A stretch of 64,000 nucleotides of DNA from IMG/VR virus record IMGVR_UViG_3300020388_000009; one strand, 5' to 3'. The notes under the pieces are model-generated. The model was not told the DNA's origin and made no database searches. It worked only from the letters and a program-made list of their open reading frames with translations. Source of the stretch: a virus. Its lineage: Duplodnaviria; Caudoviricetes. The translations under genes and the position numbers were made by a program. Within the stretch, counting starts at the first letter, position 1. The number at the start of each line of letters is the position of its first letter. This document shows, piece by piece, positions 1 to 64,000 of this stretch.

Positions 1-689
1 TTACTTGAACTAGTATATTCTGATATAAATGATCCAGTACTTGACCCAGATGCAAATGTTCTAATAAAAAATGATGCAGTTGCATCAAATTGATGTAATT
101 CATTTCCATGAGCTCCATCTATATGACAACCGCTTTCTGAATTTGCAAATGACCATGATGCTCCGGTATTAAATGATGAACTGTTAATAAATTCCCAATC
201 AACATAACCAGAAGTATTTGCAATTGCAGAAAAACTTAGTTTTGAACCAGTTTGTATAGAATATGAACCAGTTATTATTCCATCTTCACCATCTTCTGCT
301 AAAATTACTACAAAATCTGCAGGGAATGTTACCCTACCAAATATGCTAGCACTGGCTTGTAGATAAGCATTTGAGCTCATTTCATCGGCCATACGTTCAT
401 TTAATTTCGATTTATAATCAGGTGTCGGGACTGGGTCATAAAAAAATGATTGAGAAATACCACCTACGACTACATTTGGTATACGTATTGGTGGGCTAGA
501 TACTCCATCGACTATTGGAGTGTCTTTTCGTTTCATACGTTTATAAAATTTATGTTTTGATCCACGTGGATCTTTTAAAGCAAATGGAACACGCTGCTTA
601 CCGGTAAAAGTACCTTTAATAGTGCCGGCGGCTATAGAAGCACTTAATTCTGCATATGTTTTTACTTCAAATCCTCTAAATTTTGCCAT
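1..689 (-). CDS. Hypothetical virion protein, partial (runs off left edge)
   Basis: Translated by hand: ATG at 689, MAKFRGFEVKTYAELSASIAAG..., open to position 1. Late motif at 716-722. TGS/SAS/SSS-rich like its neighbours. Not in the ORF track. Confidence 0.8.
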   Translation of the reverse strand, partial: MAKFRGFEVKTYAELSASIAAGTIKGTFTGKQRVPFALKDPRGSKHKFYKRMKRKDTPIVDGVSSPPIRIPNVVVGGISQSFFYDPVPTPDYKSKLNERMADEMSSNAYLQASASIFGRVTFPADFVVILAEDGEDGIITGSYSIQTGSKLSFSAIANTSGYVDWEFINSSSFNTGASWSFANSESGCHIDGAHGNELHQFDATASFFIRTFASGSSTGSFISEYTSSS

Positions 690-731
690 AGTACAACTTT
701 TTATTTTATTTATAATAAATATGCAATAATA

Positions 732-1373
732 TCAATAACCCAGGTAAAAATCGCCAGAGGCACTATAAAACATTCCTCCTTCCTGGGCCGTAGGTGTTGT
801 AGAAAATGCTCCTAATACTGTAACTCCTTCTAGATTGATAACAAATTTTGCATCATCCGATCCATGTGATTTTACCAGAAATAAATCTCCAGGAGTACCA
901 TTACCAGTTATGATATTTTTTGATGATGATATTACTGGAGCAAATAACGATTGATTAACATATAAATCATTTGTAGTATCAACTAAAAATGAGTCTTGTC
1001 CTATTATTACCGGACCAGGTGTTTTTATCGATCCAGAATGTAATGTCAATGATCCAGATATTACCGATGGTCCATGCATTAAAACAGAACCAGTAATTGT
1101 CAATGATCCAGATATTACAGCAGAACCGGAAAATGGAAATACGGCGCCTGAGCCTTCTGCAAATGCTAATGCTATCCATGTTGAATCTGAAGTTTCGCTG
1201 CCAGGATTGGTACATGCATAATATCTGTTTTCATCTGATTGGTAAACTAGTAATCCTTCATACAAGTTAAACCATGGTATTGCAAGACGTTCAGTGTTGT
1301 TTGCTACAACCGATCGTGAATCTAAAGGTTCTTGTGTATTTGGATTAAATCCTACTCCAATATTCACTGCCAT
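732..1373 (-). CDS. Putative tail fibre/appendage-associated protein
   Basis: 213 aa. N-terminal PLDSR..ERLAI..YEGLLVY segment resembles phage fibre proteins. ISGS/ITGS beta-repeats. GGAG upstream. Confidence 0.55.
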   Translation of the reverse strand: MAVNIGVGFNPNTQEPLDSRSVVANNTERLAIPWFNLYEGLLVYQSDENRYYACTNPGSETSDSTWIALAFAEGSGAVFPFSGSAVISGSLTITGSVLMHGPSVISGSLTLHSGSIKTPGPVIIGQDSFLVDTTNDLYVNQSLFAPVISSSKNIITGNGTPGDLFLVKSHGSDDAKFVINLEGVTVLGAFSTTPTAQEGGMFYSASGDFYLGY

Positions 1374-1375
1374 GA

Positions 1376-4300
1376 TTAAAACTCCAATTTATATCTTAAT
1401 GGTATATTTTTCGGTGTCACAGATCTCCATACTTTATATTTAGGTTGACCTGTTACCGGATCAGTACCTACCGTAGTTACATCAAATCCAGAAATTTCTT
1501 CAAATGTAGAATCCACATTTTTAATTGATACCACATTTCCTAACTCTGCATCGTATATTATATATAAATATTCGCCAGTTGCTGCTGGGTTGAATGCAAT
1601 TGTTTTGGATTCTATTTCTGAAATTTCGTTTACTCCGGATTCAATGACACCAGTTGTCCAGTTATCTAATTCTAAAATCTCTTCGTACGAATATGATGAC
1701 ACCATAGTTGATATATATCTTAAACTCCTTACACGTTGCCATGTCACTGAAACTGATCCAGTATGTGTTAAATATTCGCTATTACGTGTACCAGAATTCC
1801 AAAATTGTTGTATTAGTCCGGTAGTTACATCGCCAGTTTGATTAACTGTAACAGAGTCAGAAAAATTATTAAAATGTGGTGTACTACTTAACCAGCCTTC
1901 TCCGGCAGCATCAGTTCCTGGTGTTGTTACCCATGAAATAGTTCCTTCTTCGCCTTCTTCTATTTCTAGTTGATCTGCATCATATGCATTATGTTCTAGA
2001 ACATATGTTAATTGTGTCACGGTTGGATTGGTAGGATCTAGTTTATTTAATTCTAATGGCAATACTGATTCCATATCTCCAAAATTTCCAAACTGATCCA
2101 CATATCTGATTTTAGCTTTAAATGTATGACTGCCGGATTGATAAGATGGATATGTATCATTAATTGTTATATTTTCTCCATCGGTAAATGATGCCACGCC
2201 TACATACACGCCTCCATTTGTAGATGCAGATATATGACCAAATATAAAGGTATTATCATATAAATTATATGATGATTTTAATTGATAATCGTCAATAACA
2301 TTTGTAAATCTATCTGTATCAAAAGTTTCATCTACGAATCGATAGAAATATGGATCAACATTAGACCCAAATGTCAATGTTAATATTCCTCCATCAGTTG
2401 TAACAGATACATCGTTACTATAATCGTTAATAACTAATTGAGTTAAATCGATTAGAGGTGCCGTAGATCCTGTTTGATATTGTACTGAAGTGGATGAACC
2501 ACCTTCTGTATTTATTGAATTAGGATAACTACCAGTATAAAAGAATTTTTTCTGTACTGTATCGTATACTACGACTTTATTTCCAGGTTCATTAGAATGA
2601 GGTACATTATTAAATGCTCCGGAAATTTCCGCGGCGATTTGGGCAGAACCAGATATCAATGTATTGTTTAATTCTGTTTCTGCAATTGTTAATCTAGCTG
2701 ATAATGATTCGCTTACGTTGCTAAATGATCCAGATATATCCGCGGCAATTTGAGCAGAACTAGATATCAATGCATTGCCTAATTCTGTTTCTATTACATT
2801 TAATCTTGATGAAAATGAACCACTATCTGTTTCTAATGAGGTTACTCTTGTACTAAATGAAGAACTTGGAGCAACAAATGCTCCAGTAATTTCTGTGGCA
2901 ATTTGTGCAGATCCGGATATCAATGTTTTGGAAGTACTACCGGCTTCCACAGATGACAGTCTAGAGGATAATGACTCACTTACATTGCTAAATGCTCCAG
3001 AAATTTCTGAAGCTATTTGCATTGAACCAGATATCAATGTATTACCTAATTCTGATTCTATTACATTTAATCTGGATTGCACTGATGAACTTACATCACT
3101 AAATGCTCCAGATATTGCGGTAGCGATTTGAGCAGAACCGGATATCAATGTATTGTTTAATTCTGATTCTATTGTATTTAAACGACTTTGTAAAGAAGAG
3201 CTAGTTTCTGTAAATGCTCCGGATACTGCAGATGCAATTTGAGCTGAACCAGATATCAATGTATTGTTTAATTCTGATTCTATTGTAGTTAATCGAGTTT
3301 GTATAGATGCACTAGTATCTGTAAATGCACCTGATATTTCTGTTGCAATTTGAGCAGAACTGCTCAATGCTCCTTCAAATATTCCGGTAAATGCCGGTGC
3401 TGTAATAGTTCCTTTAGATACAATTATACTACCAGTTGTTAATATAGATCCGGTAAATTGATGAGTAGCTTCTGATGGTATTGAACCTGAACCAAATACA
3501 GTTGAGCCAGAACGAACTGTTATCTGGTCTTCAAATAATTCTACACCGTTAAATACAAGAGATCCAAATAATCGAGTATCATTATTTATTAAAAGCTGTG
3601 ATGCTGTTACGCGCGATGATGATATATTTGCAAACGTTACAGAGGAATCTGTGTTTACGTTCTGATTAATTTGTGATTCTAATGTATTAAATCTAGATTC
3701 TATAGACGAACTTACGTTATTAAATGCCCCAGATATTTCAGATTTAATTTCACCAGAACTTGATATATAATTTAATTCAATTGTAGATAATCGAGTTTGT
3801 ATAGAAGCGCTAGATTTAAAAAATGCTCCGGATATTTCTGTGGCAATTTGTGCAGAGCTAGATATAACTCCTTGACCTTGAAATGCACCAGAAATTGCAG
3901 CAGCAAGTTGTGCAGAGCCAGATATCAATGTTTTGGAAGTACTGCCTGCTTCTACTAATGTTAATCGTGATGATAATGATTCGCTAGCGTTATTAAATGC
4001 TCCAGATATTTCAGATTCAATTTCGCTAGAACTTGATATATAATTTAATTCTATTACATTTAATCTGGATTGTATAGATTCACTGGCGTTGTTAAATGCG
4101 CCTGATATCGCTGTAGCTATTTGTACAGATCCGGATATCAATGTATTGCCTAATTCTGATTCTATTACATTTAATCTGGATTGTATAGATTCGCTGGCGT
4201 TATTAAACGCACCGGAAATTTCTGTAGCAATCTGCACAGAACCGGATATCAATGGTTTGGAAGTGCTACCTGCTTCTACTAATGTTAATCGCGATGATAA

Positions 4301-5044
4301 TGATTCACTTACCGGTTGGAATGCACCAGATATTTCTGAAGCTATTTGAGCAGAACCAGATATCAATGTTTTGGAAGTGCTACCAGCTTCAACAGCTTCT
4401 AAACGAACGCTTATTGATGATGCAGAATCTTGATTTTTTAATATCCTAGATAAATTAGATCGTATTAAATTATCATTAGTACTAGACGAATATTCTAATT
4501 CAACAATTGATGGATGAACCAAAATTGAGCTGGATATATCTGTGGCAATTTGAGCAGAACTACTTAAAGCTCCTTCAAAAATTCCTTTAAATGATGTAGC
4601 CTTTACAGATCCAGAAACATCCAATTTATGATTTGCCTGCGATGTTCCTATTCCTACATTACCAGTATTATAAAATATATCAGCGCCATCTGCACTCCAT
4701 GCTGTCAATGACCGAGCTGCTCTATTTGTGGCAGAGCTAACAACTGTATCATTTATAACAATATTATCAGTTATTTCAATAATGTTTGGTTGAGAAATTT
4801 CTTGAGTAACTATCTGATTGTTTTCAGGGGATGAAATTTCTACGGTAACATTTGCATCTTCCGATAATGCGATATTATTTGTAGTGACAACTGTTTGGAT
4901 GTTAGTATCATCTGATTCTTGGCTAGAATCAGTAACAGTTATAGATCCTTGAGTGCTTAAATCTACTACTTCAATTATGTAGACATCAACATCTTGTATA
5001 TCAACTGAAAATTTTTCTTCTTTAACATCTATGTTAATTGCCAT
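1376..5044 (-). CDS. Long repetitive fibre protein (coiled-coil-like shaft)
   Basis: 1222 aa. 14 copies of an ISGSAQIA.EISGAF-type repeat, a GNVGIGT..P/A..KLDV fibre motif and an SGST.FG....THQFTGS module. Confidence 0.7.
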   Translation of the reverse strand: MAINIDVKEEKFSVDIQDVDVYIIEVVDLSTQGSITVTDSSQESDDTNIQTVVTTNNIALSEDANVTVEISSPENNQIVTQEISQPNIIEITDNIVINDTVVSSATNRAARSLTAWSADGADIFYNTGNVGIGTSQANHKLDVSGSVKATSFKGIFEGALSSSAQIATDISSSILVHPSIVELEYSSSTNDNLIRSNLSRILKNQDSASSISVRLEAVEAGSTSKTLISGSAQIASEISGAFQPVSESLSSRLTLVEAGSTSKPLISGSVQIATEISGAFNNASESIQSRLNVIESELGNTLISGSVQIATAISGAFNNASESIQSRLNVIELNYISSSSEIESEISGAFNNASESLSSRLTLVEAGSTSKTLISGSAQLAAAISGAFQGQGVISSSAQIATEISGAFFKSSASIQTRLSTIELNYISSSGEIKSEISGAFNNVSSSIESRFNTLESQINQNVNTDSSVTFANISSSRVTASQLLINNDTRLFGSLVFNGVELFEDQITVRSGSTVFGSGSIPSEATHQFTGSILTTGSIIVSKGTITAPAFTGIFEGALSSSAQIATEISGAFTDTSASIQTRLTTIESELNNTLISGSAQIASAVSGAFTETSSSLQSRLNTIESELNNTLISGSAQIATAISGAFSDVSSSVQSRLNVIESELGNTLISGSMQIASEISGAFSNVSESLSSRLSSVEAGSTSKTLISGSAQIATEITGAFVAPSSSFSTRVTSLETDSGSFSSRLNVIETELGNALISSSAQIAADISGSFSNVSESLSARLTIAETELNNTLISGSAQIAAEISGAFNNVPHSNEPGNKVVVYDTVQKKFFYTGSYPNSINTEGGSSTSVQYQTGSTAPLIDLTQLVINDYSNDVSVTTDGGILTLTFGSNVDPYFYRFVDETFDTDRFTNVIDDYQLKSSYNLYDNTFIFGHISASTNGGVYVGVASFTDGENITINDTYPSYQSGSHTFKAKIRYVDQFGNFGDMESVLPLELNKLDPTNPTVTQLTYVLEHNAYDADQLEIEEGEEGTISWVTTPGTDAAGEGWLSSTPHFNNFSDSVTVNQTGDVTTGLIQQFWNSGTRNSEYLTHTGSVSVTWQRVRSLRYISTMVSSYSYEEILELDNWTTGVIESGVNEISEIESKTIAFNPAATGEYLYIIYDAELGNVVSIKNVDSTFEEISGFDVTTVGTDPVTGQPKYKVWRSVTPKNIPLRYKLEF
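2600..4420. repeat. Degenerate intragenic tandem repeats, mostly ~99-114 bp (33-38 aa), in two blocks of seven
   Basis: Recurring DNA such as aatgctccagatatt, gcagaaccagatatcaatgt and tctattacatttaatctgga. The blocks at ~2600-3370 and ~3660-4420 flank a non-repetitive module. Confidence 0.85.
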
Positions 5045-5049
5045 ACCAT

Positions 5050-5427
5050 CTAATCTCTAGTCACTTCTTTTGATAATTTAATACGTCCTTGTAATAATCT
5101 TGTCACAGTATTTGTAGCTGAATGCTCTAATTCCAAATCATATACCGCGGTATCAAAAGAGTATAATGATGTTGATGTGGCTGGAATAAGCAATTCTATT
5201 GTACCACTGATAGCTGATCCAGAAGTTTCAATTACTGATAAAAAATTATTAGTTTCGGTATCAAAATCGCCAATTTTAGTCGTAGAATCAATGGTATTAC
5301 GTATTTGCATACGCACGTTGTATCCAGAACCTATATCCACCGGTGTACCAGCGGCATTTTTATAAGTGAATTGTTTTTTAACTGTAACACCTTGTTCTAT
5401 AGTAAAGTTGTATTGACCTGCTGCCAT
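5050..5427 (-). CDS. Small Ig-like virion/tail adaptor protein (possibly LtfC/BppU-like)
   Basis: 125 aa. MAAG.YNFTIEQG...YDLEL....V.RLLQG.I.LS.EVTR pattern is common in myovirus tail regions. Late motif and AAGGA upstream. Confidence 0.55.
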   Translation of the reverse strand: MAAGQYNFTIEQGVTVKKQFTYKNAAGTPVDIGSGYNVRMQIRNTIDSTTKIGDFDTETNNFLSVIETSGSAISGTIELLIPATSTSLYSFDTAVYDLELEHSATNTVTRLLQGRIKLSKEVTRD

Positions 5428-5490
5428 AATATTTCCTTTATTTTATATAAATATTGGAACAATATGATACAATGAGATTTTAGTTGTGGA

Positions 5491-6294
5491 TTATCCTAAT
5501 GTTAAAGTTGCGCCTTGAATAAAGACATTAGTAGCACCTGGTGCTATAAGTATACCATATGATTCTCCTACTGTACAATCCCATCTAGTTGGTTGTAGAT
5601 TAGTATTAGAATTACCTGCAGTCGACAATAATGCTGTAAAAGTACCAGGTGTAAGTCTAAAAGGCGTAACTGATCTTGCGATATTTGCACTTGTGTGCAC
5701 AGCTACATGAGTAACTCGCTTTCCTTGAATGCCTGGCCATACTGCAGTTAATGCACCTCTATCATTAGTTGTTAATGCGCCTCGAACGCTATATGTTACA
5801 TCATATCCATCTTTTTTAAAATCGGTAAATGGTATAAATACTTTTTCTGTACCTCTATCATCGTACACACCTACTGATGAAAATTTTGCAGTATTAGCAG
5901 TAATTGCAGATGCTTGAGTGGATGATATTGTTGTTGTATTACCTGCTAATGCTCTACCACTTGTAGTACCAAATCCTGGAAATGTGGTTTTTGCTGTATT
6001 AGCTGTGATTGCAGAAGCTTGGGAATTAGATATAGTTGTTGTGTTACCTCTCATTGCAGTTGTATTGGTAGTTCCAAAACCTGGAAAATTTTCTGCATCT
6101 GCTTCTAAATAACGATGTAGTTCTTTTATCTCATCATTTAATTTTTGTAATTTATATAACATGGCACGTTCAGCAGGAAACACTTCCAGTTCTATATGTT
6201 TACCTTCATTGAAGGAAGCTGACATTGCCGCCAATTTTGCTCCATCTGTTATTCTATGTCTATCTAAATTATCGTCTCTATTACCTTTTGCCAT
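5491..6294 (-). CDS. Hypothetical fibre-like protein with 2x35-aa repeat
   Basis: 267 aa. FPGFGTT....(M/L).GNTTTIS..QASAITANTAK occurs twice (~5885-6090). Confidence 0.6.
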   Translation of the reverse strand: MAKGNRDDNLDRHRITDGAKLAAMSASFNEGKHIELEVFPAERAMLYKLQKLNDEIKELHRYLEADAENFPGFGTTNTTAMRGNTTTISNSQASAITANTAKTTFPGFGTTSGRALAGNTTTISSTQASAITANTAKFSSVGVYDDRGTEKVFIPFTDFKKDGYDVTYSVRGALTTNDRGALTAVWPGIQGKRVTHVAVHTSANIARSVTPFRLTPGTFTALLSTAGNSNTNLQPTRWDCTVGESYGILIAPGATNVFIQGATLTLG

Positions 6295-6302
6295 AATTTT
6301 AC

Positions 6303-7859
6303 CTATACTGCTTCTATTGTTACATACCCGCCATAAACTTCTTCACCAGAAGCTTGGGCTAATTCTAATAATAAATAATTTGTTGTGCTACTAGTTACAT
6401 CGGTAATATCCAATTCAGTTCCTATATTTCCAGTACCTTTACTAGTTACTGTTTTGCTATTGATATTCATTTCAGATACTTCTAATGCCGATGTACCACT
6501 TCCGTAAATATGTACATGTGTTGCTTTAAATCCTGTTGGTATTGGTATAGAAGCAAATAATTTAGCTGTACCATGAGATTCTAACCACCTGTCACTACCG
6601 GAATCATCAATCATTGCTGGTCTACCAATATCATCTGGTATAAAATCACTTACCAAGATTTTAATTCTTGTAATCGATCCATGCCATCCTGCTAAAATAG
6701 TACCAGTGGCACTTATGGTTTGCCCCGCATGTAAAGCTCCATTTGTTGATAAAGTAGTACCACTACTATGTTGTAAATAAGCGCCTGATGATGCATCTAA
6801 ATAGAGTCTATCAGCTGTTAAATACCCACTTGCACTTATATGACCTGATGCTGTAATAGCTGTTTGAACATTAAAAGATGTACCTGTAAATATACTATCT
6901 CTATTTGCTCTACCAAATGTTAATTTATTAGCATTTGTAATATCATAATCAACTACATCAGTATCAGCAACAGTAATAGCTTTTGCTACATTTAAATTTC
7001 CATACATATGAATATCAGCGTCATTTTCTACTCTTAAAGATGCTGAATTACCTGCCGCTAAGTATAATTGTCTATTGTTACCGCTAGCCGATCCTGTCAT
7101 ACCAATAATCATTGAATTTCCTTTGGTACCTGTTAAAGTATGACCTGATGGCCATTGGTCGTCATCTCCTGATATACCTATTTGTCCTGATATACCACCG
7201 TTATCTTGTTTTAAATGAATATAAGGATTTGCGGCTTCGTTATCATTTCCTGAATCTGCTTCTAGAGTTAATACTGCATCACCATCTGATCCAGATTTAA
7301 TTATTGTGACATTGCCACCAAATACATGATTAAGACCACTTGCACTTATATTACCAGAGGCTGTTATATGAGAAGTTACTTTTAAATTACCTTCAACTTT
7401 CACATTGTTCACACTTTGATCAGATACAGTTAATATATCTGTATCATCTGGAGCAATAATAATGGTATTACTGGTTTGATAAATTCTATCATCATTAGCT
7501 CCAAAATGAATCGTTGGATCGCCACCGGCACCATGTAGGTTTAAATGTGCACCAAAAATATTATTACTTGCACTTATAAGGCCTGTAACTCTCATATCTC
7601 CTGTAAACTGGTGTGTATCATCTGATGAATCACCAAATGCGGTTGAACCTGAAAGTGTTTGAGTTGTTATATTGCTAACTGATGAACAAACAATATAATT
7701 TTCTGCTGTTATACTATCAACTCGAAAATCACTTGAAACTGCAGATCCAGAACCATAATAAAATTTTCCAGTATCCAAATTAATCGCTAATTCACCATCT
7801 GCTAAACTGCTTGGAACTGCGGAACCGGTTCCTCTTCTTATTTGTATTGTTTGTGCCAT
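6303..7859 (-). CDS. Tail fibre/spike with Mtd-N-like N-terminal anchor domain
   Basis: 518 aa. MAQTIQIRRG...PSSLADGELAINLDTGKFYYG resembles the major-tropism-determinant/hyaluronidase-type N-terminal domain. ITASG.ISAS repeats. Confidence 0.65.
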   Translation of the reverse strand: MAQTIQIRRGTGSAVPSSLADGELAINLDTGKFYYGSGSAVSSDFRVDSITAENYIVCSSVSNITTQTLSGSTAFGDSSDDTHQFTGDMRVTGLISASNNIFGAHLNLHGAGGDPTIHFGANDDRIYQTSNTIIIAPDDTDILTVSDQSVNNVKVEGNLKVTSHITASGNISASGLNHVFGGNVTIIKSGSDGDAVLTLEADSGNDNEAANPYIHLKQDNGGISGQIGISGDDDQWPSGHTLTGTKGNSMIIGMTGSASGNNRQLYLAAGNSASLRVENDADIHMYGNLNVAKAITVADTDVVDYDITNANKLTFGRANRDSIFTGTSFNVQTAITASGHISASGYLTADRLYLDASSGAYLQHSSGTTLSTNGALHAGQTISATGTILAGWHGSITRIKILVSDFIPDDIGRPAMIDDSGSDRWLESHGTAKLFASIPIPTGFKATHVHIYGSGTSALEVSEMNINSKTVTSKGTGNIGTELDITDVTSSTTNYLLLELAQASGEEVYGGYVTIEAV

Positions 7860-7899
7860 ATGTTATTCTATTTTATATAAATATTAATTAATTAAATAT

Positions 7900-8700
7900 T
7901 TAAATGCTGAATGCCGAACTGTCGATAAAGTCGTCTGGTGGAAATCGAAAATTATAAATAGTTTCTGTCACTTTTATTTGATACCCCTGACCCGGAAAAA
8001 GGTTTCCAATACCATTAAAGGTATACTCTGGCCAATATACATCAGCAGTATTATTTTTCACAATCTGAATTTTATGTGTTATATCTTGTTCAATACCATT
8101 TACAGTCCCGTTAGCAAATGCATCTATCGCATTTTGGGGAGTTCTTCTGTTAAACCCAATTATATTCCAACCTTCTAAAATATTTATATATCCATGTTCA
8201 TATAAACTAGTATGCCATAACAATTGCCGGTTTTCAACTACCTGCTCATTAATTGCTAAATTTGCTCCAAATAATGGAATAGTAAATTCAATTGCTTCCC
8301 TCATCTTTATTTGATATCCTTGACCAGGAAGGAAATCTCCAATTCCATTAAACCCAAATTCCGGCCAGTATACTTGTGCAGCATTGTTTTTAGTAATTTC
8401 TATATTATCTTCAATTTCTGCAAATGTAGCTTGTATATCCTGAGCATATGGTAATACTGATCCTATCATATTCCAACCTTTAAGAAAATTATATGTAACG
8501 TATTGTGCTGCGCCAGGAGATGTGGCATCAATTCCAATAACCTCTTCTATTTCTTGCTCAGGAACTGGTTGAAATGTTGATTGTAATTCATCTGAGTCTG
8601 CCACATCTATTATACCAGCGATATCACGCGTGTAAACAGTGTCAAGTCGATGTTCGGGTGCTAATGTCGATGCAGATCCAGAAATTTGTGATATACTCAT
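7900..8700 (-). CDS. Protein with a tandem-duplicated GWN(M/I)IG...YWPE..FNGIG...PGQGYQIK domain
   Basis: 266 aa. Two clear copies of a ~65-aa domain, which I recall from secreted proteins of marine Bacteroidota (not verified). Confidence 0.6.
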   Translation of the reverse strand: MSISQISGSASTLAPEHRLDTVYTRDIAGIIDVADSDELQSTFQPVPEQEIEEVIGIDATSPGAAQYVTYNFLKGWNMIGSVLPYAQDIQATFAEIEDNIEITKNNAAQVYWPEFGFNGIGDFLPGQGYQIKMREAIEFTIPLFGANLAINEQVVENRQLLWHTSLYEHGYINILEGWNIIGFNRRTPQNAIDAFANGTVNGIEQDITHKIQIVKNNTADVYWPEYTFNGIGNLFPGQGYQIKVTETIYNFRFPPDDFIDSSAFSI

Positions 8701-11700
8701 TAGAATGTGCCTCCATCAATTACAGTTGTAGTTGTTACAAATGATGCAGTTTGAGAATTTTGTATGTAACTGCTTAAATCTTGATCTCCGGTATTAGTTC
8801 CACTTAAATTAGAACCTATAATAGTACCACTCGCACTTACGTTATTTGAAGCTGTTACATTTCCAAATAATACATTACTACTTGTAACTGCTAAATGTAC
8901 TAAACTTTGGTCACCTGTATTTGTACCTGATAAATTAGATGCTATAATAGTTCCGCTTGAACTTATATCACCTGAAGCCGTTATTGCCGTTGTTGTCAAT
9001 CCTTGAGCACTAGAAGCTATAACAGTTGGGGCAGATATTTGGTTACTTCGTACAGAACTTCGATTTGTACCAGTTCCGACATTTAATTGACTACCTTCAC
9101 TTAAAAATATTGAAGATGCTGTTATATCCGCAGATGCACTAATATTACCAGATTTACCAATTTTAAATTCTGTTATTCCAGCGCTATTTTTTACTGTAAA
9201 TAAATCTGGATCTTTATAAGCACGAGAACCAGACCATGTACCTCCTTCCCATGGATCTGACAATCTCAAATGATTGTTATCTACTATGGAGGCAATTACG
9301 TATGTTCTGAAAAAACTAGCTGATTGTATACGTATTGCATCGCCTTCATTAAATTCAGTTAAAAATGTAGCAGTAGCACTACCGGTAATTCCATTAGATC
9401 CGTTAGATGCCGATATTATTCCAATTGGTATATTAGCACCATCAGATCCTACGATTACACTACCTGACATTATAATTGAATTAGCTGTTAAACTAATTGA
9501 TCCGGAGGTCGGATGTAATACACGGATATCAGCTTTTGCATCTGCCACGTTATAAATTCTATAAGCATCTACGTATATCTCACTTACACCAGCAGGTGTA
9601 TAATATCCAAACATGCGACCAGAAAATTCATCTACTCCACGCGATCCATCTTGTTTATAATTTGTAAAGTATATAGGAGTCAATGATGGTAATTGCAATG
9701 AACTGCTAGCATATACATCTATTCCATTAATGGTTGATCCGAGTAATGTGGATGAACTTATAATAGAAGATGTTATTTGAGTACTTTCAATAAATTCGGT
9801 ATTCATATGACTTGCAGACATCCTACTTGCCGTCATCGATAAAGCTGATTGTATTGCAAAGTTATAACCTAAATTTAAATCATTGGTTAAGTCGGCTCCT
9901 TGAAATGTAGTGAATCCAGAAGCAATCACGGATCCAGAAAACATTCCTAAACGAGCTGCTGATGCTGATACCGCTTTATCAAAAATTGATAAATCTTGTC
10001 CAAATGGTCCTGTATCTCCAGTTCCTGTTTGATTTAATCCAATATTTATTTGTTTTCTATTGGTTGGTCCATAATATTTATTTTCATATAAATCTAAATG
10101 ATGTAAATATTGTGCAGTATCAGACCGGTCATCTGCAAATAATGCACCACTCACTTCAAGTTTATAATACGCATATTTACTAGCAGTTGCTATACTAGCT
10201 GTTACATATGAAATATAATAACCTCGATCTCCGGTATCGCGGTTCTGACCTATACTAGCTAATACTCCTTCATTGTCAGGCATATACGGTCCACCTAACT
10301 TATAAAAAGATGATGTAATTACACCATTAGCTGTATTGGTTGCCATATTACTTGCAGATGCAATTGCATTAAATGTGACATTGTCATGACTAGCCCATAA
10401 TGTGATTCCATCAATAAATGGTAAAGGATCATCTGATGTAGGTGCAGATGCGGTTATATGACTATAATATAATCCAATTGTATCCAATCGTTTTGCTTCT
10501 GAAAAATGGAAACTATGAGTGGTACTTTGGGCATATGATGGAACATCAAAATATCCAAAACTAGATAAATCTGCGTATCCATCAGGAGTATATGCAAATA
10601 TATCACCTCCGTTAACCTGAGTACTCACTGCGCCGGCATCTGCATATTTAGTAGCAGTATTTACTTGGTCATATAATTGTAATGTTTTAATTTGAAATCG
10701 ATCGTTAGGTGGTGGCCCTACATCTGAATCTGATTTAAATTTGATACGATAATATTTGTACTCATTACCTGAGTCAAATTCATGCACAGTAGTTTGATCT
10801 TGTGGCATATCAAATGATGTTATTGGTAACCAATTTTGAGCGTGGTCAGATGTAACCGTATTACTTGAATACATGTGAAAAGAATATGTGGCATCGTTTG
10901 ATGCAGATATTTGCACTGATACTCCCATGGCTGCATTTGCGGTTGGGCCATTATTCACTGCAATTTTATAAAGGTTACGTGCTAGGCTAGTCTCGCCGCT
11001 AGGAGAAGCCGGGAAGGGATCCGCAAAAAGTATGTCTAGACTTATCACATCTGTATCCGGATCAAATACTGCTGCAGTGGATGTATTAGCATCAAACATA
11101 CTGCCAACTTCTCCAGTGTGTAGTTGGTCTGGCCCATAGGTTGATATACCTGATGTTGTGGCAAATGATCGTAACACGATTTTAGTCTCTGTTGTATCGG
11201 ATCCGCCTGTAATACCATCAATATCAACCGGCATGCCAGTTAAATCAATTTTAGTTTCAGACTTAACATAATTGGCGCCGTAGTACCGAACTGGGCCAGT
11301 AAACGATCCAGATACATCGTATAATGATGCAGATCCCAAACGTATCAAATAATCACGTTCTCCAATTGATGATGATACAATTAATAAATCATCCAATTGT
11401 ACATATTCTAACACATCATTTGAATCGGTAGGCGTTAATGTGGTTTTTTCATAATATCCATATTCATTATCACGTTGAGATTTAGATCCAGATGATGAAA
11501 ATAATGTGGTAATAATACCAGGTGATGAAGCTGCTCCTGAGGCTGAACTTCCATCTGTACTAGCCGCGGCTGCTCCAGTTGGTCCTACATATCTATATCC
11601 AACTAACCATAATGGTAGCTTTAATGCAGAACCATCTTCCTTATATAAGTGTACTTCATCAGCGTCATTTAATCCAATTTGTATTGTACCGGCTGCCGGG

Positions 11701-12461
11701 TCAAAAACTCGACCTCCATAATAAATTGCTTCAGTGTCTTCGTCTTGTACACCTGTTAAAGGCACTTTACCAGCCGCAGAATTGTTGAAAGATGATCTTG
11801 CGGTATTTGATTCAAACACTGTTTCTGCGTAATCAGAACCAAAACCTTGCTGATAAAGCCAATTTTTTAATCGATCACCATCACGTTGTATGATATGAGC
11901 TGGAAATGTTTTTATTGGATATCCTCCAGGTGAATTCGTGTAACTGGTTCCTAGTAAATCTGAATTAGCATCTTGACTTGTATCACCTACACCATCTCTA
12001 GTATTTGACCAGTCCATTGCTATGAAAAACTGTTTTGCTGAATTATTTTCCATAATTAATGGCACTATAACTTTTTCAACGTATCGAAACTCGTTTGAAT
12101 AATTGCCATCATCTTCTGGACGTTCACCAGGTGTAGTGGCGCCACCAGCATTTTTATATGTACTAACAAAACTTCCAGAATATAAAGCTTCTAATCGTTG
12201 AGCTTGCGTACCACTGTTGGAGCCTATAAATGTTCCATCAGCTAGCTCTGCGACCGGTGTCCATGTCCTTGTACGTAAAATTTTATCGTCTAATGTTTGA
12301 TCTTGAGATATGCCTGGTTTTTCTGAGATTAAATTGTTAGAAAATATAGGATGTCGTGATTCGAACGGTTCATCTGCTGCAGATCTATCACCCTTTGTAT
12401 GCTGAATATTTGATACATGTTTAAATGATGTATTACGTTTTTCTTCTTGTTGATACGCCAT
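8700..12461 (-). CDS. Large virion appendage protein with two discoidin/F5-8-like domains
   Basis: 1253 aa. Two segments with ..SND/SHD...Y(K/A)YY(R/K)..  ..L.LY(D/E) patterns, two NLSGTNTGDQ repeats, C-terminus IDGGTF. Confidence 0.6.
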   Translation of the reverse strand: MAYQQEEKRNTSFKHVSNIQHTKGDRSAADEPFESRHPIFSNNLISEKPGISQDQTLDDKILRTRTWTPVAELADGTFIGSNSGTQAQRLEALYSGSFVSTYKNAGGATTPGERPEDDGNYSNEFRYVEKVIVPLIMENNSAKQFFIAMDWSNTRDGVGDTSQDANSDLLGTSYTNSPGGYPIKTFPAHIIQRDGDRLKNWLYQQGFGSDYAETVFESNTARSSFNNSAAGKVPLTGVQDEDTEAIYYGGRVFDPAAGTIQIGLNDADEVHLYKEDGSALKLPLWLVGYRYVGPTGAAAASTDGSSASGAASSPGIITTLFSSSGSKSQRDNEYGYYEKTTLTPTDSNDVLEYVQLDDLLIVSSSIGERDYLIRLGSASLYDVSGSFTGPVRYYGANYVKSETKIDLTGMPVDIDGITGGSDTTETKIVLRSFATTSGISTYGPDQLHTGEVGSMFDANTSTAAVFDPDTDVISLDILFADPFPASPSGETSLARNLYKIAVNNGPTANAAMGVSVQISASNDATYSFHMYSSNTVTSDHAQNWLPITSFDMPQDQTTVHEFDSGNEYKYYRIKFKSDSDVGPPPNDRFQIKTLQLYDQVNTATKYADAGAVSTQVNGGDIFAYTPDGYADLSSFGYFDVPSYAQSTTHSFHFSEAKRLDTIGLYYSHITASAPTSDDPLPFIDGITLWASHDNVTFNAIASASNMATNTANGVITSSFYKLGGPYMPDNEGVLASIGQNRDTGDRGYYISYVTASIATASKYAYYKLEVSGALFADDRSDTAQYLHHLDLYENKYYGPTNRKQINIGLNQTGTGDTGPFGQDLSIFDKAVSASAARLGMFSGSVIASGFTTFQGADLTNDLNLGYNFAIQSALSMTASRMSASHMNTEFIESTQITSSIISSSTLLGSTINGIDVYASSSLQLPSLTPIYFTNYKQDGSRGVDEFSGRMFGYYTPAGVSEIYVDAYRIYNVADAKADIRVLHPTSGSISLTANSIIMSGSVIVGSDGANIPIGIISASNGSNGITGSATATFLTEFNEGDAIRIQSASFFRTYVIASIVDNNHLRLSDPWEGGTWSGSRAYKDPDLFTVKNSAGITEFKIGKSGNISASADITASSIFLSEGSQLNVGTGTNRSSVRSNQISAPTVIASSAQGLTTTAITASGDISSSGTIIASNLSGTNTGDQSLVHLAVTSSNVLFGNVTASNNVSASGTIIGSNLSGTNTGDQDLSSYIQNSQTASFVTTTTVIDGGTF

Positions 12462-12469
12462 TAGTTATC

Positions 12470-12670
12470 CTAACTATCTTTCAAATTATCTTCGTAATAT
12501 TTAATTGACATTTTTAATTTACTGGCTAATGTTTTCCATTGTCTATAAGTTATAATACGTGTCAAATAAAAATTATCTATTTCACCGCTCTTTTCACCAT
12601 CATTAATTAATATTTTTAACTCAACGTAGTTTTCTTTAAATTCTATGTCAATAATTTTGTCAACGTTCAT
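12470..12670 (-). CDS. Hypothetical protein
   Basis: 66 aa. AAGGA upstream and a late-motif variant at 12685-12691. Fills the gap between neighbours. Confidence 0.6.
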   Translation of the reverse strand: MNVDKIIDIEFKENYVELKILINDGEKSGEIDNFYLTRIITYRQWKTLASKLKMSIKYYEDNLKDS

Positions 12671-12714
12671 AACATCCTTTTATATAATTATGTTTCATGC
12701 ATGTATTTAAATGA

Positions 12715-15700
12715 TTATATATCACCGGTGCCATTTGATGAAACATGTATTCCCTTAATTGAATTTCCATAACTATCTTTAATTCGCACACGCATCAACA
12801 TTACACTTCCTGCATTTGCTGGAATGAATTGAGAAAAATTAATTTTTACTCTGAATGCACCACTTAGATCTTGGCTATGGTTACGCATTTGAGATAATAA
12901 ACCTACATTATCGTTATATAATACTGAACTTAAATTTGCTTGGAATATATTTTGAAATTTTGTTCCAGGATTTGTTGGTGAATTTGCAACACCGACTGTT
13001 GGTAATGGTCCTGGTAGTGCAACATCTATACGTACAGGTCTATCATCTAATCCCACTCCACTTTCAATATTACCGGCTGTAATACGGAAGTTATCTCTAT
13101 TGGTATCATCTGTGAATATAAATATATACATTATTGGCGTGGTTGCTTCAAATGCTCGGCAGTAAAATTTATCACCAGTTTCATTGGAATAATCAGGAGC
13201 ATTTGGATTCACGACCGCGTAATTTATAGTATGGCCTTGTCTATCAGTTGCAACAGATGTATAATCCAATGTCGGATATTCTAATCGGCCATCATAATAT
13301 TGTTGTAGCTCATTGGAACCAGATATTGAAATATGAGATTGGAAGTTTGGTCCAGCAGATGAATCGGTATATAACTCATCATCAATAATAGAAGCACTAA
13401 AATGCCCTCTTAACCAAAAATCAGCATATCCGGGTATACCAGCTGGGGTTGCGCCGGCTACGGCAGCTGTACCATAATTTGCATTTGCTCCTCCTCCTTT
13501 ATTAAAATTGAATGAAGCAGAATCGGCAAATGATGCACTTGTCCATCTAAAAGATTCATTGTAAAAGTCTTCTATCGCTATATCAGATGTTTTGCCGTTG
13601 ATCGCATTTGTACTTGAAATTGCATTTTCATCTAAAAATCGTCCAACTGGTAATTTGGCTTTATTAGGATCAACGGTCCAAGAATCATCAGAACTTAAGT
13701 CACGTTTATAGGTTCGAGCATATAATTGATACACCTGACCTTTATCTGCGTTAGTTACATCCGGAGCTTTGACTTTAAAGTCTTTGATACTAGCACTTGC
13801 ATATGAGGTTGGTACAATGTCTCTAGAAGAGTTTCCAAATTGCAAACCGTTCATATTAGCTGGTAAATTGAATAATGATTGTTCATGCACTGTAGCTGAT
13901 GCTCCACTACCAGTCTCTAATTTAAAATAAGTATTGCCATGATCATGTCCTATTTCAGATACATAATCTGATGAATTGTTTGATCGTCTATATGTGTTAT
14001 GTGGTATAGCATGTACTCGGTCATCCAAACTAATTTTAAAGTACTCATCTTCTTTAAAATAACTAACTCCAGAGAGACTGAAAGTTGGTTCTACTCCTGC
14101 TAGCGGTGCATAACTTAAAGTTGGTTCGCCATGCAAACTAATTGTCGGTTCACCTTTTATTCCGTCATCATAATACCAACTAAACGGTTTCCAACTTTGA
14201 ATTATTTCATCATTAATTGAATGAGAAAATTCCAAATTATTATATCCATCATTTAATTTGGCATCAATTTCTATACGAGCGCTCCAACCTTGATATCCAT
14301 TAGGATAATACTCTACACCATTTTGTATACTTTGTGACACATTGTTAAATGGTTGCACAGTTGTTACAATTAATCGACCTTTGCTGGCATGTGGTGCTGT
14401 GAATGATGCCGTACCATTACCTGCATATTCTGTTGATATATTTTGACTTCCAGATTTAGATAGTAATACAAATTGTCCACCTAAATCATAATTTACTACT
14501 TCCGAGCCGTTAATTTTAACAATTAATGATCCAGAATCACCAAAATCAAATAAACGATCATTGTTGCTATAATCACCAGTACTGGATGGTGTAAATGGAG
14601 TAAATGACATGCTGTAATTAACAGGACCGGTATGTGATTCTTTTGCCATTATCACATTGGTAACATGAGAACCAGGCGAATCATCAGGACCGTAAATACC
14701 TAAACCGGTTGGTAATGTTGCAGAATATAATCTATGATAGTTACCGTCTATACCAACAAAATTAATTCCTTGTCCACCATATGGGTTATTGGTACTATCA
14801 TGGCTGCTAGCATTTCCTGCTCCCCAATATCTTCCTTCCATGGATCGAGGTTTTGCCGGAACCACAGCAAATGTAAACTCGCTAACTGATGATGTTCCTT
14901 GACCATAATATGGATCAGATATTGTAGTAGACCCAGATATAAGAACTGTTAAGTGTTCTACTTTGGTCAATGTACTCATATAACTACTATCTATCGTTAA
15001 CGATGATGTATTATGGCTAGAGTCGGATGATTTGGCTGGTGCGAATGTTAATCCGGTGGGGCCATTAGTATTGTAATTGATATGTACATGGTCTGCAAAT
15101 CTAACATATGATTCAGATGTAATAAGTGGAGCACTTGCCGATATCCCAGATATAACATCGATTGAAATATCATTATCAGCGTTATATGTGACATATACCG
15201 GTAGATCTGAACTTGATGAATAATCTGTGTCTAAGCCAGACGTAGATGCCGCAACAGTAATCGATGCTGTCCGAGCTGGAGATACCGTTATAATTGATTC
15301 ACTAACTACTGCATATTGCACAGTCTTACTATCATTGAATCCATGAGTTACTTTAGATGCGGAAATTATAAACACTTCTGGATCTGTATTAAGACCTCCG
15401 GAATTAATAAACTGTATTGGTGTAAACGATGATGTATATGACATGCTTTGAGATCCATGCTGTTCATACAACGACTCTATAGAGCTTGATAAATGAGCAG
15501 ATCCAGTATGTAATAAAAATTCATGTGATCCAAATGTTCCTATACGTGGCGGAGCTTCAAAGAAAAATATGTTTTCTGCGCCGGCATATTCACCTTCACC
15601 TTCGGCATAATTTCGCCAATGACCGGCTGCAAATGTTATCATATACCATCGGTACAGAGTGCCATTTTCAAATTCAATGTTTTTGTCTTGATTTCCATCT

Positions 15701-18700
15701 GAATGAAAATGTAATGGTTCCCAATTTGCCACAGATCCGGTTGTGAATGCACCTTCATATGCAGAGCCAGAAATTGATATCGCTGTATTAGAATGATGTT
15801 GATTGGTTCGATGTTCTATTACTATTCTATTTAACGCTATTGGTTGTACACAGTCAATTGCAATCCATAAATTAGCACCGGTGTGATCAACGGCCATTGC
15901 ATTGCTATCATATTGCCCGGTATCAGTGTTATATATGTTAACAGTGTTATTCCATCGAGTTAACCAGTTATCAGTATATGAACCTAAGATATATTTTGGT
16001 GGATAACTAGAGTACCAATGCGATGCAGTGATATTAGTTTCTGCTGGAATAAATTCAGGTCCGGTGAAATCAGTCGGGTTTACTCCATCTTTATTACTAA
16101 AACCTGTCACTTCTATTTCTGTTTTAGCATGATGTGGTCCAAATGGTTCTTCTATATCTGCTAATACTCGCATACTTACAAGTTGATTACGTGAATCTGA
16201 ATTCTGATATGTTCGATTTACAACGTTATCTGTTTCAGTGGTTTGAAGTCCATGCAATACTCTAGTTTCGCGCGATGATGTACCGGCCGTTGATCCAGAA
16301 TGTTCCTTTTCCACTTCTACACGCAAATTAGTGATCTGAGTTGCATCAGGAGGTTGAATTGTAATATCTGCACTTGTTACAGACCCAGTTTCAATTCCAT
16401 CCGCGGAATCATTAATTATGTATACACCGGTTGTATTTGATCCTGTTTCAGCTGATGGTGTAAATGTATATGCACCAGCCGCAAATTGAGCTCCTCCATA
16501 CCATGACGAAGTAAAGGTTTGAGAAAATAAATTATCAGAATTCAATGCTCTCATTCCAGAATCACTTGCGGTGTCTTGACTGGCAGTATGGAATCCAAAT
16601 GCAAATGAATGACCTTGACCATCTGTCGCAGATACCTGAGTTTGGAAATGACCTAATCCTAGCGGTTCAATAACTTTACCTAATATACGGAAACGCATTG
16701 CAGCACTTCCAGACCATATATCACCTATTGCATCAGCTGTTTGTGCTGTTAAAGTATTATTATGCCCGTATAATATTTTCTGCGTCCGTGAACTGACTCC
16801 AATACTTGAACTGTATGGAAAGGCTTCTGTTTCTACTCGCAGTCCATCTATTTCTAATGGTTTACTTGCACTTACTACAAGATATAGATATTGAGTACCG
16901 GTACTGGATTCATATCCATTTTCGGATACATTATCATGTTTAATAAAATTAGTAGTATCAGATAAATATATTTGTATATAATCATTTGTTGAATTATTAT
17001 TATAACTTCCTGATAAAGTTTCTCCGATCCATGATGATGTATATCGACCAACTAATCGTGACTGTTCATCATATCCTACTTCAGATGATGCAGTTTGAGT
17101 TGATGATGTACTGAACGCAATAAATTCGCTATACTTAGTATTGCCGCCATAACCTTTATTATCTATATAATATCGCATTAACGAACTACTATGCATTGGT
17201 CCTACTGGTTCTATAATTTCAGTTAAAATACGGAATCGCGTCACTGCATGTGGATCATATATATCAGATAAATCACTACCAGTTGCGCGAGTTGTTTCTT
17301 CGCCATATAAAATTGATCTGGAAATTGCACTGGCATTTGACACAGATGTGTTTTGCGTACCGATACCACTCTCTCCCCGTGTTTCAGTTTCTATTCGCCA
17401 GTTTTCTATTATTGTAGGTGCAGTATCAATTATTTGCATTGTAGTTGTAGTAGGTGATGATATTGTATGATCATTTTCATTTGTTGGTGCATGTACAAAA
17501 CTAGCAGAAGCAATCCAATCTCGCGTACTTCCGGCGCCTACTGATAAACTACTTCCGGAAAACGATGTTGTGTATTGTGCTACAATTCTATTTGATGAAT
17601 CTTCAAATGAATTGACCGTTACTATTGATGAACCAGTTTCAAATGTAATTGTTTCAGTTATATTAGTTTGTCCGGAAGATTTAAGTATTTTGGTAACAGC
17701 CGTTGGATGTGTAACTGGACCTACTGGTTCAATTATTTCAGCTCGTATTCGGAATCTAGATACCGATTGTGATGCGTATAATGATGCAGAATCATGAGTT
17801 GCAAATGATGATGAATCAGCTAATGATCGTCTAGTTACTCCATATAACACGGTCCGCTGTTGTGTTCCGGTAACGCCGGCGTCCGTAACAGCGCTAGCAC
17901 TATGACCATAATTTTCAGATTCTACAAATATATTTTTAATAATTGTCGGTGGTGTATCATGTACAGTTAACTCACCATCCGTTTCAGTAATATCAAATCC
18001 ATTTTCGCCAGAAACTTGTTCTATGAAACTGCCAGTCAAAACATATACTGTATTACCACCTGCAGCTGCCGTAAATGATCTTCCTGTAAATGATTGTGTA
18101 TATCGAGTAACTAATCGGTCTTGGTCATCATAACCATGTGTAACTAGTCCACCTTCCGCTATTGATCCAGTATCTATCATGTAAAGTTTAGAACCACTAC
18201 CATATGATGCACTTACCTGTATTTTATGAACACCTGGTCCAATTGGTTCAGTTACCTTTGCTCGGAATCTTACACGTGATACTGATTGAGATGCGTATAT
18301 GGATGCGGATGGATGATTAGTCCATGACAAACTTTCAGATGTTGCATTTGTTATTCGAGGATCTCCGTATAACACTGTACGGGTTGCATTAGACATGGCC
18401 ATATCAGAATATCCATGCGTTTCTGTTTCCCAGAAAACATCTTCAATGGCAACTTTCGGAGTATCATGTACTACCATGGTAGTTGATTGTCCAGATTCGG
18501 TTACAAATCCACTAGCATCATTAGGTGTATGTAATATTGATCCGGAAGTATATGTCCATTCGGTAAAACTATTACTACTAGCTGATAATTGTTGTCCTAC
18601 CCATGATGATGTGTAATGAGCAACCAATCGGTTCTGTGCATCATATGCAATTGCAGATGAAGCAGTATGAACTGAGCCAGTACTAAAATATAATATATTA

Positions 18701-21450
18701 TTAATAGGGGCAAGACTAGAACCAATTATTGTTTCAAAAAATTGTAATTCAAATATACTAAAATATTGACTAGTAGAAGATGCATTACATGTGAATCGAT
18801 AATATTGGTATGTATTTAAATTTGTAAAATCGTTTATACCTCTTGTTACAGTGCTTGATCCGTTACCGGTAACTGTATCTAATGTAACGTATCCTGAATT
18901 AGGTGAATTAGAAGCTTCGAATGTCCAACCAGTCATTCGATATGAGCTAAAATATAATATATATTGTCCAATATTTACCGCAGAACCGAAATCATATGTA
19001 AATGAAGCTCCAGCAATTCCTGAACTGTCATAAAATATATGTGAGTCAGTATTAGCAGTACCTGACGTAGTACCATCAAATATATCACCAGGCCAAAACG
19101 TGTCACTTGCTGCAGTAGTTGTTAAATTGTTTTCTGATAATCCTGATATGGCAGCACCTATACTATTTGTACCAGGAGGTGTGCTCCATACCTTTTCAAA
19201 ACGTGATGCAGTATGATGCGGTCCGAATGGCTCTGTTATAGTTGCTAACACACGGAAACGTGACACGGAATGAGATGCGTATAATGATGCGGAATCGTGG
19301 CCTTCAAAGGAAGCGGAATTTATCAAAGTATGATGAGGTGTACCATATAATACTGTACGCATTGTATCTGCACTTCCTGTATCAGAATATCCGTACGTCT
19401 CTGATTCATATACTATGTTTGTTATTTCCGTTGCCGGAGTAGCGCTCACAGATACCGAAGCATATGTTCCTGGTATAATTGTACGTCCGGCGTTTGTAGC
19501 AGAATCAAATGAAGCACTAAATGTATACTCGCCAGGCAACAAATTAAAGTTGATCCATGATGATGTGTAATGAGCAACTAACCGGTTCTGTACATCATAT
19601 GCAATTTCAGATGATGCAGTATAAGTTGCACCAGAACTAGTATGAAATTGAAATTCATAAGAATGTGCATAGTCACTACCTGGTGTAGTTTCTAAAGTTG
19701 ACTTCATGTTGGTATGGTGTGGTCCAAATGGTTCTGTCACAGTTGCCAACAAACGTAATCGTACAACTGATTCACTTATATATTCTGCCGATTTTTCATA
19801 TCCTTCTAAACTTGAAGTTTCTGAAACTTGTAATGTTGAAGTGTATCCATATAATACGCTTGCCGATCTTTCAAATGATCCAGTACCAGTTAAAAATGAT
19901 CCAGATTCCACTTCCACTCGTACATTTGATATTTCAATATCAGGTACAGGGGTTACTGTCAATGTGGTCATTGGTCCTGCTGCGGCATCAGATATATGAT
20001 TATAAACTCCATGACGTATAATATCTGTAGTATCACCAGTTTTATTAATTAGAGTATATGTAGCTGGTTCATACTGAAAAGGCGAAAAACCTAAACTTTC
20101 TGTCACATCGGTAAAGGTAAAATTGTCGCCGTATGCAGATGCCGTGGCTCGAAATAATCCAGTTGCCATACTTCCGCTAAATCTGAAAGTTTTATTATCC
20201 AATACTGAAGTTCCGCCGAATTCGGCAAATTTTATATCTGTGAAATGTGTACCATCTGCAACATAATCTGGTGGTTCTGTTATATCAGCCATTACAGATA
20301 CACGTACCAGCGATGCAGTATAACGAGGATGTAGTCCAACAATATTATCACGTGTAATGACATCATCGTATAACACCGTAGTAGTAAAATTATTAATTCC
20401 AATACCAGAAAATGAACCAGATTCTATATGAGCTCGTATATTACTAATACTTGCAGTATTTGGTGGTATTACTAGTAAATTAACATCAACGGAAGATGAA
20501 TTTTCAAACTGATTATTATCCTGCATATAAACCGTAAACGTTTCTTGATACGACTGCACTGATGATGCGTGTATTGTAGTTCCATCCATAACACCGTAGT
20601 TTGATATACTGGCAGTAAACACTAATGCATTATCTGGCATAGCCGATGCATCGGGACCATAACCATCTGGTGCACCTGGTGAGATAGATCCAGTTGCTAT
20701 GAAAATTTGGCTATCAGCAATATCAGGTTGTGGATGTTTTAAAAATAAATTGTAACTTGCAGATACCGACGTGATAGGTGGATCTACCTGTACTCTGGAA
20801 GCTGAAAAAACTCGTATAAAATCGTTTTGATTAGAATCTTCAGATCCGGTAAAACTAAAAATTATATCTTTGGCATTTGTATCATGAGCTAAAGACATAG
20901 TTAAACTAGCACGATGTGCAATCGTCGGTGGTACATTGATAAACCCTTTAATAAATACAGTAGAATATACCAATTGAGTATTGTTTGCGCTACCGGTCTC
21001 AGTTGCATAAACTAAATATCGATGTACGCCAGGTGCTAAATCATTTTCAAATGCATTTTGACCGGTTAGATCATTAACATAATCCTGGCCAGTATAAGAT
21101 GAATTGCCGCCGGCTTGCTTGGTTACAAATGTATCTTGAATTTTAATAAATGAATAATAATTTGGATTGAAATCCGCGGAATGTGTAGTTTGTATTAATA
21201 CATCTCCTTGGTTCGCAACATCTTGTCCAGAACCAAGTATTATCACATGATCAATTGATTCAGCAGGTGATCCGGATATTCCAGAACCAGAACCAGCAAA
21301 AAATACTTCAGTACCTATTCCGGAGAGGCCAGAACCATCACCTACAAATGCATCTGCAGTTATAGTGGTTGCTGTAACTCCACTTTTAAATTGAGCTATA
21401 CTACCAGATTGTACCCAATTGCTACTAGTAAATTGATGTTTTCCTGCCAT
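12715..21450 (-). CDS. Giant modular virion protein (8 repeats plus inserted discoidin-like domains)
   Basis: 2911 aa. Eight ~170-aa modules marked by (V/I)L(Y/H)...R(F/V)R...(I/V).EP.G..H...YTSS(W/F). Confidence 0.7.
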   Translation of the reverse strand: MAGKHQFTSSNWVQSGSIAQFKSGVTATTITADAFVGDGSGLSGIGTEVFFAGSGSGISGSPAESIDHVIILGSGQDVANQGDVLIQTTHSADFNPNYYSFIKIQDTFVTKQAGGNSSYTGQDYVNDLTGQNAFENDLAPGVHRYLVYATETGSANNTQLVYSTVFIKGFINVPPTIAHRASLTMSLAHDTNAKDIIFSFTGSEDSNQNDFIRVFSASRVQVDPPITSVSASYNLFLKHPQPDIADSQIFIATGSISPGAPDGYGPDASAMPDNALVFTASISNYGVMDGTTIHASSVQSYQETFTVYMQDNNQFENSSSVDVNLLVIPPNTASISNIRAHIESGSFSGIGINNFTTTVLYDDVITRDNIVGLHPRYTASLVRVSVMADITEPPDYVADGTHFTDIKFAEFGGTSVLDNKTFRFSGSMATGLFRATASAYGDNFTFTDVTESLGFSPFQYEPATYTLINKTGDTTDIIRHGVYNHISDAAAGPMTTLTVTPVPDIEISNVRVEVESGSFLTGTGSFERSASVLYGYTSTLQVSETSSLEGYEKSAEYISESVVRLRLLATVTEPFGPHHTNMKSTLETTPGSDYAHSYEFQFHTSSGATYTASSEIAYDVQNRLVAHYTSSWINFNLLPGEYTFSASFDSATNAGRTIIPGTYASVSVSATPATEITNIVYESETYGYSDTGSADTMRTVLYGTPHHTLINSASFEGHDSASLYASHSVSRFRVLATITEPFGPHHTASRFEKVWSTPPGTNSIGAAISGLSENNLTTTAASDTFWPGDIFDGTTSGTANTDSHIFYDSSGIAGASFTYDFGSAVNIGQYILYFSSYRMTGWTFEASNSPNSGYVTLDTVTGNGSSTVTRGINDFTNLNTYQYYRFTCNASSTSQYFSIFELQFFETIIGSSLAPINNILYFSTGSVHTASSAIAYDAQNRLVAHYTSSWVGQQLSASSNSFTEWTYTSGSILHTPNDASGFVTESGQSTTMVVHDTPKVAIEDVFWETETHGYSDMAMSNATRTVLYGDPRITNATSESLSWTNHPSASIYASQSVSRVRFRAKVTEPIGPGVHKIQVSASYGSGSKLYMIDTGSIAEGGLVTHGYDDQDRLVTRYTQSFTGRSFTAAAGGNTVYVLTGSFIEQVSGENGFDITETDGELTVHDTPPTIIKNIFVESENYGHSASAVTDAGVTGTQQRTVLYGVTRRSLADSSSFATHDSASLYASQSVSRFRIRAEIIEPVGPVTHPTAVTKILKSSGQTNITETITFETGSSIVTVNSFEDSSNRIVAQYTTSFSGSSLSVGAGSTRDWIASASFVHAPTNENDHTISSPTTTTMQIIDTAPTIIENWRIETETRGESGIGTQNTSVSNASAISRSILYGEETTRATGSDLSDIYDPHAVTRFRILTEIIEPVGPMHSSSLMRYYIDNKGYGGNTKYSEFIAFSTSSTQTASSEVGYDEQSRLVGRYTSSWIGETLSGSYNNNSTNDYIQIYLSDTTNFIKHDNVSENGYESSTGTQYLYLVVSASKPLEIDGLRVETEAFPYSSSIGVSSRTQKILYGHNNTLTAQTADAIGDIWSGSAAMRFRILGKVIEPLGLGHFQTQVSATDGQGHSFAFGFHTASQDTASDSGMRALNSDNLFSQTFTSSWYGGAQFAAGAYTFTPSAETGSNTTGVYIINDSADGIETGSVTSADITIQPPDATQITNLRVEVEKEHSGSTAGTSSRETRVLHGLQTTETDNVVNRTYQNSDSRNQLVSMRVLADIEEPFGPHHAKTEIEVTGFSNKDGVNPTDFTGPEFIPAETNITASHWYSSYPPKYILGSYTDNWLTRWNNTVNIYNTDTGQYDSNAMAVDHTGANLWIAIDCVQPIALNRIVIEHRTNQHHSNTAISISGSAYEGAFTTGSVANWEPLHFHSDGNQDKNIEFENGTLYRWYMITFAAGHWRNYAEGEGEYAGAENIFFFEAPPRIGTFGSHEFLLHTGSAHLSSSIESLYEQHGSQSMSYTSSFTPIQFINSGGLNTDPEVFIISASKVTHGFNDSKTVQYAVVSESIITVSPARTASITVAASTSGLDTDYSSSSDLPVYVTYNADNDISIDVISGISASAPLITSESYVRFADHVHINYNTNGPTGLTFAPAKSSDSSHNTSSLTIDSSYMSTLTKVEHLTVLISGSTTISDPYYGQGTSSVSEFTFAVVPAKPRSMEGRYWGAGNASSHDSTNNPYGGQGINFVGIDGNYHRLYSATLPTGLGIYGPDDSPGSHVTNVIMAKESHTGPVNYSMSFTPFTPSSTGDYSNNDRLFDFGDSGSLIVKINGSEVVNYDLGGQFVLLSKSGSQNISTEYAGNGTASFTAPHASKGRLIVTTVQPFNNVSQSIQNGVEYYPNGYQGWSARIEIDAKLNDGYNNLEFSHSINDEIIQSWKPFSWYYDDGIKGEPTISLHGEPTLSYAPLAGVEPTFSLSGVSYFKEDEYFKISLDDRVHAIPHNTYRRSNNSSDYVSEIGHDHGNTYFKLETGSGASATVHEQSLFNLPANMNGLQFGNSSRDIVPTSYASASIKDFKVKAPDVTNADKGQVYQLYARTYKRDLSSDDSWTVDPNKAKLPVGRFLDENAISSTNAINGKTSDIAIEDFYNESFRWTSASFADSASFNFNKGGGANANYGTAAVAGATPAGIPGYADFWLRGHFSASIIDDELYTDSSAGPNFQSHISISGSNELQQYYDGRLEYPTLDYTSVATDRQGHTINYAVVNPNAPDYSNETGDKFYCRAFEATTPIMYIFIFTDDTNRDNFRITAGNIESGVGLDDRPVRIDVALPGPLPTVGVANSPTNPGTKFQNIFQANLSSVLYNDNVGLLSQMRNHSQDLSGAFRVKINFSQFIPANAGSVMLMRVRIKDSYGNSIKGIHVSSNGTGDI

Positions 21451-21935
21451 TACAATTCATCCGGATTAATTATAACTGTAGTTCCTGTAACTAAAGTTTG
21501 TTTTGATGCAGTACTCATTGCTAATAATAAATATCTGTATATACCAGTACCTAATGTATCTGTTAACGAATTTTGATTAACTAATCCTTTTTGTGTTCCA
21601 GAGTAATCAGAAGCTTCTTCCCATAACGCGGCATCGGATAAATCTTGTCGTAAAAATGTGAAATGATTAAATGTTGCACCGGATGCCGAAACTGATAATG
21701 TTATGGTATGGTTGCCGCCGGATCCAGTGATCCATTCTCCATATGTCGGTGGAGTAGCTAATGATTCAGATCCAATAAATAATTGTATTCCGGTTGTAGT
21801 AATACCAGTTAACGCAGATCCATCTCCTATTAATTTTGCGTTAACCGATCCGGTCACATCAATGCCAGATTTAAATTTTGCAATAGATCCGGATTGTACC
21901 CATTCACTACTTGTAAATTGATGATTGACAGGCAT
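21450..21935 (-). CDS. Short paralog of the N-terminus of the 2911-aa protein
   Basis: MPVNHQFTSSEWVQSGSIAKFKSG versus MAGKHQFTSSNWVQSGSIAQFKSG. Both also share a G.(H/Y)RYL segment. Confidence 0.75.
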   Translation of the reverse strand: MPVNHQFTSSEWVQSGSIAKFKSGIDVTGSVNAKLIGDGSALTGITTTGIQLFIGSESLATPPTYGEWITGSGGNHTITLSVSASGATFNHFTFLRQDLSDAALWEEASDYSGTQKGLVNQNSLTDTLGTGIYRYLLLAMSTASKQTLVTGTTVIINPDEL

Positions 21936-23767
21936 TACATTTTCCTTATCATTGCTCGAATTATACCGCCTTCAATATTTGTTTCTAATGATTGAGCAAT
22001 TATTTTTCCAAATAATTGAAGTTCAAATATTTTACTAGGATTGACTGCTTTACCATGTCCTGTGATATTACTAGTAATTATATAATCGCCTTCGTATACT
22101 GGGCCATTTACTAATACAGGTTCTGCTCCTAATATGATTGGAAAATTACTACCAGATGAAACGATACCCATTATTAACGGATCTGCTTCGGCTGTACATG
22201 GCACCATTTGACCGGCTTTTGAGACCAATACAGTACCTGGTTGTAGTTGATCTAATCCTTTGGTTTCTAAATTAATTTCATGTATACCACCAAAAAATGT
22301 ATCTATAGCAAATATTGCTTGCCATTTTTTATCAAATGCTCCTAAATTATGAGAGCCATCGGCAGATGGTATTATATTTTCTCCAACCGCTGAAAAATCT
22401 CCTCCTCCTCCGCCACCACCATAACTACCAGTATAATATACTTGGCCAGTATCTGTATCATACATTAACGTGTTTAATGCAGATGCCGTCGTTGATGCAC
22501 TTATAAATAAATGTCCACTTGCACTTATATTACCTGATGATGTTATGTCACCTAAAGTTTGTAATGAACTTGAAATAACACCTGCAGGCAAATTTAATTT
22601 TATTTGAGCAGAACTTGAAATGGTATTTGCTGGCAGATTTAATTTTATTTGAGCAGAACTTGAAATGGTATTTGCTGGTAGATTTAATTTTACTTGAGCA
22701 GAACTTGATATTACACCTCCGCCAATATTTTCTTGCACTTGCGATGCAGAAATAAATGATTGACCTTGCCAAGAACCTGATATTCCAGCTGGTGTAAAAG
22801 CAGTGCCTGACATGAAATCACTAGAAAGTTGTGCAGAACTTGATATTACACCTCTGAATATACCGACAAAACTGGGTGCGGTTACTATCCCATCAGCAAG
22901 AGTTAAATTACTACCGGTGATGAATACAGAACCTGTAAATTGATGTGTAACGTCAGATGGTATTGATCCAGAACCAAATATAGTTGATCCAGATCTTACA
23001 ACTAACTGATCTTCGAATATCTGCACTCCATTAAATGCAATACTTCCATCTAACCGCGTATCATCAGTTACTAACAATTGTGATGCTGTTACGCGCGATG
23101 ATGATATATTTGTAAACGTTACATCTGTTCTGCTGGCTGATGCTTCAGTTAATGTTATACGAGTCGAAAATGATTCGCTAGCTGATGTTAACGTACTGGC
23201 TGATGCTTCAGTTAAAGTTACACGTGTACTAAATGATTCGCTAGCTGATGTTAACGTACTAGCAGATGCTTCAGTTAAAGTTACACGTGTACTAAATGAT
23301 TCGCTAGCTGATGTTAATGTGCTGGCTGTTGCTTCTGTCAATGTTACACGTGTCGAAAATGAACCACTATCAGTTACCATGCTACTGGCTGATGCTTCAG
23401 TTAATGTTATACGAGTCGAAAATGATTCACTAGCCGATGTTAATGTGCTAGCTGTTGCTTCTGTCGATGTTACACGTGTACTAAATGATTCGCTAGCTGA
23501 TGTTAATGTGCTGGCTGTTGCTTCTGTCAATGTTACACGCGCCGAAAATGAACCACTATCGGTTACCATGCTACTGGCTGATGTTTCAGTTAAAGTTACA
23601 CGTGTAGAAAAAGATGCACTCGTATCATAAAATGCACCTGATATTTGTGTTGATAAAGCAATAGGTATTATAGACCCTGTACCATCAGCAAAATTAACGC
23701 CATCAGTTTGGACTACACGCTGAAAAGTGTCTTTTATATTCTGGCCTGTAAAATTGTCAAGAGCCAT
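21935..23767 (-). CDS. Fibre protein with 21-aa coiled-coil repeats and a probable C-terminal intramolecular-chaperone (peptidase G2-like) domain
   Basis: 610 aa. Repeats SFSTRVTLTEA.ASTLTSASE. C-terminal GTVLV...MGIVS...PVLVNGPV.EGDYIITS...G.G....KIIAQSLE pattern. Confidence 0.65.
   Translation of the reverse strand: MALDNFTGQNIKDTFQRVVQTDGVNFADGTGSIIPIALSTQISGAFYDTSASFSTRVTLTETSASSMVTDSGSFSARVTLTEATASTLTSASESFSTRVTSTEATASTLTSASESFSTRITLTEASASSMVTDSGSFSTRVTLTEATASTLTSASESFSTRVTLTEASASTLTSASESFSTRVTLTEASASTLTSASESFSTRITLTEASASRTDVTFTNISSSRVTASQLLVTDDTRLDGSIAFNGVQIFEDQLVVRSGSTIFGSGSIPSDVTHQFTGSVFITGSNLTLADGIVTAPSFVGIFRGVISSSAQLSSDFMSGTAFTPAGISGSWQGQSFISASQVQENIGGGVISSSAQVKLNLPANTISSSAQIKLNLPANTISSSAQIKLNLPAGVISSSLQTLGDITSSGNISASGHLFISASTTASALNTLMYDTDTGQVYYTGSYGGGGGGGDFSAVGENIIPSADGSHNLGAFDKKWQAIFAIDTFFGGIHEINLETKGLDQLQPGTVLVSKAGQMVPCTAEADPLIMGIVSSGSNFPIILGAEPVLVNGPVYEGDYIITSNITGHGKAVNPSKIFELQLFGKIIAQSLETNIEGGIIRAMIRKM
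22568..22716. repeat. 45-bp tandem repeat x~3 (ISSSAQIKLNLPANT)
   Basis: Near-identical units tttgagcagaacttgaaatggtatttgctgg.agatttaatttta. Confidence 0.9.
23132..23615. repeat. 63-bp tandem repeat x~8 (21 aa = 3 heptads)
   Basis: Units such as aatgattcgctagctgatgttaa.gt.ct.gc.g.tgcttc.gt.aa.gttacacgtgt. Confidence 0.9.
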
Positions 23768-23777
23768 TTATATAACC

Positions 23778-24338
23778 TTATTTTTTATATAAACCTTTGA
23801 GAACTCCTTTAATAACTTCTCGTCGTTTGGTTTCTGTTAGCGGTTTATATTTTGTATATGTTGCAACTATTTTATTTATTCTATCTTTTTTAACACTTAA
23901 ATTATTAATATCAATATTTTCACGCACTAATAATTTTAATATATTTTTAACATGACTAACTTCTTGTTCTGTAATTTGTTGTTTAACGTTACTGACCTGA
24001 ACTTTATTTTCTTGTATTACCGGTTGCTTTTGAGATCGAACTTCTACAGTTACTTGTTTACTAGCCTGTATATCAAATTCAGATTTCCATGGCGTAAAAT
24101 ATGTATCCTCGGCAATTACTTCTAAACGAATATTACCTTTAGAGGATTCATCAATTAATCCTTTCAATTTACGTATAGGAATTTCACATTTACCTGATTC
24201 GGAAATTTTTCCATTAAACATTAAACTGTAATCTGATGTTTCTACTACTAACCTAGCAGTTGATTTTTTTAGACTCGCGCCTTCTATTTTGATATCACAT
24301 TCAAATAGTTCTGGTTTATCCGTGTATAATTTATACAT
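23778..24338 (-). CDS. Hypothetical structural-region protein
   Basis: 186 aa. GGAG upstream and 8-nt overlap with the upstream gene. Several [ILV]-x-E sites in the C-terminal half. Confidence 0.7.
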   Translation of the reverse strand: MYKLYTDKPELFECDIKIEGASLKKSTARLVVETSDYSLMFNGKISESGKCEIPIRKLKGLIDESSKGNIRLEVIAEDTYFTPWKSEFDIQASKQVTVEVRSQKQPVIQENKVQVSNVKQQITEQEVSHVKNILKLLVRENIDINNLSVKKDRINKIVATYTKYKPLTETKRREVIKGVLKGLYKK

Positions 24339-24654
24339 GTATATTCTCCACTGTTAAATCAATTCCTAATACTTCTTTTACTACTAATTCACAATCTTCG
24401 GCAGTTACTTTAATATCATCTCTAATGGTTTTTTGTCCAGAATATGTTTCAATTCCTTTAACTTTGCATATCAATTTTATAAATCGCTTCTTTTTTTCTG
24501 GATCTAATTGATTAACATTATATGCAATTTCATCACCAGTCGCGGCTCCCACTTCCAATATAAGGAATACATCATCCCATTTATATGGATTTTCACCCCA
24601 TGTACTTATACCGGTTATTGATCTTACATTATCCCATCGTAAATTAATTGCCAT
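24331..24654 (-). CDS. Hypothetical protein
   Basis: 107 aa. Late motif only 6 nt upstream of the ATG. Confidence 0.7.
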   Translation of the reverse strand: MAINLRWDNVRSITGISTWGENPYKWDDVFLILEVGAATGDEIAYNVNQLDPEKKKRFIKLICKVKGIETYSGQKTIRDDIKVTAEDCELVVKEVLGIDLTVENIHV

Positions 24655-24672
24655 TTTATATAAATATGCTCA

Positions 24673-25338
24673 TTAATGATAACCATTCAATAATTCTAAT
24701 AAATCATCAATTGCGCCATGTCTATGAGAATCTTCCAATACAGTTTTAAATACATACTTTGAATTAGTTAGTTTAGACATATCATGATAAGCAGAATAAT
24801 TTTTATCTTTAAGATCTATTTGATATGAATCTCCGCAAAAAATCATTTTAGAATCTTTGCCTAATCGACCAATTGCCATGGCGAGTTGAGATCTGGTTAA
24901 ATTTTGAAATTCATCTACAATAACTACCGCATTATCAAAAGTACGTCCACGAAAATGTGCTAATGAACATAATTCGATTGATTCACTTTTTTCCATGGAT
25001 TCTAATTTATCTGGTTTATTATATACCTTTCGCATATTTGAACGGATAGGAACGAGCCATGGCTCCATCTTTTCTTTTTCAGATCCTGGTAAAAATCCGT
25101 TATCTTCTGTAGCAATTGTAGGCCTAGTAATTACTATTTTATTATATTGGCGTTTAAAAAATTGATCCAATGCTACTTGTACTGCTAATAACGTTTTACC
25201 AGATCCTGCTTTACCGACAATAAAATTGAACGGATGTTCTAAAATTTGCATTTTTGCTGCTTTTTGTTCTGGTGATAATGATAATGAAAACCGAACTGCA
25301 CCTTTTGGTGGAGTTTTTTCTGTATTTGCTTTTGCCAT
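24673..25338 (-). CDS. phoH: PhoH-family ATPase
   Basis: GKAGSGKT, ITRP, GFLPGS.KEKMEPW, FRGRTFDNAVVIVDEFQN, GDSYQIDL and SHRH motifs. Confidence 0.95.
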   Translation of the reverse strand: MAKANTEKTPPKGAVRFSLSLSPEQKAAKMQILEHPFNFIVGKAGSGKTLLAVQVALDQFFKRQYNKIVITRPTIATEDNGFLPGSEKEKMEPWLVPIRSNMRKVYNKPDKLESMEKSESIELCSLAHFRGRTFDNAVVIVDEFQNLTRSQLAMAIGRLGKDSKMIFCGDSYQIDLKDKNYSAYHDMSKLTNSKYVFKTVLEDSHRHGAIDDLLELLNGYH

Positions 25339-25382
25339 CTCGTGACCCCTTTAGTTAACTATTTTATATAAATATGTAACAG

Positions 25383-25412
25383 TGAAAGAGCCGGCTATAA
25401 ACCGACTCTCAC
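25383..25412 (-). terminator. Probable intrinsic terminator after the AAA ATPase gene
   Basis: Minus strand gagtcggtt-tat-agccggctc stem with G-U pairs, followed by tttcact. Confidence 0.55.
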
Positions 25413-25421
25413 AACAACACA

Positions 25422-26195
25422 CTAACAACCCATTACTTGTTCCGCCACCATTTGTCTCCAATTTGGAAATCCCATTTGACGAATTCTAATTGCTTTAATT
25501 AATGATCGGAAATTTAATTCAACGGCATCAAACTTTTTAAATGCAGATTTCAATGCACTTAAAGCTTCTTTTTTAATTTTCATGTCTTTAATTTCTGGTT
25601 CAATTACCGGAAGTAAATCAGTCATTCTTTTTAACATTTGATTTGGAGTTAATGTTATATCCAATACAAATGCACGACTACGAATTGCACTATCTACTTT
25701 TTGAATTGGTAAATTAGATATAAAAATTATCTTACCAGTAAAATCAAATGATCTAGGAAGAGCATCACCATCTCTATCTTTAAGAGGTTTAGCTGACATC
25801 CAACTAATAACTCGTTTATCGTAACTATCTAAAGCTCCTTTTAATAAGTTAACACCATCTGAATCTTTAAATACTGAATCGCAGTCATCAAATATAATTA
25901 ATTTATCGCTATTTTCAAATAATGTAATAAACATACCTGCTGCAGTACAACGACCTTTTACATGTACAAAATCAATACCTTCTTCAAATCCTACTTCATC
26001 TAATGTTCTTGTAATATTAAATGTCTTTCCTAATCCAGGCATGCCGGTAACAACTAACGATGGAGAAACTCCAGCCGCTACCATTTTTGTCAAGTTATTC
26101 ATATCATCAAACATTGCTGAAGGACGTTTCTTTTCTTGGAAAGTTTTAAAATTCATTTTCATGTTTTTGGTTTTTTGGTTTTTAGCTATACGCAT
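25422..26195 (-). CDS. Phage AAA+/P-loop ATPase of unknown function
   Basis: Walker A GMPGLGKT, Walker B LIIFDDCD, IIFISN sensor and AIRSR arginine finger. The true start may be 11-13 codons downstream. Confidence 0.8.
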   Translation of the reverse strand: MRIAKNQKTKNMKMNFKTFQEKKRPSAMFDDMNNLTKMVAAGVSPSLVVTGMPGLGKTFNITRTLDEVGFEEGIDFVHVKGRCTAAGMFITLFENSDKLIIFDDCDSVFKDSDGVNLLKGALDSYDKRVISWMSAKPLKDRDGDALPRSFDFTGKIIFISNLPIQKVDSAIRSRAFVLDITLTPNQMLKRMTDLLPVIEPEIKDMKIKKEALSALKSAFKKFDAVELNFRSLIKAIRIRQMGFPNWRQMVAEQVMGC

Positions 26196-26221
26196 ATCTC
26201 TATCTTTTAATTACTTATAAT

Positions 26222-26253
26222 TAAAGATAAGGAAAAGATCTCACGCTACCAAA
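26222..26253 (-). promoter_or_regulatory. Bacteroidota sigmaA-type promoter (TTTG-N20-TATCTTTA)
   Basis: Matches the -33 TTTG / -7 TAnnTTTG consensus with one mismatch and a 20-nt spacer, immediately downstream of the capsid terminator. Confidence 0.7.
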
Positions 26254-26282
26254 TCTTTTGGCAGCTTTTTTTAAAAAAGTTC

Positions 26283-26313
26283 AAAAAAAAACCCTCCATG
26301 GTAGGAGGGCTTT
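26283..26313 (-). terminator. Intrinsic terminator after major capsid gene
   Basis: Minus strand gccctcc-taccat-ggagggt followed by a run of T. Confidence 0.9.
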
Positions 26314-26335
26314 AATATAAAAATAATTTTAAATA

Positions 26336-28072
26336 CTATATAGTATCTAAGCCATGAACTAATACTTTACCGTAGAATTCAGGACGAACTATTTTCTTAG
26401 CATAACGAGTCATAACACCTTTTCTTGGAGTAAAGTTGTCTGGATCGTATACCAATGGAGTCATAATTAATGGAATGTATGGAGAATATACAGCACCTGT
26501 TTCTAGGAACTGAGATCCACGATATCCCATTAAAATAGAATTTTCAGTCATATATGGATTCTTATAAACTTGGAATCTAGAATTAATAGATCCAACTTTT
26601 TGAACACCCATTGCAAACTGCATTTTATCACCATCTGTATCAGCAGCATATCCTGGAATAGATTCTAGGATAGTCGCAACAGTTGGAGAACATACAAGGA
26701 AGTTAGCTCCACCTCTTAAAGTTAATTGGTGAATTTTGTTCGAAACTTTTTGTATTTTAGTACCTAAAGTTTGGAACCATGTTCCTTGGTTATATGCTTG
26801 AGCTGCAGAATTTCCGGCATTAAATCCACCAACGGCTGCATTATACTCATAACCTACTTTCGCAGACCATCTTTCAACAGTTTGAGCATTTTCTTGTAAC
26901 ATGCCTAAAATTTCTAAATCAATTTCTTGCGAAACGTATTCAGATAACATGCTAGTCAATTCTGCTTCAGCATCAATTGAATGATATGCATTTAAATCTT
27001 GGGCAAATTCTGGAGTCCATACTGCCTTCAACTTACGTGTCTTTGCAACAATGGCTTCAGATCTCATTTCAAGATTAATTTCTGGAATATTTAAAGAAGT
27101 GGAGCCGTTCATGTCTTCGTTAGGAGCTTGATCTTCGTAGTCACCTCTAGTAATATCAGATGGTTGTAACGCAAATGATACTTTAAATGCAGATGTCGCT
27201 TTGATATCTGCATCTTTCTTAATTAAGAATTCAATATGCGAACCGTTAGCAGTTGTTCTAGTAAATTCTGGATAGAATGCATTTGATCCAGACAAGTTAA
27301 ATGAACGAACAGCTTCTTGATCATAACGAGCAGCTACAGATGCATCTGAATGTAATGATTTAGAAGGTACTGATAAAATAACATGATTATCACCATGTAC
27401 AGATGCAGAAAACTCAGAATTAAAGTTTGTAAAGATACCTAACTCTGTAGCAGTCATTGCATCACCTGCTGATGCAGCAGTAGATGTAAATAAACCAGTA
27501 GTTGCAGATATAGAACCAGTTCTTGCAGTAGTAATTCCAGATTCACCTAATGTAACAGAAGCACCTTCCACCATATTAACTGAATATCCAAAACGACCTG
27601 GGCCATAAAGACCTTCAGTTCCTGGTGTTCCTTTACGAGCATCAGTGATACCAAATACAGAATCAGATTGAGCATCTTTTCCTTGACCAGTCAAGAAATC
27701 ATTTCCACCTGCTTGGTCAATTTGATTAACCGCAGTACCATATTTAAAGTCTAAGTAAAATACTAGACCAGATGGTAAGTTCATTGGTTGTACAGAAACA
27801 AAGTCTTTAGCAGCAATTTCAGCAAAAATTCTACGAACTAATGGAAGAGCTACCCCTGACCATTCTTCTGAATTTGAGTTTCCACCTGTCGCAGATGCTT
27901 CTGTTACCAATTGCTTGGCTTGGTTCTCTAAAAGAACGGCCATGCCTTTTCTTTCAACCTCTGATGATAATCCTTCCAATAAACCAGTCCTTTCCCACTT
28001 ACGTTCAAGTGCGATAGCAGCTGCATTTTGATTGGCACGACCATCTTGAGGCAATAATGAATTTATATTCAT
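26336..28072 (-). CDS. gp23: Major capsid protein (T4 gp23-like)
   Basis: LPLVRR, VSVQPMNLPSGLVFYL, AKTRKLKAVWTPEFAQDL.AYHSIDAEAELTSMLS, YSPYIPL and F.PRKGVMTRYA motifs. Confidence 0.97.
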   Translation of the reverse strand: MNINSLLPQDGRANQNAAAIALERKWERTGLLEGLSSEVERKGMAVLLENQAKQLVTEASATGGNSNSEEWSGVALPLVRRIFAEIAAKDFVSVQPMNLPSGLVFYLDFKYGTAVNQIDQAGGNDFLTGQGKDAQSDSVFGITDARKGTPGTEGLYGPGRFGYSVNMVEGASVTLGESGITTARTGSISATTGLFTSTAASAGDAMTATELGIFTNFNSEFSASVHGDNHVILSVPSKSLHSDASVAARYDQEAVRSFNLSGSNAFYPEFTRTTANGSHIEFLIKKDADIKATSAFKVSFALQPSDITRGDYEDQAPNEDMNGSTSLNIPEINLEMRSEAIVAKTRKLKAVWTPEFAQDLNAYHSIDAEAELTSMLSEYVSQEIDLEILGMLQENAQTVERWSAKVGYEYNAAVGGFNAGNSAAQAYNQGTWFQTLGTKIQKVSNKIHQLTLRGGANFLVCSPTVATILESIPGYAADTDGDKMQFAMGVQKVGSINSRFQVYKNPYMTENSILMGYRGSQFLETGAVYSPYIPLIMTPLVYDPDNFTPRKGVMTRYAKKIVRPEFYGKVLVHGLDTI

Positions 28073-28085
28073 TTTCTTTTCCTTT

Positions 28086-28991
28086 TTACAGATTAGCTAA
28101 TTTTTTCCATCTAGCAGATAATGCAGTACCTTCAGAAATCACTTTCTTTGGAGCTGTTGACCGACTAGGTGTAGAAGCATAGCTTTCTTTGATTGATCTT
28201 TTTGTTTTACCATTCAAGTTAAACGATTCAGATAATGTAGCATAAACTAATTTTACTTCACGAATAGATGAAGCGCGATCAAAGTTTTCAATTACTTTCA
28301 TTTTCTGAGATTCATTCATTGAATGATTTTTAAACAATTTGTTTGAGAATAATAATTTTGCATTAAGAAGATTAACTTCATTAATTTTACCTTTCAAGAA
28401 TCGAATAACGTTGTAAGCTTCTTCTAAGTCTTTTTTAGATTCGCCTTCATCTTCTTTAGCTTCTTCCACAGGGGTTTCATCTGCTTCATCTTCTTCTCTT
28501 AAAGCATTAATAATTTCATCAATAGAAATATCTTCATCTACTTCATCGCCGCGGCCTTCTTCAGCCACAGGAGCATCATCTTCACCTTCTGCATTTTCTG
28601 CAACTGGTTCTTCAGAAGCTGGTTCTTCTTCTTCATGAATTTCAGATTCTAATTCTTTGATAATCGCTTCTAATTCTAGATCTTCATCTTCAGCTACCGG
28701 CTCATCTTCAGGTGCCATTTCTTCAGAATGAACATCCATTGGATCTTCATCTGCATCCATGATACCTCTGCCTTCAGCTGCTACTGGCTCTTCCACCGGT
28801 GGTTCTTCAGCTACTGGTTCAGCTTCTAATTCTGGTTCATCTAAACCTTCTTCTTCAGCTAATTTAGCAGATAACATTGATTGTAATCTAGGAGTAAAAG
28901 CTTCTTCTAATGCAATTTTAGCATTAGCAAGTGCAGTTTCTCTTACGGCTTTCGCGTCTGCAATTGCTTCTTTTAATAAATCATTTGCCAT
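28086..28991 (-). CDS. Prohead scaffold/core protein (gp22 equivalent)
   Basis: 301 aa, very acidic, immediately upstream of the capsid gene. Many [LIV]-x-E sites. Ends RWKKLANL. Confidence 0.8.
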   Translation of the reverse strand: MANDLLKEAIADAKAVRETALANAKIALEEAFTPRLQSMLSAKLAEEEGLDEPELEAEPVAEEPPVEEPVAAEGRGIMDADEDPMDVHSEEMAPEDEPVAEDEDLELEAIIKELESEIHEEEEPASEEPVAENAEGEDDAPVAEEGRGDEVDEDISIDEIINALREEDEADETPVEEAKEDEGESKKDLEEAYNVIRFLKGKINEVNLLNAKLLFSNKLFKNHSMNESQKMKVIENFDRASSIREVKLVYATLSESFNLNGKTKRSIKESYASTPSRSTAPKKVISEGTALSARWKKLANL

Positions 28992-29121
28992 GATTTTTCC
29001 TCTTATTTAATTTGGAAATAAGGCTATTAAGAGCCTCAATAGGAAGTACTAATGTACTTATTTAGATAGAATTCGAGTGACCGATTATTAAAATACGGTA
29101 TCGTTAACATTTATATATATG
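28992..29121 (-). promoter_or_regulatory. Structured 5' leader of scaffold-capsid operon
   Basis: Late-motif variant at ~29114-29120, then hairpins at 29080-29099, 29044-29059, 29021-29036 and 29002-29022. Confidence 0.55.
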
Positions 29122-29153
29122 CAGTAATTTACAAAAACATTCGTTTAAAACGT

Positions 29154-29180
29154 AAAAAAGTGCCAAAAGGCACAATTTTT
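29154..29180 (-). terminator. Intrinsic terminator after bS21
   Basis: Minus strand gtgcc-tttt-ggcac followed by tttttt. Confidence 0.8.
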
Positions 29181-29430
29181 ACTGATTCTGGTCATCTAAC
29201 CATTGATAATACTTGGCTCGATCAACCTCCTCTTTTCGTTTTTGACCTTTTGATTTAAATTCTTTACGGTCTTTTAATTCTTGAATCTTCCCAGATTCTT
29301 TTAATTCTCTTTTAAAAGCTTTTAATGCTGAGTTTATATCACCTTTTGGATATTGTTTTGTTGATAAAACTTTAACAGCTACACCTGCACCAGGTATAAT
29401 ACTTTTGAAATGTTTACTTTGTTTACTCAT
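29179..29430 (-). CDS. rpsU: Phage-encoded ribosomal protein bS21
   Basis: 83 aa, basic. V.V....DINSALKAFKR..KESG.IQELK.RKEF.S....RKEE..RA fits the bS21 pattern. Confidence 0.88.
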   Translation of the reverse strand: MSKQSKHFKSIIPGAGVAVKVLSTKQYPKGDINSALKAFKRELKESGKIQELKDRKEFKSKGQKRKEEVDRAKYYQWLDDQNQ

Positions 29431-29458
29431 GTAACTTATTTTATTTTAATATTAATTG

Positions 29459-29490
29459 ATAATATAACAAATATATTTCAAACGTCCTAA
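29459..29490 (-). promoter_or_regulatory. Host-type promoter of bS21 (TTAG-N20-TATATTAT)
   Basis: Same geometry (20-nt spacer) as the promoters at 26222, 36546 and 51991. Confidence 0.55.
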
Positions 29491-29900
29491 TCTTCTGATA
29501 AAGATTCACCTATCTTATAATAACGATTTAAAACAGTACCCATATCTTCATATGCCGATTCTAAACGTTGTTGCATTGAACTCATCTCTGTTGCAGTTTT
29601 TTCAAAAACTTTATAAGCTTCATTCATTTGTTTCATATGTCTAGAAGTAGTAACATTATCAAACCAATGTTCAGTTTCTGATAAAGTCATCTTTTCTGCC
29701 CGTTCTACCACGCTTTTTAGAGTCTCTGCAACTTCTTTTAATCTACCCGAACCATATACCATCTCACCTAACTTATGAAAATTACCGACTGCTTCAAGAA
29801 ACTCATTACGTTCTTCTTTTGTCATTTTTTCATCATCTGTTTCTCCTAAATATTTTTCATTTAAGATATGCTTCATTAATTTGTTTTCGTATTTGTTCAT
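29487..29900 (-). CDS. Hypothetical head-region protein
   Basis: 137 aa, helical and charged. AGGAG upstream. [LI]-x-E sites. Confidence 0.75.
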   Translation of the reverse strand: MNKYENKLMKHILNEKYLGETDDEKMTKEERNEFLEAVGNFHKLGEMVYGSGRLKEVAETLKSVVERAEKMTLSETEHWFDNVTTSRHMKQMNEAYKVFEKTATEMSSMQQRLESAYEDMGTVLNRYYKIGESLSED

Positions 29901-30202
29901 TATATATCTCCTATATCTGCAGAAAAAGTATCTTGTTTAGCTAAATTTTGTTTCCGATCTAACATTTTTCCCATTGCAGCAACTTGCTTTTCTGCTCCTT
30001 GCAAATATCTAGCAACTTGATTTTGTAATTGTTGATATTGAGGATCACCAGTTTCTTCATCTTTAGCTTCTAATGCAGTTACTATTTCTTTTTGAAAATC
30101 TTCCATTGCTGTGAGTAGTCCATTTGTTTGTTCAATAAAGTATGCATAATCAACTGGTTCTGATTGTTCCTTTAATAATTTACTTAATTTTATCCTACTC
30201 AT
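29900..30202 (-). CDS. Hypothetical head-region protein (start revised to 30202)
   Basis: MSRIKLSKLLKEQ... has GGAG upstream and removes the long overlap with 30195..30404. Confidence 0.7.
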   Translation of the reverse strand: MSRIKLSKLLKEQSEPVDYAYFIEQTNGLLTAMEDFQKEIVTALEAKDEETGDPQYQQLQNQVARYLQGAEKQVAAMGKMLDRKQNLAKQDTFSADIGDI

Positions 30203-30404
30203 AACTTCTCTCCGCTGGTATATTTCCGAACACGTCCGGTCCAGATGGTTTAGTTCCATTTTTTGATTTACTAGCATATTTACTACGACCATCCTCTAAC
30301 CCTGATGTTCCTTCATTTGCCAATGTATCAAATACTTCGCCAGTACCTTTTGATCCTTTTTTATTATAAGGACCGTATTGTGATTGTAAATCTTCTAATG
30401 CCAT
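30195..30404 (-). CDS. Hypothetical small virion protein
   Basis: 69 aa. GGAG upstream, tightly packed. Confidence 0.65.
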   Translation of the reverse strand: MALEDLQSQYGPYNKKGSKGTGEVFDTLANEGTSGLEDGRSKYASKSKNGTKPSGPDVFGNIPAERSYE

Positions 30405-30406
30405 AA

Positions 30407-31012
30407 TTAAAACTCCGTTATAATATCAGTAATAATACGTTCTACATTTGCAAATTTATTTGCAGTAACAGATCCTTTAGATTCATTTACTGGAGATAAA
30501 AATGCTCCATGAGTGGATGGATTAGAAACAAAGTCAAATGCAATTAATTCAAAGTCTGGCTGTACCTCTAATGTATCTCCGCCTTCTCTCATTACTTCTT
30601 TAACAGATCCCATTCCTCGTGATGATATACCTAATCGTATACCTGATTTAAAAAGTTCTTTAAGAATATTTCCTGCAGGAGTTCCTAACACTTCAACTTT
30701 ACCTACCAAATCATCCCCTTGCCATCCCATTTCTAAAACGTTATGAGATACATTATTTAAATTAACTACCGATGAATCCGGATGATCCAATTCTCCTAAT
30801 GCACGTCGTTCTTTGATAAATGTAGCAGAATAATTATTTGCTTCACGCATTAAAGTTTCTTTTGGATAAATTCTTCCATTTTGATTTTTTGCTTCTGCTC
30901 TCTGAAGAACTCCTTTTACAATTAATTTACCATTATTTTGAGTTAATGATTCATTTATTGCTTGGGGTGATACTTCAAATACTGTATAATCTACTAAAAG
31001 TTGCTTATTCAT
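30407..31012 (-). CDS. gp21: Prohead core protease (T4 gp21-like)
   Basis: NQNGRIYP, ALGELDHP, VSH, GISSRGMGS and FDFVSNPSTHGA motifs. Confidence 0.96.
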   Translation of the reverse strand: MNKQLLVDYTVFEVSPQAINESLTQNNGKLIVKGVLQRAEAKNQNGRIYPKETLMREANNYSATFIKERRALGELDHPDSSVVNLNNVSHNVLEMGWQGDDLVGKVEVLGTPAGNILKELFKSGIRLGISSRGMGSVKEVMREGGDTLEVQPDFELIAFDFVSNPSTHGAFLSPVNESKGSVTANKFANVERIITDIITEF

Positions 31013-31014
31013 TT

Positions 31015-31167
31015 TTATCCTTTATTATATAATCCTGAATTTATAAAAGCAACGTGTTGTTCGTATCGCTTTCTTTCATCTGCATATTTACGTTTTTGTT
31101 CTTGTAATGTTAAATTTTGGTTTTCTTTAGCCTTTACAAATTGTTGCCAAGTTCTATTTAATATCAT
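31015..31167 (-). CDS. Small 50-aa protein missed by the ORF track
   Basis: MILNRTWQQFVKAKENQNLTLQEQKRKYADERKRYEQHVAFINSGLYNKG. ATGA overlap with the upstream gene, AAGGA upstream, and it fills the gap exactly. Confidence 0.75.
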   Translation of the reverse strand: MILNRTWQQFVKAKENQNLTLQEQKRKYADERKRYEQHVAFINSGLYNKG

Positions 31168-31811
31168 TGTGATAGTTCCTTTAATCGATTTGCTACTCGT
31201 AACATGCGTTCATTAATTTTTGCAAAACGTCTACCAGTTGCTTTCCAGAAATGGCCGGACTGTACTCCCATTTCGGTTTTCAATCGTAAATTGTTATTGA
31301 CGATTTTTTCCATCTCGCCTAACATTTTATTAACTTCCATGATACCTCTGTTAACTTTTTGTTGAGGAGTTGATGTAGGATCTTTTTTATAATCGCGATA
31401 TGAAATTTCATGAAGATCTTCCATAGTTGATATCATTTTTTTATACATACTTTCAAAATGCTTTTCAGAAGATTTAGATTTTTTATAATCAAATACTTCT
31501 GCATTATCATTTTCATCTTCCGATTTACCAAATGCATGAGGAGTTTTTACAGGACCTTCGCCGCCATCTAAATTACCAGTCACATTAGCTTCTTCTAATT
31601 CTTTATCTTTAACAGCCTTTTTCATTGGCTCTTTTTTATCACCATCACCGTCCATATCTAAATAATCTGGCTTAGCGGCTTCATCAACTTCTTTATCTTT
31701 AACGGCCTTTTTAAAAGGCTCTGTTTTATCACCATCTTTATCTACGTCCATGAAATCGGGTTTAGCTTTTGCTTCTTGTAAATATTTTTGCAATTCTTCG
31801 ATTAGTTTCAT
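31164..31811 (-). CDS. Putative internal head protein with two DxDxDG loops
   Basis: KPDFMDVDKDGDKTEPFKKA and KPDYLDMDGDGDKKEPMKKA, bounded by LQE-A, VDE-A and LEE-A. Confidence 0.7.
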   Translation of the reverse strand: MKLIEELQKYLQEAKAKPDFMDVDKDGDKTEPFKKAVKDKEVDEAAKPDYLDMDGDGDKKEPMKKAVKDKELEEANVTGNLDGGEGPVKTPHAFGKSEDENDNAEVFDYKKSKSSEKHFESMYKKMISTMEDLHEISYRDYKKDPTSTPQQKVNRGIMEVNKMLGEMEKIVNNNLRLKTEMGVQSGHFWKATGRRFAKINERMLRVANRLKELSQ

Positions 31812-31815
31812 AACA

Positions 31816-32145
31816 TTATCCTATTTTAATACCTTTAAATACAAATATCTTAGGGGTGTCTGCAACTGAACCTGAAATTTGAATTACAGACAAATCATGT
31901 ATTTCTCCAGTATTTAGATTAGGTGCATATAATTCGCCTCCCTGGACTAAACTCATTGTCGCTTTTCCAGGAGCAGCTATCAATACGGGGCCATAACCTA
32001 ACATCGATCCGGTAAAATCGACTTGCCCTCCGGTATATTCATATACTGCATTATATTTTCCAGTACCTGGATGTATGTTATGTGCATAATATGCATCTGA
32101 TATACTTGACGATACCCAATATGGATTATCATATACTCTAGCCAT
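31816..32145 (-). CDS. Hypothetical virion protein
   Basis: 109 aa. GGAG upstream. SSS/TGS/SGS motifs. Confidence 0.7.
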   Translation of the reverse strand: MARVYDNPYWVSSSISDAYYAHNIHPGTGKYNAVYEYTGGQVDFTGSMLGYGPVLIAAPGKATMSLVQGGELYAPNLNTGEIHDLSVIQISGSVADTPKIFVFKGIKIG

Positions 32146-32987
32146 TACTTAGTCTCCATATTTTTAAGTTCATTAACTAGTTCATAATATCGTAACATTG
32201 TTAATACATCCTTATCTTGAATAGAATGTTGATTAGATAATTTAGTTAATAAATTGGCAACCTCAGTTAATTTAATACGAATTACTTTATTAGGTACAGT
32301 TGACTTTAATGATATTATATTAGATTTCAATTCTGCAGTTTCTTTTAAAATATATTTTTTAAGTTTTACAGAATTTGTCACATTATTAATATATTCACGA
32401 AGCATATTTTTCTGTGCCATTGATAATGTATTATATTTTTCATTGAATTTATCTACAACTAATTTTGATGCCAACAATCTAACATCTTTATGTTGTGAAG
32501 ATAATGTTGGAGCATTTTGCTTTTTTAAATTTTCAGTTTGAATATGTTCTATTAAAACATGTTTACTTGATACATATTCAGCCGGTTGGTCGGCTTCCGC
32601 AAATTCAAATATTTTATATGTAGATGCATGCACTTTATAATTTGTAATTCTAGATTTAAAAAAGTCTTCTAAATTATAAGTGCTTTTCAAATCTTTTATC
32701 AAATTATATTTATCTCGCCTTAATTGTATCTCATTGAGTTGTTTACGAGATCTTATAACTGCATCTATTAAATCAACTGCTTTTGATTCCGATAAAAATT
32801 TTTCTTGTGCGACAGTGCGATATAATTTTAATTCTTTAGCTAATTCTGAATTAGATTTAAAATGTTTTTTAATCACGCGAAGTGCTTTTGAATTTTTATT
32901 ATTCATTGTGTCCGAAGCCACCTGTCGTACGAGCAATTCAAATATAATACCGGTATTTTTAACCTTAGAATGTTTTATTCGTTTCAT
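32145..32987 (-). CDS. Hypothetical head-assembly-region protein
   Basis: 280 aa, basic and helical, directly downstream of portal, with its own late motif at 33020-33026. Confidence 0.75.
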   Translation of the reverse strand: MKRIKHSKVKNTGIIFELLVRQVASDTMNNKNSKALRVIKKHFKSNSELAKELKLYRTVAQEKFLSESKAVDLIDAVIRSRKQLNEIQLRRDKYNLIKDLKSTYNLEDFFKSRITNYKVHASTYKIFEFAEADQPAEYVSSKHVLIEHIQTENLKKQNAPTLSSQHKDVRLLASKLVVDKFNEKYNTLSMAQKNMLREYINNVTNSVKLKKYILKETAELKSNIISLKSTVPNKVIRIKLTEVANLLTKLSNQHSIQDKDVLTMLRYYELVNELKNMETK

Positions 32988-33053
32988 GAAGCATCGCCCT
33001 GTATAATCATACTTTTTAATAAATATGCTATTGTTTTAGAAATCAATATATAA

Positions 33054-34940
33054 TTATTCCTCAATTAATTGAGACTCATCTAACATTGTTCCAGAATCTG
33101 GTTCACTTGATTCATTTATTAATGTTTGTTTTAAAATTTTAGATGATTTCATTGAATTAATTAATGAATTTATTTGTATATTTTCTGTACTTAAAGGCGA
33201 TCCACCACGGTACTGATGTTGTAATGGTGACTTATCTGTGGATAATGACGAGCCTAATGATTTAATTGCCAATGGATCACGTCCATGTGGTGAATCATGA
33301 GTCCCCCATGATTGATGTTTTTCTGGGCGACCTGTACCTGCTACATGTTCTTGCTCCTGGCCTGGTAATAAACCTCCTTTATTTGCAACATGCATTGAAG
33401 CAATGTCATGAGGCGTACCAAATGATTGATTTGTTTTTACAGGATCATTACCTTCTGATTTAATTTGTTCGCGACGGAAATCTTGTTTTAAATCTTCTAT
33501 TACTTGTTCTTGTTCTCTAGTCCATTCATCATGACTTAATCCAAATACATTTTCATATATCCATCGTTGCGAAAATAAATTAGATTCTTTCATATTTGTA
33601 GCTAATCCAATTTTACTTTCTAATACTTCTACTTTTTGTTTTTCGTATATAATAGATGGGTTAGTTAAAGATAACTCAAAATTAACTAAATCCGCATCTT
33701 TATATCCTTGTGTATATAAATGTACAATTGCAATTTTAGTTAATTCAGATACAAATATTTTTTGTATACGTTCAATTGTTCTTGCAAACCGAACATCTTC
33801 TGCTGCTAATGTTGCCTTTCCTTCAACTCCTTCATCATAACCTAAAAATGCTTTTGGTATTTTTAATGCAGAAAATAATTTATTTTTCAAGTAATCAATA
33901 TCTTCAATTTGCCCTTCAGATGATAGACCTGGTAATGCTTCAATTGATGTACCAGACTCGCCTCCACGAACTGGCATAAAATAATCTTCAATCATATTTT
34001 GCATATTAAATTTAAGATTATAATCTCCAGTCTTTTCATCAATATAAGGAACTTTTTTCATTTTACTCACAATTCCTTGAATATGGTTATCTACTTCTGC
34101 TGGTGGAATATTACCTACATCAATTTTAAATATTCTACGTTCTGGCGCTCTCATTATACGATGAATTAACATTGCATCTTCCATAAGAGTTAATTGTTTA
34201 AATATTTTTCTAGCAGGTTCAATCATCGATTTACCATATGGTAAAAAGTTTGTATCAGATAACATACGAAAATGAGCTATTTCAAAAGGTTGAAATTCTT
34301 GAGCATTTTGTTGATTATGATCAAATGATGCAAAATTATGAGAACCGCCTCCATGCGTATTTTGTAATGTAAATTTATACGCATACGGATTGTTTTCATC
34401 AAATCCTTCTTCTCTCATAATTTCATATGCAGATAAAGGCATTACATTTACAATTCCAACTTCTTCTTCTATATCTAAATGTAGATAAAAATCACCATAT
34501 TTACATGCATTTCTAATCCATGGCCATAAGTTATAATCTATATTTAATATATCATAAAATAAATTTCTTAAAATTTTTCGTATTTCATCGTTTGGAGAAG
34601 TGATAGTTAATGTATCACCATCCGGATCTTTTACAGTGGATTCGTCAGCGTAAATATCTAAAGCAGATGATAATATAGGATCCATATCCATGGATTCATA
34701 ATCTGTAAATAATTCTACTTTAGATGTATGAAATGTCTGATTTTGGTTATATGTTCCATATCCCGGGGTTCCTCTGTGAACGCCGGAGAACCTGTCCACA
34801 TAACGTTTATTAGATAAATTACCGGTTGATTGTAATCGATTTGTATCAACCGCCTTTAATCTATTTTTTGAGATTCTACGTACAACTACGTTAGTTGCAA
34901 ATAATCTACTTAATCGTGCTCTTAATGAAGTATCTGTCAT
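33054..34940 (-). CDS. gp20: Portal protein (T4 gp20-like)
   Basis: LMEDAMLIHRIMRAPERRIFKIDVGNIP, EDYFMPVRGG..GT.IE.LPG and LF.ALKIP motifs. Confidence 0.96.
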   Translation of the reverse strand: MTDTSLRARLSRLFATNVVVRRISKNRLKAVDTNRLQSTGNLSNKRYVDRFSGVHRGTPGYGTYNQNQTFHTSKVELFTDYESMDMDPILSSALDIYADESTVKDPDGDTLTITSPNDEIRKILRNLFYDILNIDYNLWPWIRNACKYGDFYLHLDIEEEVGIVNVMPLSAYEIMREEGFDENNPYAYKFTLQNTHGGGSHNFASFDHNQQNAQEFQPFEIAHFRMLSDTNFLPYGKSMIEPARKIFKQLTLMEDAMLIHRIMRAPERRIFKIDVGNIPPAEVDNHIQGIVSKMKKVPYIDEKTGDYNLKFNMQNMIEDYFMPVRGGESGTSIEALPGLSSEGQIEDIDYLKNKLFSALKIPKAFLGYDEGVEGKATLAAEDVRFARTIERIQKIFVSELTKIAIVHLYTQGYKDADLVNFELSLTNPSIIYEKQKVEVLESKIGLATNMKESNLFSQRWIYENVFGLSHDEWTREQEQVIEDLKQDFRREQIKSEGNDPVKTNQSFGTPHDIASMHVANKGGLLPGQEQEHVAGTGRPEKHQSWGTHDSPHGRDPLAIKSLGSSLSTDKSPLQHQYRGGSPLSTENIQINSLINSMKSSKILKQTLINESSEPDSGTMLDESQLIEE

Positions 34941-34962
34941 AATTTACCTATATAAATAAATA

Positions 34963-36540
34963 TTAGAGTAGCCATTTTAAATCGGAATTTTCACCATCTC
35001 CGGATTTCCATTGCCATTCTTTTGGAGTTTGCTGATTAGCTGAATATACTCCTTGCGATTTTCCAAAATGTCCTAATGCTTTTCTATTTAAATCCATTCC
35101 TTGTTGTTGCAATCTTAATGCCGTATCACGCATCCATAACCCTGTAGAAAATGACATTACAAGATCATCATTATAGCCTCGAGCAGCTTCTGCTCTATGA
35201 CCTAACCAAACAAATGTAAATAACTCGTCTATCAATCGTTTTGAATGAACTATCGGTGTCTTATCTCTAAAATATGTTTCTAATTTTGATATTACTAATG
35301 GACGAGTTCTTGATGTCATTGAAAATCCAGGGACAGTTTTTGACTTACCTTTTAAATCATAACCTTTACGTAAATGTATATCTTCATCCACATATCCATC
35401 TTGTTTATACGAATAATATAAATTTGAATATCCTTTATCTAACGCAACTTGAATTGATGCCCAGCCAATATTTGCATTTTCAATAACTAGCAATGCATTG
35501 TTATATTCTGTTGCAACTGCAATTAACATATTACCATATTCGGTAGTACCAATTTTACCTTTATATTCTGCAACTTGATGACATGTTTCAGTATCAAATA
35601 CATGAAAGGCTGAATAATCCGTGGAATCGCCTCTCGCGACGTCAGCTACTACCATATAATTTTTGTTATAATCAGCATATTCCCATATCCAGAAATTAGA
35701 ATCCATACCTCTTTTTTCAACTGGATCTTTAACGTGAGTATCTGCGTACCATTGTAATATTGCACCATCGACTACGGTATGACCTGATGATATAAAATCG
35801 CAATCACATTCTTGAGCAGCTCCCTTTTCTCCTAATAACAAAGTTTGTTTTTCACGCCAAGCTTCATCTCGGTCTGGATGTACTGTCCAATGCAATTTTA
35901 TTGTATTAAATTCTCCACCTGCTTCTGCATCTACCCACATTCTATGAAACCAGTTACCTACCCCATTCGGAGTTGATAATGCAACGCAATCACCACCGGT
36001 GGCTAATGTTTGTTGTGCTGCGGTCCATATTTCATCAATGCGGTCAATAAAGGCTGCTTCATCAAAAATTAATAATGATAATGCTTCTGAACGACCGGCA
36101 TCACCTTTAGATGATATTGCCTTTATTTGAGATCCATTTGCATATCTTAATGATAATTTATTATCTTCTAACGTTTTACCTTTTAACCAGTTAGGTAAAT
36201 TTTCATTCATTACTCGAACTTTAGTTACAAGATTTTTTGCAACGTCTTGTTTTGTTGCAATTACTAGTACATTGAAATCTGATCGAAATATCATTCTCCA
36301 TAAAGCATATCCAGCAGTTAATGTTGATATACCTAATTGACGTGATTTTAATATAATATTATATCGGTTTTCTTTAAGTTGAGTTAATGAATCTTCTTGA
36401 AATGGATATAAGTTAAACAACATTTTACCTTTAGTAGGATGTTGGATAATGCAATATTTACGCATGAAATGTATCGGATCCTGCGAACATCGTTTGTATT
36501 CGTCACTAATAATTTGCTTAAGAGATTTTTTAACTGCCAT
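34963..36540 (-). CDS. terL: Terminase large subunit (T4 gp17-like)
   Basis: LYPFQ, KSRQLGIST, LLIFDEAAF, STPNG, ADVARG...DYS and NDDLVMS motifs. No intein visible. Confidence 0.96.
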   Translation of the reverse strand: MAVKKSLKQIISDEYKRCSQDPIHFMRKYCIIQHPTKGKMLFNLYPFQEDSLTQLKENRYNIILKSRQLGISTLTAGYALWRMIFRSDFNVLVIATKQDVAKNLVTKVRVMNENLPNWLKGKTLEDNKLSLRYANGSQIKAISSKGDAGRSEALSLLIFDEAAFIDRIDEIWTAAQQTLATGGDCVALSTPNGVGNWFHRMWVDAEAGGEFNTIKLHWTVHPDRDEAWREKQTLLLGEKGAAQECDCDFISSGHTVVDGAILQWYADTHVKDPVEKRGMDSNFWIWEYADYNKNYMVVADVARGDSTDYSAFHVFDTETCHQVAEYKGKIGTTEYGNMLIAVATEYNNALLVIENANIGWASIQVALDKGYSNLYYSYKQDGYVDEDIHLRKGYDLKGKSKTVPGFSMTSRTRPLVISKLETYFRDKTPIVHSKRLIDELFTFVWLGHRAEAARGYNDDLVMSFSTGLWMRDTALRLQQQGMDLNRKALGHFGKSQGVYSANQQTPKEWQWKSGDGENSDLKWLL

Positions 36541-36545
36541 TACGT

Positions 36546-36577
36546 TTAATATAATAAATTATTTGCAATATTACAAA
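36546..36577 (-). promoter_or_regulatory. Host-type promoter of terminase (TTTG-N20-TATATTAA)
   Basis: Exact TTTG, 20-nt spacer. The -7 element ends 5 nt before the ATG, implying a nearly leaderless mRNA. Confidence 0.6.
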
Positions 36578-36973
36578 TTATTTCTTAACTCTTTTTTCCA
36601 TAGTACGGCCGCCGAAGTAGGCACCAATGACAGTAATAAGAACTAGTTGTAAAAGATCTGTCCATTTTTGTTCAACTTCAAATGCAATTGTTCCAGCATC
36701 TATAAAAATCATTAATACGGTTGATACAACTAAAAATACCAATACTAAAGGTCTAACATTTTTTGATAACCAAGAGTCAGAATTCATATCAGCTGACCAT
36801 CGATCGGTAATATTTTGCTCCATCTTTGCTTCATGGTTGGCAATTAATTCTTTCATTTTACGTTTTGCTTCTAATTTTTCAGCTTTAGTAGTTGTTAAAT
36901 TATCTAATACTCCACCAACTCCTTCTACTAATTCCGAAGCTCCACCTGAAAATATTTTATTCAATATACCCAT
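36578..36973 (-). CDS. Holin (3TM/GTA-type)
   Basis: RW.ADM.SDSWLSKNVRP followed by two hydrophobic helices and AYFGGRT.EK. Confidence 0.85.
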   Translation of the reverse strand: MGILNKIFSGGASELVEGVGGVLDNLTTTKAEKLEAKRKMKELIANHEAKMEQNITDRWSADMNSDSWLSKNVRPLVLVFLVVSTVLMIFIDAGTIAFEVEQKWTDLLQLVLITVIGAYFGGRTMEKRVKK

Positions 36974-37244
36974 ATTGTTCTTTCATTAATTTAGTAACTT
37001 CTGATCTAATTAATTTTGTCATTTCATCAATTTGCAATTCCGCATCTTTATCTGCGGCGCTTACGGCAGATTCCATTTCTGCTTGTAATTGTTTTTTCTT
37101 TTTAGTCATTTGTTTTAATTTAGAAATCATTTGCTGTTTTTTAGCGCCATCTGCCTTTGCATATTGGCCGGCCATTTTTTTCATGTCTGCAACTAATTTA
37201 TCAAAATCTTTTCCAATTTTATTTAATGATCTATTTTTTGCCAT
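36957..37244 (-). CDS. Hypothetical basic coiled-coil protein
   Basis: 95 aa, Lys-rich, GGAG upstream. Confidence 0.7.
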   Translation of the reverse strand: MAKNRSLNKIGKDFDKLVADMKKMAGQYAKADGAKKQQMISKLKQMTKKKKQLQAEMESAVSAADKDAELQIDEMTKLIRSEVTKLMKEQYGYIE

Positions 37245-37878
37245 CAGGATTCTCCGTAAATTGATTTCTAATTGTTTCTTTTAATTTTTTATAATCTGTT
37301 TCAATACGATCAATAGTGGATGAAATATCTACTTCACCACGTTCGCCATCCGCATTACCCCAAACTGTTTCTGTAACAGATTGTTTTAATATTTCAACTT
37401 CTTTATCAGTGTCTTTGAACCACGCTTCTGCATTTGCTGACATTATTTTATTTTCATATTCTTTCCATGCATCTTTTCCTTGAACTTTAATACGACGTTC
37501 TTCAGTTAGTACACATCCAAAACACATTTTACGTTTAAACCAAAATTTAAAATTTAAACGTTTTTCATGATTACGCATTTCAGTATCACATTTAGGACAT
37601 TTTTCTGGAACTGATAATGTGTCTTGCACTGTTTTTAAAATGGAATTTTCGGGTTCACGTGATTTAAATCCGTCGTGTTGAGTAACTCGAGTTCGAATTC
37701 CGGTGGCTGATGTTTCAATCCAAATCTTTGGTTTACCATTATCAAACCGTTCTAAGATATCATCTTCTGGTATTTCTGTTTTTGTAGTACCTGTGTAAAT
37801 TGATTTTCTAGTTTGAGATTTATGTGTCCCAGCTAGTAATTCATTCACAGCTTTTATATTTTGTAACTTACTTGACAT
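37231..37878 (-). CDS. Hypothetical protein with CxxC...CxxC putative zinc finger
   Basis: CPKC...CFGC. Confidence 0.7.
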   Translation of the reverse strand: MSSKLQNIKAVNELLAGTHKSQTRKSIYTGTTKTEIPEDDILERFDNGKPKIWIETSATGIRTRVTQHDGFKSREPENSILKTVQDTLSVPEKCPKCDTEMRNHEKRLNFKFWFKRKMCFGCVLTEERRIKVQGKDAWKEYENKIMSANAEAWFKDTDKEVEILKQSVTETVWGNADGERGEVDISSTIDRIETDYKKLKETIRNQFTENPDGKK

Positions 37879-37879
37879 A

Positions 37880-38407
37880 TTATCTTAATTGACCTAAACC
37901 AGTTTTAATTCTTTGGAAATACTTTACAAAAGTTTCTTTATCAACGCCGGCCTGTTTTATTAAATATGCTAAAGCCTTTGCTTTCTTTTTATCATCTAAT
38001 TTTGCAATATCAGCAAACATGCCAGATGCCCTTTTTATATCAGCAGCTCCACCTAAATCTTTTTGTTGTAATCCAGAAGTTCTCTTTTTTCCCATTTGAA
38101 ATTTATTTGCTTCTGCTACTGGTGCTTCTGGAGCAGGTTCTTCTGTTCCTAAACCACCTTGTTGTAACATTTGAATTAATTGACTTTTAACTGCTCTAGC
38201 GCCTCCGGATACCAAGTTAATTACTTTAAGTAATCCAGCTGCTTGTTGTTTAGGTGTACCTGATGATAATGCCGTTTTCAACATTTTGATACCAGGTTGT
38301 TTTTCTAAACGTGATATACCAGTTTCTGCTCTACCGGTTACATCCACTTCTTTTAAAGATTTACGAATTTCTTTTCGTATAGTTTCTCTTAAAATTGATT
38401 CTTTCAT
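37880..38407 (-). CDS. Putative internal head protein
   Basis: 175 aa. MKESILRETIRKEIRKSLKE-type leader, LKE and VAE-A sites, late motif and AAGGA upstream. Confidence 0.65.
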   Translation of the reverse strand: MKESILRETIRKEIRKSLKEVDVTGRAETGISRLEKQPGIKMLKTALSSGTPKQQAAGLLKVINLVSGGARAVKSQLIQMLQQGGLGTEEPAPEAPVAEANKFQMGKKRTSGLQQKDLGGAADIKRASGMFADIAKLDDKKKAKALAYLIKQAGVDKETFVKYFQRIKTGLGQLR

Positions 38408-38444
38408 AATGTCCTTTATTATATTTTATATAAATATACAAATG

Positions 38445-40883
38445 TTACTTAGTAAAACCTTTATCCATTGCAAAGTTAGCTCTACTAAATTCTATTCGAT
38501 CTACAAATTTAACTCCTTGGCCAATTCGATCAACTGCCACATATCCTTCTGGGGCTGTAACTGCTAATCCACCTTTGCCATCATCTTTAAAATGTTTTGT
38601 AATTGATATTGCATTATTATATTTTCTAACAAAAATCAATTTGGCTTCTGCTAGTAATTTAGATACTCTAAATATATTTAAAATATCTTGTTTTCTTTCA
38701 TTAAACACTGCCATTCTTTGTTGTTTAGCTAATGTGGCTTTTTCTATACCGCGGTCTGATTTTAATTTTGCAATCTTTTTATCAATGCGTTGTTCTAACC
38801 ATTTCTGAAATGCTTTGAACGATATAGCCGCATTATCAACAAATTGTCCGGTTTTTATTTCTGCATTAAGATAAATGTTTAGTTCTGCACTTGGAAGATT
38901 ATCATAATCTATTTTTATTGAATCTGCTTTTTTAATTAATGCAGCAACTTCTTTTGCTTCTGATGCGGTTAATTTTACTATACCAGTAGTATCTTTAAAA
39001 TATGCATCATCAAACCAAATATTAGGATTACGTCTTAATCCGCTTACATCAGCTCCAAATGTTGCACCTCCTTGTAATCCATTGTTATATGTTGTATGAA
39101 ACACTATACCTATTTTTGCGGCCGCGACTTCTCTACCTATGTTAGAATCTGACTCTACAGCGTATGTTATAGTATTTGGTCTAAACGATAAATGAGGTTT
39201 ACCATCTATATTTGTCGTTTTAACCATACTTTCATCAAACATGAAATCGCCTTGCAATATATTTTTTATACCCAATGATGGAAGATGTTTTAATGCGTGT
39301 CTTAATTTAACTGCTAGGCCAGGAGCTTCACCGTGATTTAGTTGTATATCATCCATTGTATAATTAATCTTAGGAACTTTATTCATTACAGATTTTGTTC
39401 CTACAAAAAACTTTCCGTTTTCTGGATTAATACCAGCAAACACTGCAGGAGCCCCGTCCCATTTAACAGTTGTATCAATTTTTGAATCTGAATTACCTTT
39501 TAAGTTTTTTAACAACTCTATTATAAATGATCTAGCAGTTTTATATCCTTGAGCTCCTTGAGTTAATATCAATTCTTCTAAATGAGTTAAATGCGTATTT
39601 GCTTTAGCCTCAGTTAATAATTCTCCTAACTGCGCGCTCCACCATTCTTTTGTTAATTCTTGTTCTTTTGGCGGTATACGTAATTTCATTGCCGGCCTTC
39701 CATTTATTAATAAATCACCCTTTTCACTCCAACCAATTGTTTTCACAACTACTTTTTTATTTTTAAATCGACCCATCATTACAGTATCACCTATATTAAT
39801 TGGTAAATTTACATCTTCTCGTAATGTATTTGTTTCTTTTCCTAATTTTTCTTCTTTACTAGAATCTATAGAAAGTTCTGCACCTAAAAAGTCTAAAAAT
39901 TTATATCCAGTTGTTTTTGCAATGCGTGTAATATATTTTTGCCAAATCTTATAAGCAGGATTACCTTTATAATTTTTTAAATAATCTGTACCAGCAAAAT
40001 CTCCTCCTTTTACTCCTGTTGGAAAATAAGATACTGTTAATGGAGGTCCATCCGGATAATCGGTATTATGTATTTCAATTGGATTATCTTTAACTATATA
40101 GTTAAGTACTTCATATCCTAACCGTTTAGCCATCTCTGCAGATTTTTTTCGATATGTGGCTTGATTTCCATAATAATATCTTGGTCCATCATCCACAACA
40201 GCTTTTCCTAATCCAGCTACATTACTTCCTTCACTTAAAAAAGATTCAATGGCTTCTGTTTTTAAAGCTGAAAATTTATCACGTAACATGTTATAAATAT
40301 TTTCATCGTAAAACCCCATAACATCTTCGAATGTATCAGGATCTGCGGTTGCCAATACTTGACGTAATGTGGTTCCAGACATTTCACCATAACCAGGAAT
40401 TTGTATATCAACATGCGGTGCTACAACTAAATATCCATGTTTTGTAAATGGTTGTAACGCATTTTTATTATCTTTATATGATTGAAAATATCCAGGAGAT
40501 CCATCTTTTTTAGTTCCTATACGAAATCGTGGATCTTCTTTCATATCTTTTGCACCTACTGCAAATAATACTGCAGTAGTTTCCGGATCATATTTACTGG
40601 TAATCTCTGTTGCTTGATAAGGATTCTTTACTTGTACAACATTTCCAATTCCATGTTTATAAATTATTTTACGTTTTTCTTTGAAATTTAAAGGAGATTT
40701 AGGCAATTTAACTTTGTCAGATGTGGCAATAAATGTGTTAGATTGTCCAAATTTTGCAGCTAATTTTTTATATGTAGCAGCATGATGTTGACCCATTGGC
40801 TGAAATCGGCCTGGATAAATTACAATAATTGTTTTAATGTTTTGTTCAGATATAACCTGATCTGCTAACCATTCTCCTAACAT
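38445..40883 (-). CDS. Multidomain protein: cytidylyltransferase-like N-terminus plus ligase-fold (DUF6267-like) C-terminus
   Basis: IVIYPGRFQPMGQHH...SPL.F.EK...KNPY...MSGT (degenerate HIGH-type NTase). NTHLTHLEE, TVKWDGAPA, QGDFMF, PEGYVA and VKFVDR.EFSRANF in the C-terminal half. Confidence 0.75.
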   Translation of the reverse strand: MLGEWLADQVISEQNIKTIIVIYPGRFQPMGQHHAATYKKLAAKFGQSNTFIATSDKVKLPKSPLNFKEKRKIIYKHGIGNVVQVKNPYQATEITSKYDPETTAVLFAVGAKDMKEDPRFRIGTKKDGSPGYFQSYKDNKNALQPFTKHGYLVVAPHVDIQIPGYGEMSGTTLRQVLATADPDTFEDVMGFYDENIYNMLRDKFSALKTEAIESFLSEGSNVAGLGKAVVDDGPRYYYGNQATYRKKSAEMAKRLGYEVLNYIVKDNPIEIHNTDYPDGPPLTVSYFPTGVKGGDFAGTDYLKNYKGNPAYKIWQKYITRIAKTTGYKFLDFLGAELSIDSSKEEKLGKETNTLREDVNLPINIGDTVMMGRFKNKKVVVKTIGWSEKGDLLINGRPAMKLRIPPKEQELTKEWWSAQLGELLTEAKANTHLTHLEELILTQGAQGYKTARSFIIELLKNLKGNSDSKIDTTVKWDGAPAVFAGINPENGKFFVGTKSVMNKVPKINYTMDDIQLNHGEAPGLAVKLRHALKHLPSLGIKNILQGDFMFDESMVKTTNIDGKPHLSFRPNTITYAVESDSNIGREVAAAKIGIVFHTTYNNGLQGGATFGADVSGLRRNPNIWFDDAYFKDTTGIVKLTASEAKEVAALIKKADSIKIDYDNLPSAELNIYLNAEIKTGQFVDNAAISFKAFQKWLEQRIDKKIAKLKSDRGIEKATLAKQQRMAVFNERKQDILNIFRVSKLLAEAKLIFVRKYNNAISITKHFKDDGKGGLAVTAPEGYVAVDRIGQGVKFVDRIEFSRANFAMDKGFTK

Positions 40884-40912
40884 GTTAGAATCCTTTTATA
40901 TAAATATTAGTA

Positions 40913-41965
40913 TTAGAAAGAACCACCATCAATACTTCCGCTAGCATTACTTATGGTACCATTAACTGTTAAATTACCATCATTATCTAAATGCAATAAT
41001 TCCACTCCCGGATTAATGCCGGCAAGTCCTGTATCTTTAAATACTCTGAATGCGGAATTCTCATGAGAATTTGCGTTATCCATTAATATATCAAAACCAC
41101 CATTTGTTTTTATATAAGGAGAATTTGGTAAAGGTTGTCCATATGTTATAGGCGAGCCGCCATGTATGGATATACCCGATCCAGTTGTTGAATTTGATAC
41201 ATTTACAGCGTAAAATCCATCTACAACTCTTTGAAAGGATGAAGAACTTGGTAGATCAAATTCTAATGCATCTTTCTTATTATCAAGTAAACTTATTCGA
41301 GCAGTGGCACTACCAGTATCAGGTGTACCTTCTGATGCAAGACCCCTTAATGCTCCAGAACCACTCACACGTACACAATATGAAATTGATGAGCCAGACA
41401 TATGACTAAAATTGATATCATCAGCAATTGGTGCACCGGTAATTGAATTGATAATATGTAGATATGTATTAAATCCGGAGCCAGATGCTAAATTTTGACC
41501 TTGTCCAAATGATGTTGTAAAAAATCCTGATGCGGAAATTGATAATCGATTTGTTGTAAATGAATGTGCGCGCAATGCAGCAATGGTACGTTTAGTTATC
41601 ACAGATCCAGAAATTCCCATTGGTAATACAACTCGCACTGCAGAGCCAGAAACTGTATTATTTTTAACGTTCGGTGTATCTCGTAATCCAAAAATACTAC
41701 CGGTAGGTTCAACACTTGTACGATTTGAATTCTGATAAAACACTTTGAAAGAATGGACATCTGGAGTTCTGAAATACCAAAATGATGCTGTTGCCGCCGC
41801 GGGAGCTAACACGCTTTGAGATAACGATGCCCCAGACATGGTTACCACGTAATGTTGTGCCACAGAATTTATACTTTGTGATACACCTATCGTTGTTGAA
41901 CCAGATGGTATAAAGAATAGTTTACCATCTATAGCTTGTATTGCATCTTTTGATAATTGTCCCAT
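40913..41965 (-). CDS. Hypothetical virion/fibre protein
   Basis: 350 aa, about 13 [ST][GAS]S motifs, ends IDGGSF. Confidence 0.65.
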   Translation of the reverse strand: MGQLSKDAIQAIDGKLFFIPSGSTTIGVSQSINSVAQHYVVTMSGASLSQSVLAPAAATASFWYFRTPDVHSFKVFYQNSNRTSVEPTGSIFGLRDTPNVKNNTVSGSAVRVVLPMGISGSVITKRTIAALRAHSFTTNRLSISASGFFTTSFGQGQNLASGSGFNTYLHIINSITGAPIADDINFSHMSGSSISYCVRVSGSGALRGLASEGTPDTGSATARISLLDNKKDALEFDLPSSSSFQRVVDGFYAVNVSNSTTGSGISIHGGSPITYGQPLPNSPYIKTNGGFDILMDNANSHENSAFRVFKDTGLAGINPGVELLHLDNDGNLTVNGTISNASGSIDGGSF

Positions 41966-42322
41966 TTATAGCGCATCTCCTTTAATTGCAATTTTACCTT
42001 CAGTAGGCATTCCAGTAGATCCAAAATCAACTCCATAAAATTCTGAAAATTTTCTTGGCGAGTTTGAGGATACATCCTCATTACTAGCACCAGGCATGTC
42101 TAAAGGTAAAAAAGCTGTGAAACTATCTTCTGCTAAACCACGCGTTGTATCATATCTATCTTTAAAACTAGTTGGTGCATCTAAAGATTCTGGAAAAATG
42201 AAGCCAGAGTCAGAATATGGATTGCTGTTAGTGATTCCTGTAGGTCCGAACCATCCTGGATAATTTGAATTTACTTGTGTTAAAAATCTGTTTATTCCGT
42301 TATATGATGTACTAGACGCCAT
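41966..42322 (-). CDS. Hypothetical protein
   Basis: 118 aa. GGAGGA upstream. P.KFSEFYG motif. Confidence 0.7.
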   Translation of the reverse strand: MASSTSYNGINRFLTQVNSNYPGWFGPTGITNSNPYSDSGFIFPESLDAPTSFKDRYDTTRGLAEDSFTAFLPLDMPGASNEDVSSNSPRKFSEFYGVDFGSTGMPTEGKIAIKGDAL

Positions 42323-42822
42323 TATTTATCCTCCAATTTAAGTTTTAATTCATCTATCTGCGTTTGTTGATCCTTTACACATTCTATTAGTAATGGTATC
42401 AATTTTTCATATCGCACTGACATTACGCCATCAACTTCTCGAGTTATATCCGGTAACACAGAATTAACTTCCTGAGCAATGACTCCTACATCTGCGATGC
42501 CAACCTTTCGTTTTCCGGCAGCTGGTTTCCATGTAAATGTATTACCAGATAATTGCTGTATTTTACTTATAGGATTTGTAATAGGTGTAACATCTGTTTT
42601 AAGCTTGATGTCTGATGTGGAAAATGCTATTATATCACCAGTACATCTTATTTCGCTGTCAGAGTCTGTTCCTACATCTAAATCTCCTTTTATTATGGAA
42701 TCGGAATCTGCACTAATACCAAAAACGTGAGTCGTACCTCCTAAAAATCCAATATTTTCATTGCTATCAGTTGTAAATGTATACATACCTTTTTTAGCTA
42801 ATCTCATTGTTTTATATGACAT
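42322..42822 (-). CDS. Peptidase S74-type intramolecular chaperone domain protein
   Basis: SDIKLK.DV.PI...I.KI..L.G.TF.WK, VGVIAQEV..VLP and V.YEKLIPLLIE.VK motifs. Confidence 0.88.
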   Translation of the reverse strand: MSYKTMRLAKKGMYTFTTDSNENIGFLGGTTHVFGISADSDSIIKGDLDVGTDSDSEIRCTGDIIAFSTSDIKLKTDVTPITNPISKIQQLSGNTFTWKPAAGKRKVGIADVGVIAQEVNSVLPDITREVDGVMSVRYEKLIPLLIECVKDQQTQIDELKLKLEDK

Positions 42823-42825
42823 ATT

Positions 42826-45800
42826 TTATCCTCCTCCTGGTCCTGCTCTCAATTGAGGTGGCAGGTAGTTCATTTGCTCAGTAAATACTCTATAAATATT
42901 CCCAAATGGTGAGCCGCCAGATGCGATACCAACAGGTACATACATATCCACATCCACATCATCTCCTATTTCAATTGTAACCGGTACTTTGGCGCCGGAT
43001 GGTGTATTAGGGGACGTAATTTTTCGTATGCCTCCAAATGCATAAGTTCCATCATCAGCTGACGCGTCCATAGTATGTGTTCCATTCGGATAAACGTCAA
43101 TGATTTCAGATGGTATGTTAGAACTTATTCGTTGAAAATCAGATGATGGCACGGTTCCTTCGCCGATGACTTCTAATTGGCCGGCGGTGAAATTTGCATC
43201 ATCTGGACTTTGGGATGCAAGATCTACATTTATTATCACATGCGATGTTATTTCCCCGCCTAAAGAACCATCTAATACTATTTCAGTTGTTGTAGAAACA
43301 ACGTTGTCAACATCTTGACCGTTTAGTTCTCCATTAGAATTTTCACCCTTTATCAATTGTCGACAATATTGATGCATATTAGCCTGTGTTATTGTCACAG
43401 CTTTTTGTCGTAATGATCTGGCAATTGCAAATCCATCAAAGTCCGCGTTAGATGCGGTTAAATCGCCTTGAGTCGTTAAATGAAAATTGCTAGACGATAT
43501 TTCAATGTTTCCATTTGCTCCAGATATAAATTGATTTTCGCTTCCTAAGAAAAAGTCTCTAACATTTAATGAAACTAATGATCCGCTCACTTTTAAAGCA
43601 CCTTCAGATTCATCCCATACAAATGCTCCTCCGGTACCACCTAAAAAGAAATCACCAGATGATGACATAAATGTTTTTGGTGACGACCCTTCAAAATATC
43701 CAAAAAAGTCATGAGTTTGATTAAGACCGGTATTAGGATTATGAGTACCTAATGTAAATCCATTTCCTCCAAATGTATATTCGGCTGGATTTGTTAATGA
43801 TTGTGTCACTGCTTCAATTGCATTTGCTGTGGCCTGAGCAGCTTGTGCTGTGACATTTGCTGCATTGGCAGTATTAACTGATGCTAATGCTAGAGCATTT
43901 GCAGTATTTGCATCAGTCTGTGCTGCCGATGCTGATGTTTGTGCAATTGATGCCGATGTTAAAGCTTCGGTAGCTGTTGAATCATCTGTGAACCCAGAGG
44001 TGGAGTTATCTATCTGCGATGCATCAATATCTCCTGGATTGGTTATTGTAATTGTTCCAGCAATTGTTAAATCTGATCCATCCCATTTAAATTTTTGACC
44101 TAATGAAAATTTACCACTCGAACTAACAAAAAATTTGGTATTAGTATCATTATAACGGTTATTACCAATGGATATGGATTGAGATCCAATACTCAATGCT
44201 CCAATTGATCCATATGTGGCTACTATACCACCTTTCAAGAAAGCATTATCAGTATATAATCCAAATCCAGTAACCTCTTCTCCATTAATGGTATCTGTTA
44301 TTCCTTTTAAATCACCTAACTGTGCTTTTAAATCTAAATCATAAATACCACTTCCAGTACGTTCCACAATCTGCATATACGGTGTATATTCATCATTTGG
44401 ATTTGCATTTAATCGTATATAACCAGTACCTTGTTTACCAGTTGATACAATTACTTGAGAACCTGTATATGGTACGGCACCGCCTGGTGAGCCTCCTAAT
44501 GAACCGGAGCCGCCGGCTTGTCCTTGTCCGTATGCACGTTGAACAAATATTTTTCCGGAAAAATCTGTATCACTTGATGCGGATGCCCGTGATGCAGAAT
44601 TTACTAGTAAATATTCTGTATTAAATCCTGTTGCAGAGATTTTTTTAGCTGTGAGTATTTCTCCGACCGCGAATCCAGAAGCATTAACTACTGACATTGT
44701 TGTATCAGTAGCAGTATATGATCCGCCAGGATTTTCAGCAGATCCTGTCAATGTTGTTGAATTAGCTACATATAATTGACCACCCACAGCATTCACAGTT
44801 TCTTTTTCAAATACTGCGGTTGATAATGTACCACGTATTCTTGCATTTTCTACTTCTAAAAATCCTCCAGATGCTGCCGTTAAACGGAAACCAGAGCCAG
44901 GAACATTTGATTGAAATCCATCAGATTCAATAGTCCCATTTGATCGGATAATCATTTGATCACCGGTGATATTATCATCGTTGATAACCCAACCACCAAT
45001 TTTTGATGTACCAGCGCCATCAAATTCTACTTTATATGAACCGGCTCCGTCACCAGAAAATTTAGCAATACCACTACTATTAATAAATGCTTTATTTCCA
45101 GAACCGGCGGCGGTAGTACCTGCGGGTACAAATAATTGCTCAACTGATAAGTCTGCGTTAATAACAGTATCTCCGCCAATTATTAATCCACCATCAGGTT
45201 TTAAATGAAAATTAGATGATGAAATTTCTATTTTACCAGTACTACCACTTACAAATTGCGAAGCTTCTGAACCTATAAAGAATTTTTTAGCACGTATATC
45301 AATTCCATCTTCTGTATCAAATTTGAAAAAACTCGATGAATCTTGTACAATTTCAATTCCTACACCAGAATAGTTATCAGGGGCTCCTGGTAATACAGAT
45401 CCAGTATATAACATGAACCCACCAGGTTGATCTGTACGTGATGCTGATATAAATCCTTCATAACCAATAGATCTAATAAACCCAGAATTTACACCGGCTA
45501 ATTCAATACCAGAACCTATAGTATTACCAATATATACCGAACCGCTTAATAAATTATTATCACCGCTTATTACTAAATTATCACCGTAAAATGTAACTGG
45601 ATATACAGTTGTTTCAGCTTGTGCTTTATTATTATTTATATCATAATAAAGAAATTTAAATGTTAATGGTGTTTCTAAAAATTCAGATGGTATACGTGTA
45701 TTTATTCGTGTAAAGTTTGGAGAAAATCCAGTTTGTTTATTTGATTTCAGACTTAAATTTGATATAGCCCATTTACCACGACGAACCACAAAATATACGT

Positions 45801-47814
45801 CAATATTTTCTTCTCTTAAAGTTTTAAAATAAGTAAATATTGGAATATCATTATACGTAATTCCTGGTTTTATTTCAATTGTGGATACACGAGTACCTAA
45901 TTTTCCGTTATTAATTAAATCGCCAGATAAATTATTATCAACATCTAAATTTGATATCAAATATTGATTAATGTATTCGGAATCAGTTTCTATAGATGAA
46001 TTACTTCCGGAAATATAAACATCTAAACGAGAATATTTAATATCCGGATCTGAAGATGTATGTGTAGTATCGTCAGCCACGGCATTAAATGATAATACAT
46101 ATCTTGTATCTTCAAATACTTTTACATGATATTCTGATTTTAAATGAATATATCCAAAACGATTTGAAGTATTATCAAATGTAGAATCTGGAGTAAATTC
46201 TATTCCATCTAATAAAACATCAGAATCATATGATGGTGTTAATGTAACATCTGGAGTAATAGATCCATTTGTTGTTTCCCAGTATTTATTAAAATCACCT
46301 AAATCAGTAAAAAATCCAATACGGTTATATACTACACCTAATCCTGGTATTGACTCAAATGACGTTACGTCTTCAAAAATTTCAACTTCTTCAACTTCCA
46401 CATATCCTGCATCTATAAAATCGCCAAACTGACCTGATGGTTTATATAATGTTTGAATTTTATGTACATCCCCAGTTGCAGGTTCAATATTTGATAATAC
46501 AATTTCGGCAAATGATTGTGATTGCTGCGTCTCTGATAATATGAATGGTTCTACATAACTACATGTGAAATTTGATGTCGCATTTATATCTTTTATTTCA
46601 TATTGAGATTGTGCACCAATGGTTATAAAAGAAAATGCTCCATAGGTATTTTCTTCTTCATTTTTAAATCCATTAGTTAAAAATACATTTGCCTTTGTAC
46701 TTGATAATATTTTATCGATGACAAATGTATAACTTCCGGAAAGTTGTATTGATGGGTCACCTAGTTCATAACTAGTAACGCCTGCCCAATCTGTTGGTTG
46801 TGATACCGGTATCAGACGTCCATCAGTATCAATAAAACTATTACCTTGAAGCATATTAACGTTTGGATTCACAATTGTTATTGTACCTCCTTCCATGGAA
46901 GATGATAATACAAATCCAGAAGTTTCTAATCTACTAAACGTTGATATTGTAACAATTTGAGCACTTTCTACTTCAACCGGCTGGCCTTTTTTATTAGCCG
47001 CTTCATCAGCCGGTGTTGTATTAAATTTTTTAACTTTAGGTACTACTACTACTTGTTTTCCAACTGATTTCATTGGAGTTTTTGCAGAAGCAGCTCCTTC
47101 AAAATTTGTTTGTTTTTTAACTCCAGAAGAGCCTTTAGAAGCTGCCGCATATGGTGATTTTATTGAAACTGGAGGTTGAGTTGTACTTGGTATAGCTGAA
47201 ATTGTAACTGTACCAGAACCAGGTTTATCTACGGCAACATCAGTTAAATTAATCGGAGTAAAAAATCTATTTACACGTTCACGTACAGTTGCTTTTGGAT
47301 ACGGACGTGTAAAAATTATCTCTGTTTTATTTTTTGAATTTTCTGGTGCAATTGAAATATTTCTTGACCAAATAATATTTGGATTATTATAATAATTTAT
47401 ATCTTTCCAATTTCTACTAAATGGTACAGATTCACCTGTATCTAATGTTTCTTTAATACGTCCAGCTAAATAAATAGTACCTATACCAGGAGCTGTTTTA
47501 TCAGGATATACATGTATGGCAATTACTCGAGTACCATCATGTTCAAGATAATTAAGTGGCTCATAATACATTGGATCACCATTAGAATCTAATACTTCAA
47601 TATGAATTGTAGAATTTTTAACTAATGTCTTAGCAGAAGCACGAATTTTTATTAAATTTTTTCCAGCTGTAAACCGATTTGGAAATTCTACAACATTAAA
47701 TACTTGTTCTGATGTTAATGATGCGTCTTCAAATTGTATCGTTGGATATTCATTTAATTTAATTTTTTCAACACGTTTTTCAAGTCGACCTTGATTCCAT
47801 GTACCTGCAGCCAT
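42826..47814 (-). CDS. Large tail/baseplate-associated virion protein
   Basis: 1662 aa. LEVENARIRG.L...VFEKE.V.A.GG.L.V segment of tail-tip-type proteins, duplicated FIS/FVSG..G.IEISSSNFHL, and an Ala-rich coil. Confidence 0.6.
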   Translation of the reverse strand: MAAGTWNQGRLEKRVEKIKLNEYPTIQFEDASLTSEQVFNVVEFPNRFTAGKNLIKIRASAKTLVKNSTIHIEVLDSNGDPMYYEPLNYLEHDGTRVIAIHVYPDKTAPGIGTIYLAGRIKETLDTGESVPFSRNWKDINYYNNPNIIWSRNISIAPENSKNKTEIIFTRPYPKATVRERVNRFFTPINLTDVAVDKPGSGTVTISAIPSTTQPPVSIKSPYAAASKGSSGVKKQTNFEGAASAKTPMKSVGKQVVVVPKVKKFNTTPADEAANKKGQPVEVESAQIVTISTFSRLETSGFVLSSSMEGGTITIVNPNVNMLQGNSFIDTDGRLIPVSQPTDWAGVTSYELGDPSIQLSGSYTFVIDKILSSTKANVFLTNGFKNEEENTYGAFSFITIGAQSQYEIKDINATSNFTCSYVEPFILSETQQSQSFAEIVLSNIEPATGDVHKIQTLYKPSGQFGDFIDAGYVEVEEVEIFEDVTSFESIPGLGVVYNRIGFFTDLGDFNKYWETTNGSITPDVTLTPSYDSDVLLDGIEFTPDSTFDNTSNRFGYIHLKSEYHVKVFEDTRYVLSFNAVADDTTHTSSDPDIKYSRLDVYISGSNSSIETDSEYINQYLISNLDVDNNLSGDLINNGKLGTRVSTIEIKPGITYNDIPIFTYFKTLREENIDVYFVVRRGKWAISNLSLKSNKQTGFSPNFTRINTRIPSEFLETPLTFKFLYYDINNNKAQAETTVYPVTFYGDNLVISGDNNLLSGSVYIGNTIGSGIELAGVNSGFIRSIGYEGFISASRTDQPGGFMLYTGSVLPGAPDNYSGVGIEIVQDSSSFFKFDTEDGIDIRAKKFFIGSEASQFVSGSTGKIEISSSNFHLKPDGGLIIGGDTVINADLSVEQLFVPAGTTAAGSGNKAFINSSGIAKFSGDGAGSYKVEFDGAGTSKIGGWVINDDNITGDQMIIRSNGTIESDGFQSNVPGSGFRLTAASGGFLEVENARIRGTLSTAVFEKETVNAVGGQLYVANSTTLTGSAENPGGSYTATDTTMSVVNASGFAVGEILTAKKISATGFNTEYLLVNSASRASASSDTDFSGKIFVQRAYGQGQAGGSGSLGGSPGGAVPYTGSQVIVSTGKQGTGYIRLNANPNDEYTPYMQIVERTGSGIYDLDLKAQLGDLKGITDTINGEEVTGFGLYTDNAFLKGGIVATYGSIGALSIGSQSISIGNNRYNDTNTKFFVSSSGKFSLGQKFKWDGSDLTIAGTITITNPGDIDASQIDNSTSGFTDDSTATEALTSASIAQTSASAAQTDANTANALALASVNTANAANVTAQAAQATANAIEAVTQSLTNPAEYTFGGNGFTLGTHNPNTGLNQTHDFFGYFEGSSPKTFMSSSGDFFLGGTGGAFVWDESEGALKVSGSLVSLNVRDFFLGSENQFISGANGNIEISSSNFHLTTQGDLTASNADFDGFAIARSLRQKAVTITQANMHQYCRQLIKGENSNGELNGQDVDNVVSTTTEIVLDGSLGGEITSHVIINVDLASQSPDDANFTAGQLEVIGEGTVPSSDFQRISSNIPSEIIDVYPNGTHTMDASADDGTYAFGGIRKITSPNTPSGAKVPVTIEIGDDVDVDMYVPVGIASGGSPFGNIYRVFTEQMNYLPPQLRAGPGGG

Positions 47815-47839
47815 ACGTTACCTTTATTTCATATAAATA

Positions 47840-50800
47840 TTAGTCATATGCAATTTCAGAATATCCGTTAACTTTTTTGATTTCTATTAATTTATCTACG
47901 ATATCACGCATTGCATCAATGTGAGATATACACATTATAAATCCAAATTGTGATTTCAAATAATCAAACAACATATACATGCTATTTAAATTATCAGAAT
48001 CTAGAACTCCAAAACCTTCATCAATTGCTAAGAAATTTGGCCTAGGTAAATTTGACACATTAATTAATGAAGTGCGTATTGCTAAAGATGAAATAAATTT
48101 TTCCATTCCGGAAGTCAATTCTAATGGCCAATAATTATCATCATCATAAACAATATAAGCATTTATATTCTTACCATCGGTATCCATTACCATAGTAAAA
48201 TCAACTATCTGATTAAGTATATTGTTTATTTCGGATTCTATTTGTGGTAATGCTTTAGATATTAAATGGTACGGTACGCCGTCACGATTAACTGCTTTTT
48301 GATAATATTCATAAGCTTGATATTGTTGTTCTAATGTTTTTAATCTGTTAATACCTGATTCAGCATCTTCACGACTTTTTTCAGCCATTTTTAATTTACC
48401 AGATAAATTTAATAATTTAGAATCTAAACCACTTAATTCAGTATTTACGGTTGTTATTTCATCACGTATTTCTTGAATTTCAGAATTTTTCTTTTTATTA
48501 AATTCAATATTATCTTTTTGTCGCTTAGACTTTGTTAATTGTTTTTTATAATCAGAAATTTTAACAAACAATGTTTCAATATCCCATTCACATTTACTAT
48601 GTTCATGTTCCATTGTAGCTAATAATTGATTCCATTTATTGACATCAGATTTAAATGCATTTAACATATCTATCTTTTCACGTGGTTGTTCTTTTCGTAA
48701 TTCATCTATTTTATTTCCAAGATCATCTATATCAAATAATATTTGTTGTTCTTCGTCAATTAATTTTGGTAATAAATCTGCAACTTGTTTAGTTTCATGA
48801 AGCCATGGATTAGCCATGCAAAATTTACATTCTGGATCCCATTCATGTTTATCTAATTTGGAAACCATTTTTTGAGCATGCTGAATTTTAAGTTGTTTTA
48901 ATTTTAAATCATTCTTTAATTTTTCAACATCAGATATATATGTTTTTAATATATCAATGTCAGAATATAATTTATCTTCATCAACTGAATCTATTTTAGA
49001 TTGTGTATTATTTATCAAATCTTTTTTAGATACGATCATGCCAGCTTTTTGATCTCTATCTTGTATATACTCTTGTAACTGTATTTTAGCTTGTTCAATT
49101 TTATTCGAGATGATATCCGGATCTAATGTTTCATCAACTTTTTTTAATTCTTTTGTCATGACAAAAATGATATCATTTAAATTTGATTTCATTTCTTCAT
49201 GTTCAGTTTTATCTAATTTCATTTGTTCATATGAACCGGTAAATTGAGATATAATATCTTTTGCTGCAGATAGATCTGTTGAAAAATCTTTTCTTTTATA
49301 TTCACGAATTAAAGCCGCAGTTTCTCTAATATCTTCATGTCCAATTAAATATTGTTTTTCAAAAATATCTAAATCTAAAAATTGAGATAAAAGATCTTTA
49401 CGTTCTCTTTGTGTTTTATCAATAAACCCAGTATTATTATTTTGTAATGATAAAGCAGTTAAAACAAAATCTTCGTATGAACCTAAATATTGTCTTATAC
49501 TTTTATTTGTAGAATCTCGTTGTTCGCCATTTAAACTTTCATGATTACCAGATTCATCAATACGCCAAAAATCTACATTTAATTTAACATGGCCATTACT
49601 TTGTTTCTTTGCTTTACGTTCAATAAAATATGTATATTTTCCTAAATCAAATTCAAATTTACATTGAAAATTAGATTTTTTATTATTTAATACATGGGCT
49701 GCTTTTTTTGTTCGCGAACATCGGTCAAAACAACAGAATGCTAATGCATCTAATAATGTTGACTTACCAGAAGCATTTGGAGCAAATAATCCATATGTTC
49801 CATTCATGTTTGAAAAATCTATGGAATTATTTGTACCATAACTAAACATATTTGAAAACTCAAAACGTTTTGGCGTCCATGTTATATTTCTAGTCAATGT
49901 ACTTGTTGGTAATTTACTATGCACTTGTCGATTAATATATCTAACAGTATCTAATAATTCATCATCTAAAGCATATTCATCTGTTAAATAATCTGTAATT
50001 ACTTTATTTTGCCATTCAACATCACGTATATTACCAAAATTAATTTTATTTTTTGAATCAGTTGTATTCAATGCATTGACTTTTTGTAACGCAATATCCT
50101 GTACTTTGTATTGAGATTTAACATCTGCGATTATTCGTTTCAACGTTGCAGAATCGGTATCTTTCACTTTAAATCGCAATCTAGGACGTAAAGGTATTTT
50201 ATCGCTAGGATTTGTTATTTTACCAGCATCTACATGAAATGTATAATATCCATAATCATTTTCAATATCAATAAATTCACATTGTTTAGATTTTAAATCC
50301 CATACCATTATTCCATGGTCTAATGCTTCTCCATGATTTTGTTGTATTAATGAGCCGGCATATGCTATAGTTTTATCATCATCTAAAAATTGTGGTTTAT
50401 GAATATCACCTAATAATACTAAATCATGTCCTTTAAATATTTCAGTTGTAACATGAGTATTACTTAATACAAATCCGGCATCTGTTGATGCATTATGTAC
50501 TGAACCGTGATGTAATGCAATTTTATAATCTCCTTCAAAACTATCAGCTTTTATATAATCTGACGGCTTATCAAACACCGACATTACGTTAAAGTGTACT
50601 CCGGCCATACTATATACACCGTTGTCTTTAAGATAGTGTAAGTTTTGATGATTTAAGGCTTTAACAATAGGAGATAATGCATCTAAGCGATAGTTATTAT
50701 TTAGGTTACAATCATGGTTACCAGTAATTACTATAGTAGGTGCTAAATCTGCTAATTGTTTAAAGAAATCTGAAACTACAGATACAAGTTCAGGTGACAT

Positions 50801-50992
50801 ATCTGTTTTTGCATGTACAATATCACCGGCCACATATATTAATGAATCAAGCGTTTTTGTTTTTTTAATATACGAATACAAACGTTTAAATACTAATCTA
50901 TATTCTTTATGACGTTTAACATTTCTAACATGTACATCTGCAATGTGATAAATTTTATCAATCTTTTCAATTCCAATATCTATATTGTGCAT
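47840..50992 (-). CDS. Fused Mre11/SbcD nuclease-Rad50/SbcC ATPase (gp47+gp46 equivalent)
   Basis: HIADVH, VAGDIVH, GNHD, LGDIH and YAGSLIQQ motifs, then NASGKST, zinc hook CKFC, signature TSGME, AIDEGFGVLD and ISH. Confidence 0.92.
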   Translation of the reverse strand: MHNIDIGIEKIDKIYHIADVHVRNVKRHKEYRLVFKRLYSYIKKTKTLDSLIYVAGDIVHAKTDMSPELVSVVSDFFKQLADLAPTIVITGNHDCNLNNNYRLDALSPIVKALNHQNLHYLKDNGVYSMAGVHFNVMSVFDKPSDYIKADSFEGDYKIALHHGSVHNASTDAGFVLSNTHVTTEIFKGHDLVLLGDIHKPQFLDDDKTIAYAGSLIQQNHGEALDHGIMVWDLKSKQCEFIDIENDYGYYTFHVDAGKITNPSDKIPLRPRLRFKVKDTDSATLKRIIADVKSQYKVQDIALQKVNALNTTDSKNKINFGNIRDVEWQNKVITDYLTDEYALDDELLDTVRYINRQVHSKLPTSTLTRNITWTPKRFEFSNMFSYGTNNSIDFSNMNGTYGLFAPNASGKSTLLDALAFCCFDRCSRTKKAAHVLNNKKSNFQCKFEFDLGKYTYFIERKAKKQSNGHVKLNVDFWRIDESGNHESLNGEQRDSTNKSIRQYLGSYEDFVLTALSLQNNNTGFIDKTQRERKDLLSQFLDLDIFEKQYLIGHEDIRETAALIREYKRKDFSTDLSAAKDIISQFTGSYEQMKLDKTEHEEMKSNLNDIIFVMTKELKKVDETLDPDIISNKIEQAKIQLQEYIQDRDQKAGMIVSKKDLINNTQSKIDSVDEDKLYSDIDILKTYISDVEKLKNDLKLKQLKIQHAQKMVSKLDKHEWDPECKFCMANPWLHETKQVADLLPKLIDEEQQILFDIDDLGNKIDELRKEQPREKIDMLNAFKSDVNKWNQLLATMEHEHSKCEWDIETLFVKISDYKKQLTKSKRQKDNIEFNKKKNSEIQEIRDEITTVNTELSGLDSKLLNLSGKLKMAEKSREDAESGINRLKTLEQQYQAYEYYQKAVNRDGVPYHLISKALPQIESEINNILNQIVDFTMVMDTDGKNINAYIVYDDDNYWPLELTSGMEKFISSLAIRTSLINVSNLPRPNFLAIDEGFGVLDSDNLNSMYMLFDYLKSQFGFIMCISHIDAMRDIVDKLIEIKKVNGYSEIAYD

Positions 50993-51903
50993 AATATCTT
51001 TTGTTCCATTAATTTTTCTTGAGTTAACATTACAGTATGTTCAATTTCATATTTTATTCGGTTAAATCCTAATTCGCTAGGATCTGAATCAGGTAGGTCT
51101 ACAAAATATACTTCTAATCCATTTGACATGAAATAATCCGCGGCTTCTAATGCTTGTTTACGTGCATCCATATCTAAACAAATATATATTTCTTTAACAC
51201 CTTTTTCGACAATACGTTTTTTAAGAGTATTTGATATTGTTTTACCAAACAATGGAATTGCATTACGTTTAATTGCAATTGCATCAAATGCACCTTCTAC
51301 TAATATAATTGGCATATTCCAATTAATATGTAATTCAAATCCTACAATATCTTTTGATGCATTTGGATTCTTATGTTTATAATCAGTATCATAATATGCA
51401 CGTCCTACAAAATAGTTTAAACTACCATTTGCATCATAACTTGGAATAATTATTTTACCATTATATAATCCATTGGTACAATATCCTATTCTATATTTAA
51501 GTATATCATATATAGTAATACCTCTATTCTTTAAATAATATATAGCATTACGATACTCCGGAGATTTTGTATCAATTTTCCATAATGGTTTATATTCTTC
51601 GGGTAATTGTATAACAGGTGTATCTGTTGTTGTTTTTGTAGGACGGTATTCAACGTCATCGAGTAATTGAATTAACCGCGATATTTTTTCTCGTTGGACA
51701 TTTAACTTACGAAATAATACAGTTAATTTTCTTCCAGCGGCATTACATACCCAACAATGCCAATGTTGAGAAACAACATTAACTTCCATTTTCTTTTTAG
51801 TAGTAGGACAGAAAGGACAATGAAATGCAATATTATCATTAGAGTTTATTTTACCTTTACCTAATACGGATTCTAAAAGTGTAATTACAGAGAATTTGCT
51901 CAT
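50980..51903 (-). CDS. DNA primase (Zn finger + TOPRIM)
   Basis: CPFC...HCWVC, YL..RGI, IIIP, FVGR, LVEGAFDA and CLDMDA..DP motifs. Confidence 0.9.
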   Translation of the reverse strand: MSKFSVITLLESVLGKGKINSNDNIAFHCPFCPTTKKKMEVNVVSQHWHCWVCNAAGRKLTVLFRKLNVQREKISRLIQLLDDVEYRPTKTTTDTPVIQLPEEYKPLWKIDTKSPEYRNAIYYLKNRGITIYDILKYRIGYCTNGLYNGKIIIPSYDANGSLNYFVGRAYYDTDYKHKNPNASKDIVGFELHINWNMPIILVEGAFDAIAIKRNAIPLFGKTISNTLKKRIVEKGVKEIYICLDMDARKQALEAADYFMSNGLEVYFVDLPDSDPSELGFNRIKYEIEHTVMLTQEKLMEQKILCTI

Positions 51904-51990
51904 TAATATTATATTAATATATTAGCATTGTCATATACTATAACAATGTTTCATTTCAAGATTAACTTTCATGAAAATTTAATTATACAT

Positions 51991-52022
51991 TGAATATATC
52001 AAAAATATTTCGTAAGATCAAC
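51991..52022 (-). promoter_or_regulatory. Host-type promoter of primase-Mre11/Rad50 unit (GTTG-N20-TATATTCA)
   Basis: Same 20-nt geometry as the other three host-type promoters. Confidence 0.55.
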
Positions 52023-52425
52023 CTTTTAACCAACTTTCTGGTATACTTTTTTCTGCCCATGGAATTCCATGTTTATCACAAAAATCACCATATGTTGTTT
52101 TTGAACCTTTACGTATTTTTGTACGAGCTGATTGAAATACTATTCGTATATCTAATTCTGGATGTTGTTTTTTAATTAGTAAATGTTTTTTACGGTCTTC
52201 TAAAACCCAACGACCTTTTGTCTCAACTAAAATTCCATTTGGTAAAGTAAAATCAATTGTATAAGTATGTTTTGTTTCTGGTTTGATATATTTTATAACC
52301 GTATCTTCATATCCAAATTTAACTTCTGCTTCATTTAATTGAGCTGATACTCGATGTTCAAATCCACTTCTATAACCGTGTTTAATTGCGTTTGCACGTA
52401 TCTTAGATTTACGTTTCCATGCCAT
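52018..52425 (-). CDS. T7 endonuclease I-like Holliday junction resolvase
   Basis: YRSGFE, HTYT.DFTLPNGILVETKGRW..EDRKKHLLIK.QHPELDIRIVF and KGSKTTYGDFC motifs. Confidence 0.93.
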   Translation of the reverse strand: MAWKRKSKIRANAIKHGYRSGFEHRVSAQLNEAEVKFGYEDTVIKYIKPETKHTYTIDFTLPNGILVETKGRWVLEDRKKHLLIKKQHPELDIRIVFQSARTKIRKGSKTTYGDFCDKHGIPWAEKSIPESWLKG

Positions 52426-52452
52426 AACTTGTTCCTATTTAATATAAATATG

Positions 52453-54150
52453 TTAGTAGTCCCAACGAACGATAAAATTCATATCAATATCATCACGTTT
52501 TTGCACCGGTTGAGCTAATTTTGAAACTGCTAATAATTGAGCTTTATCATTATATAATCCAATTGTAGTAATATATGGATTAACTTGTTTTGATGTAAAC
52601 ATAGTTTTACGTGTATCTCCTGGTAATGCATGCCCTTCTTCTGTTTGAGATAAAATTTTATTTGTAGCAGGCGTGAATGTGGCAGTAGGATTCATCGAAA
52701 CATTGAATTGATCTTTTGGTACACGTACTAGTACTTCATTTTCATATATAGTATGAGTACCTTTATATGAAACATTAAATGTATTACCGAAACCACCGGA
52801 TCCGGTATTATATTTTGACATAGGCGATGAAATTACCATTTCGCCATTACGGTAAAATACATTACCCGCTACATTTGTTTGAAATAATGAACCAGATAAA
52901 TAATGACGATTTGATAGTGAATTAATTTCTGTATTGGATACCGCATAATCATACATACGAATTTCTGCTATATAATTATCATTTGTTATACTTTGACTTC
53001 CAGAAATAAAATTACCTATTATAATATCATCATTATTTGATGTTACACCTATAGGTAATGATCCTGATGTAGTACCTGCAGAATTTCCATTAACAAACAT
53101 TTGACATAATGAAGCTGAATTACGTATACATACATGCTGCCATTCTAAATTCGATGATATATAATTTGCAGCTGATGATGATATATGAAGTTCACGCGTA
53201 CCATCAGATGCATGAAAATGAACAGAGCCTGATAGTCCATTACCTGCAGGCCTAGCAACACCAATTACAAATGGTGTACGTATGTTAGAGTAAGATGATG
53301 TAATACTTGGCATATTAACCGTCTTATCGCGATATTTAGTTAAACTATTTCTTTTATCAATATAAAGTTGTTTACGTACACCACCTTTTGATATAATAGG
53401 TCTATTTTTGACTACTGAATTATATATCCAGAATGATATAGACCAATCATCGTAATAATTAAATTTATTAAATGTTTCCTCATGAGGAACACGTATAAAC
53501 GTTTTATTATTAGTTTTAAATGAATTACCAGAAGTTTGAGTTACACCACCGGTCATATTTATACCAATACCATCTTCTTCTTTAAAATTGCTAGTTTTAT
53601 ATTGTTTTTGTACCGGGCCTTTATTACCAAATTCTTTATTAAATGACATATGAAAAATATTACGGCTAGATGATGCAAAACTAGCTGTTGATATTATGGT
53701 ATCACGTAAATTACCGTAACCATCATCTTGTAATGTATATGAATGTCCATTAGTAAATGTTCCTGTAACTGTACCCGGTTTAATACGTTCACCTACTTCT
53801 AAATATGGCGCAACTAAACATGATGCTGATTCATATAAATGTTTTTCCGTAACAGTTGCGTTAGTTAATTCATTAGATTTAACTGGGTTATACGGATCTC
53901 CATAATACCTATGATCTAAACTATGCCAAATCACATGTTGATTTGTACCATCTAATGAATTGACTGGAAAGGTTTCTGCTGCATGTCCTATATTAATTGG
54001 TAATTTACGATATATACCATTATGATGAACATATCCAGATGATGTAGTAAATGCAGTGCTAGTTATTCGATATGTTTTATATGATTTAAATGCTCGTCGC
54101 TGAAAATCATTTGATCGTATTGGTCTGAAAACACTTGGAATAACTGGCAT
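52453..54150 (-). CDS. Baseplate/tail protein with LamG (concanavalin A-like) domain
   Basis: WSISFWI...WQHVCI....MFVNG...IAEIRMYD.A.S..EI pattern. C-terminal YITTIGLYN....LLAVSKL. Confidence 0.75.
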   Translation of the reverse strand: MPVIPSVFRPIRSNDFQRRAFKSYKTYRITSTAFTTSSGYVHHNGIYRKLPINIGHAAETFPVNSLDGTNQHVIWHSLDHRYYGDPYNPVKSNELTNATVTEKHLYESASCLVAPYLEVGERIKPGTVTGTFTNGHSYTLQDDGYGNLRDTIISTASFASSSRNIFHMSFNKEFGNKGPVQKQYKTSNFKEEDGIGINMTGGVTQTSGNSFKTNNKTFIRVPHEETFNKFNYYDDWSISFWIYNSVVKNRPIISKGGVRKQLYIDKRNSLTKYRDKTVNMPSITSSYSNIRTPFVIGVARPAGNGLSGSVHFHASDGTRELHISSSAANYISSNLEWQHVCIRNSASLCQMFVNGNSAGTTSGSLPIGVTSNNDDIIIGNFISGSQSITNDNYIAEIRMYDYAVSNTEINSLSNRHYLSGSLFQTNVAGNVFYRNGEMVISSPMSKYNTGSGGFGNTFNVSYKGTHTIYENEVLVRVPKDQFNVSMNPTATFTPATNKILSQTEEGHALPGDTRKTMFTSKQVNPYITTIGLYNDKAQLLAVSKLAQPVQKRDDIDMNFIVRWDY

Positions 54151-54168
54151 ATCATATCATTTATTATT

Positions 54169-55506
54169 TTAAAAATCTAATTTTACTTTTATTAACGCTT
54201 CTCTAGTGTAATTTTTCAATAAAGGCTGACTTAATTTAGCGATTGCTAATAACTCTCGTCTATCATTATATAATCCAACTGATGTAATAAAAGTTTGAGG
54301 ATCATTTTTAAATGAATTAAAAGATAATTGACCTAATGATCCAGTAACAAAAGAAGGATTATTGGAATAATTAAATTCAGCATTTTTAGCTCTAACAAAG
54401 TAATATGTTGATTTAACTGCTTCCGCGGAACGAGCCTGAATACCACCAGTAATAGATCCGCCTACTACTCCAGCTGAACTAGAAATTGATGTAAATAATT
54501 TTACAGCATTTTCACCTTGTATTTGAGAACCAGTAACAGTATGGAAATTAACTCCTCCAGATGCATGTACTTTATCTAATTGTCGAGCATCTAATATTGC
54601 AACACCATGTTGTGGATATAATAATCCGTAATTTACAGTATCACCGCTATTTAAATACATACCTGCTCCATCTAATGAACCAGATACTATATTATAAACT
54701 TGACCTGATTCTCCTAAAGTAGCAGATGTTAATGACGAATCATCAATTAATTGTATATATAAATCTTTACCAGCTATTTTTACATGAGATCCAGTATGAG
54801 CAGCATTTGGTACCGATGGTCCTAATGAACCAGATAATTGAGCTAATGTTATTTCAAAATTTCCTGGATCTACTTTTTCTCGCATACGTGCGCGGTTAAA
54901 ATTTAATACATAAATTGAATCTGTATCTGATCCATTAATGGTAAACTTTTTATCATCTGGCCCTAATAATACTTGAGCATATTGTTTATAAATTGCTCTA
55001 GATGGTGTATCATTATTTAAACTACCTGCAGCATCTTTAGACCCAGAACCATTAAAATGTCCATATGCTAAAGATAATTCTACATTTGCAGAAGAATTAG
55101 AAGCAGGATCTCCGGTACTATAAATTTCCTGATAATATGTTTTTTGAATATCTGTTAAATTTGAAGATGTAAACATACTTGTTAAACTTGCAACATTACC
55201 AGCAAATAATCCACGCGTTACAGTTTCAACATTATTAGCTAATACATCATCAACAACATCAAACCGAGTATATATTTTTCCTAATCTAGATGTACGAGCT
55301 TCGGCTTCGCGTTGTGCTATTATTTCATCAGCTAATTCCTGCGCACGTTCTTCTATCGATATACTACTTATTCGAGTAGGAACCGGTGCCTTTTGACGTT
55401 GACGGGTAGGTTCTGGTGAAGTAGCTCGTACCGGAGTTGCTTGCCGAGGTGCTTTATTTGCAGCACGCGCACCTCTAAAATTTGATCTATAAGTTCGTCT
55501 AGCCAT
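54169..55506 (-). CDS. Baseplate/tail structural protein
   Basis: 445 aa. C-terminal FITSVGLYN...ELLAIAKLSQP is paralogous to the downstream gene. Arg-rich N-terminal tail. Confidence 0.7.
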   Translation of the reverse strand: MARRTYRSNFRGARAANKAPRQATPVRATSPEPTRQRQKAPVPTRISSISIEERAQELADEIIAQREAEARTSRLGKIYTRFDVVDDVLANNVETVTRGLFAGNVASLTSMFTSSNLTDIQKTYYQEIYSTGDPASNSSANVELSLAYGHFNGSGSKDAAGSLNNDTPSRAIYKQYAQVLLGPDDKKFTINGSDTDSIYVLNFNRARMREKVDPGNFEITLAQLSGSLGPSVPNAAHTGSHVKIAGKDLYIQLIDDSSLTSATLGESGQVYNIVSGSLDGAGMYLNSGDTVNYGLLYPQHGVAILDARQLDKVHASGGVNFHTVTGSQIQGENAVKLFTSISSSAGVVGGSITGGIQARSAEAVKSTYYFVRAKNAEFNYSNNPSFVTGSLGQLSFNSFKNDPQTFITSVGLYNDRRELLAIAKLSQPLLKNYTREALIKVKLDF

Positions 55507-55518
55507 TTTTATTATCCT

Positions 55519-56199
55519 TTATCTTGTACGAGTACGATTGCCTCTATTTTTAATCGTCGATACGCTTAATTTTTTAACTGTTAAATCAATTGAAACTCTA
55601 CCACCTGTTTCATTTCCAATAATTATTATAGTAGCTGTTTTATTTGAATCAAATTGTTCTTTTGCAATTACTTCAAATTCCATACCTTGTATAGTTACAC
55701 TTTGAGCCGCCTCAGAATCTCCTATAAATTGAGGAACTGATGCCGATGCTCCATCACCGCCAACTGTTTGAGTAGCTCTAATTTCAGCTACATCAGAATC
55801 TGATAATATTGCTGTATAACCAAATTGTCTATTACCACCAGAAAAATTAACCGTATCAGGTTTAATAACAGTAGTTTGGTTAGATTGCAATGTTATAGCT
55901 GTTTGTCCTACAGATACTACCGGTATACGTGCAGTACCTTTTGGTAATGTAACTAATTTATGTTTCATCATCTGTGTTTCATCTGGCAATGCTTCTAACA
56001 TTGGTAAATTTTCTATTGCTGCACCATAAAATGCAGTACCACTAGGATGTTCTGGATTATATAAATCATAATCAATTTCATCATCTGCTAATGCAAATTG
56101 TGTAATTACAAATTCATCACGTCCACGTGCTAACAATTCTCTACCTTTTTTTGTCAGAATTGCATCAATTGTTATTGAACTATTATTTAAATATCCCAT
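55519..56199 (-). CDS. Baseplate/tail structural protein
   Basis: 226 aa. DAILTKKGRELLA...ITQFAL.DDEIDY resembles the N-terminus of tail-collar fibre proteins. Confidence 0.65.
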   Translation of the reverse strand: MGYLNNSSITIDAILTKKGRELLARGRDEFVITQFALADDEIDYDLYNPEHPSGTAFYGAAIENLPMLEALPDETQMMKHKLVTLPKGTARIPVVSVGQTAITLQSNQTTVIKPDTVNFSGGNRQFGYTAILSDSDVAEIRATQTVGGDGASASVPQFIGDSEAAQSVTIQGMEFEVIAKEQFDSNKTATIIIIGNETGGRVSIDLTVKKLSVSTIKNRGNRTRTR

Positions 56200-56250
56200 A
56201 TCTTATCCTACTTTTTAATAAATATGCTTATTGGTAAATTTACCATGCCT

Positions 56251-59200
56251 TTACTCTACACGTAATGTTCCTACACCATCTGGTGGTGGCGTTTCATTAT
56301 AAATTAATTGATTAGGATTAACAGAATACACTTCAATAATTGGTTTAAAATCTAATTGAGGATATATTGATGCTTGGTTAATTCCTGGTCCGGTTATTTT
56401 ACTACCTGCATATTTTTGATTTTCTGGCATTATGAAAACATCATCGCGATATGTTCCTGCCGCAGATGATCTGCTAAAATATTGTCCTACCGATGCACTT
56501 TCAGGTGAACTATAAAAAAATGTTTCAGTTGTGTATATATCACTAGTCCTAGAATTTAAAACAAATCCTTCATTAACAGACCCGGTATGGCTACCAGTTT
56601 GTGAAACTTGTACATTTATTAAATAATTGCTATCAACATAACCATTCGACGCTGTTTGATATATCGATATTCCAGATATTATACTTTCATCAAATGATAT
56701 AGAAGCTTCATAATTAATACTTTCTGCGCTTGAGCTAGGTATTTGTTCTGGTATTAATGCATCATACTGTGGATTGGTAAATTCTGGTTGTCTTACTAAT
56801 CTAACTTTTGCTCTTTCAATTGCATGTGGTTCTACTAATAATCCCATGGCTTCATCTGCTCGTTCTGGTAATAATTGTTTCATTTGATCGAATAAAGCAA
56901 AATCAAATTGACTGAAAATTCTTATAAAAGCATTAACATCATTTCTATCAGTATATTTTTTCCAGTATTCTTTTGAAAAAGAATCTAAATCAGGATAATC
57001 AATTTTAAATTGGTCTTCTGGATTTCCTATAAAATTATCAACATCAACATCACCAGTTTGATTAAAAATATCTTTATTAATTTGATCTGCCATGGAATAG
57101 AATAAACCTATACGGTTTGTATCAATTGGAGCTCTATCAAATCTAGAACGTTCTGCATTTTGTACCGGTGATAAATTATTAATTAATTGGTTATCTTCTA
57201 AACGTATTTTTTGTGATCTAGGTAAACTACCACCGATTGATACACCTTGTATATAATACGTTTCATTAACTGGTACAAAGTTACCACGTATTTCACTGAC
57301 AGGAGTTTGGAATCCGCTAGCGGATGCATATGTATTATTTTGATCTGTAAATGGTGGTGAAAAATCTTGTATTGCTTGATTTGGATGACTCGATGTAAAT
57401 CGATAATTACTAGGAGCTCCAGAACAATCGAATGTTTTTAAATCTGTACCAAAAGGATAATGTCGTATCAATGTATCAAATGATGAAGTAGGAGAAATGC
57501 TAGACACATACGAAGTTGGATTAAATGTATGTAAATCAAAACTAACATCATTTACCACCTCGAGCCAACTTCGGTATTCTTGCATAGAACCAGTAAATGT
57601 ACCAGGAAATATATTTGAATATCTATCATTATTTGTTATAGGATTTCCATTATAAATACTAGCACTATTAATAGGAGCTCCAAATGAAGCTGATAAAGTA
57701 GCTTTAACTGCATACGTATCAATGCCATTAATTTCTCCTCCTAACCGTAATATATGAGAATTTGTTCCATCTGAAGCTGATGCCCACATTTGATGTGTAT
57801 CTACTGATGGTGTTAAATTAATACTAGCTGAATGTACAATTTTATTTGTAATATAATCAGATGCTTGCTGACATCTAACAGTATATGTAGTATCGGTATT
57901 TGAACTAGTATTATATGTATCAATTCCAACACTTAAATTCCAAAGATTACCATCATATACTGGAAAGTAATTTGTCATTGATGCGGATGCTTTACCAGCA
58001 CCAGTCGGCATTACAAAATGTAGTCTTCCATATTTATCACTTCCAGAATATGAACTAGTATATTGCAGCGCTATAGCCCATGATTGAATCGAATCATTAA
58101 TACGATTACTCATTAAAGCCATATTCTGTTTTTTATCTGGACGGAATCTTAATTCATGAGTTAATATTGGAATTTCACCTCTATCAATTCCCCATGTTCC
58201 GATACTACTTGAAACCCAATTATTAGGAATTTCTAAATGTGCATCAGAATCAAAATGTAATGCATATACAAAACGATCTTCGATAATTGCCGGTACATCA
58301 TCTGCAACTTTAGGACCTCCATATTCTCTTATAGAAAGTAAAGTCTGCGGGATACCATATATATTTAATAAAGCTTTTAAAGACCTTGTAGTACCTTTAG
58401 TTTTAAGTATATACGGTAAATTATTAACTATTCTACGCCAAATATCAGTTGTAATTATTTCATCTGATTTAGAAAATAATGATCCAGTACTAGCAAATTG
58501 TCCAGAACCAGATGATACACCTAATTTATACTGCCATAATGCTGAAGCTTGATTACCATCTGATAAATTCCATCCTAATGATTTCGCAACTTGATATAAT
58601 ACATGTTTATTTTGCCCTAATTCTGGATGTTCTTCTGGTTTATATATTTTTGATAAATTATTAATATATGAATATATAATATCATAATGATGTCCTATCA
58701 TATTAACAAATAATTCATATTGAGAATTATTTTCATCTCGCCGTATATGTTCTGGTATTGTTTTTTGTAACGAATTATTATTCTCTGAATCGTATAATGA
58801 AGCTGTAGCAGATACATTTGTATACCAATTGGTTGCCAATGGTGAAGTTGTAGTATGCAAAACATATTTACCATCAGATATATATTTAGGCCATGATGGA
58901 ATACGATATAATTGTGATCCTATACGCCCACCTTCTATTTCATATTCTTCCGATTCATACATTGTTTGATGCGTAAATAAACTAGACGTTGGTTCATGGT
59001 ATAACCATCGTTCGAAACCATCAAATGATCCTATAACATCATTTTTTCTATTAGTATTTATAGCCACATTATTTTGCAATGCAGAAATATCCGATCCAGA
59101 AGTATCGTTTAATATACTAATACGATTATCATAATATTCAATTAATTCTAATTTATATTTAAAATTTGCAACACGTTCTTTAGCAGATGAAAACTGTATA

Positions 59201-59967
59201 AAATTATTAAGTCCGGAATAATCTATCCCTAATTTTACACCTGATAAAGATCCGGAAAACATTTTATCAATAATATTTTGAGATGTAGCTGTATTTGCAT
59301 TTAATAATGAATTCCATGATTCAAAATCTGTTTCTGTAATAGTACCATATGACGTTTCAATATTAAAGTTTGGTCCAAGTAATTCTGTATATGAATCAAA
59401 ACCTTTATCTTCTGAACTTATAGTTATAGTATCATTAAATGTATCTGCAATTTCATCGACAATCCAAGCAGATTGGCCTTCTTCAATGTCTGCCGGTAAC
59501 GGTTCTAATAATCGTATTATTAATTCATCATCAATTACTATTTGATTAATAATTTTTACAAGTTGATCATCACCAAAATTTAATACGGGTTCTGCATCGA
59601 CAGTTAAATTATCAACAAATTCTTGTAACATTCCGTCATGATTTTCAGGATCATCAACTACCACATGTTCAAGTTTTAATTCACGGCGATCTGGAGATAT
59701 CTCTTTAAGGAATATCATTGGGAAATCTACAGAGCCTAATAATGGATTATATATGTTTATATTAACATCAAATTTTCCTCGACGAATATTAAAAGAATTT
59801 AAAACTGCATTATGATTTACAAGAAGTGTTGATGTATCAAATAAATGATTTTCAATAACACCGCCTACAATATACCGAGGAGAATCTCCTGGTGTATAAT
59901 AATGACATTCAACTATGCCATCTTTAATTAAAACATCTTCTATATTATTTATGATATTTTTTGCCAT
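56251..59967 (-). CDS. Baseplate wedge-like protein (gp7/P2 I-like motif)
   Basis: 1238 aa. WRRIVNNLPYILKTKGT.RSLKALL.IYG motif and position next to the gp6-like gene. Confidence 0.65.
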   Translation of the reverse strand: MAKNIINNIEDVLIKDGIVECHYYTPGDSPRYIVGGVIENHLFDTSTLLVNHNAVLNSFNIRRGKFDVNINIYNPLLGSVDFPMIFLKEISPDRRELKLEHVVVDDPENHDGMLQEFVDNLTVDAEPVLNFGDDQLVKIINQIVIDDELIIRLLEPLPADIEEGQSAWIVDEIADTFNDTITISSEDKGFDSYTELLGPNFNIETSYGTITETDFESWNSLLNANTATSQNIIDKMFSGSLSGVKLGIDYSGLNNFIQFSSAKERVANFKYKLELIEYYDNRISILNDTSGSDISALQNNVAINTNRKNDVIGSFDGFERWLYHEPTSSLFTHQTMYESEEYEIEGGRIGSQLYRIPSWPKYISDGKYVLHTTTSPLATNWYTNVSATASLYDSENNNSLQKTIPEHIRRDENNSQYELFVNMIGHHYDIIYSYINNLSKIYKPEEHPELGQNKHVLYQVAKSLGWNLSDGNQASALWQYKLGVSSGSGQFASTGSLFSKSDEIITTDIWRRIVNNLPYILKTKGTTRSLKALLNIYGIPQTLLSIREYGGPKVADDVPAIIEDRFVYALHFDSDAHLEIPNNWVSSSIGTWGIDRGEIPILTHELRFRPDKKQNMALMSNRINDSIQSWAIALQYTSSYSGSDKYGRLHFVMPTGAGKASASMTNYFPVYDGNLWNLSVGIDTYNTSSNTDTTYTVRCQQASDYITNKIVHSASINLTPSVDTHQMWASASDGTNSHILRLGGEINGIDTYAVKATLSASFGAPINSASIYNGNPITNNDRYSNIFPGTFTGSMQEYRSWLEVVNDVSFDLHTFNPTSYVSSISPTSSFDTLIRHYPFGTDLKTFDCSGAPSNYRFTSSHPNQAIQDFSPPFTDQNNTYASASGFQTPVSEIRGNFVPVNETYYIQGVSIGGSLPRSQKIRLEDNQLINNLSPVQNAERSRFDRAPIDTNRIGLFYSMADQINKDIFNQTGDVDVDNFIGNPEDQFKIDYPDLDSFSKEYWKKYTDRNDVNAFIRIFSQFDFALFDQMKQLLPERADEAMGLLVEPHAIERAKVRLVRQPEFTNPQYDALIPEQIPSSSAESINYEASISFDESIISGISIYQTASNGYVDSNYLINVQVSQTGSHTGSVNEGFVLNSRTSDIYTTETFFYSSPESASVGQYFSRSSAAGTYRDDVFIMPENQKYAGSKITGPGINQASIYPQLDFKPIIEVYSVNPNQLIYNETPPPDGVGTLRVE

Positions 59968-61071
59968 TTATCTTCCTAATCGTCTCACGTTTCGAACTTG
60001 AGATACTACACGTTCCGGTAAATTATTACGATCTATGAGTACTGATCTTCTTACATTAGGTTCAGATTGTTGACTAGAATTATTTGATACTAAATCATTC
60101 CAACCAGCATACTCATCATAATACAACTCAGATCCTTCCGGTTCATATGGCTGCATATATTCTAAATCAAATACTTCATTGTTTGTTGTATTAATATATC
60201 GTTGATATCTAGCAACTTGTACATAATCTGTATTACTTATACCACGACGACCTCCTTCATCATATTCATAATGATTGAAATCATTCCAAACTGGCGAACT
60301 TAATCCATCATCTTGTAAATTAGTAATCACCCCTTCATCGATCATTACATTTAATATTGAATTATCATCATACCAGTCTGCTGTTGCATCATAATCTAAT
60401 CCTAAACCATTAATATGATTATAATATTCTAATGTGGTTGACTCTGGAAAAGGCCGCCCGTTCTGTGTAGTTGCATATGCAATAGATCTCCATTCACCGT
60501 AAATCATCATTCTTACAGATTCTACTATAATATCAGCATTAAAATCATTTAATACAATCATTTCGCCTTCATATTGCGCACGAAGTTTTTCTAAATATGT
60601 TTGTTTCTGATATACTTGTTCATCATAATCATTACCATCAATATAATCTCCTGGATCTCTAAAGAATGGAAAAGCCGGCTTATAACCAGATTCAAAACGA
60701 ATAACATTATTATATTCTGATAACCGGGATGCCAATTCATTTAAATCATCATATATAAATTCATCTATATTTGTTTGAATACGTATTGCATTATATGTTA
60801 GTCCACGTTCTACTAACATTACCTCTAACGTTTTATAATCAGGAATTAGTATAGGTTCTATATTACCAGACTTTAAAGCAATCTGAACTTCATTATTAAT
60901 TAATGCATCATGGAAATCGCCAGATAATTTTACATCAGAAATAAATTCATCTGTACTTATATCGGTACCGACTCCAACTATAGTATCAAAAAATTCAAAC
61001 TCTGAATCTAACTTACCTTGTATGCGAGTCTGTACTAATTTATATTCTCTATATTTCGATCGATCTATCAT
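59968..61071 (-). CDS. Hypothetical acidic baseplate-region protein
   Basis: 367 aa, translationally coupled to its neighbours. Confidence 0.7.
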   Translation of the reverse strand: MIDRSKYREYKLVQTRIQGKLDSEFEFFDTIVGVGTDISTDEFISDVKLSGDFHDALINNEVQIALKSGNIEPILIPDYKTLEVMLVERGLTYNAIRIQTNIDEFIYDDLNELASRLSEYNNVIRFESGYKPAFPFFRDPGDYIDGNDYDEQVYQKQTYLEKLRAQYEGEMIVLNDFNADIIVESVRMMIYGEWRSIAYATTQNGRPFPESTTLEYYNHINGLGLDYDATADWYDDNSILNVMIDEGVITNLQDDGLSSPVWNDFNHYEYDEGGRRGISNTDYVQVARYQRYINTTNNEVFDLEYMQPYEPEGSELYYDEYAGWNDLVSNNSSQQSEPNVRRSVLIDRNNLPERVVSQVRNVRRLGR

Positions 61072-62210
61072 TAATTAATAACCTTAAAATAAAAATCGTC
61101 AAATACTTGTATATCATCGCCGCCATCTCTTTCAATCTTTAATTCTATTTGATAATATCGTTCTGGCATAAATGAATCCATTCTTAATTTAAAGAAACTA
61201 CCATTTACATCACAGTCAATTTTAGTTCCTAATACATCATATGAAATAATAGTTTCTTTAGTCTCAGTATCTAAAATTTTATAAAATGATGATGTAGGTA
61301 ATCGTTCTCCAGTTAAATAATATGAGGATGTTACATATGTCTTTGATGGAAATTCTGGACGTACGCCTAATCTAAACTTCGCTATTTCTGATGTTTTATA
61401 TTCTGATTTTATATTTTTAAAATATGGAACATATGAGTCGGATGTGATTTGAGCAGAAGATGTATTTGTAAATAATGTATTATCCCATATTACTTCTAAT
61501 CTTGGTACAAAAATAGTATGCGATTCTCTACCAAAAAATTTAATTGAACCTAACACATCACCAGATAATTCATCATCCTTTGTACGTTTAATTATAAATC
61601 CATGATTAGAAATATTACCTTTAACCCAATTATTTACTATATCAGTTACATCCATACGTATATCAGGTATCTGATTTTCAAATGATTGAGATGCTTCATA
61701 TAATGAACCGGTAATCCATGTACCACCACCTAAATGTTTTTCAGTAGCTGATGGTTGCCAATTATATTGAGCAGACCCCGTTCTCCAATATGTTGCTTGA
61801 TCTTTTGAGTTTCGATAATACCATGATGCACCATTTGTTGTTTTAGGAGTATCATTTTTATATCCATTTCCATTTTCCCATGATTGTGATATTGGAAATG
61901 CTTGTAAATTATATGTTTGTAACAAATCAGAAGCATCTGACGATCTTAAAGATAGATATATAGAAGCAGATGTATTACCGGTACCAATTGGTGGAATTTT
62001 CCCATTAGTAACAGCTGTGGTTAAATTAGTAATTTCCGAACCAAAATCGATTAATATTCTAGAATTATATGTCTTGTTACGAATCTTACCTTCAATTTTA
62101 GAACCAGATACATTTTTTGTTAATTCTAAAATTTGGTCAATACCAGAATTTTGTTCTGGGTACCGTTCGTATAAAGTCGCATCCTTTTCTGCATAAAATA
62201 TTCTATACAT
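61071..62210 (-). CDS. Virion protein with DNRLRE/CBM96-like fold
   Basis: KDATLYE..P..NSG.D.IL...SRILIDF...SWE.G.G....W...MDVTDIV..W......NHGFII....F..RE.....P.LEV pattern. Confidence 0.6.
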   Translation of the reverse strand: MYRIFYAEKDATLYERYPEQNSGIDQILELTKNVSGSKIEGKIRNKTYNSRILIDFGSEITNLTTAVTNGKIPPIGTGNTSASIYLSLRSSDASDLLQTYNLQAFPISQSWENGNGYKNDTPKTTNGASWYYRNSKDQATYWRTGSAQYNWQPSATEKHLGGGTWITGSLYEASQSFENQIPDIRMDVTDIVNNWVKGNISNHGFIIKRTKDDELSGDVLGSIKFFGRESHTIFVPRLEVIWDNTLFTNTSSAQITSDSYVPYFKNIKSEYKTSEIAKFRLGVRPEFPSKTYVTSSYYLTGERLPTSSFYKILDTETKETIISYDVLGTKIDCDVNGSFFKLRMDSFMPERYYQIELKIERDGGDDIQVFDDFYFKVIN

Positions 62211-62219
62211 TTAATCTCC

Positions 62220-64000
62220 TTAAGGTTTAATCACCCTTCCTTTTATATCATCATTTGGATATTTTATTTCAAATATACAAGGATCTAAAGAAGGATATAA
62301 AATATTATTTTTAATAGCTGATTTTACGTCATAAATATTTGAAGAATATACACCACCTACTTTATTTGTAAAATCAAAATCTACAACACTTTGTACGCCA
62401 TTAACTTTATCAAGCGATGAAATCAGGCTAGAAATATCAATCGGTCCATTTATTTGCATTCTTTCATTTGATAATAATGTTTTTAGTTTTGCAATACATG
62501 CAAGTATTACTTCATTACTGTTAAAATTAGGACGTGTAATAATTTCAAAGTCAACAGCTAAATTAATTATAAATGCTGTTTTACAATTTATAGCATCTGT
62601 TAACATACGATATTGTGATATATAAGTTCTTATATTCTCTTTAAGAGCCTGATTCGCTTCGACAAATTGACCGGACGTGTTATATGCTAACAAATATAAA
62701 TTTAACGCATATGGATTATCAATTATATCAGATGGATATGTTTGATCTGATACGTTAATTTGAGTATCTCCTACAATATATGCTTTTGCAACCGAACCAA
62801 ATCGTGATGGCATGGCATATACTCTTGCAATATAATCTTCTCTAGTAATTGCTCTATTTTGAGCCGCAAATGCTGCCATGGCATTTTGACGAATACTTTC
62901 GATATTATCTTTAGATTTCCCACCAGTTGCTGGTTCTGAATTTGTAACAGCAACTGATTGTTTTGAATCTGATAAATCTACTATATTTGTTTCATTTAAA
63001 TATGATATAGAATTTATCTTTGTTATCGAATTAACTCCTACATTATCTGTTACAGCTCCTCCTACGGTATAACGCACTGTTAATGTAGTATTTGAAGGAG
63101 CTATACCATATGTACTAGTATATAAAAAATTAGTAGGATCAATCGAATCAGTTGTTGTTCTCTTAAGGTATTCTAATCCCATTCCAACATTTTTTGGATT
63201 AGGAATAATTTCTTCATCTAAATCAGAAGAAATGCCAGATCCGAATTGTATCTCTAAACGATTATCATCACGTAACCGAGTAATAAATCTTCTAGGTGTT
63301 TTACGCAGTTTTAAGATATAAGGTACAGTAGATCTAAATTTAGATAAAGTTGGATCATTAAATGGTATATTTGCAATATCTTCAAAAATAGTATCTTGTG
63401 CTAAATAATCAACGTTATACCAATTATTACCTGCAGAATCTATTATACTTACAATATCAATTACATTTGTATCTGGCAATGTTATTCGATCATATGGTTT
63501 AGGACTATCAAACGAAAATTCCAATTGTTTTATTTCACCAGATTCAACACTAACTTGTTTCTTTAAAAGATATCGAGCAACATTTTTATCTCCATCAATT
63601 TCATATACAGATATTTCTGGATCATCGTTAAAATCAATTGGCTGTACTGTTCTAAATTTTACACCTTCTTCACTTTCTAATTCCATATTAGAGTCAATTG
63701 ATAAAGCATATGACATATCAGGCGCCGCATTTTCTCCGGAACCAGATGCAATTACTAATTGAAACACATCTAATTTAGATGTTGCTGGTGAATTTAATTT
63801 TGGTTTATATCCAAAAAGATGAGATAAAGCTAATACATTAGAATCTTCTTGCGCTGAATTTAGTAATGATTCGCGGAAAGATGTATCTGTATAGTATGAT
63901 AATACATCACCAACATATGATGCCATTTCTATAAACATCATACCAGGAGAAGATTCGTTAAAATCTTGATATGTATCCGGAAAATAATTTTTTGCAAAGT
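62220..64000 (-). CDS. Baseplate wedge subunit (T4 gp6/baseplate J-like), 5' end outside window
   Basis: The frame stays open beyond 63941 (..FAKNYFPDTYQDFNESSPGMMFIE..). LSYY.D....E..L..A, GYKP, FGSG, ATGG and QNRAIT.EDY motifs. Confidence 0.88.
   Translation of the reverse strand, partial: FAKNYFPDTYQDFNESSPGMMFIEMASYVGDVLSYYTDTSFRESLLNSAQEDSNVLALSHLFGYKPKLNSPATSKLDVFQLVIASGSGENAAPDMSYALSIDSNMELESEEGVKFRTVQPIDFNDDPEISVYEIDGDKNVARYLLKKQVSVESGEIKQLEFSFDSPKPYDRITLPDTNVIDIVSIIDSAGNNWYNVDYLAQDTIFEDIANIPFNDPTLSKFRSTVPYILKLRKTPRRFITRLRDDNRLEIQFGSGISSDLDEEIIPNPKNVGMGLEYLKRTTTDSIDPTNFLYTSTYGIAPSNTTLTVRYTVGGAVTDNVGVNSITKINSISYLNETNIVDLSDSKQSVAVTNSEPATGGKSKDNIESIRQNAMAAFAAQNRAITREDYIARVYAMPSRFGSVAKAYIVGDTQINVSDQTYPSDIIDNPYALNLYLLAYNTSGQFVEANQALKENIRTYISQYRMLTDAINCKTAFIINLAVDFEIITRPNFNSNEVILACIAKLKTLLSNERMQINGPIDISSLISSLDKVNGVQSVVDFDFTNKVGGVYSSNIYDVKSAIKNNILYPSLDPCIFEIKYPNDDIKGRVIKP

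Follow-up and report, generated by a model that had tools for sequence, protein, structure and literature searches.

An [S/T]-[G/A]-S tripeptide enriched in outer virion proteins of a marine T4-like phage is a candidate sequon for phage-encoded O-glycosylation

Results

Genes of the window

We analysed a stretch of 64,000 nucleotides (hereafter the window) from a Caudoviricetes virus, IMG/VR record IMGVR_UViG_3300020388_000009. The phage is marine and T4-like, and its outer tail, baseplate and fibre proteins contain the tripeptide [S/T]-[G/A]-S (hereafter the core motif) at about 4.5 times the chance level. The genes concerned, together with the controls, are listed below; counts are core motifs, observed versus expected, unless another pattern is named.

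3..689, minus strand: C-terminal 229 aa of a 511-aa virion protein, cut by the window edge; 7 vs 1.5
732..1373, minus strand: 213-aa protein with a hexad-like SGS/TGS run, probably beta-solenoid-like; 6 vs 1.2
1376..5044, minus strand: 1222-aa fibre-like protein with 21-residue repeats; 25 vs 9.1
6303..7859, minus strand: 518-aa protein, motif-rich; 13 vs 2.6, z 6.7
8700..12461, minus strand: 1253-aa protein, motif-rich; 26 vs 7.5, z 7.4
12715..21450, minus strand: 2911-aa giant protein, motif-rich; 64 vs 14.8, z 12.7
21450..21935, minus strand: 161-aa protein, BLAST homolog of the N-terminus of the 2911-aa protein; 5 vs 0.8
21935..23767, minus strand: 610-aa fibre-like repeat protein; 29 vs 6.2, z 10.5
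26336..28072, minus strand: major capsid protein, control, not enriched; [ST][GAS]S 3 vs 2.1
33054..36540, minus strand: portal and large terminase (Pfam Portal_T4, Terminase_6N), controls; zero motifs
40913..41965, minus strand: 350-aa protein, motif-rich (family alignment A1); 12 vs 2.5
42322-42822: separate S74-chaperone ORF downstream of the 1662-aa gene; Peptidase_S74 match
42826..47814, minus strand: 1662-aa fibre/spike protein; 16 vs 6.1
52453..54150, minus strand: 565-aa LamG-domain baseplate/fibre protein (Laminin_G_3, E=6e-8); 8 vs 1.6
54169..55506, minus strand: 445-aa conserved baseplate protein (alignment A4, model mc5d1c3356aab); 6 vs 1.7
56251..59967, minus strand: 1238-aa baseplate protein; 17 vs 3.4, z 8.0
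61071..62210, minus strand: 379-aa baseplate protein directly downstream of the gp6-like wedge gene; 4 vs 0.9
62220..63941, minus strand: gp6-like baseplate wedge subunit (phrog_219, E=3e-23), annotation anchor, not enriched; 1 vs 0.9

At full length, on a 176-kb contig, the 511-aa virion protein carries 16 core motifs versus 2.9 expected (z 8.0). The 21-residue repeats are common to the 1222-aa and 610-aa fibre-like proteins, and their tandem arrangement inflates the motif count of the latter. In the 213-aa protein the motifs are spaced 6-7 residues apart and the match to the FapA beta-solenoid is weak.

The excess depends on residue order and is confined to outward-facing proteins

The 14 motif-rich proteins together contain 238 core motifs, where shuffling predicts about 53-64 (z 22-26). 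As the initial annotation had proposed as a check, the enrichment was challenged by shuffling and was retained both globally (z 3.8-11.7 across the 14 proteins in whole-protein shuffles) and locally, with 60 expected in 20-residue blocks (z 24) and 64 in 10-residue blocks (z 22). When the two internally repetitive proteins are left out, 184 motifs remain versus 39.7 expected (z 22.8). SGS, SAS and TGS rank first to third by enrichment among all 8000 tripeptides, and the signal is carried by these and TAS at 3.5-5x each, while SSS and TSS reach merely 1.7-1.9x; S[GA]Q is likewise enriched (3x). The pattern is directional: S[GA]T (1.10x) and T[GA]T (1.00x) are at chance, as is the reverse-order tripeptide in the 14 proteins.

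The motif-rich proteins are Ser-rich (10-17% Ser), and their sites are discrete tripeptides lying tens of residues apart, scattered along non-repetitive baseplate and fibre proteins. Sequence contexts are diverse, with 121 distinct 9-mers, and the position-3 Ser codons match background usage, which bears out the earlier statement that codons are mixed and no DNA repeat is involved. Most of these proteins are unrelated to one another (BLAST relates just three pairs), in agreement with the non-homologous folds described before. The excess is thus not due to a DNA repeat, composition or paralogy. Residues around the motif are mostly hydrophobic, with I/V/H ahead and I/F/V/L/A behind, so that [ILVFH][ST][GA]S[ILVFA] is seen 50 times versus 4.5 expected. 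In the AlphaFold model of the 445-aa protein (pLDDT 77), every motif site lies in a loop or at a strand end; with this one usable model and the scarcity of homology among the proteins, the objection that the motifs are turns of a single repeated fold fails.

The 29 remaining window proteins are at chance (13 vs 10.3), and outside the window we found no excess in ligase, ClpP, MoxR, glycosyltransferase enzymes or a T9SS-tagged protein of the same genome. The tag is restricted to outward-facing tail, baseplate and fibre proteins. Hand counts of the broader pattern [ST][GAS]S in the initial annotation were reproduced on recounting (7, 14, 12 and 8 in the 213-, 350-, 565- and 445-aa proteins; 0 in terminase and portal; 1 in the 1050-aa Mre11/Rad50-like protein), as was the scarcity of [ST][GAS]T (1, 3 and 1 in the 350-, 565- and 445-aa proteins). 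Its extension of the pattern to the capsid protein did not hold, as the three copies there are not significant against 2.1 expected.

Sites are conserved in close families and turn over among distant orthologs

Motif residues are better conserved than other Ser, Thr, Gly or Ala. Of the homologs, 91% keep the Ser at position 3, whereas other Ser are kept in 52-56% (p=2e-4 and 0.012; 91% versus 52% in the 445-aa family), and in homolog alignments Thr almost never substitutes for it. In the 350-aa family, 7 of the 12 sites have the motif in 30 or more of 33 homologs; the third Ser never varies at 8 sites and reaches 90% conservation or higher at 2 others.

Among distant orthologs, sites turn over while density is kept. 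The 1238-aa family has 17 motifs in the window phage, 13 in Mel-JY01, 8 in immuto and 4 in LR756508.1, mostly in different columns; the first three share merely 2-7 sites, even with a 6-column tolerance. At shared columns the LR756508.1 ortholog carries generic turn residues (NGD, NQD), and the 1238-aa fold therefore does not need the tag. The LR756508.1 ortholog of the 379-aa protein has zero motifs, and this motif-poor phage nevertheless retains two conserved sites of the 445-aa family. Selection acts on the tag.

The excess is lineage-specific and tracks a small glycosyltransferase

The window capsid protein is 57% identical to those of immuto and Mel-JY01. In capsid, TerL and portal trees, the window groups with immuto, Mel-JY01, G001, G002, LR756508.1 and RM378, apart from T4, S-SSM6b and XacN1, with strong support in the capsid (100/99) and TerL (99/99) trees and 94/95 in the portal tree. 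The T4-type capsid, portal and terminase of the window are nearer to RM378 than to T4 or cyano-T4, which places the phage in the Far-T4 clade, of which the Rhodothermus phage RM378 is the cultivated reference (Roux et al. 2015, PMC4360716). One phage-encoded protein carries a T9SS sorting domain and the hosts of cultured relatives are Flavobacterium and Rhodothermus; the host phylum is therefore probably Bacteroidota.

The excess is present in six Far-T4 genomes and is specific to a subgroup of these phages. Genome-wide motif ratios are 2.0-2.4 in immuto, Mel-JY01, RM378, G001 and G002, and 0.8-1.4 in T4, S-SSM6b, XacN1, TJE1, S-CBS4 and LR756508.1. A small family 2 glycosyltransferase (small GT2) is found in all five of the enriched genomes and in none of the six others, an association that amounts to about two independent evolutionary events (the origin of the trait and the state of LR756508.1). 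LR756508.1 is a jumbo phage that lacks the small GT2 and branches inside the clade after RM378 in TerL and portal trees; the enzyme is present in every other complete relative found, which leaves no further negative case. The top-ranking tripeptides of RM378 are T-[L/F/V]-S instead of SGS, and identity is as low as 25-28% for its small GT2 copies.

The window phage encodes the predicted enzyme within a sugar island

Given this co-variation, the enzyme was predicted, looked for and found in the window phage's own genome. The genome was extended from the window via overlapping contigs (99.6-100% nucleotide identity in the overlaps). This walk reached two genes for GT-B glycosyltransferases (GT-B1 and GT-B2), a 159-aa ORF and the small GT2 (profile E=8e-53), followed by the rest of an 18-kb sugar island located 45-63 kb past coordinate 64000. 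The earlier statement that the window holds no modifying enzyme is correct; the island lies elsewhere in the same genome.

L241:5437-6069: small GT2, 210 aa, GT-A with DxD

Besides GT-B1, GT-B2 and the small GT2, the island contains three further GT2 genes and sugar-nucleotide enzymes, among them a DegT aminotransferase, a methyltransferase, oxidoreductases, epimerase/dehydratases and a UDP-sugar dehydrogenase. The GT-B genes (485 and 440 aa) adjoin, both match phrog_2170 and the chlorovirus protein B736L, and they are linked in 79-80 of 80 loci. The Pfam matches listed for the island's called genes include none to a family typical of glycan export or polymerisation, and several of these genes have no Pfam match at all. 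The promoter-like element at the head of the island also stands before non-structural genes. DNA glycosylation is unlikely: a thymidylate-synthase-family gene is found in only one of the five carriers of the small GT2, and immuto DNA has canonical dA, dC and dT, with fdPreQ1 replacing dG (PMC10516641).

The best solved relative of the small GT2 is Listeria monocytogenes GmaR (PDB 22ao; E=6.8e-13, profile A7 against PDB). The alignment is full-length (profile positions 3-202 to chain residues 11-190), and D93, D95 and E96, invariant in 17 sequences, align to the IDADE of GmaR; the two proteins have in common the DxD, RIYKN, HE and LYH motifs. The small GT2 has no TPR domain and consists of the catalytic domain alone.

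Discussion

A candidate acceptor sequon

From the sequence comparisons, the best supported reading, and one we hold with modest confidence, is that [S/T]-[G/A]-S serves as acceptor sequon for protein O-glycosylation that enzymes of the phage carry out in the cytoplasm. The tag would lie at beta-strand ends or in short loops, mostly flanked by hydrophobic residues, on outward-facing virion proteins. The small GT-A enzyme may add the first sugar to one of the two tag hydroxyls in the cytoplasm, during folding and assembly of the virion proteins, after which the two adjoining GT-B enzymes, the further GT2 enzymes and the nucleotide-sugar enzymes of the same 18-kb operon would build and extend the glycan. 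This glycan is predicted to be an amino-, methyl- or uronic-sugar, possibly serving shielding, stability or adhesion. The initial annotation had proposed a phage-specific sequon; enrichment, co-variation with a specific glycosyltransferase across relatives and presence of the enzyme in the same genome agree with it, and only its capsid part, with a count at chance, does not. In the literature searched, we found no proteomic or glycan data on this Far-T4 clade.

A second account is that the tripeptide is this lineage's preferred tight turn or short beta-strand cap, linked to the glycosyltransferase by shared ancestry. The hydrophobic flanks, the strand-end and loop placement in the 445-aa model and the high positional conservation within close families would fit such a turn or cap equally, and the hexad-like run of the 213-aa protein and the two 445-aa sites conserved in all orthologs, LR756508.1 included, also speak for it. 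However, in LR756508.1 orthologs the fold is kept while the corresponding columns hold other turn residues, and fibres and baseplates of T4, cyanophage and XacN1 lack the excess. The tag recurs in proteins without detectable homology, a LamG domain among them, it allows Thr at position 1 and excludes it at position 3, its density is maintained despite site turnover, and the coincidence with a GmaR-like enzyme would be left without a reason. We regard this account as possible but rather unlikely.

Less probable still, and in our judgement doubtful, is that something else reads the tag (phosphorylation or acylation, a chaperone or protease site, or a hydroxyl array binding host polysaccharide) while the island serves, for example, a change of the host surface. 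Selection on the tag and its restriction to the outer virion are silent on the reader, an S74-type chaperone ORF is encoded in the window, and so large a sugar island could yield a free or lipid-linked glycan. Against this, among the genomes compared the tag co-varies with no kinase, acyltransferase or other candidate, the sole co-varying enzyme is a homolog of a protein O-glycosyltransferase, and export or polymerisation families are not among the Pfam matches listed for the island, several of its genes having no match. Finally, an artefact of composition, low-complexity patches, internal repeats, paralogy or a DNA-level repeat, to which the high Ser content and the tandem repeats of two proteins might point, is refuted by the local shuffles, the codon and 9-mer diversity, the removal of the repeat proteins, the few related pairs and the reverse-order control, and deserves next to no credence.

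Comparison with known systems

The proposed O-glycosylation is closest to that by GmaR, with which the small GT2 shares whole-length homology (E=7e-13), the DxD and downstream motifs. GmaR attaches its sugar to Ser/Thr of flagellin, and we know of no consensus sequon for it. Its N-terminal domain performs the beta-O-GlcNAc transfer to flagellin, and the cytoplasmic addition of sugar to a surface-filament protein before assembly resembles the role proposed here (PMC9638930). Unlike the phage enzyme, a bare catalytic domain of 210 aa, GmaR is a 637-aa protein with TPR (proposed to recognise the substrate), linker and anti-repressor domains (PMC9638930), and it has one substrate, whereas the phage enzyme stands beside two GT-B proteins and would modify many unrelated virion proteins via a short tag.

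For both GT-B proteins the best solved relative is likewise virus-encoded, the chlorovirus glycosyltransferase B736L (PDB 3oy2; E=4e-14 and 1e-5). It differs in coming from a virus of eukaryotic algae, and the similarity is limited to the C-terminal, nucleotide-sugar-binding half; we know of no established acceptor for B736L. Surface adhesins rich in beta structure are densely O-glycosylated on Ser in the cytoplasm by Aah/TibC, which heptosylate the passenger domains of the AIDA-I/TibA autotransporters, and by GtfA/GtfB, which glycosylate serine-rich-repeat adhesins. For Aah, the recognised feature is reported to be a short strand-loop-strand element. GtfA/GtfB are an adjacent pair of GT-B proteins, and the window phage similarly has an adjoining, related pair. 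Neither GtfA/GtfB nor heptosyltransferase is among the PDB profile matches (E<=0.01 for the GT-Bs), a search that distant GT-B relatives can escape. The acceptors of these systems are long repeats, for GtfA/GtfB a region of Ser-rich dipeptide repeats, whereas the phage candidate sites are scattered, discrete tripeptides.

General O-glycosylation in Bacteroidota, probably the phylum of the host, uses the sequon D-(S/T)-(A/I/L/V/M/T) and is periplasmic, while virion assembly takes place in the cytoplasm. In the 14 phage proteins this sequon is depleted (38 vs 53.5 expected, ratio 0.71), a further difference from the host system.

According to the summary in PMC12619734, mycobacteriophages encode enzymes that glycosylate their own virion proteins in the cytoplasm, and in siphoviruses among them the capsid and tail-tube subunits bear the glycans at their C-termini (Freeman et al. 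2023, Cell Host Microbe 31:1216; PMC12619734). The window phage likewise encodes glycosyltransferase genes, but its host phylum differs and so do the sites: here the candidate tripeptides are scattered in folded baseplate and fibre proteins of a myovirus and the capsid is not enriched.

Implications

To our knowledge, virion glycosylation by phage enzymes has so far been demonstrated in a few mycobacteriophages only, and we know of no acceptor sequon. If the proposed reading is true, the tripeptide would allow a phage 'sugar coat' to be mapped from sequence for the first time, and GmaR-type protein O-glycosyltransferases would gain their first sequon, or substrate rule. Phage-tail glycosylation sites could then be read directly from sequence, and the size and placement of the glycan coat compared over thousands of environmental genomes. 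The cultured phages immuto (Flavobacterium) and RM378 would allow asking what the coat does; candidate roles are protection from proteases or host defence, particle stability, and adhesion to host surfaces or to marine particles rich in polysaccharide. It would also explain why abundant marine phages without glycosylated DNA keep large sugar islands. Whether dense O-glycosylation via a three-residue sequon, by a stripped-down flagellin-type glycosyltransferase, is standard in the abundant marine and freshwater Far-T4 phages of Bacteroidota is, in our estimate, an evenly balanced proposition.

Excess of the tripeptide in outer tail proteins

The initial annotation had proposed [S/T]-[G/A/S]-S as a modification sequon of the outer virion proteins, and its hand counts were correct on recount. 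SGS is observed 81 times against 16.5 expected, SAS 72 against 14.5, TGS 51 against 12.0 and TAS 36 against 10.4, and enrichment of SSS and TSS is just 1.7-1.9-fold; the signal centres on [S/T]-[G/A]-S (hereafter, the tag). Across the 14 motif-rich tail, baseplate and fibre proteins of the window (11,756 residues; named here by length), [ST][GA]S occurs 238 times versus 53 expected from whole-protein shuffles. Local shuffles within 20- and 10-residue blocks raise the expectation to 60 and 64 (z 22-26 overall), which rules out composition or low complexity as the cause. With two internally repetitive proteins removed, 184 copies remain against 39.7 expected, and the remaining 29 window proteins hold 13 against 10.3 expected. 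Among all 8000 tripeptides, SGS, SAS and TGS take places 1-3.

Three further properties claimed for the motif also held. It is asymmetric, with S[GA]S at 4.9-fold and T[GA]S at 3.9-fold versus 1.10-fold for S[GA]T and 1.00-fold for T[GA]T. It uses mixed codons (121 different 9-mers in the 238 copies, with position-3 Ser codons at background usage), which rules out a DNA repeat or codon-driven origin. Its carriers are mostly non-homologous, and paralogy is ruled out by BLAST similarity in just three protein pairs. The three copies in the capsid protein, also taken for tag sites, are at chance level. Neither the known Bacteroidota sequon nor N-x-S/T was enriched when counted.

At motif position 1 in the 14 proteins, codons with a final T or C are favoured over those with a final A (TCT and TCC together supply 56% of the Ser codons there, versus a background of 31%), possibly a codon-pair effect ahead of GGN or GCN. 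Tandem 21-residue repeats (about SASESFSTRVTLTEATASTLT) common to the 610-aa (21935-23767, minus strand) and 1222-aa (1376-5044, minus strand) proteins inflate the motif counts of both; the periodicity is compatible with a trimeric coiled coil. Outside the main structural module, two unannotated proteins on loci of the same phage are motif-enriched and may be additional virion components: a 684-aa protein adjoining a MoxR-like ATPase (L232:1379-3433; 5 versus 0.8) and a 564-aa protein (L238:4984-6678; 7 versus 2.3).

The window phage and its relatives

All window genes lie on the minus strand and include a T4-type portal and terminase and a gp6-like wedge gene (62220-63941). The window capsid protein is 51% identical to that of LR756508.1, an uncultured 484-kb phage, and 36% identical to that of Rhodothermus phage RM378. 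Trees of the major capsid protein, TerL and portal group the window with Flavobacterium phage immuto, Mel-JY01, LR756508.1 and RM378; T4, the cyanophage S-SSM6b and the Xanthomonas phage XacN1 fall outside this grouping. Judged by sequence, the window phage belongs to the 'Far-T4' phages, for which RM378 long stood as the sole cultivated representative (PMC4360716). Proteins identical to those of the window are found on many marine metagenome contigs, one of 176 kb.

About 38-48 kb past window coordinate 64000, the same phage encodes a 981-aa protein (L234:635-3580) with zero [ST][GA]S and a Por_Secre_tail domain (type IX secretion C-terminal sorting domain), which suggests that the host is a member of the Bacteroidota and that its T9SS exports this phage protein. 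Peptidase_S74 (endosialidase-chaperone) domains typically form the fibre's own self-cleaving C-terminus; here such a domain forms a separate 166-aa ORF (42322-42822, minus strand) that immediately follows the gene for the 1662-aa fibre. A weak match to the N-terminal domain of Bordetella phage Mtd, the major tropism determinant, covers residues 1-39 of the 518-aa protein (6303-7859, minus strand; E=2.8e-4, below the Pfam cut-off). Adjoining the motif-rich 350-aa gene, an 812-aa protein (38445-40883, minus strand) carries a C-terminal DUF6267 (E=4.5e-96) and an N-terminal region with weak likeness to a cytidylyltransferase PHROG (E=2e-5).

Distribution of the tag across phage genomes

Observed/expected ratio of [ST][GA]S by phage (genome-wide; G001 and G002 are complete environmental genomes)
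RM378: 2.37
Mel-JY01: 2.33
immuto: 2.14
G002: 2.11
G001: 1.97
TJE1: 1.43
LR756508.1: 1.36
S-SSM6b: 1.24
S-CBS4: 1.16
XacN1: 1.11
T4: 0.81

A general feature of phage fibres is ruled out, as T4, S-SSM6b and XacN1 are at chance. The reverse motif S[GA]T is far weaker in the enriched genomes (0.86-0.91 in G001 and G002, 1.08 in RM378, 1.37 in Mel-JY01 and 1.54 in immuto), and in LR756508.1 the per-protein z never exceeds 2.4. The excess in RM378 (NC_004735.1) is real, yet T-[L/F/V]-S (TLS, TFS, TVS) outrank SGS there; this T-hydrophobic-S pattern may be a variant tag. XacN1 (AP018399.1, L101-L119) shows an excess of TPT (306 versus 36) and PTP (159 versus 22), presumably from linker repeats rich in Thr and Pro within certain large proteins.

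Selection and structural context of motif sites

In an alignment of 33 homologs of the 350-aa protein (identity 46-95%), the motif is retained in at least 30 of the 33 at 7 of 12 sites; its third Ser never varies at eight motif sites, and at two others it is conserved to 90% or more. Position-3 serines are kept in 91% of homologs, versus 56% for other serines in the 350-aa family (p=2e-4) and 52% in the 445-aa family (p=0.012). Motif positions 1 and 2 follow the same retention pattern, and the third Ser is almost never replaced by Thr. Sites shift between more distant orthologs: the 1238-aa baseplate family carries 17 motifs in the window, 13 in Mel-JY01 and 8 in immuto, of which just 2-7 are in common with six columns of slack allowed.

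I, V or H is favoured directly before the tag and I, F, V, L or A directly after it, so that [ILVFH][ST][GA]S[ILVFA] is observed 50 times against 4.5 expected. An AlphaFold model was obtained for the 445-aa baseplate protein at a mean pLDDT of 77 (core above 90). In it, the six core sites and one SGQ site all lie at beta-strand ends or in loops, with no tag site mid-helix or mid-strand. Foldseek and VIA-align gave this model no clear solved neighbour (best E 0.07, best Z 3.7). The 350-aa model was set aside (pLDDT 53.5), and sequence search with the 213-, 350- and 565-aa proteins returned no credible solved relative, the sole match being at chance level (E=0.08).

The tag could be a structural turn idiom, a reading favoured by the GSGS and VSGS sites of the 445-aa family, which are kept in all orthologs and may be structural. 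We nevertheless consider it unlikely as an account of the tag, since the LR756508.1 ortholog of the 1238-aa family keeps the fold with ordinary turn residues in the common columns (e.g., FNGDI versus FTGSM or LSGSI elsewhere) and the tag is therefore not needed by the fold.

A glycosyltransferase linked to the tag

Immuto, Mel-JY01 and RM378 have in common a cassette of GT-B1, with about 480 aa, another large ORF termed GT-B2 (in RM378 not detectable by BLAST), and a GT-A enzyme, the small GT2 (about 210 aa, DxD motif). In Mel-JY01 the GT-B1 ortholog is divided between two ORFs, of 190 and 302 aa (PP395634.1, 83441-84932, L021), and RM378 carries the small GT2 in two tandem, divergent copies (NC_004735.1, L036-L042). 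The three cassette genes are linked in 79-80 of 80 environmental loci. LR756508.1 has GT-B1 without the motif, which rules out GT-B1 alone as the correlate of the tag. The small GT2 is restricted to immuto, Mel-JY01 and RM378 among 50,697 phage records, and a profile search did not find it in LR756508.1, XacN1, S-SSM6b or T4.

Co-variation of the tag with a glycosyltransferase, which the initial annotation had suggested looking for in relatives, was observed: ratios are 1.97-2.37 where the small GT2 is present (immuto, Mel-JY01, RM378, G001 and G002). In TerL and portal trees, RM378, with tag and enzyme, branches outside LR756508.1, which has neither and is sister to the other carriers; tag and small GT2 would therefore have changed together at least twice, a suggestive but thin link between them. 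A search for further within-clade genomes lacking the small GT2 gave only incomplete contigs (45-69% complete), and the enzyme is present in all three additional genomes of at least 90% completeness. No IMG/VR contig with the 350-aa family exceeds 43 kb, which is too short to link the family to the enzyme.

The best match of both GT-B families is the chlorovirus glycosyltransferase B736L. The small GT2 profile matches the peptide glycosyltransferase SunS and GalT1, the latter a member of the Fap1 serine-rich-repeat adhesin pathway. Along its full length the profile also matches the GmaR chain of PDB entry 22ao (E=7e-13), with IDADE, RIYKN, HE and LYH motifs in common; GmaR uses its N-terminal ~180 residues to attach N-acetylglucosamine to the flagellin of Listeria monocytogenes (PMC9638930).

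A sugar island in the genome of the window phage

If the link between tag and enzyme is real, a small GT2 is expected in the window phage's own genome. We walked outward from the window by exact-protein look-ups, with successive loci overlapping at 99.6-100% nucleotide identity, and this search beyond the window found the predicted enzyme. It lies in an 18-kb run of co-oriented genes (the island) some 45-63 kb past window coordinate 64000.

Genes of the island, in order
GT-B1, 485 aa, 50% identity to immuto
GT-B2, 440 aa, 46% identity to immuto
159-aa ORF
small GT2, 210 aa, 48% identity to immuto, profile E=8e-53
two unnamed genes
FAD and Gfo/Idh/MocA oxidoreductases
DegT aminotransferase
methyltransferase
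three additional GT2-type genes
two epimerase/dehydratases
UDP-sugar dehydrogenase

Against an expectation of 0.8, the window holds 10 copies of the sequence ATATTTATWWWAA, each on the coding strand and in a short gap directly upstream of a gene.

Copies of ATATTTATWWWAA in the window
710-722, minus
5442-5454, minus
7872-7884, minus
24655-24667, minus
25363-25375, minus
33014-33026, minus
38425-38437, minus
40895-40907, minus
52439-52451, minus
56213-56225, minus

Twelve further copies occur in the 75 kb walked. The island has one at its head and no internal copy, which gives it the appearance of a single operon. ATATTTATWWWAA appears promoter-like and resembles a T4 late-promoter analogue. 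It heads seven or more virion genes and the island but also small non-structural ORFs outside the window, so it is not callable late-specific, and a putative 'late' promoter for the island is only partly supported.

Function of the tag and the enzymes

The tag is genuine, is under selection, marks outer tail proteins specifically and is linked to a protein glycosyltransferase of flagellin type encoded by the same phage. From these sequence patterns, we lean with modest confidence towards the tag serving as the sequon at which enzymes of the phage would O-glycosylate its tail. That it is instead read by another factor seems to us quite improbable. Phage glycosyltransferases often target DNA; such a role is unlikely here, given the LC-MS of immuto DNA (canonical dA, dC and dT, with fdPreQ1 in place of all dG and no report of a glycosylated nucleoside; PMC10516641) and the rarity of a thymidylate-synthase-family gene, present in one of five carriers (immuto only). 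In mycobacteriophages, virion glycans are attached to the C-terminal ends of the capsid and tail-tube subunits, as summarised in PMC12619734, whereas here the candidate sequon is a tripeptide scattered over myovirus baseplate and fibres. If O-glycosylation of the tag is true, such a scattered tripeptide sequon on a myovirus tail would be a new form of phage virion glycosylation.

Follow-up and report, generated by a model that had tools for sequence, protein, structure and literature searches.

A phage bS21 gene in a Shine-Dalgarno-free transcription unit and its co-variation with Shine-Dalgarno signals in a T4-like phage family

The best-studied ribosomes that hide their anti-Shine-Dalgarno (anti-SD) tail are those of Bacteroidia, and the ribosomal protein bS21 is part of the lock. 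A T4-like myophage that likely infects such a host encodes a bS21 of its own. What might this protein do to the host ribosome, and how is it related to the Shine-Dalgarno (SD) sequences that precede many of the phage genes? The original prediction proposed a switch: SD-less phage mRNAs would be read by ordinary host ribosomes first, after which the phage bS21 would replace the host copy, free the anti-SD and redirect translation to SD-bearing late mRNAs.

The bS21 gene, its product and its transcription unit

The window, by which we mean the whole 64-kb stretch of DNA that was analysed, has a G+C content of 33%, and all 46 of its ORFs, bS21 included, lie on the minus strand. Pfam matches identify a Gp23 major capsid protein, an S77 prohead protease, a gp20-type portal and a large terminase (Terminase_6N), together with a primase (Toprim/DnaG), a fused Mre11-Rad50, endonuclease I and PhoH. 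The Pfam matches and the coordinates bear out the placement of the bS21 gene between the protease gene and the scaffold and capsid genes:

30407-31012, minus strand: prohead protease (Pfam S77)
29179..29430, minus strand: phage bS21 gene, 83 aa (PF01165 Ribosomal_S21, 34 bits, cut-off 27)
28086-28991, minus strand: scaffold gene
26336-28072, minus strand: major capsid gene (Pfam Gp23)

Among isolates, Microcystis phage Mel-JY01 and Flavobacterium phage immuto come closest, each with a capsid identity of 57%. Mel-JY01 has an rpsU gene at the position that matches the bS21 gene of the window; in the complete genome of immuto, a Pfam search found a PF01165 match nowhere. Relatives of the bS21 protein itself, at 67-95% identity, are common in marine metagenomes, Tara among them.

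PDB alignments give the bS21 chains 9i5v_9 and 7jil_z as the best solved relatives of the phage protein. Its AF2 model (pLDDT 83.7) has helices at residues 32-55 and 61-82, and Foldseek, run with this small helical model, returned no PDB match. The N-terminal extension and the insertion that had been noticed in the sequence are confirmed by alignment to 62-64-aa forms of bS21, relative to which the phage protein has a basic 16-residue N-terminal extension and about 5 inserted residues. It departs from the canonical Bacteroidia form (about 64 aa, with a KPS turn) in being 83 aa long and in having SKG in place of KPS. The original prediction had also warned that a retained C-terminal tyrosine may match the host residue that contacts the anti-SD, and the warning was justified: in an ungapped alignment to 7jil_z, Tyr74 of the phage bS21 corresponds to Tyr54 of F. 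johnsoniae bS21. This tyrosine is kept throughout the window's clade as KY[YFI]Q, and the C-terminus (YYQWLDDQNQ) is acidic/non-basic, as in Bacteroidia-type bS21. In other clades of the phage family the tyrosine is lost and the C-terminus of bS21 is basic. Tyr54 is a Bacteroidia-specific signature of bS21 and characterises the anti-SD-locking form (Jha et al. 2021, PMC7797042).

The bS21 gene was thought to be a promoter-to-terminator unit of its own, and this view is upheld by a conserved motif upstream and by a hairpin terminator with compensatory changes downstream:

29460..29489, minus strand: class-2 (non-late) promoter-like motif TAG(=TTG)-N19-TTATATTA, conserved in relatives
29431..29459, minus strand: A-rich bS21 leader without SD, anti-SD pairing +0.1 kcal/mol
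29154..29178, minus strand: intrinsic terminator that closes the bS21 unit, with its stem at 29173-29160 and its T run at 29159-29154, matched in a terminator scan

The motif lies in a spacer of 56 nt 5' of bS21, where the stop codon of the upstream gene, TAG, occupies the TTG position. It is kept in 12 close IMG/VR relatives, while the length and the sequence of the leader differ; in distant relatives its conserved form is TTG-N19-TTATATTA. The bS21 start does lack an SD, as had been read from the sequence, and the leader is likewise SD-free in 25 of 29 non-redundant relatives. At the other end of the unit, the hairpin GTGCC-TTTT-GGCAC followed by T6 folds with -13.8 kcal/mol (z -5.8), and in two relatives (L008 and L012) the stem has changed from GTGCC/GGCAC to GTACC/GGTAC, which is a compensatory change.

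The promoter of this unit had been called host-type. What stands is a conserved non-late promoter-like motif; its host-type identity was not borne out by consensus scans. The Bacteroidetes sigma-A promoter consensus has TTTG at -33 and TAnnTTTG at -7. In the window, scans for sigma-70-like sites found 47 against 69.8 expected, and those for TAnnTTTG found 107 against 93.7 expected. Since both are at chance level, 'host-type' is not readable from the consensus, and both were rejected as markers of the bS21 promoter. The sequence TATATTTG at 29468-29475 is one such TAnnTTTG match, at chance like the others window-wide, and it is not kept in wider relatives. TTG-N19-TTATATTA resembles the early promoters of immuto, a proven Flavobacterium phage, in which about 30 nt of A-rich, SD-free leader come after TTG-N20-TATATTTAGG, the same layout as in class 2; a sigma-70 layout fits equally well.

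Two kinds of translation start in one phage

SD strength was calculated as the energy of pairing between positions -20 to -3 and the 16S tail CACCUCCUUUCU, an SD being called at -5 kcal/mol or below. SD cores (AGGA, GGAG, AGGT, AAGG or GAGG) were counted within -17 to -4 of the start. Such cores precede 32 of the 46 window genes, compared to 12.5% of 1522 internal ATGs (binomial 6e-19), and the energy threshold is reached by 25 of the 46 genes (54%), compared to 16% of internal ATGs and 22% of shuffled leaders. Moreover, the frequency of G before the window starts peaks at -12 to -8, where it reaches up to 49%; this is the canonical position of an SD. Two controls were run: 504 genes from 30 Flavobacterium loci show depletion (5.4% SD vs a background of 21%), and the Flavobacterium rpsU leader scores -19.7 kcal/mol, matching its published extended SD. 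Two SDs of the virion block may serve as examples:

28073..28086, minus strand: AAAAGGAAAAGAAA, the SD of a late gene (major capsid), -6.2 kcal/mol
28992..29004, minus strand: AAGAGGAAAAATC, the SD of the scaffold gene, unchanged in 10 relatives, -6.3 kcal/mol

The original prediction had set five genes without an SD against an SD-bearing rest, and the recount agrees, with cores before 0 of 5 and 32 of 41 genes, respectively (Fisher 0.0015). The hand count behind it, 34 of 42 remaining starts, was right about the majority; the exact figure is the 32 of 41 just given.

T4-like phages have early, middle and late promoter classes. In the window two types of promoter-like motif can be told apart, of which the following copies and genes are referred to below:

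24655..24667, minus strand: late-type promoter motif ATATTTATATAAA, one of six exact copies
36547..36576, minus strand: class-2 motif TTG-N19-TTATATTA, 6 nt before the terminase ATG (terminase SD energy +2.1)
51992..52021, minus strand: class-2 motif copy, 88 nt upstream of the primase, identical to the bS21 site at 17 of 19 bases
50980-51903, minus strand: primase (Toprim/DnaG matches), SD energy from anti-SD pairing +2.9
26223..26252, minus strand: weaker class-2-like motif TTG-N19-TTATCTTT, before the AAA-like ATPase gene
25422-26195, minus strand: 257-aa AAA-like ATPase gene, without SD

The other five exact copies of ATATTTATATAAA are at 5442, 7872, 25363, 38425 and 40895, and each of the six closely precedes a minus-strand gene. 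The motif ATATTTAT occurs in 11 upstream regions, with 0.55 expected. Class 2 in the window comprises bS21 and the terminase, plus the copy upstream of the primase; its TTATATTA is contained within the late motif ATATTTATATTAAA. The arrangement is like that of T4 in that a late motif (TATAAATA-type in T4, ATATTTATATAAA here) lies directly upstream of virion genes and a second class serves replication-type genes. Unlike in T4, where SDs are found in all promoter classes, the promoter class here also predicts the type of translation start.

The pairing energies, split by promoter class as the original prediction had suggested, fall as it anticipated: SDs are found mostly on late-promoter genes (6 of 9 in the window; 17 of 26 in G001, a 103-kb contig of the same clade) and are nearly absent from class-2 genes (0 of 4 and 1 of 7, respectively). 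Behind TTG-N19-TTATATTA, G001 has UvdE, ClpP, primase, terminase, bS21 and DNA polymerase A. G001 also has a group of adjoining small genes without SDs, among them a methyltransferase and a PNKP-type phosphatase, and its virion genes, operon-internal ones included, have AGGAG-type SD sites. SDs are thus not equally frequent on putative early genes elsewhere, for the non-structural class-2 genes of G001 mostly lack them.

These phages therefore use two kinds of start: late-promoter and operon genes have short AAAGGA/AGGAG SDs, and class-2 genes are leaderless or have A-rich, SD-free leaders. Starts of the latter kind are those used by Bacteroidia ribosomes. In most class-2 genes only 4-9 nt separate the end of the motif from the ATG, so that most class-2 messages are probably leaderless. 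The terminase mRNA is probably among them, and several of the genes without an SD are probably leaderless rather than merely 'SD-less'. The bS21 gene is the exception in its class, with an A-rich leader of 16-29 nt. The company of genes in which the bS21 promoter class is found suggests 'early' timing.

SD signals, bS21 and host across the phage family

A search with the protease gave 80 related viral loci of at least 595, in which the presence of bS21 was called by a Pfam search of the records and of stop-to-stop frames, not of ATG-started ORFs alone. Among these 80 of at least 595 relatives, the 24 bS21-bearing loci that run from protease to capsid are SD-rich without exception (0.39-0.80 of genes, uncorrected for phylogeny), and the two without bS21 are both SD-poor (L063, 0.11; L109, 0.14). 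The complete, bS21-free genome of immuto has SDs on 0.06 of its genes, being SD-poor like Flavobacterium itself. The 50-kb contig behind L063, termed G013, is close to the window and syntenic with it (TerL 773 bits, capsid 688 bits), and has the same late and class-2 motifs; a 267-aa ORF sits in its bS21 slot, its leaders are G-free and 7% of its genes have an SD. The original prediction would have been in difficulty if relatives without bS21 had the same SD split, which is not what they show (immuto 6%, G013 7%, L109 14% SD).

In the protease tree (about 200 residues, with weak deep nodes), the SD-poor, bS21-free lineages branch off at three or more points and therefore do not go back to one event. 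When the 46 window proteins were compared with three SD-rich and two SD-poor relatives, bS21 had matches in every SD-rich comparator and in neither SD-poor one, a distribution that is otherwise seen just for a fibre protein, through weak matches only. Within the scope of these 46 proteins, bS21 is thus the only gene that clearly goes with the SD state.

Other clades of the family differ in detail. There, the bS21 gene has an SD of its own, sometimes together with a TTG or GTG start, and the clades whose bS21 is without the tyrosine are equally SD-rich.

Separately, the simple rule that the presence of bS21 alone predicts SD use was considered and rejected, because two huge phages with host-like bS21 of 64-65 aa are not SD-rich (20% vs a background of 23%, and 4% vs 21%).

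As to the host, a clade-mate of the window, G005, which belongs to the same well-supported 12-member clade, encodes a 1050-aa ORF that ends in a type A sorting domain of the type IX secretion system (T9SS; PF18962, 44.7 bits; TIGR04183, 41.2 bits vs a cut-off of 23). T9SS is confined to Bacteroidota and near relatives. The domain was found in 1 of 20 related records, and a search of genome contigs with P0095, a 64-aa relative of bS21, gave no match. Because of the T9SS tag in the clade-mate and the Bacteroidia-type Tyr54 and non-basic C-terminus of bS21, an SD-blind Bacteroidia host is likely for the window phage. The host of this type that had been assumed at the outset is thus supported indirectly by both signs, short of proof. 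The same direction is indicated by the kinship with immuto, a Flavobacterium phage whose early promoters share the class-2 layout. Mel-JY01, which is SD-rich, is recorded on Microcystis, a cyanobacterium, and the phage family may therefore cross phyla.

What the phage bS21 may do

In Bacteroidia ribosomes the anti-SD is locked in a pocket of bS21, bS18 and bS6, from which it is released when bS21 is lost or the platform pocket is damaged (McNutt et al. 2023, PMC9976891; Arpin et al. 2026, PMC13000457). When bS21 is missing, ribosomes translate SD mRNAs well and SD-less mRNAs poorly, and wild-type ribosomes respond to very strong SDs only, with a dG below -13 (PMC9976891, PMC13000457). Since only such SDs work, the short SDs of the window (-5 to -9 kcal/mol), which stand at the canonical distance before dozens of late genes, should be useless in a Bacteroidia host unless the tail is freed.

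The best explanation, to which we give nearly an even chance, is that the phage bS21 alters the host 30S in such a way that the anti-SD tail pairs with the late SDs. The messages for bS21 and for replication-type proteins would be read by ordinary host ribosomes. The phage bS21 would then enter the host 30S, replacing host bS21 or competing with it, the 3' tail of the 16S rRNA would become available for base-pairing with the short late SDs, and the mRNAs led by them could out-compete the SD-less messages of the host. The conversion would be self-limiting, because converted ribosomes should read the SD-less bS21 message poorly. The fuller account, in which phage-type bS21 is a specificity switch, its SD-less message provides negative feedback, and bS21 and SDs are gained and lost as a unit within one phage family, we put forward tentatively, as plausible and somewhat short of an even chance.

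The switch as originally interpreted is partly supported, and that phage bS21 frees the anti-SD is a step that we infer. The simplest form of such unmasking is weakened by the protein itself, since it keeps the tyrosine that helps to lock the anti-SD. If bS21 is a switch, the retained tyrosine means that the N-terminal extension, the insertion and the changed turn between the helices must matter.

The same tyrosine, conserved in the clade together with the acidic C-terminus, is what would be expected if the phage bS21 were a host-like buffer. After host shut-off, bS21-free host ribosomes would read the SD-led late messages, while the SD-less phage bS21 message would top up the pool and so keep the SD-less or leaderless messages for terminase and replication readable. 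From a retained Tyr54 equivalent, Chen et al. (PMC9723584) inferred a host-like function for phage bS21, ribosomes without bS21 are active on SD mRNAs and poor on SD-less ones (PMC9976891, PMC13000457), and the co-variation of bS21 and SDs fits a buffer as well. A buffer, however, leaves the conserved N-terminal extension, the insertion and the SKG-for-KPS turn unexplained, it requires some way of stripping host bS21 from ribosomes, and it has to contend with the clades that are equally SD-rich without the tyrosine. We regard it as rather unlikely.

Still somewhat less probable, in our judgement, is a host that uses SDs normally, be it outside Bacteroidia or of an SD-competent lineage. The bS21 would then be a general ribosome-hijacking or supply gene, SD-richness would mirror the host, and the SD-poor relatives would be those that infect Bacteroidia. 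Such a host would suit the record of SD-rich Mel-JY01 on Microcystis and the occurrence of bS21 in phages of many phyla (PMC6375957, PMC9723584), and a sigma-70-like TTG-N20-TATATT describes the class-2 motif roughly as well as the Bacteroidetes consensus does. It is at odds with the T9SS sorting domain in G005 and the Bacteroidia type of the bS21, and it explains neither why replication-type genes and bS21 avoid SDs nor the association of SDs with bS21 (24 of 24 loci vs 0 of 3). Moreover, the SD-poor G013 is very close and syntenic, so that a jump between phyla over a short distance would be needed, and this at least three times on the tree.

Finally, that the AGGA-type motifs are parts of late promoters or transcript starts, or a by-product of purine-rich leaders, instead of ribosome-binding sites, is highly improbable and largely refuted: the late motif ATATTTATATAAA is indeed no more than 15-30 nt away from many cores, but cores also precede promoter-less, operon-internal genes, the G peak keeps its fixed distance to the ATG, shuffled leaders fall far behind the observed ones (22% vs 54%), and the late motif is shared by immuto and G013, which lack the cores.

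Among the closest known systems are the freshwater Bacteroidetes bS21 myoviruses of Chen et al. 2022 (PMC9723584). As in those phages, bS21 lies within the terminase/portal/protease/capsid block, an aromatic residue occupies the Tyr54 position and the host probably belongs to the Bacteroidetes; both studies consider that the phage protein may take the place of host bS21. Unlike in those phages, in which bS21 is on the strand opposite to the structural genes, the bS21 of the window is on the virion-gene strand, forms its own promoter-to-terminator unit with an SD-less leader and has marine relatives. Chen et al. (PMC9723584) saw bS21 transcripts together with those of late genes and concluded that the phage bS21 acts like the host protein; their study contains no analysis of SD use. 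The co-variation with SDs and the SD-less bS21 message are absent from that work, and a tyrosine-retaining bS21 in a stand-alone SD-less unit is the particular feature of the window. In the literature searched, we found no work that links phage bS21 to SD-bearing phage genes.

The reading also parallels the autoregulation of rpsU in F. johnsoniae (McNutt et al. 2023, PMC9976891; Arpin et al. 2026, PMC13000457), in that bS21 on the 30S decides whether the anti-SD is locked or free. The polarity is reversed, however: the host gene has an extended 13-bp SD (-19.7) and the phage bS21 mRNA has none (+0.1), and, unlike that of host rpsU, the SDs of the phage are short (-5 to -9) and spread over many late genes. 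The SD-less phage bS21 loop would thus be the mirror image of the host rpsU loop, in which bS21-free ribosomes read a strong SD. Both papers mention phages in speculation only (PMC9976891, PMC13000457). More generally, bS21 is the ribosomal protein that phages most commonly encode (Mizuno et al. 2019, PMC6375957; Al-Shayeb et al. 2020, PMC7162821); a basic N-terminal extension has been noted in the bS21 of huge phages, and a Pelagibacter phage bS21 enters E. coli ribosomes (PMC6375957, PMC7162821). Unlike the reading given here, these two studies define no mRNA feature that phage bS21 would favour.

The phage family offers a natural experiment, with close, syntenic phages that have either bS21 together with virion-gene SDs or neither. 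The vague notion that phage bS21 favours phage mRNAs thereby becomes a testable one, which names a defined mRNA feature and an element of the ribosome. If it is true, the phage would stand as a clear example of a virus that changes the start signal read by the ribosome of its host, and the system would offer a tool for orthogonal translation in Bacteroidia.

Conserved elements between bS21 and the scaffold gene

The spacer that separates the bS21 terminator from the scaffold gene is 187 nt long and highly conserved in the 10 relatives compared.

Window 28992-29150, minus strand: conserved spacer with a promoter-like element and two hairpins, 10 relatives.

The promoter-like element inside it is CATATATATAAATGT. 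Compensatory substitutions accompany both hairpins, with C:G replaced by U:A and G:C replaced by A:U in three sequences each. UUCC...GGAA pairing would mask the Shine-Dalgarno (SD) site of the scaffold gene (AAGAGGAA).

SD-less genes and late motifs at start codons

Two further genes lack an SD. One encodes a phage ClpP protease on the 103-kb clade relative G001 and is preceded by the class-2 motif, the non-late promoter-like motif, as is bS21. McNutt et al. 2023 (PMC9976891) speculated that such phages might carry a protease that removes host bS21. The other is a single ORF encoding a Mre11-Rad50 fusion, whose first bases overlap the last bases of the primase gene. An exact copy of the late motif touches an ATG in the window, and three genes of G001 likewise have the motif directly adjoining the ATG. 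Such late messages would either be leaderless or have their real starts further downstream.

L208 3398-4036 (contig G001), minus strand: phage ClpP protease gene, class-2 motif.
Window 47840-50992, minus strand: Mre11-Rad50 fusion, 1050 aa, Metallophos domain in the Mre11 part and SMC_N/AAA_23 in the Rad50 part.
Window 24655-24667, minus strand: late motif ATATTTATATAAA, no gap to the ATG of ORF 24331-24654.

Host records and a putatively exported protein

Mel-JY01 (PP395634.1), which shares a family with Flavobacterium phages, has Microcystis as its recorded host; its genome has 34% G+C, is SD-rich and encodes its own bS21 without the Bacteroidia tyrosine. L185 (genome G026) and L145, from MAGs titled Porticoccaceae and Rhizobium, are contigs with a Flavobacterium-type rpsU (82-86% identity to F. 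johnsoniae rpsU), and the phylum sample drawn for G026 was identical to that of Flavobacterium. Probably these contigs were wrongly binned or their records mislabeled. Finally, a clade-mate contig encodes a protein with weak likeness to T9SS-dependent M36 peptidases, which is probably a phage protein exported through the type IX secretion system of the host.

L115 1495-3195 (contig G005), minus strand: 1050-aa phage ORF, C-terminal T9SS type A sorting domain (TIGR04183, 41 bits).

bS21 variants in other phages

In one clade of IMG/VR relatives (L198-L202) the bS21 frame contains no ATG. Translation appears to start where the upstream gene ends, at a TTG or GTG located 4-5 nt downstream of a strong SD (AGGAGG). 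No Tyr54 equivalent is present in the encoded proteins, whose C-terminus is basic.

L218 (LR756501.1) 24928-25116, plus strand: gene for a host-like bS21 in a 735-kb phage, strong SD AAAGGAGGATAA.

Like host rpsU, this gene has a strong SD, which suggests that it feeds into the autoregulatory loop of the host, the reverse of the design of the window bS21 gene.
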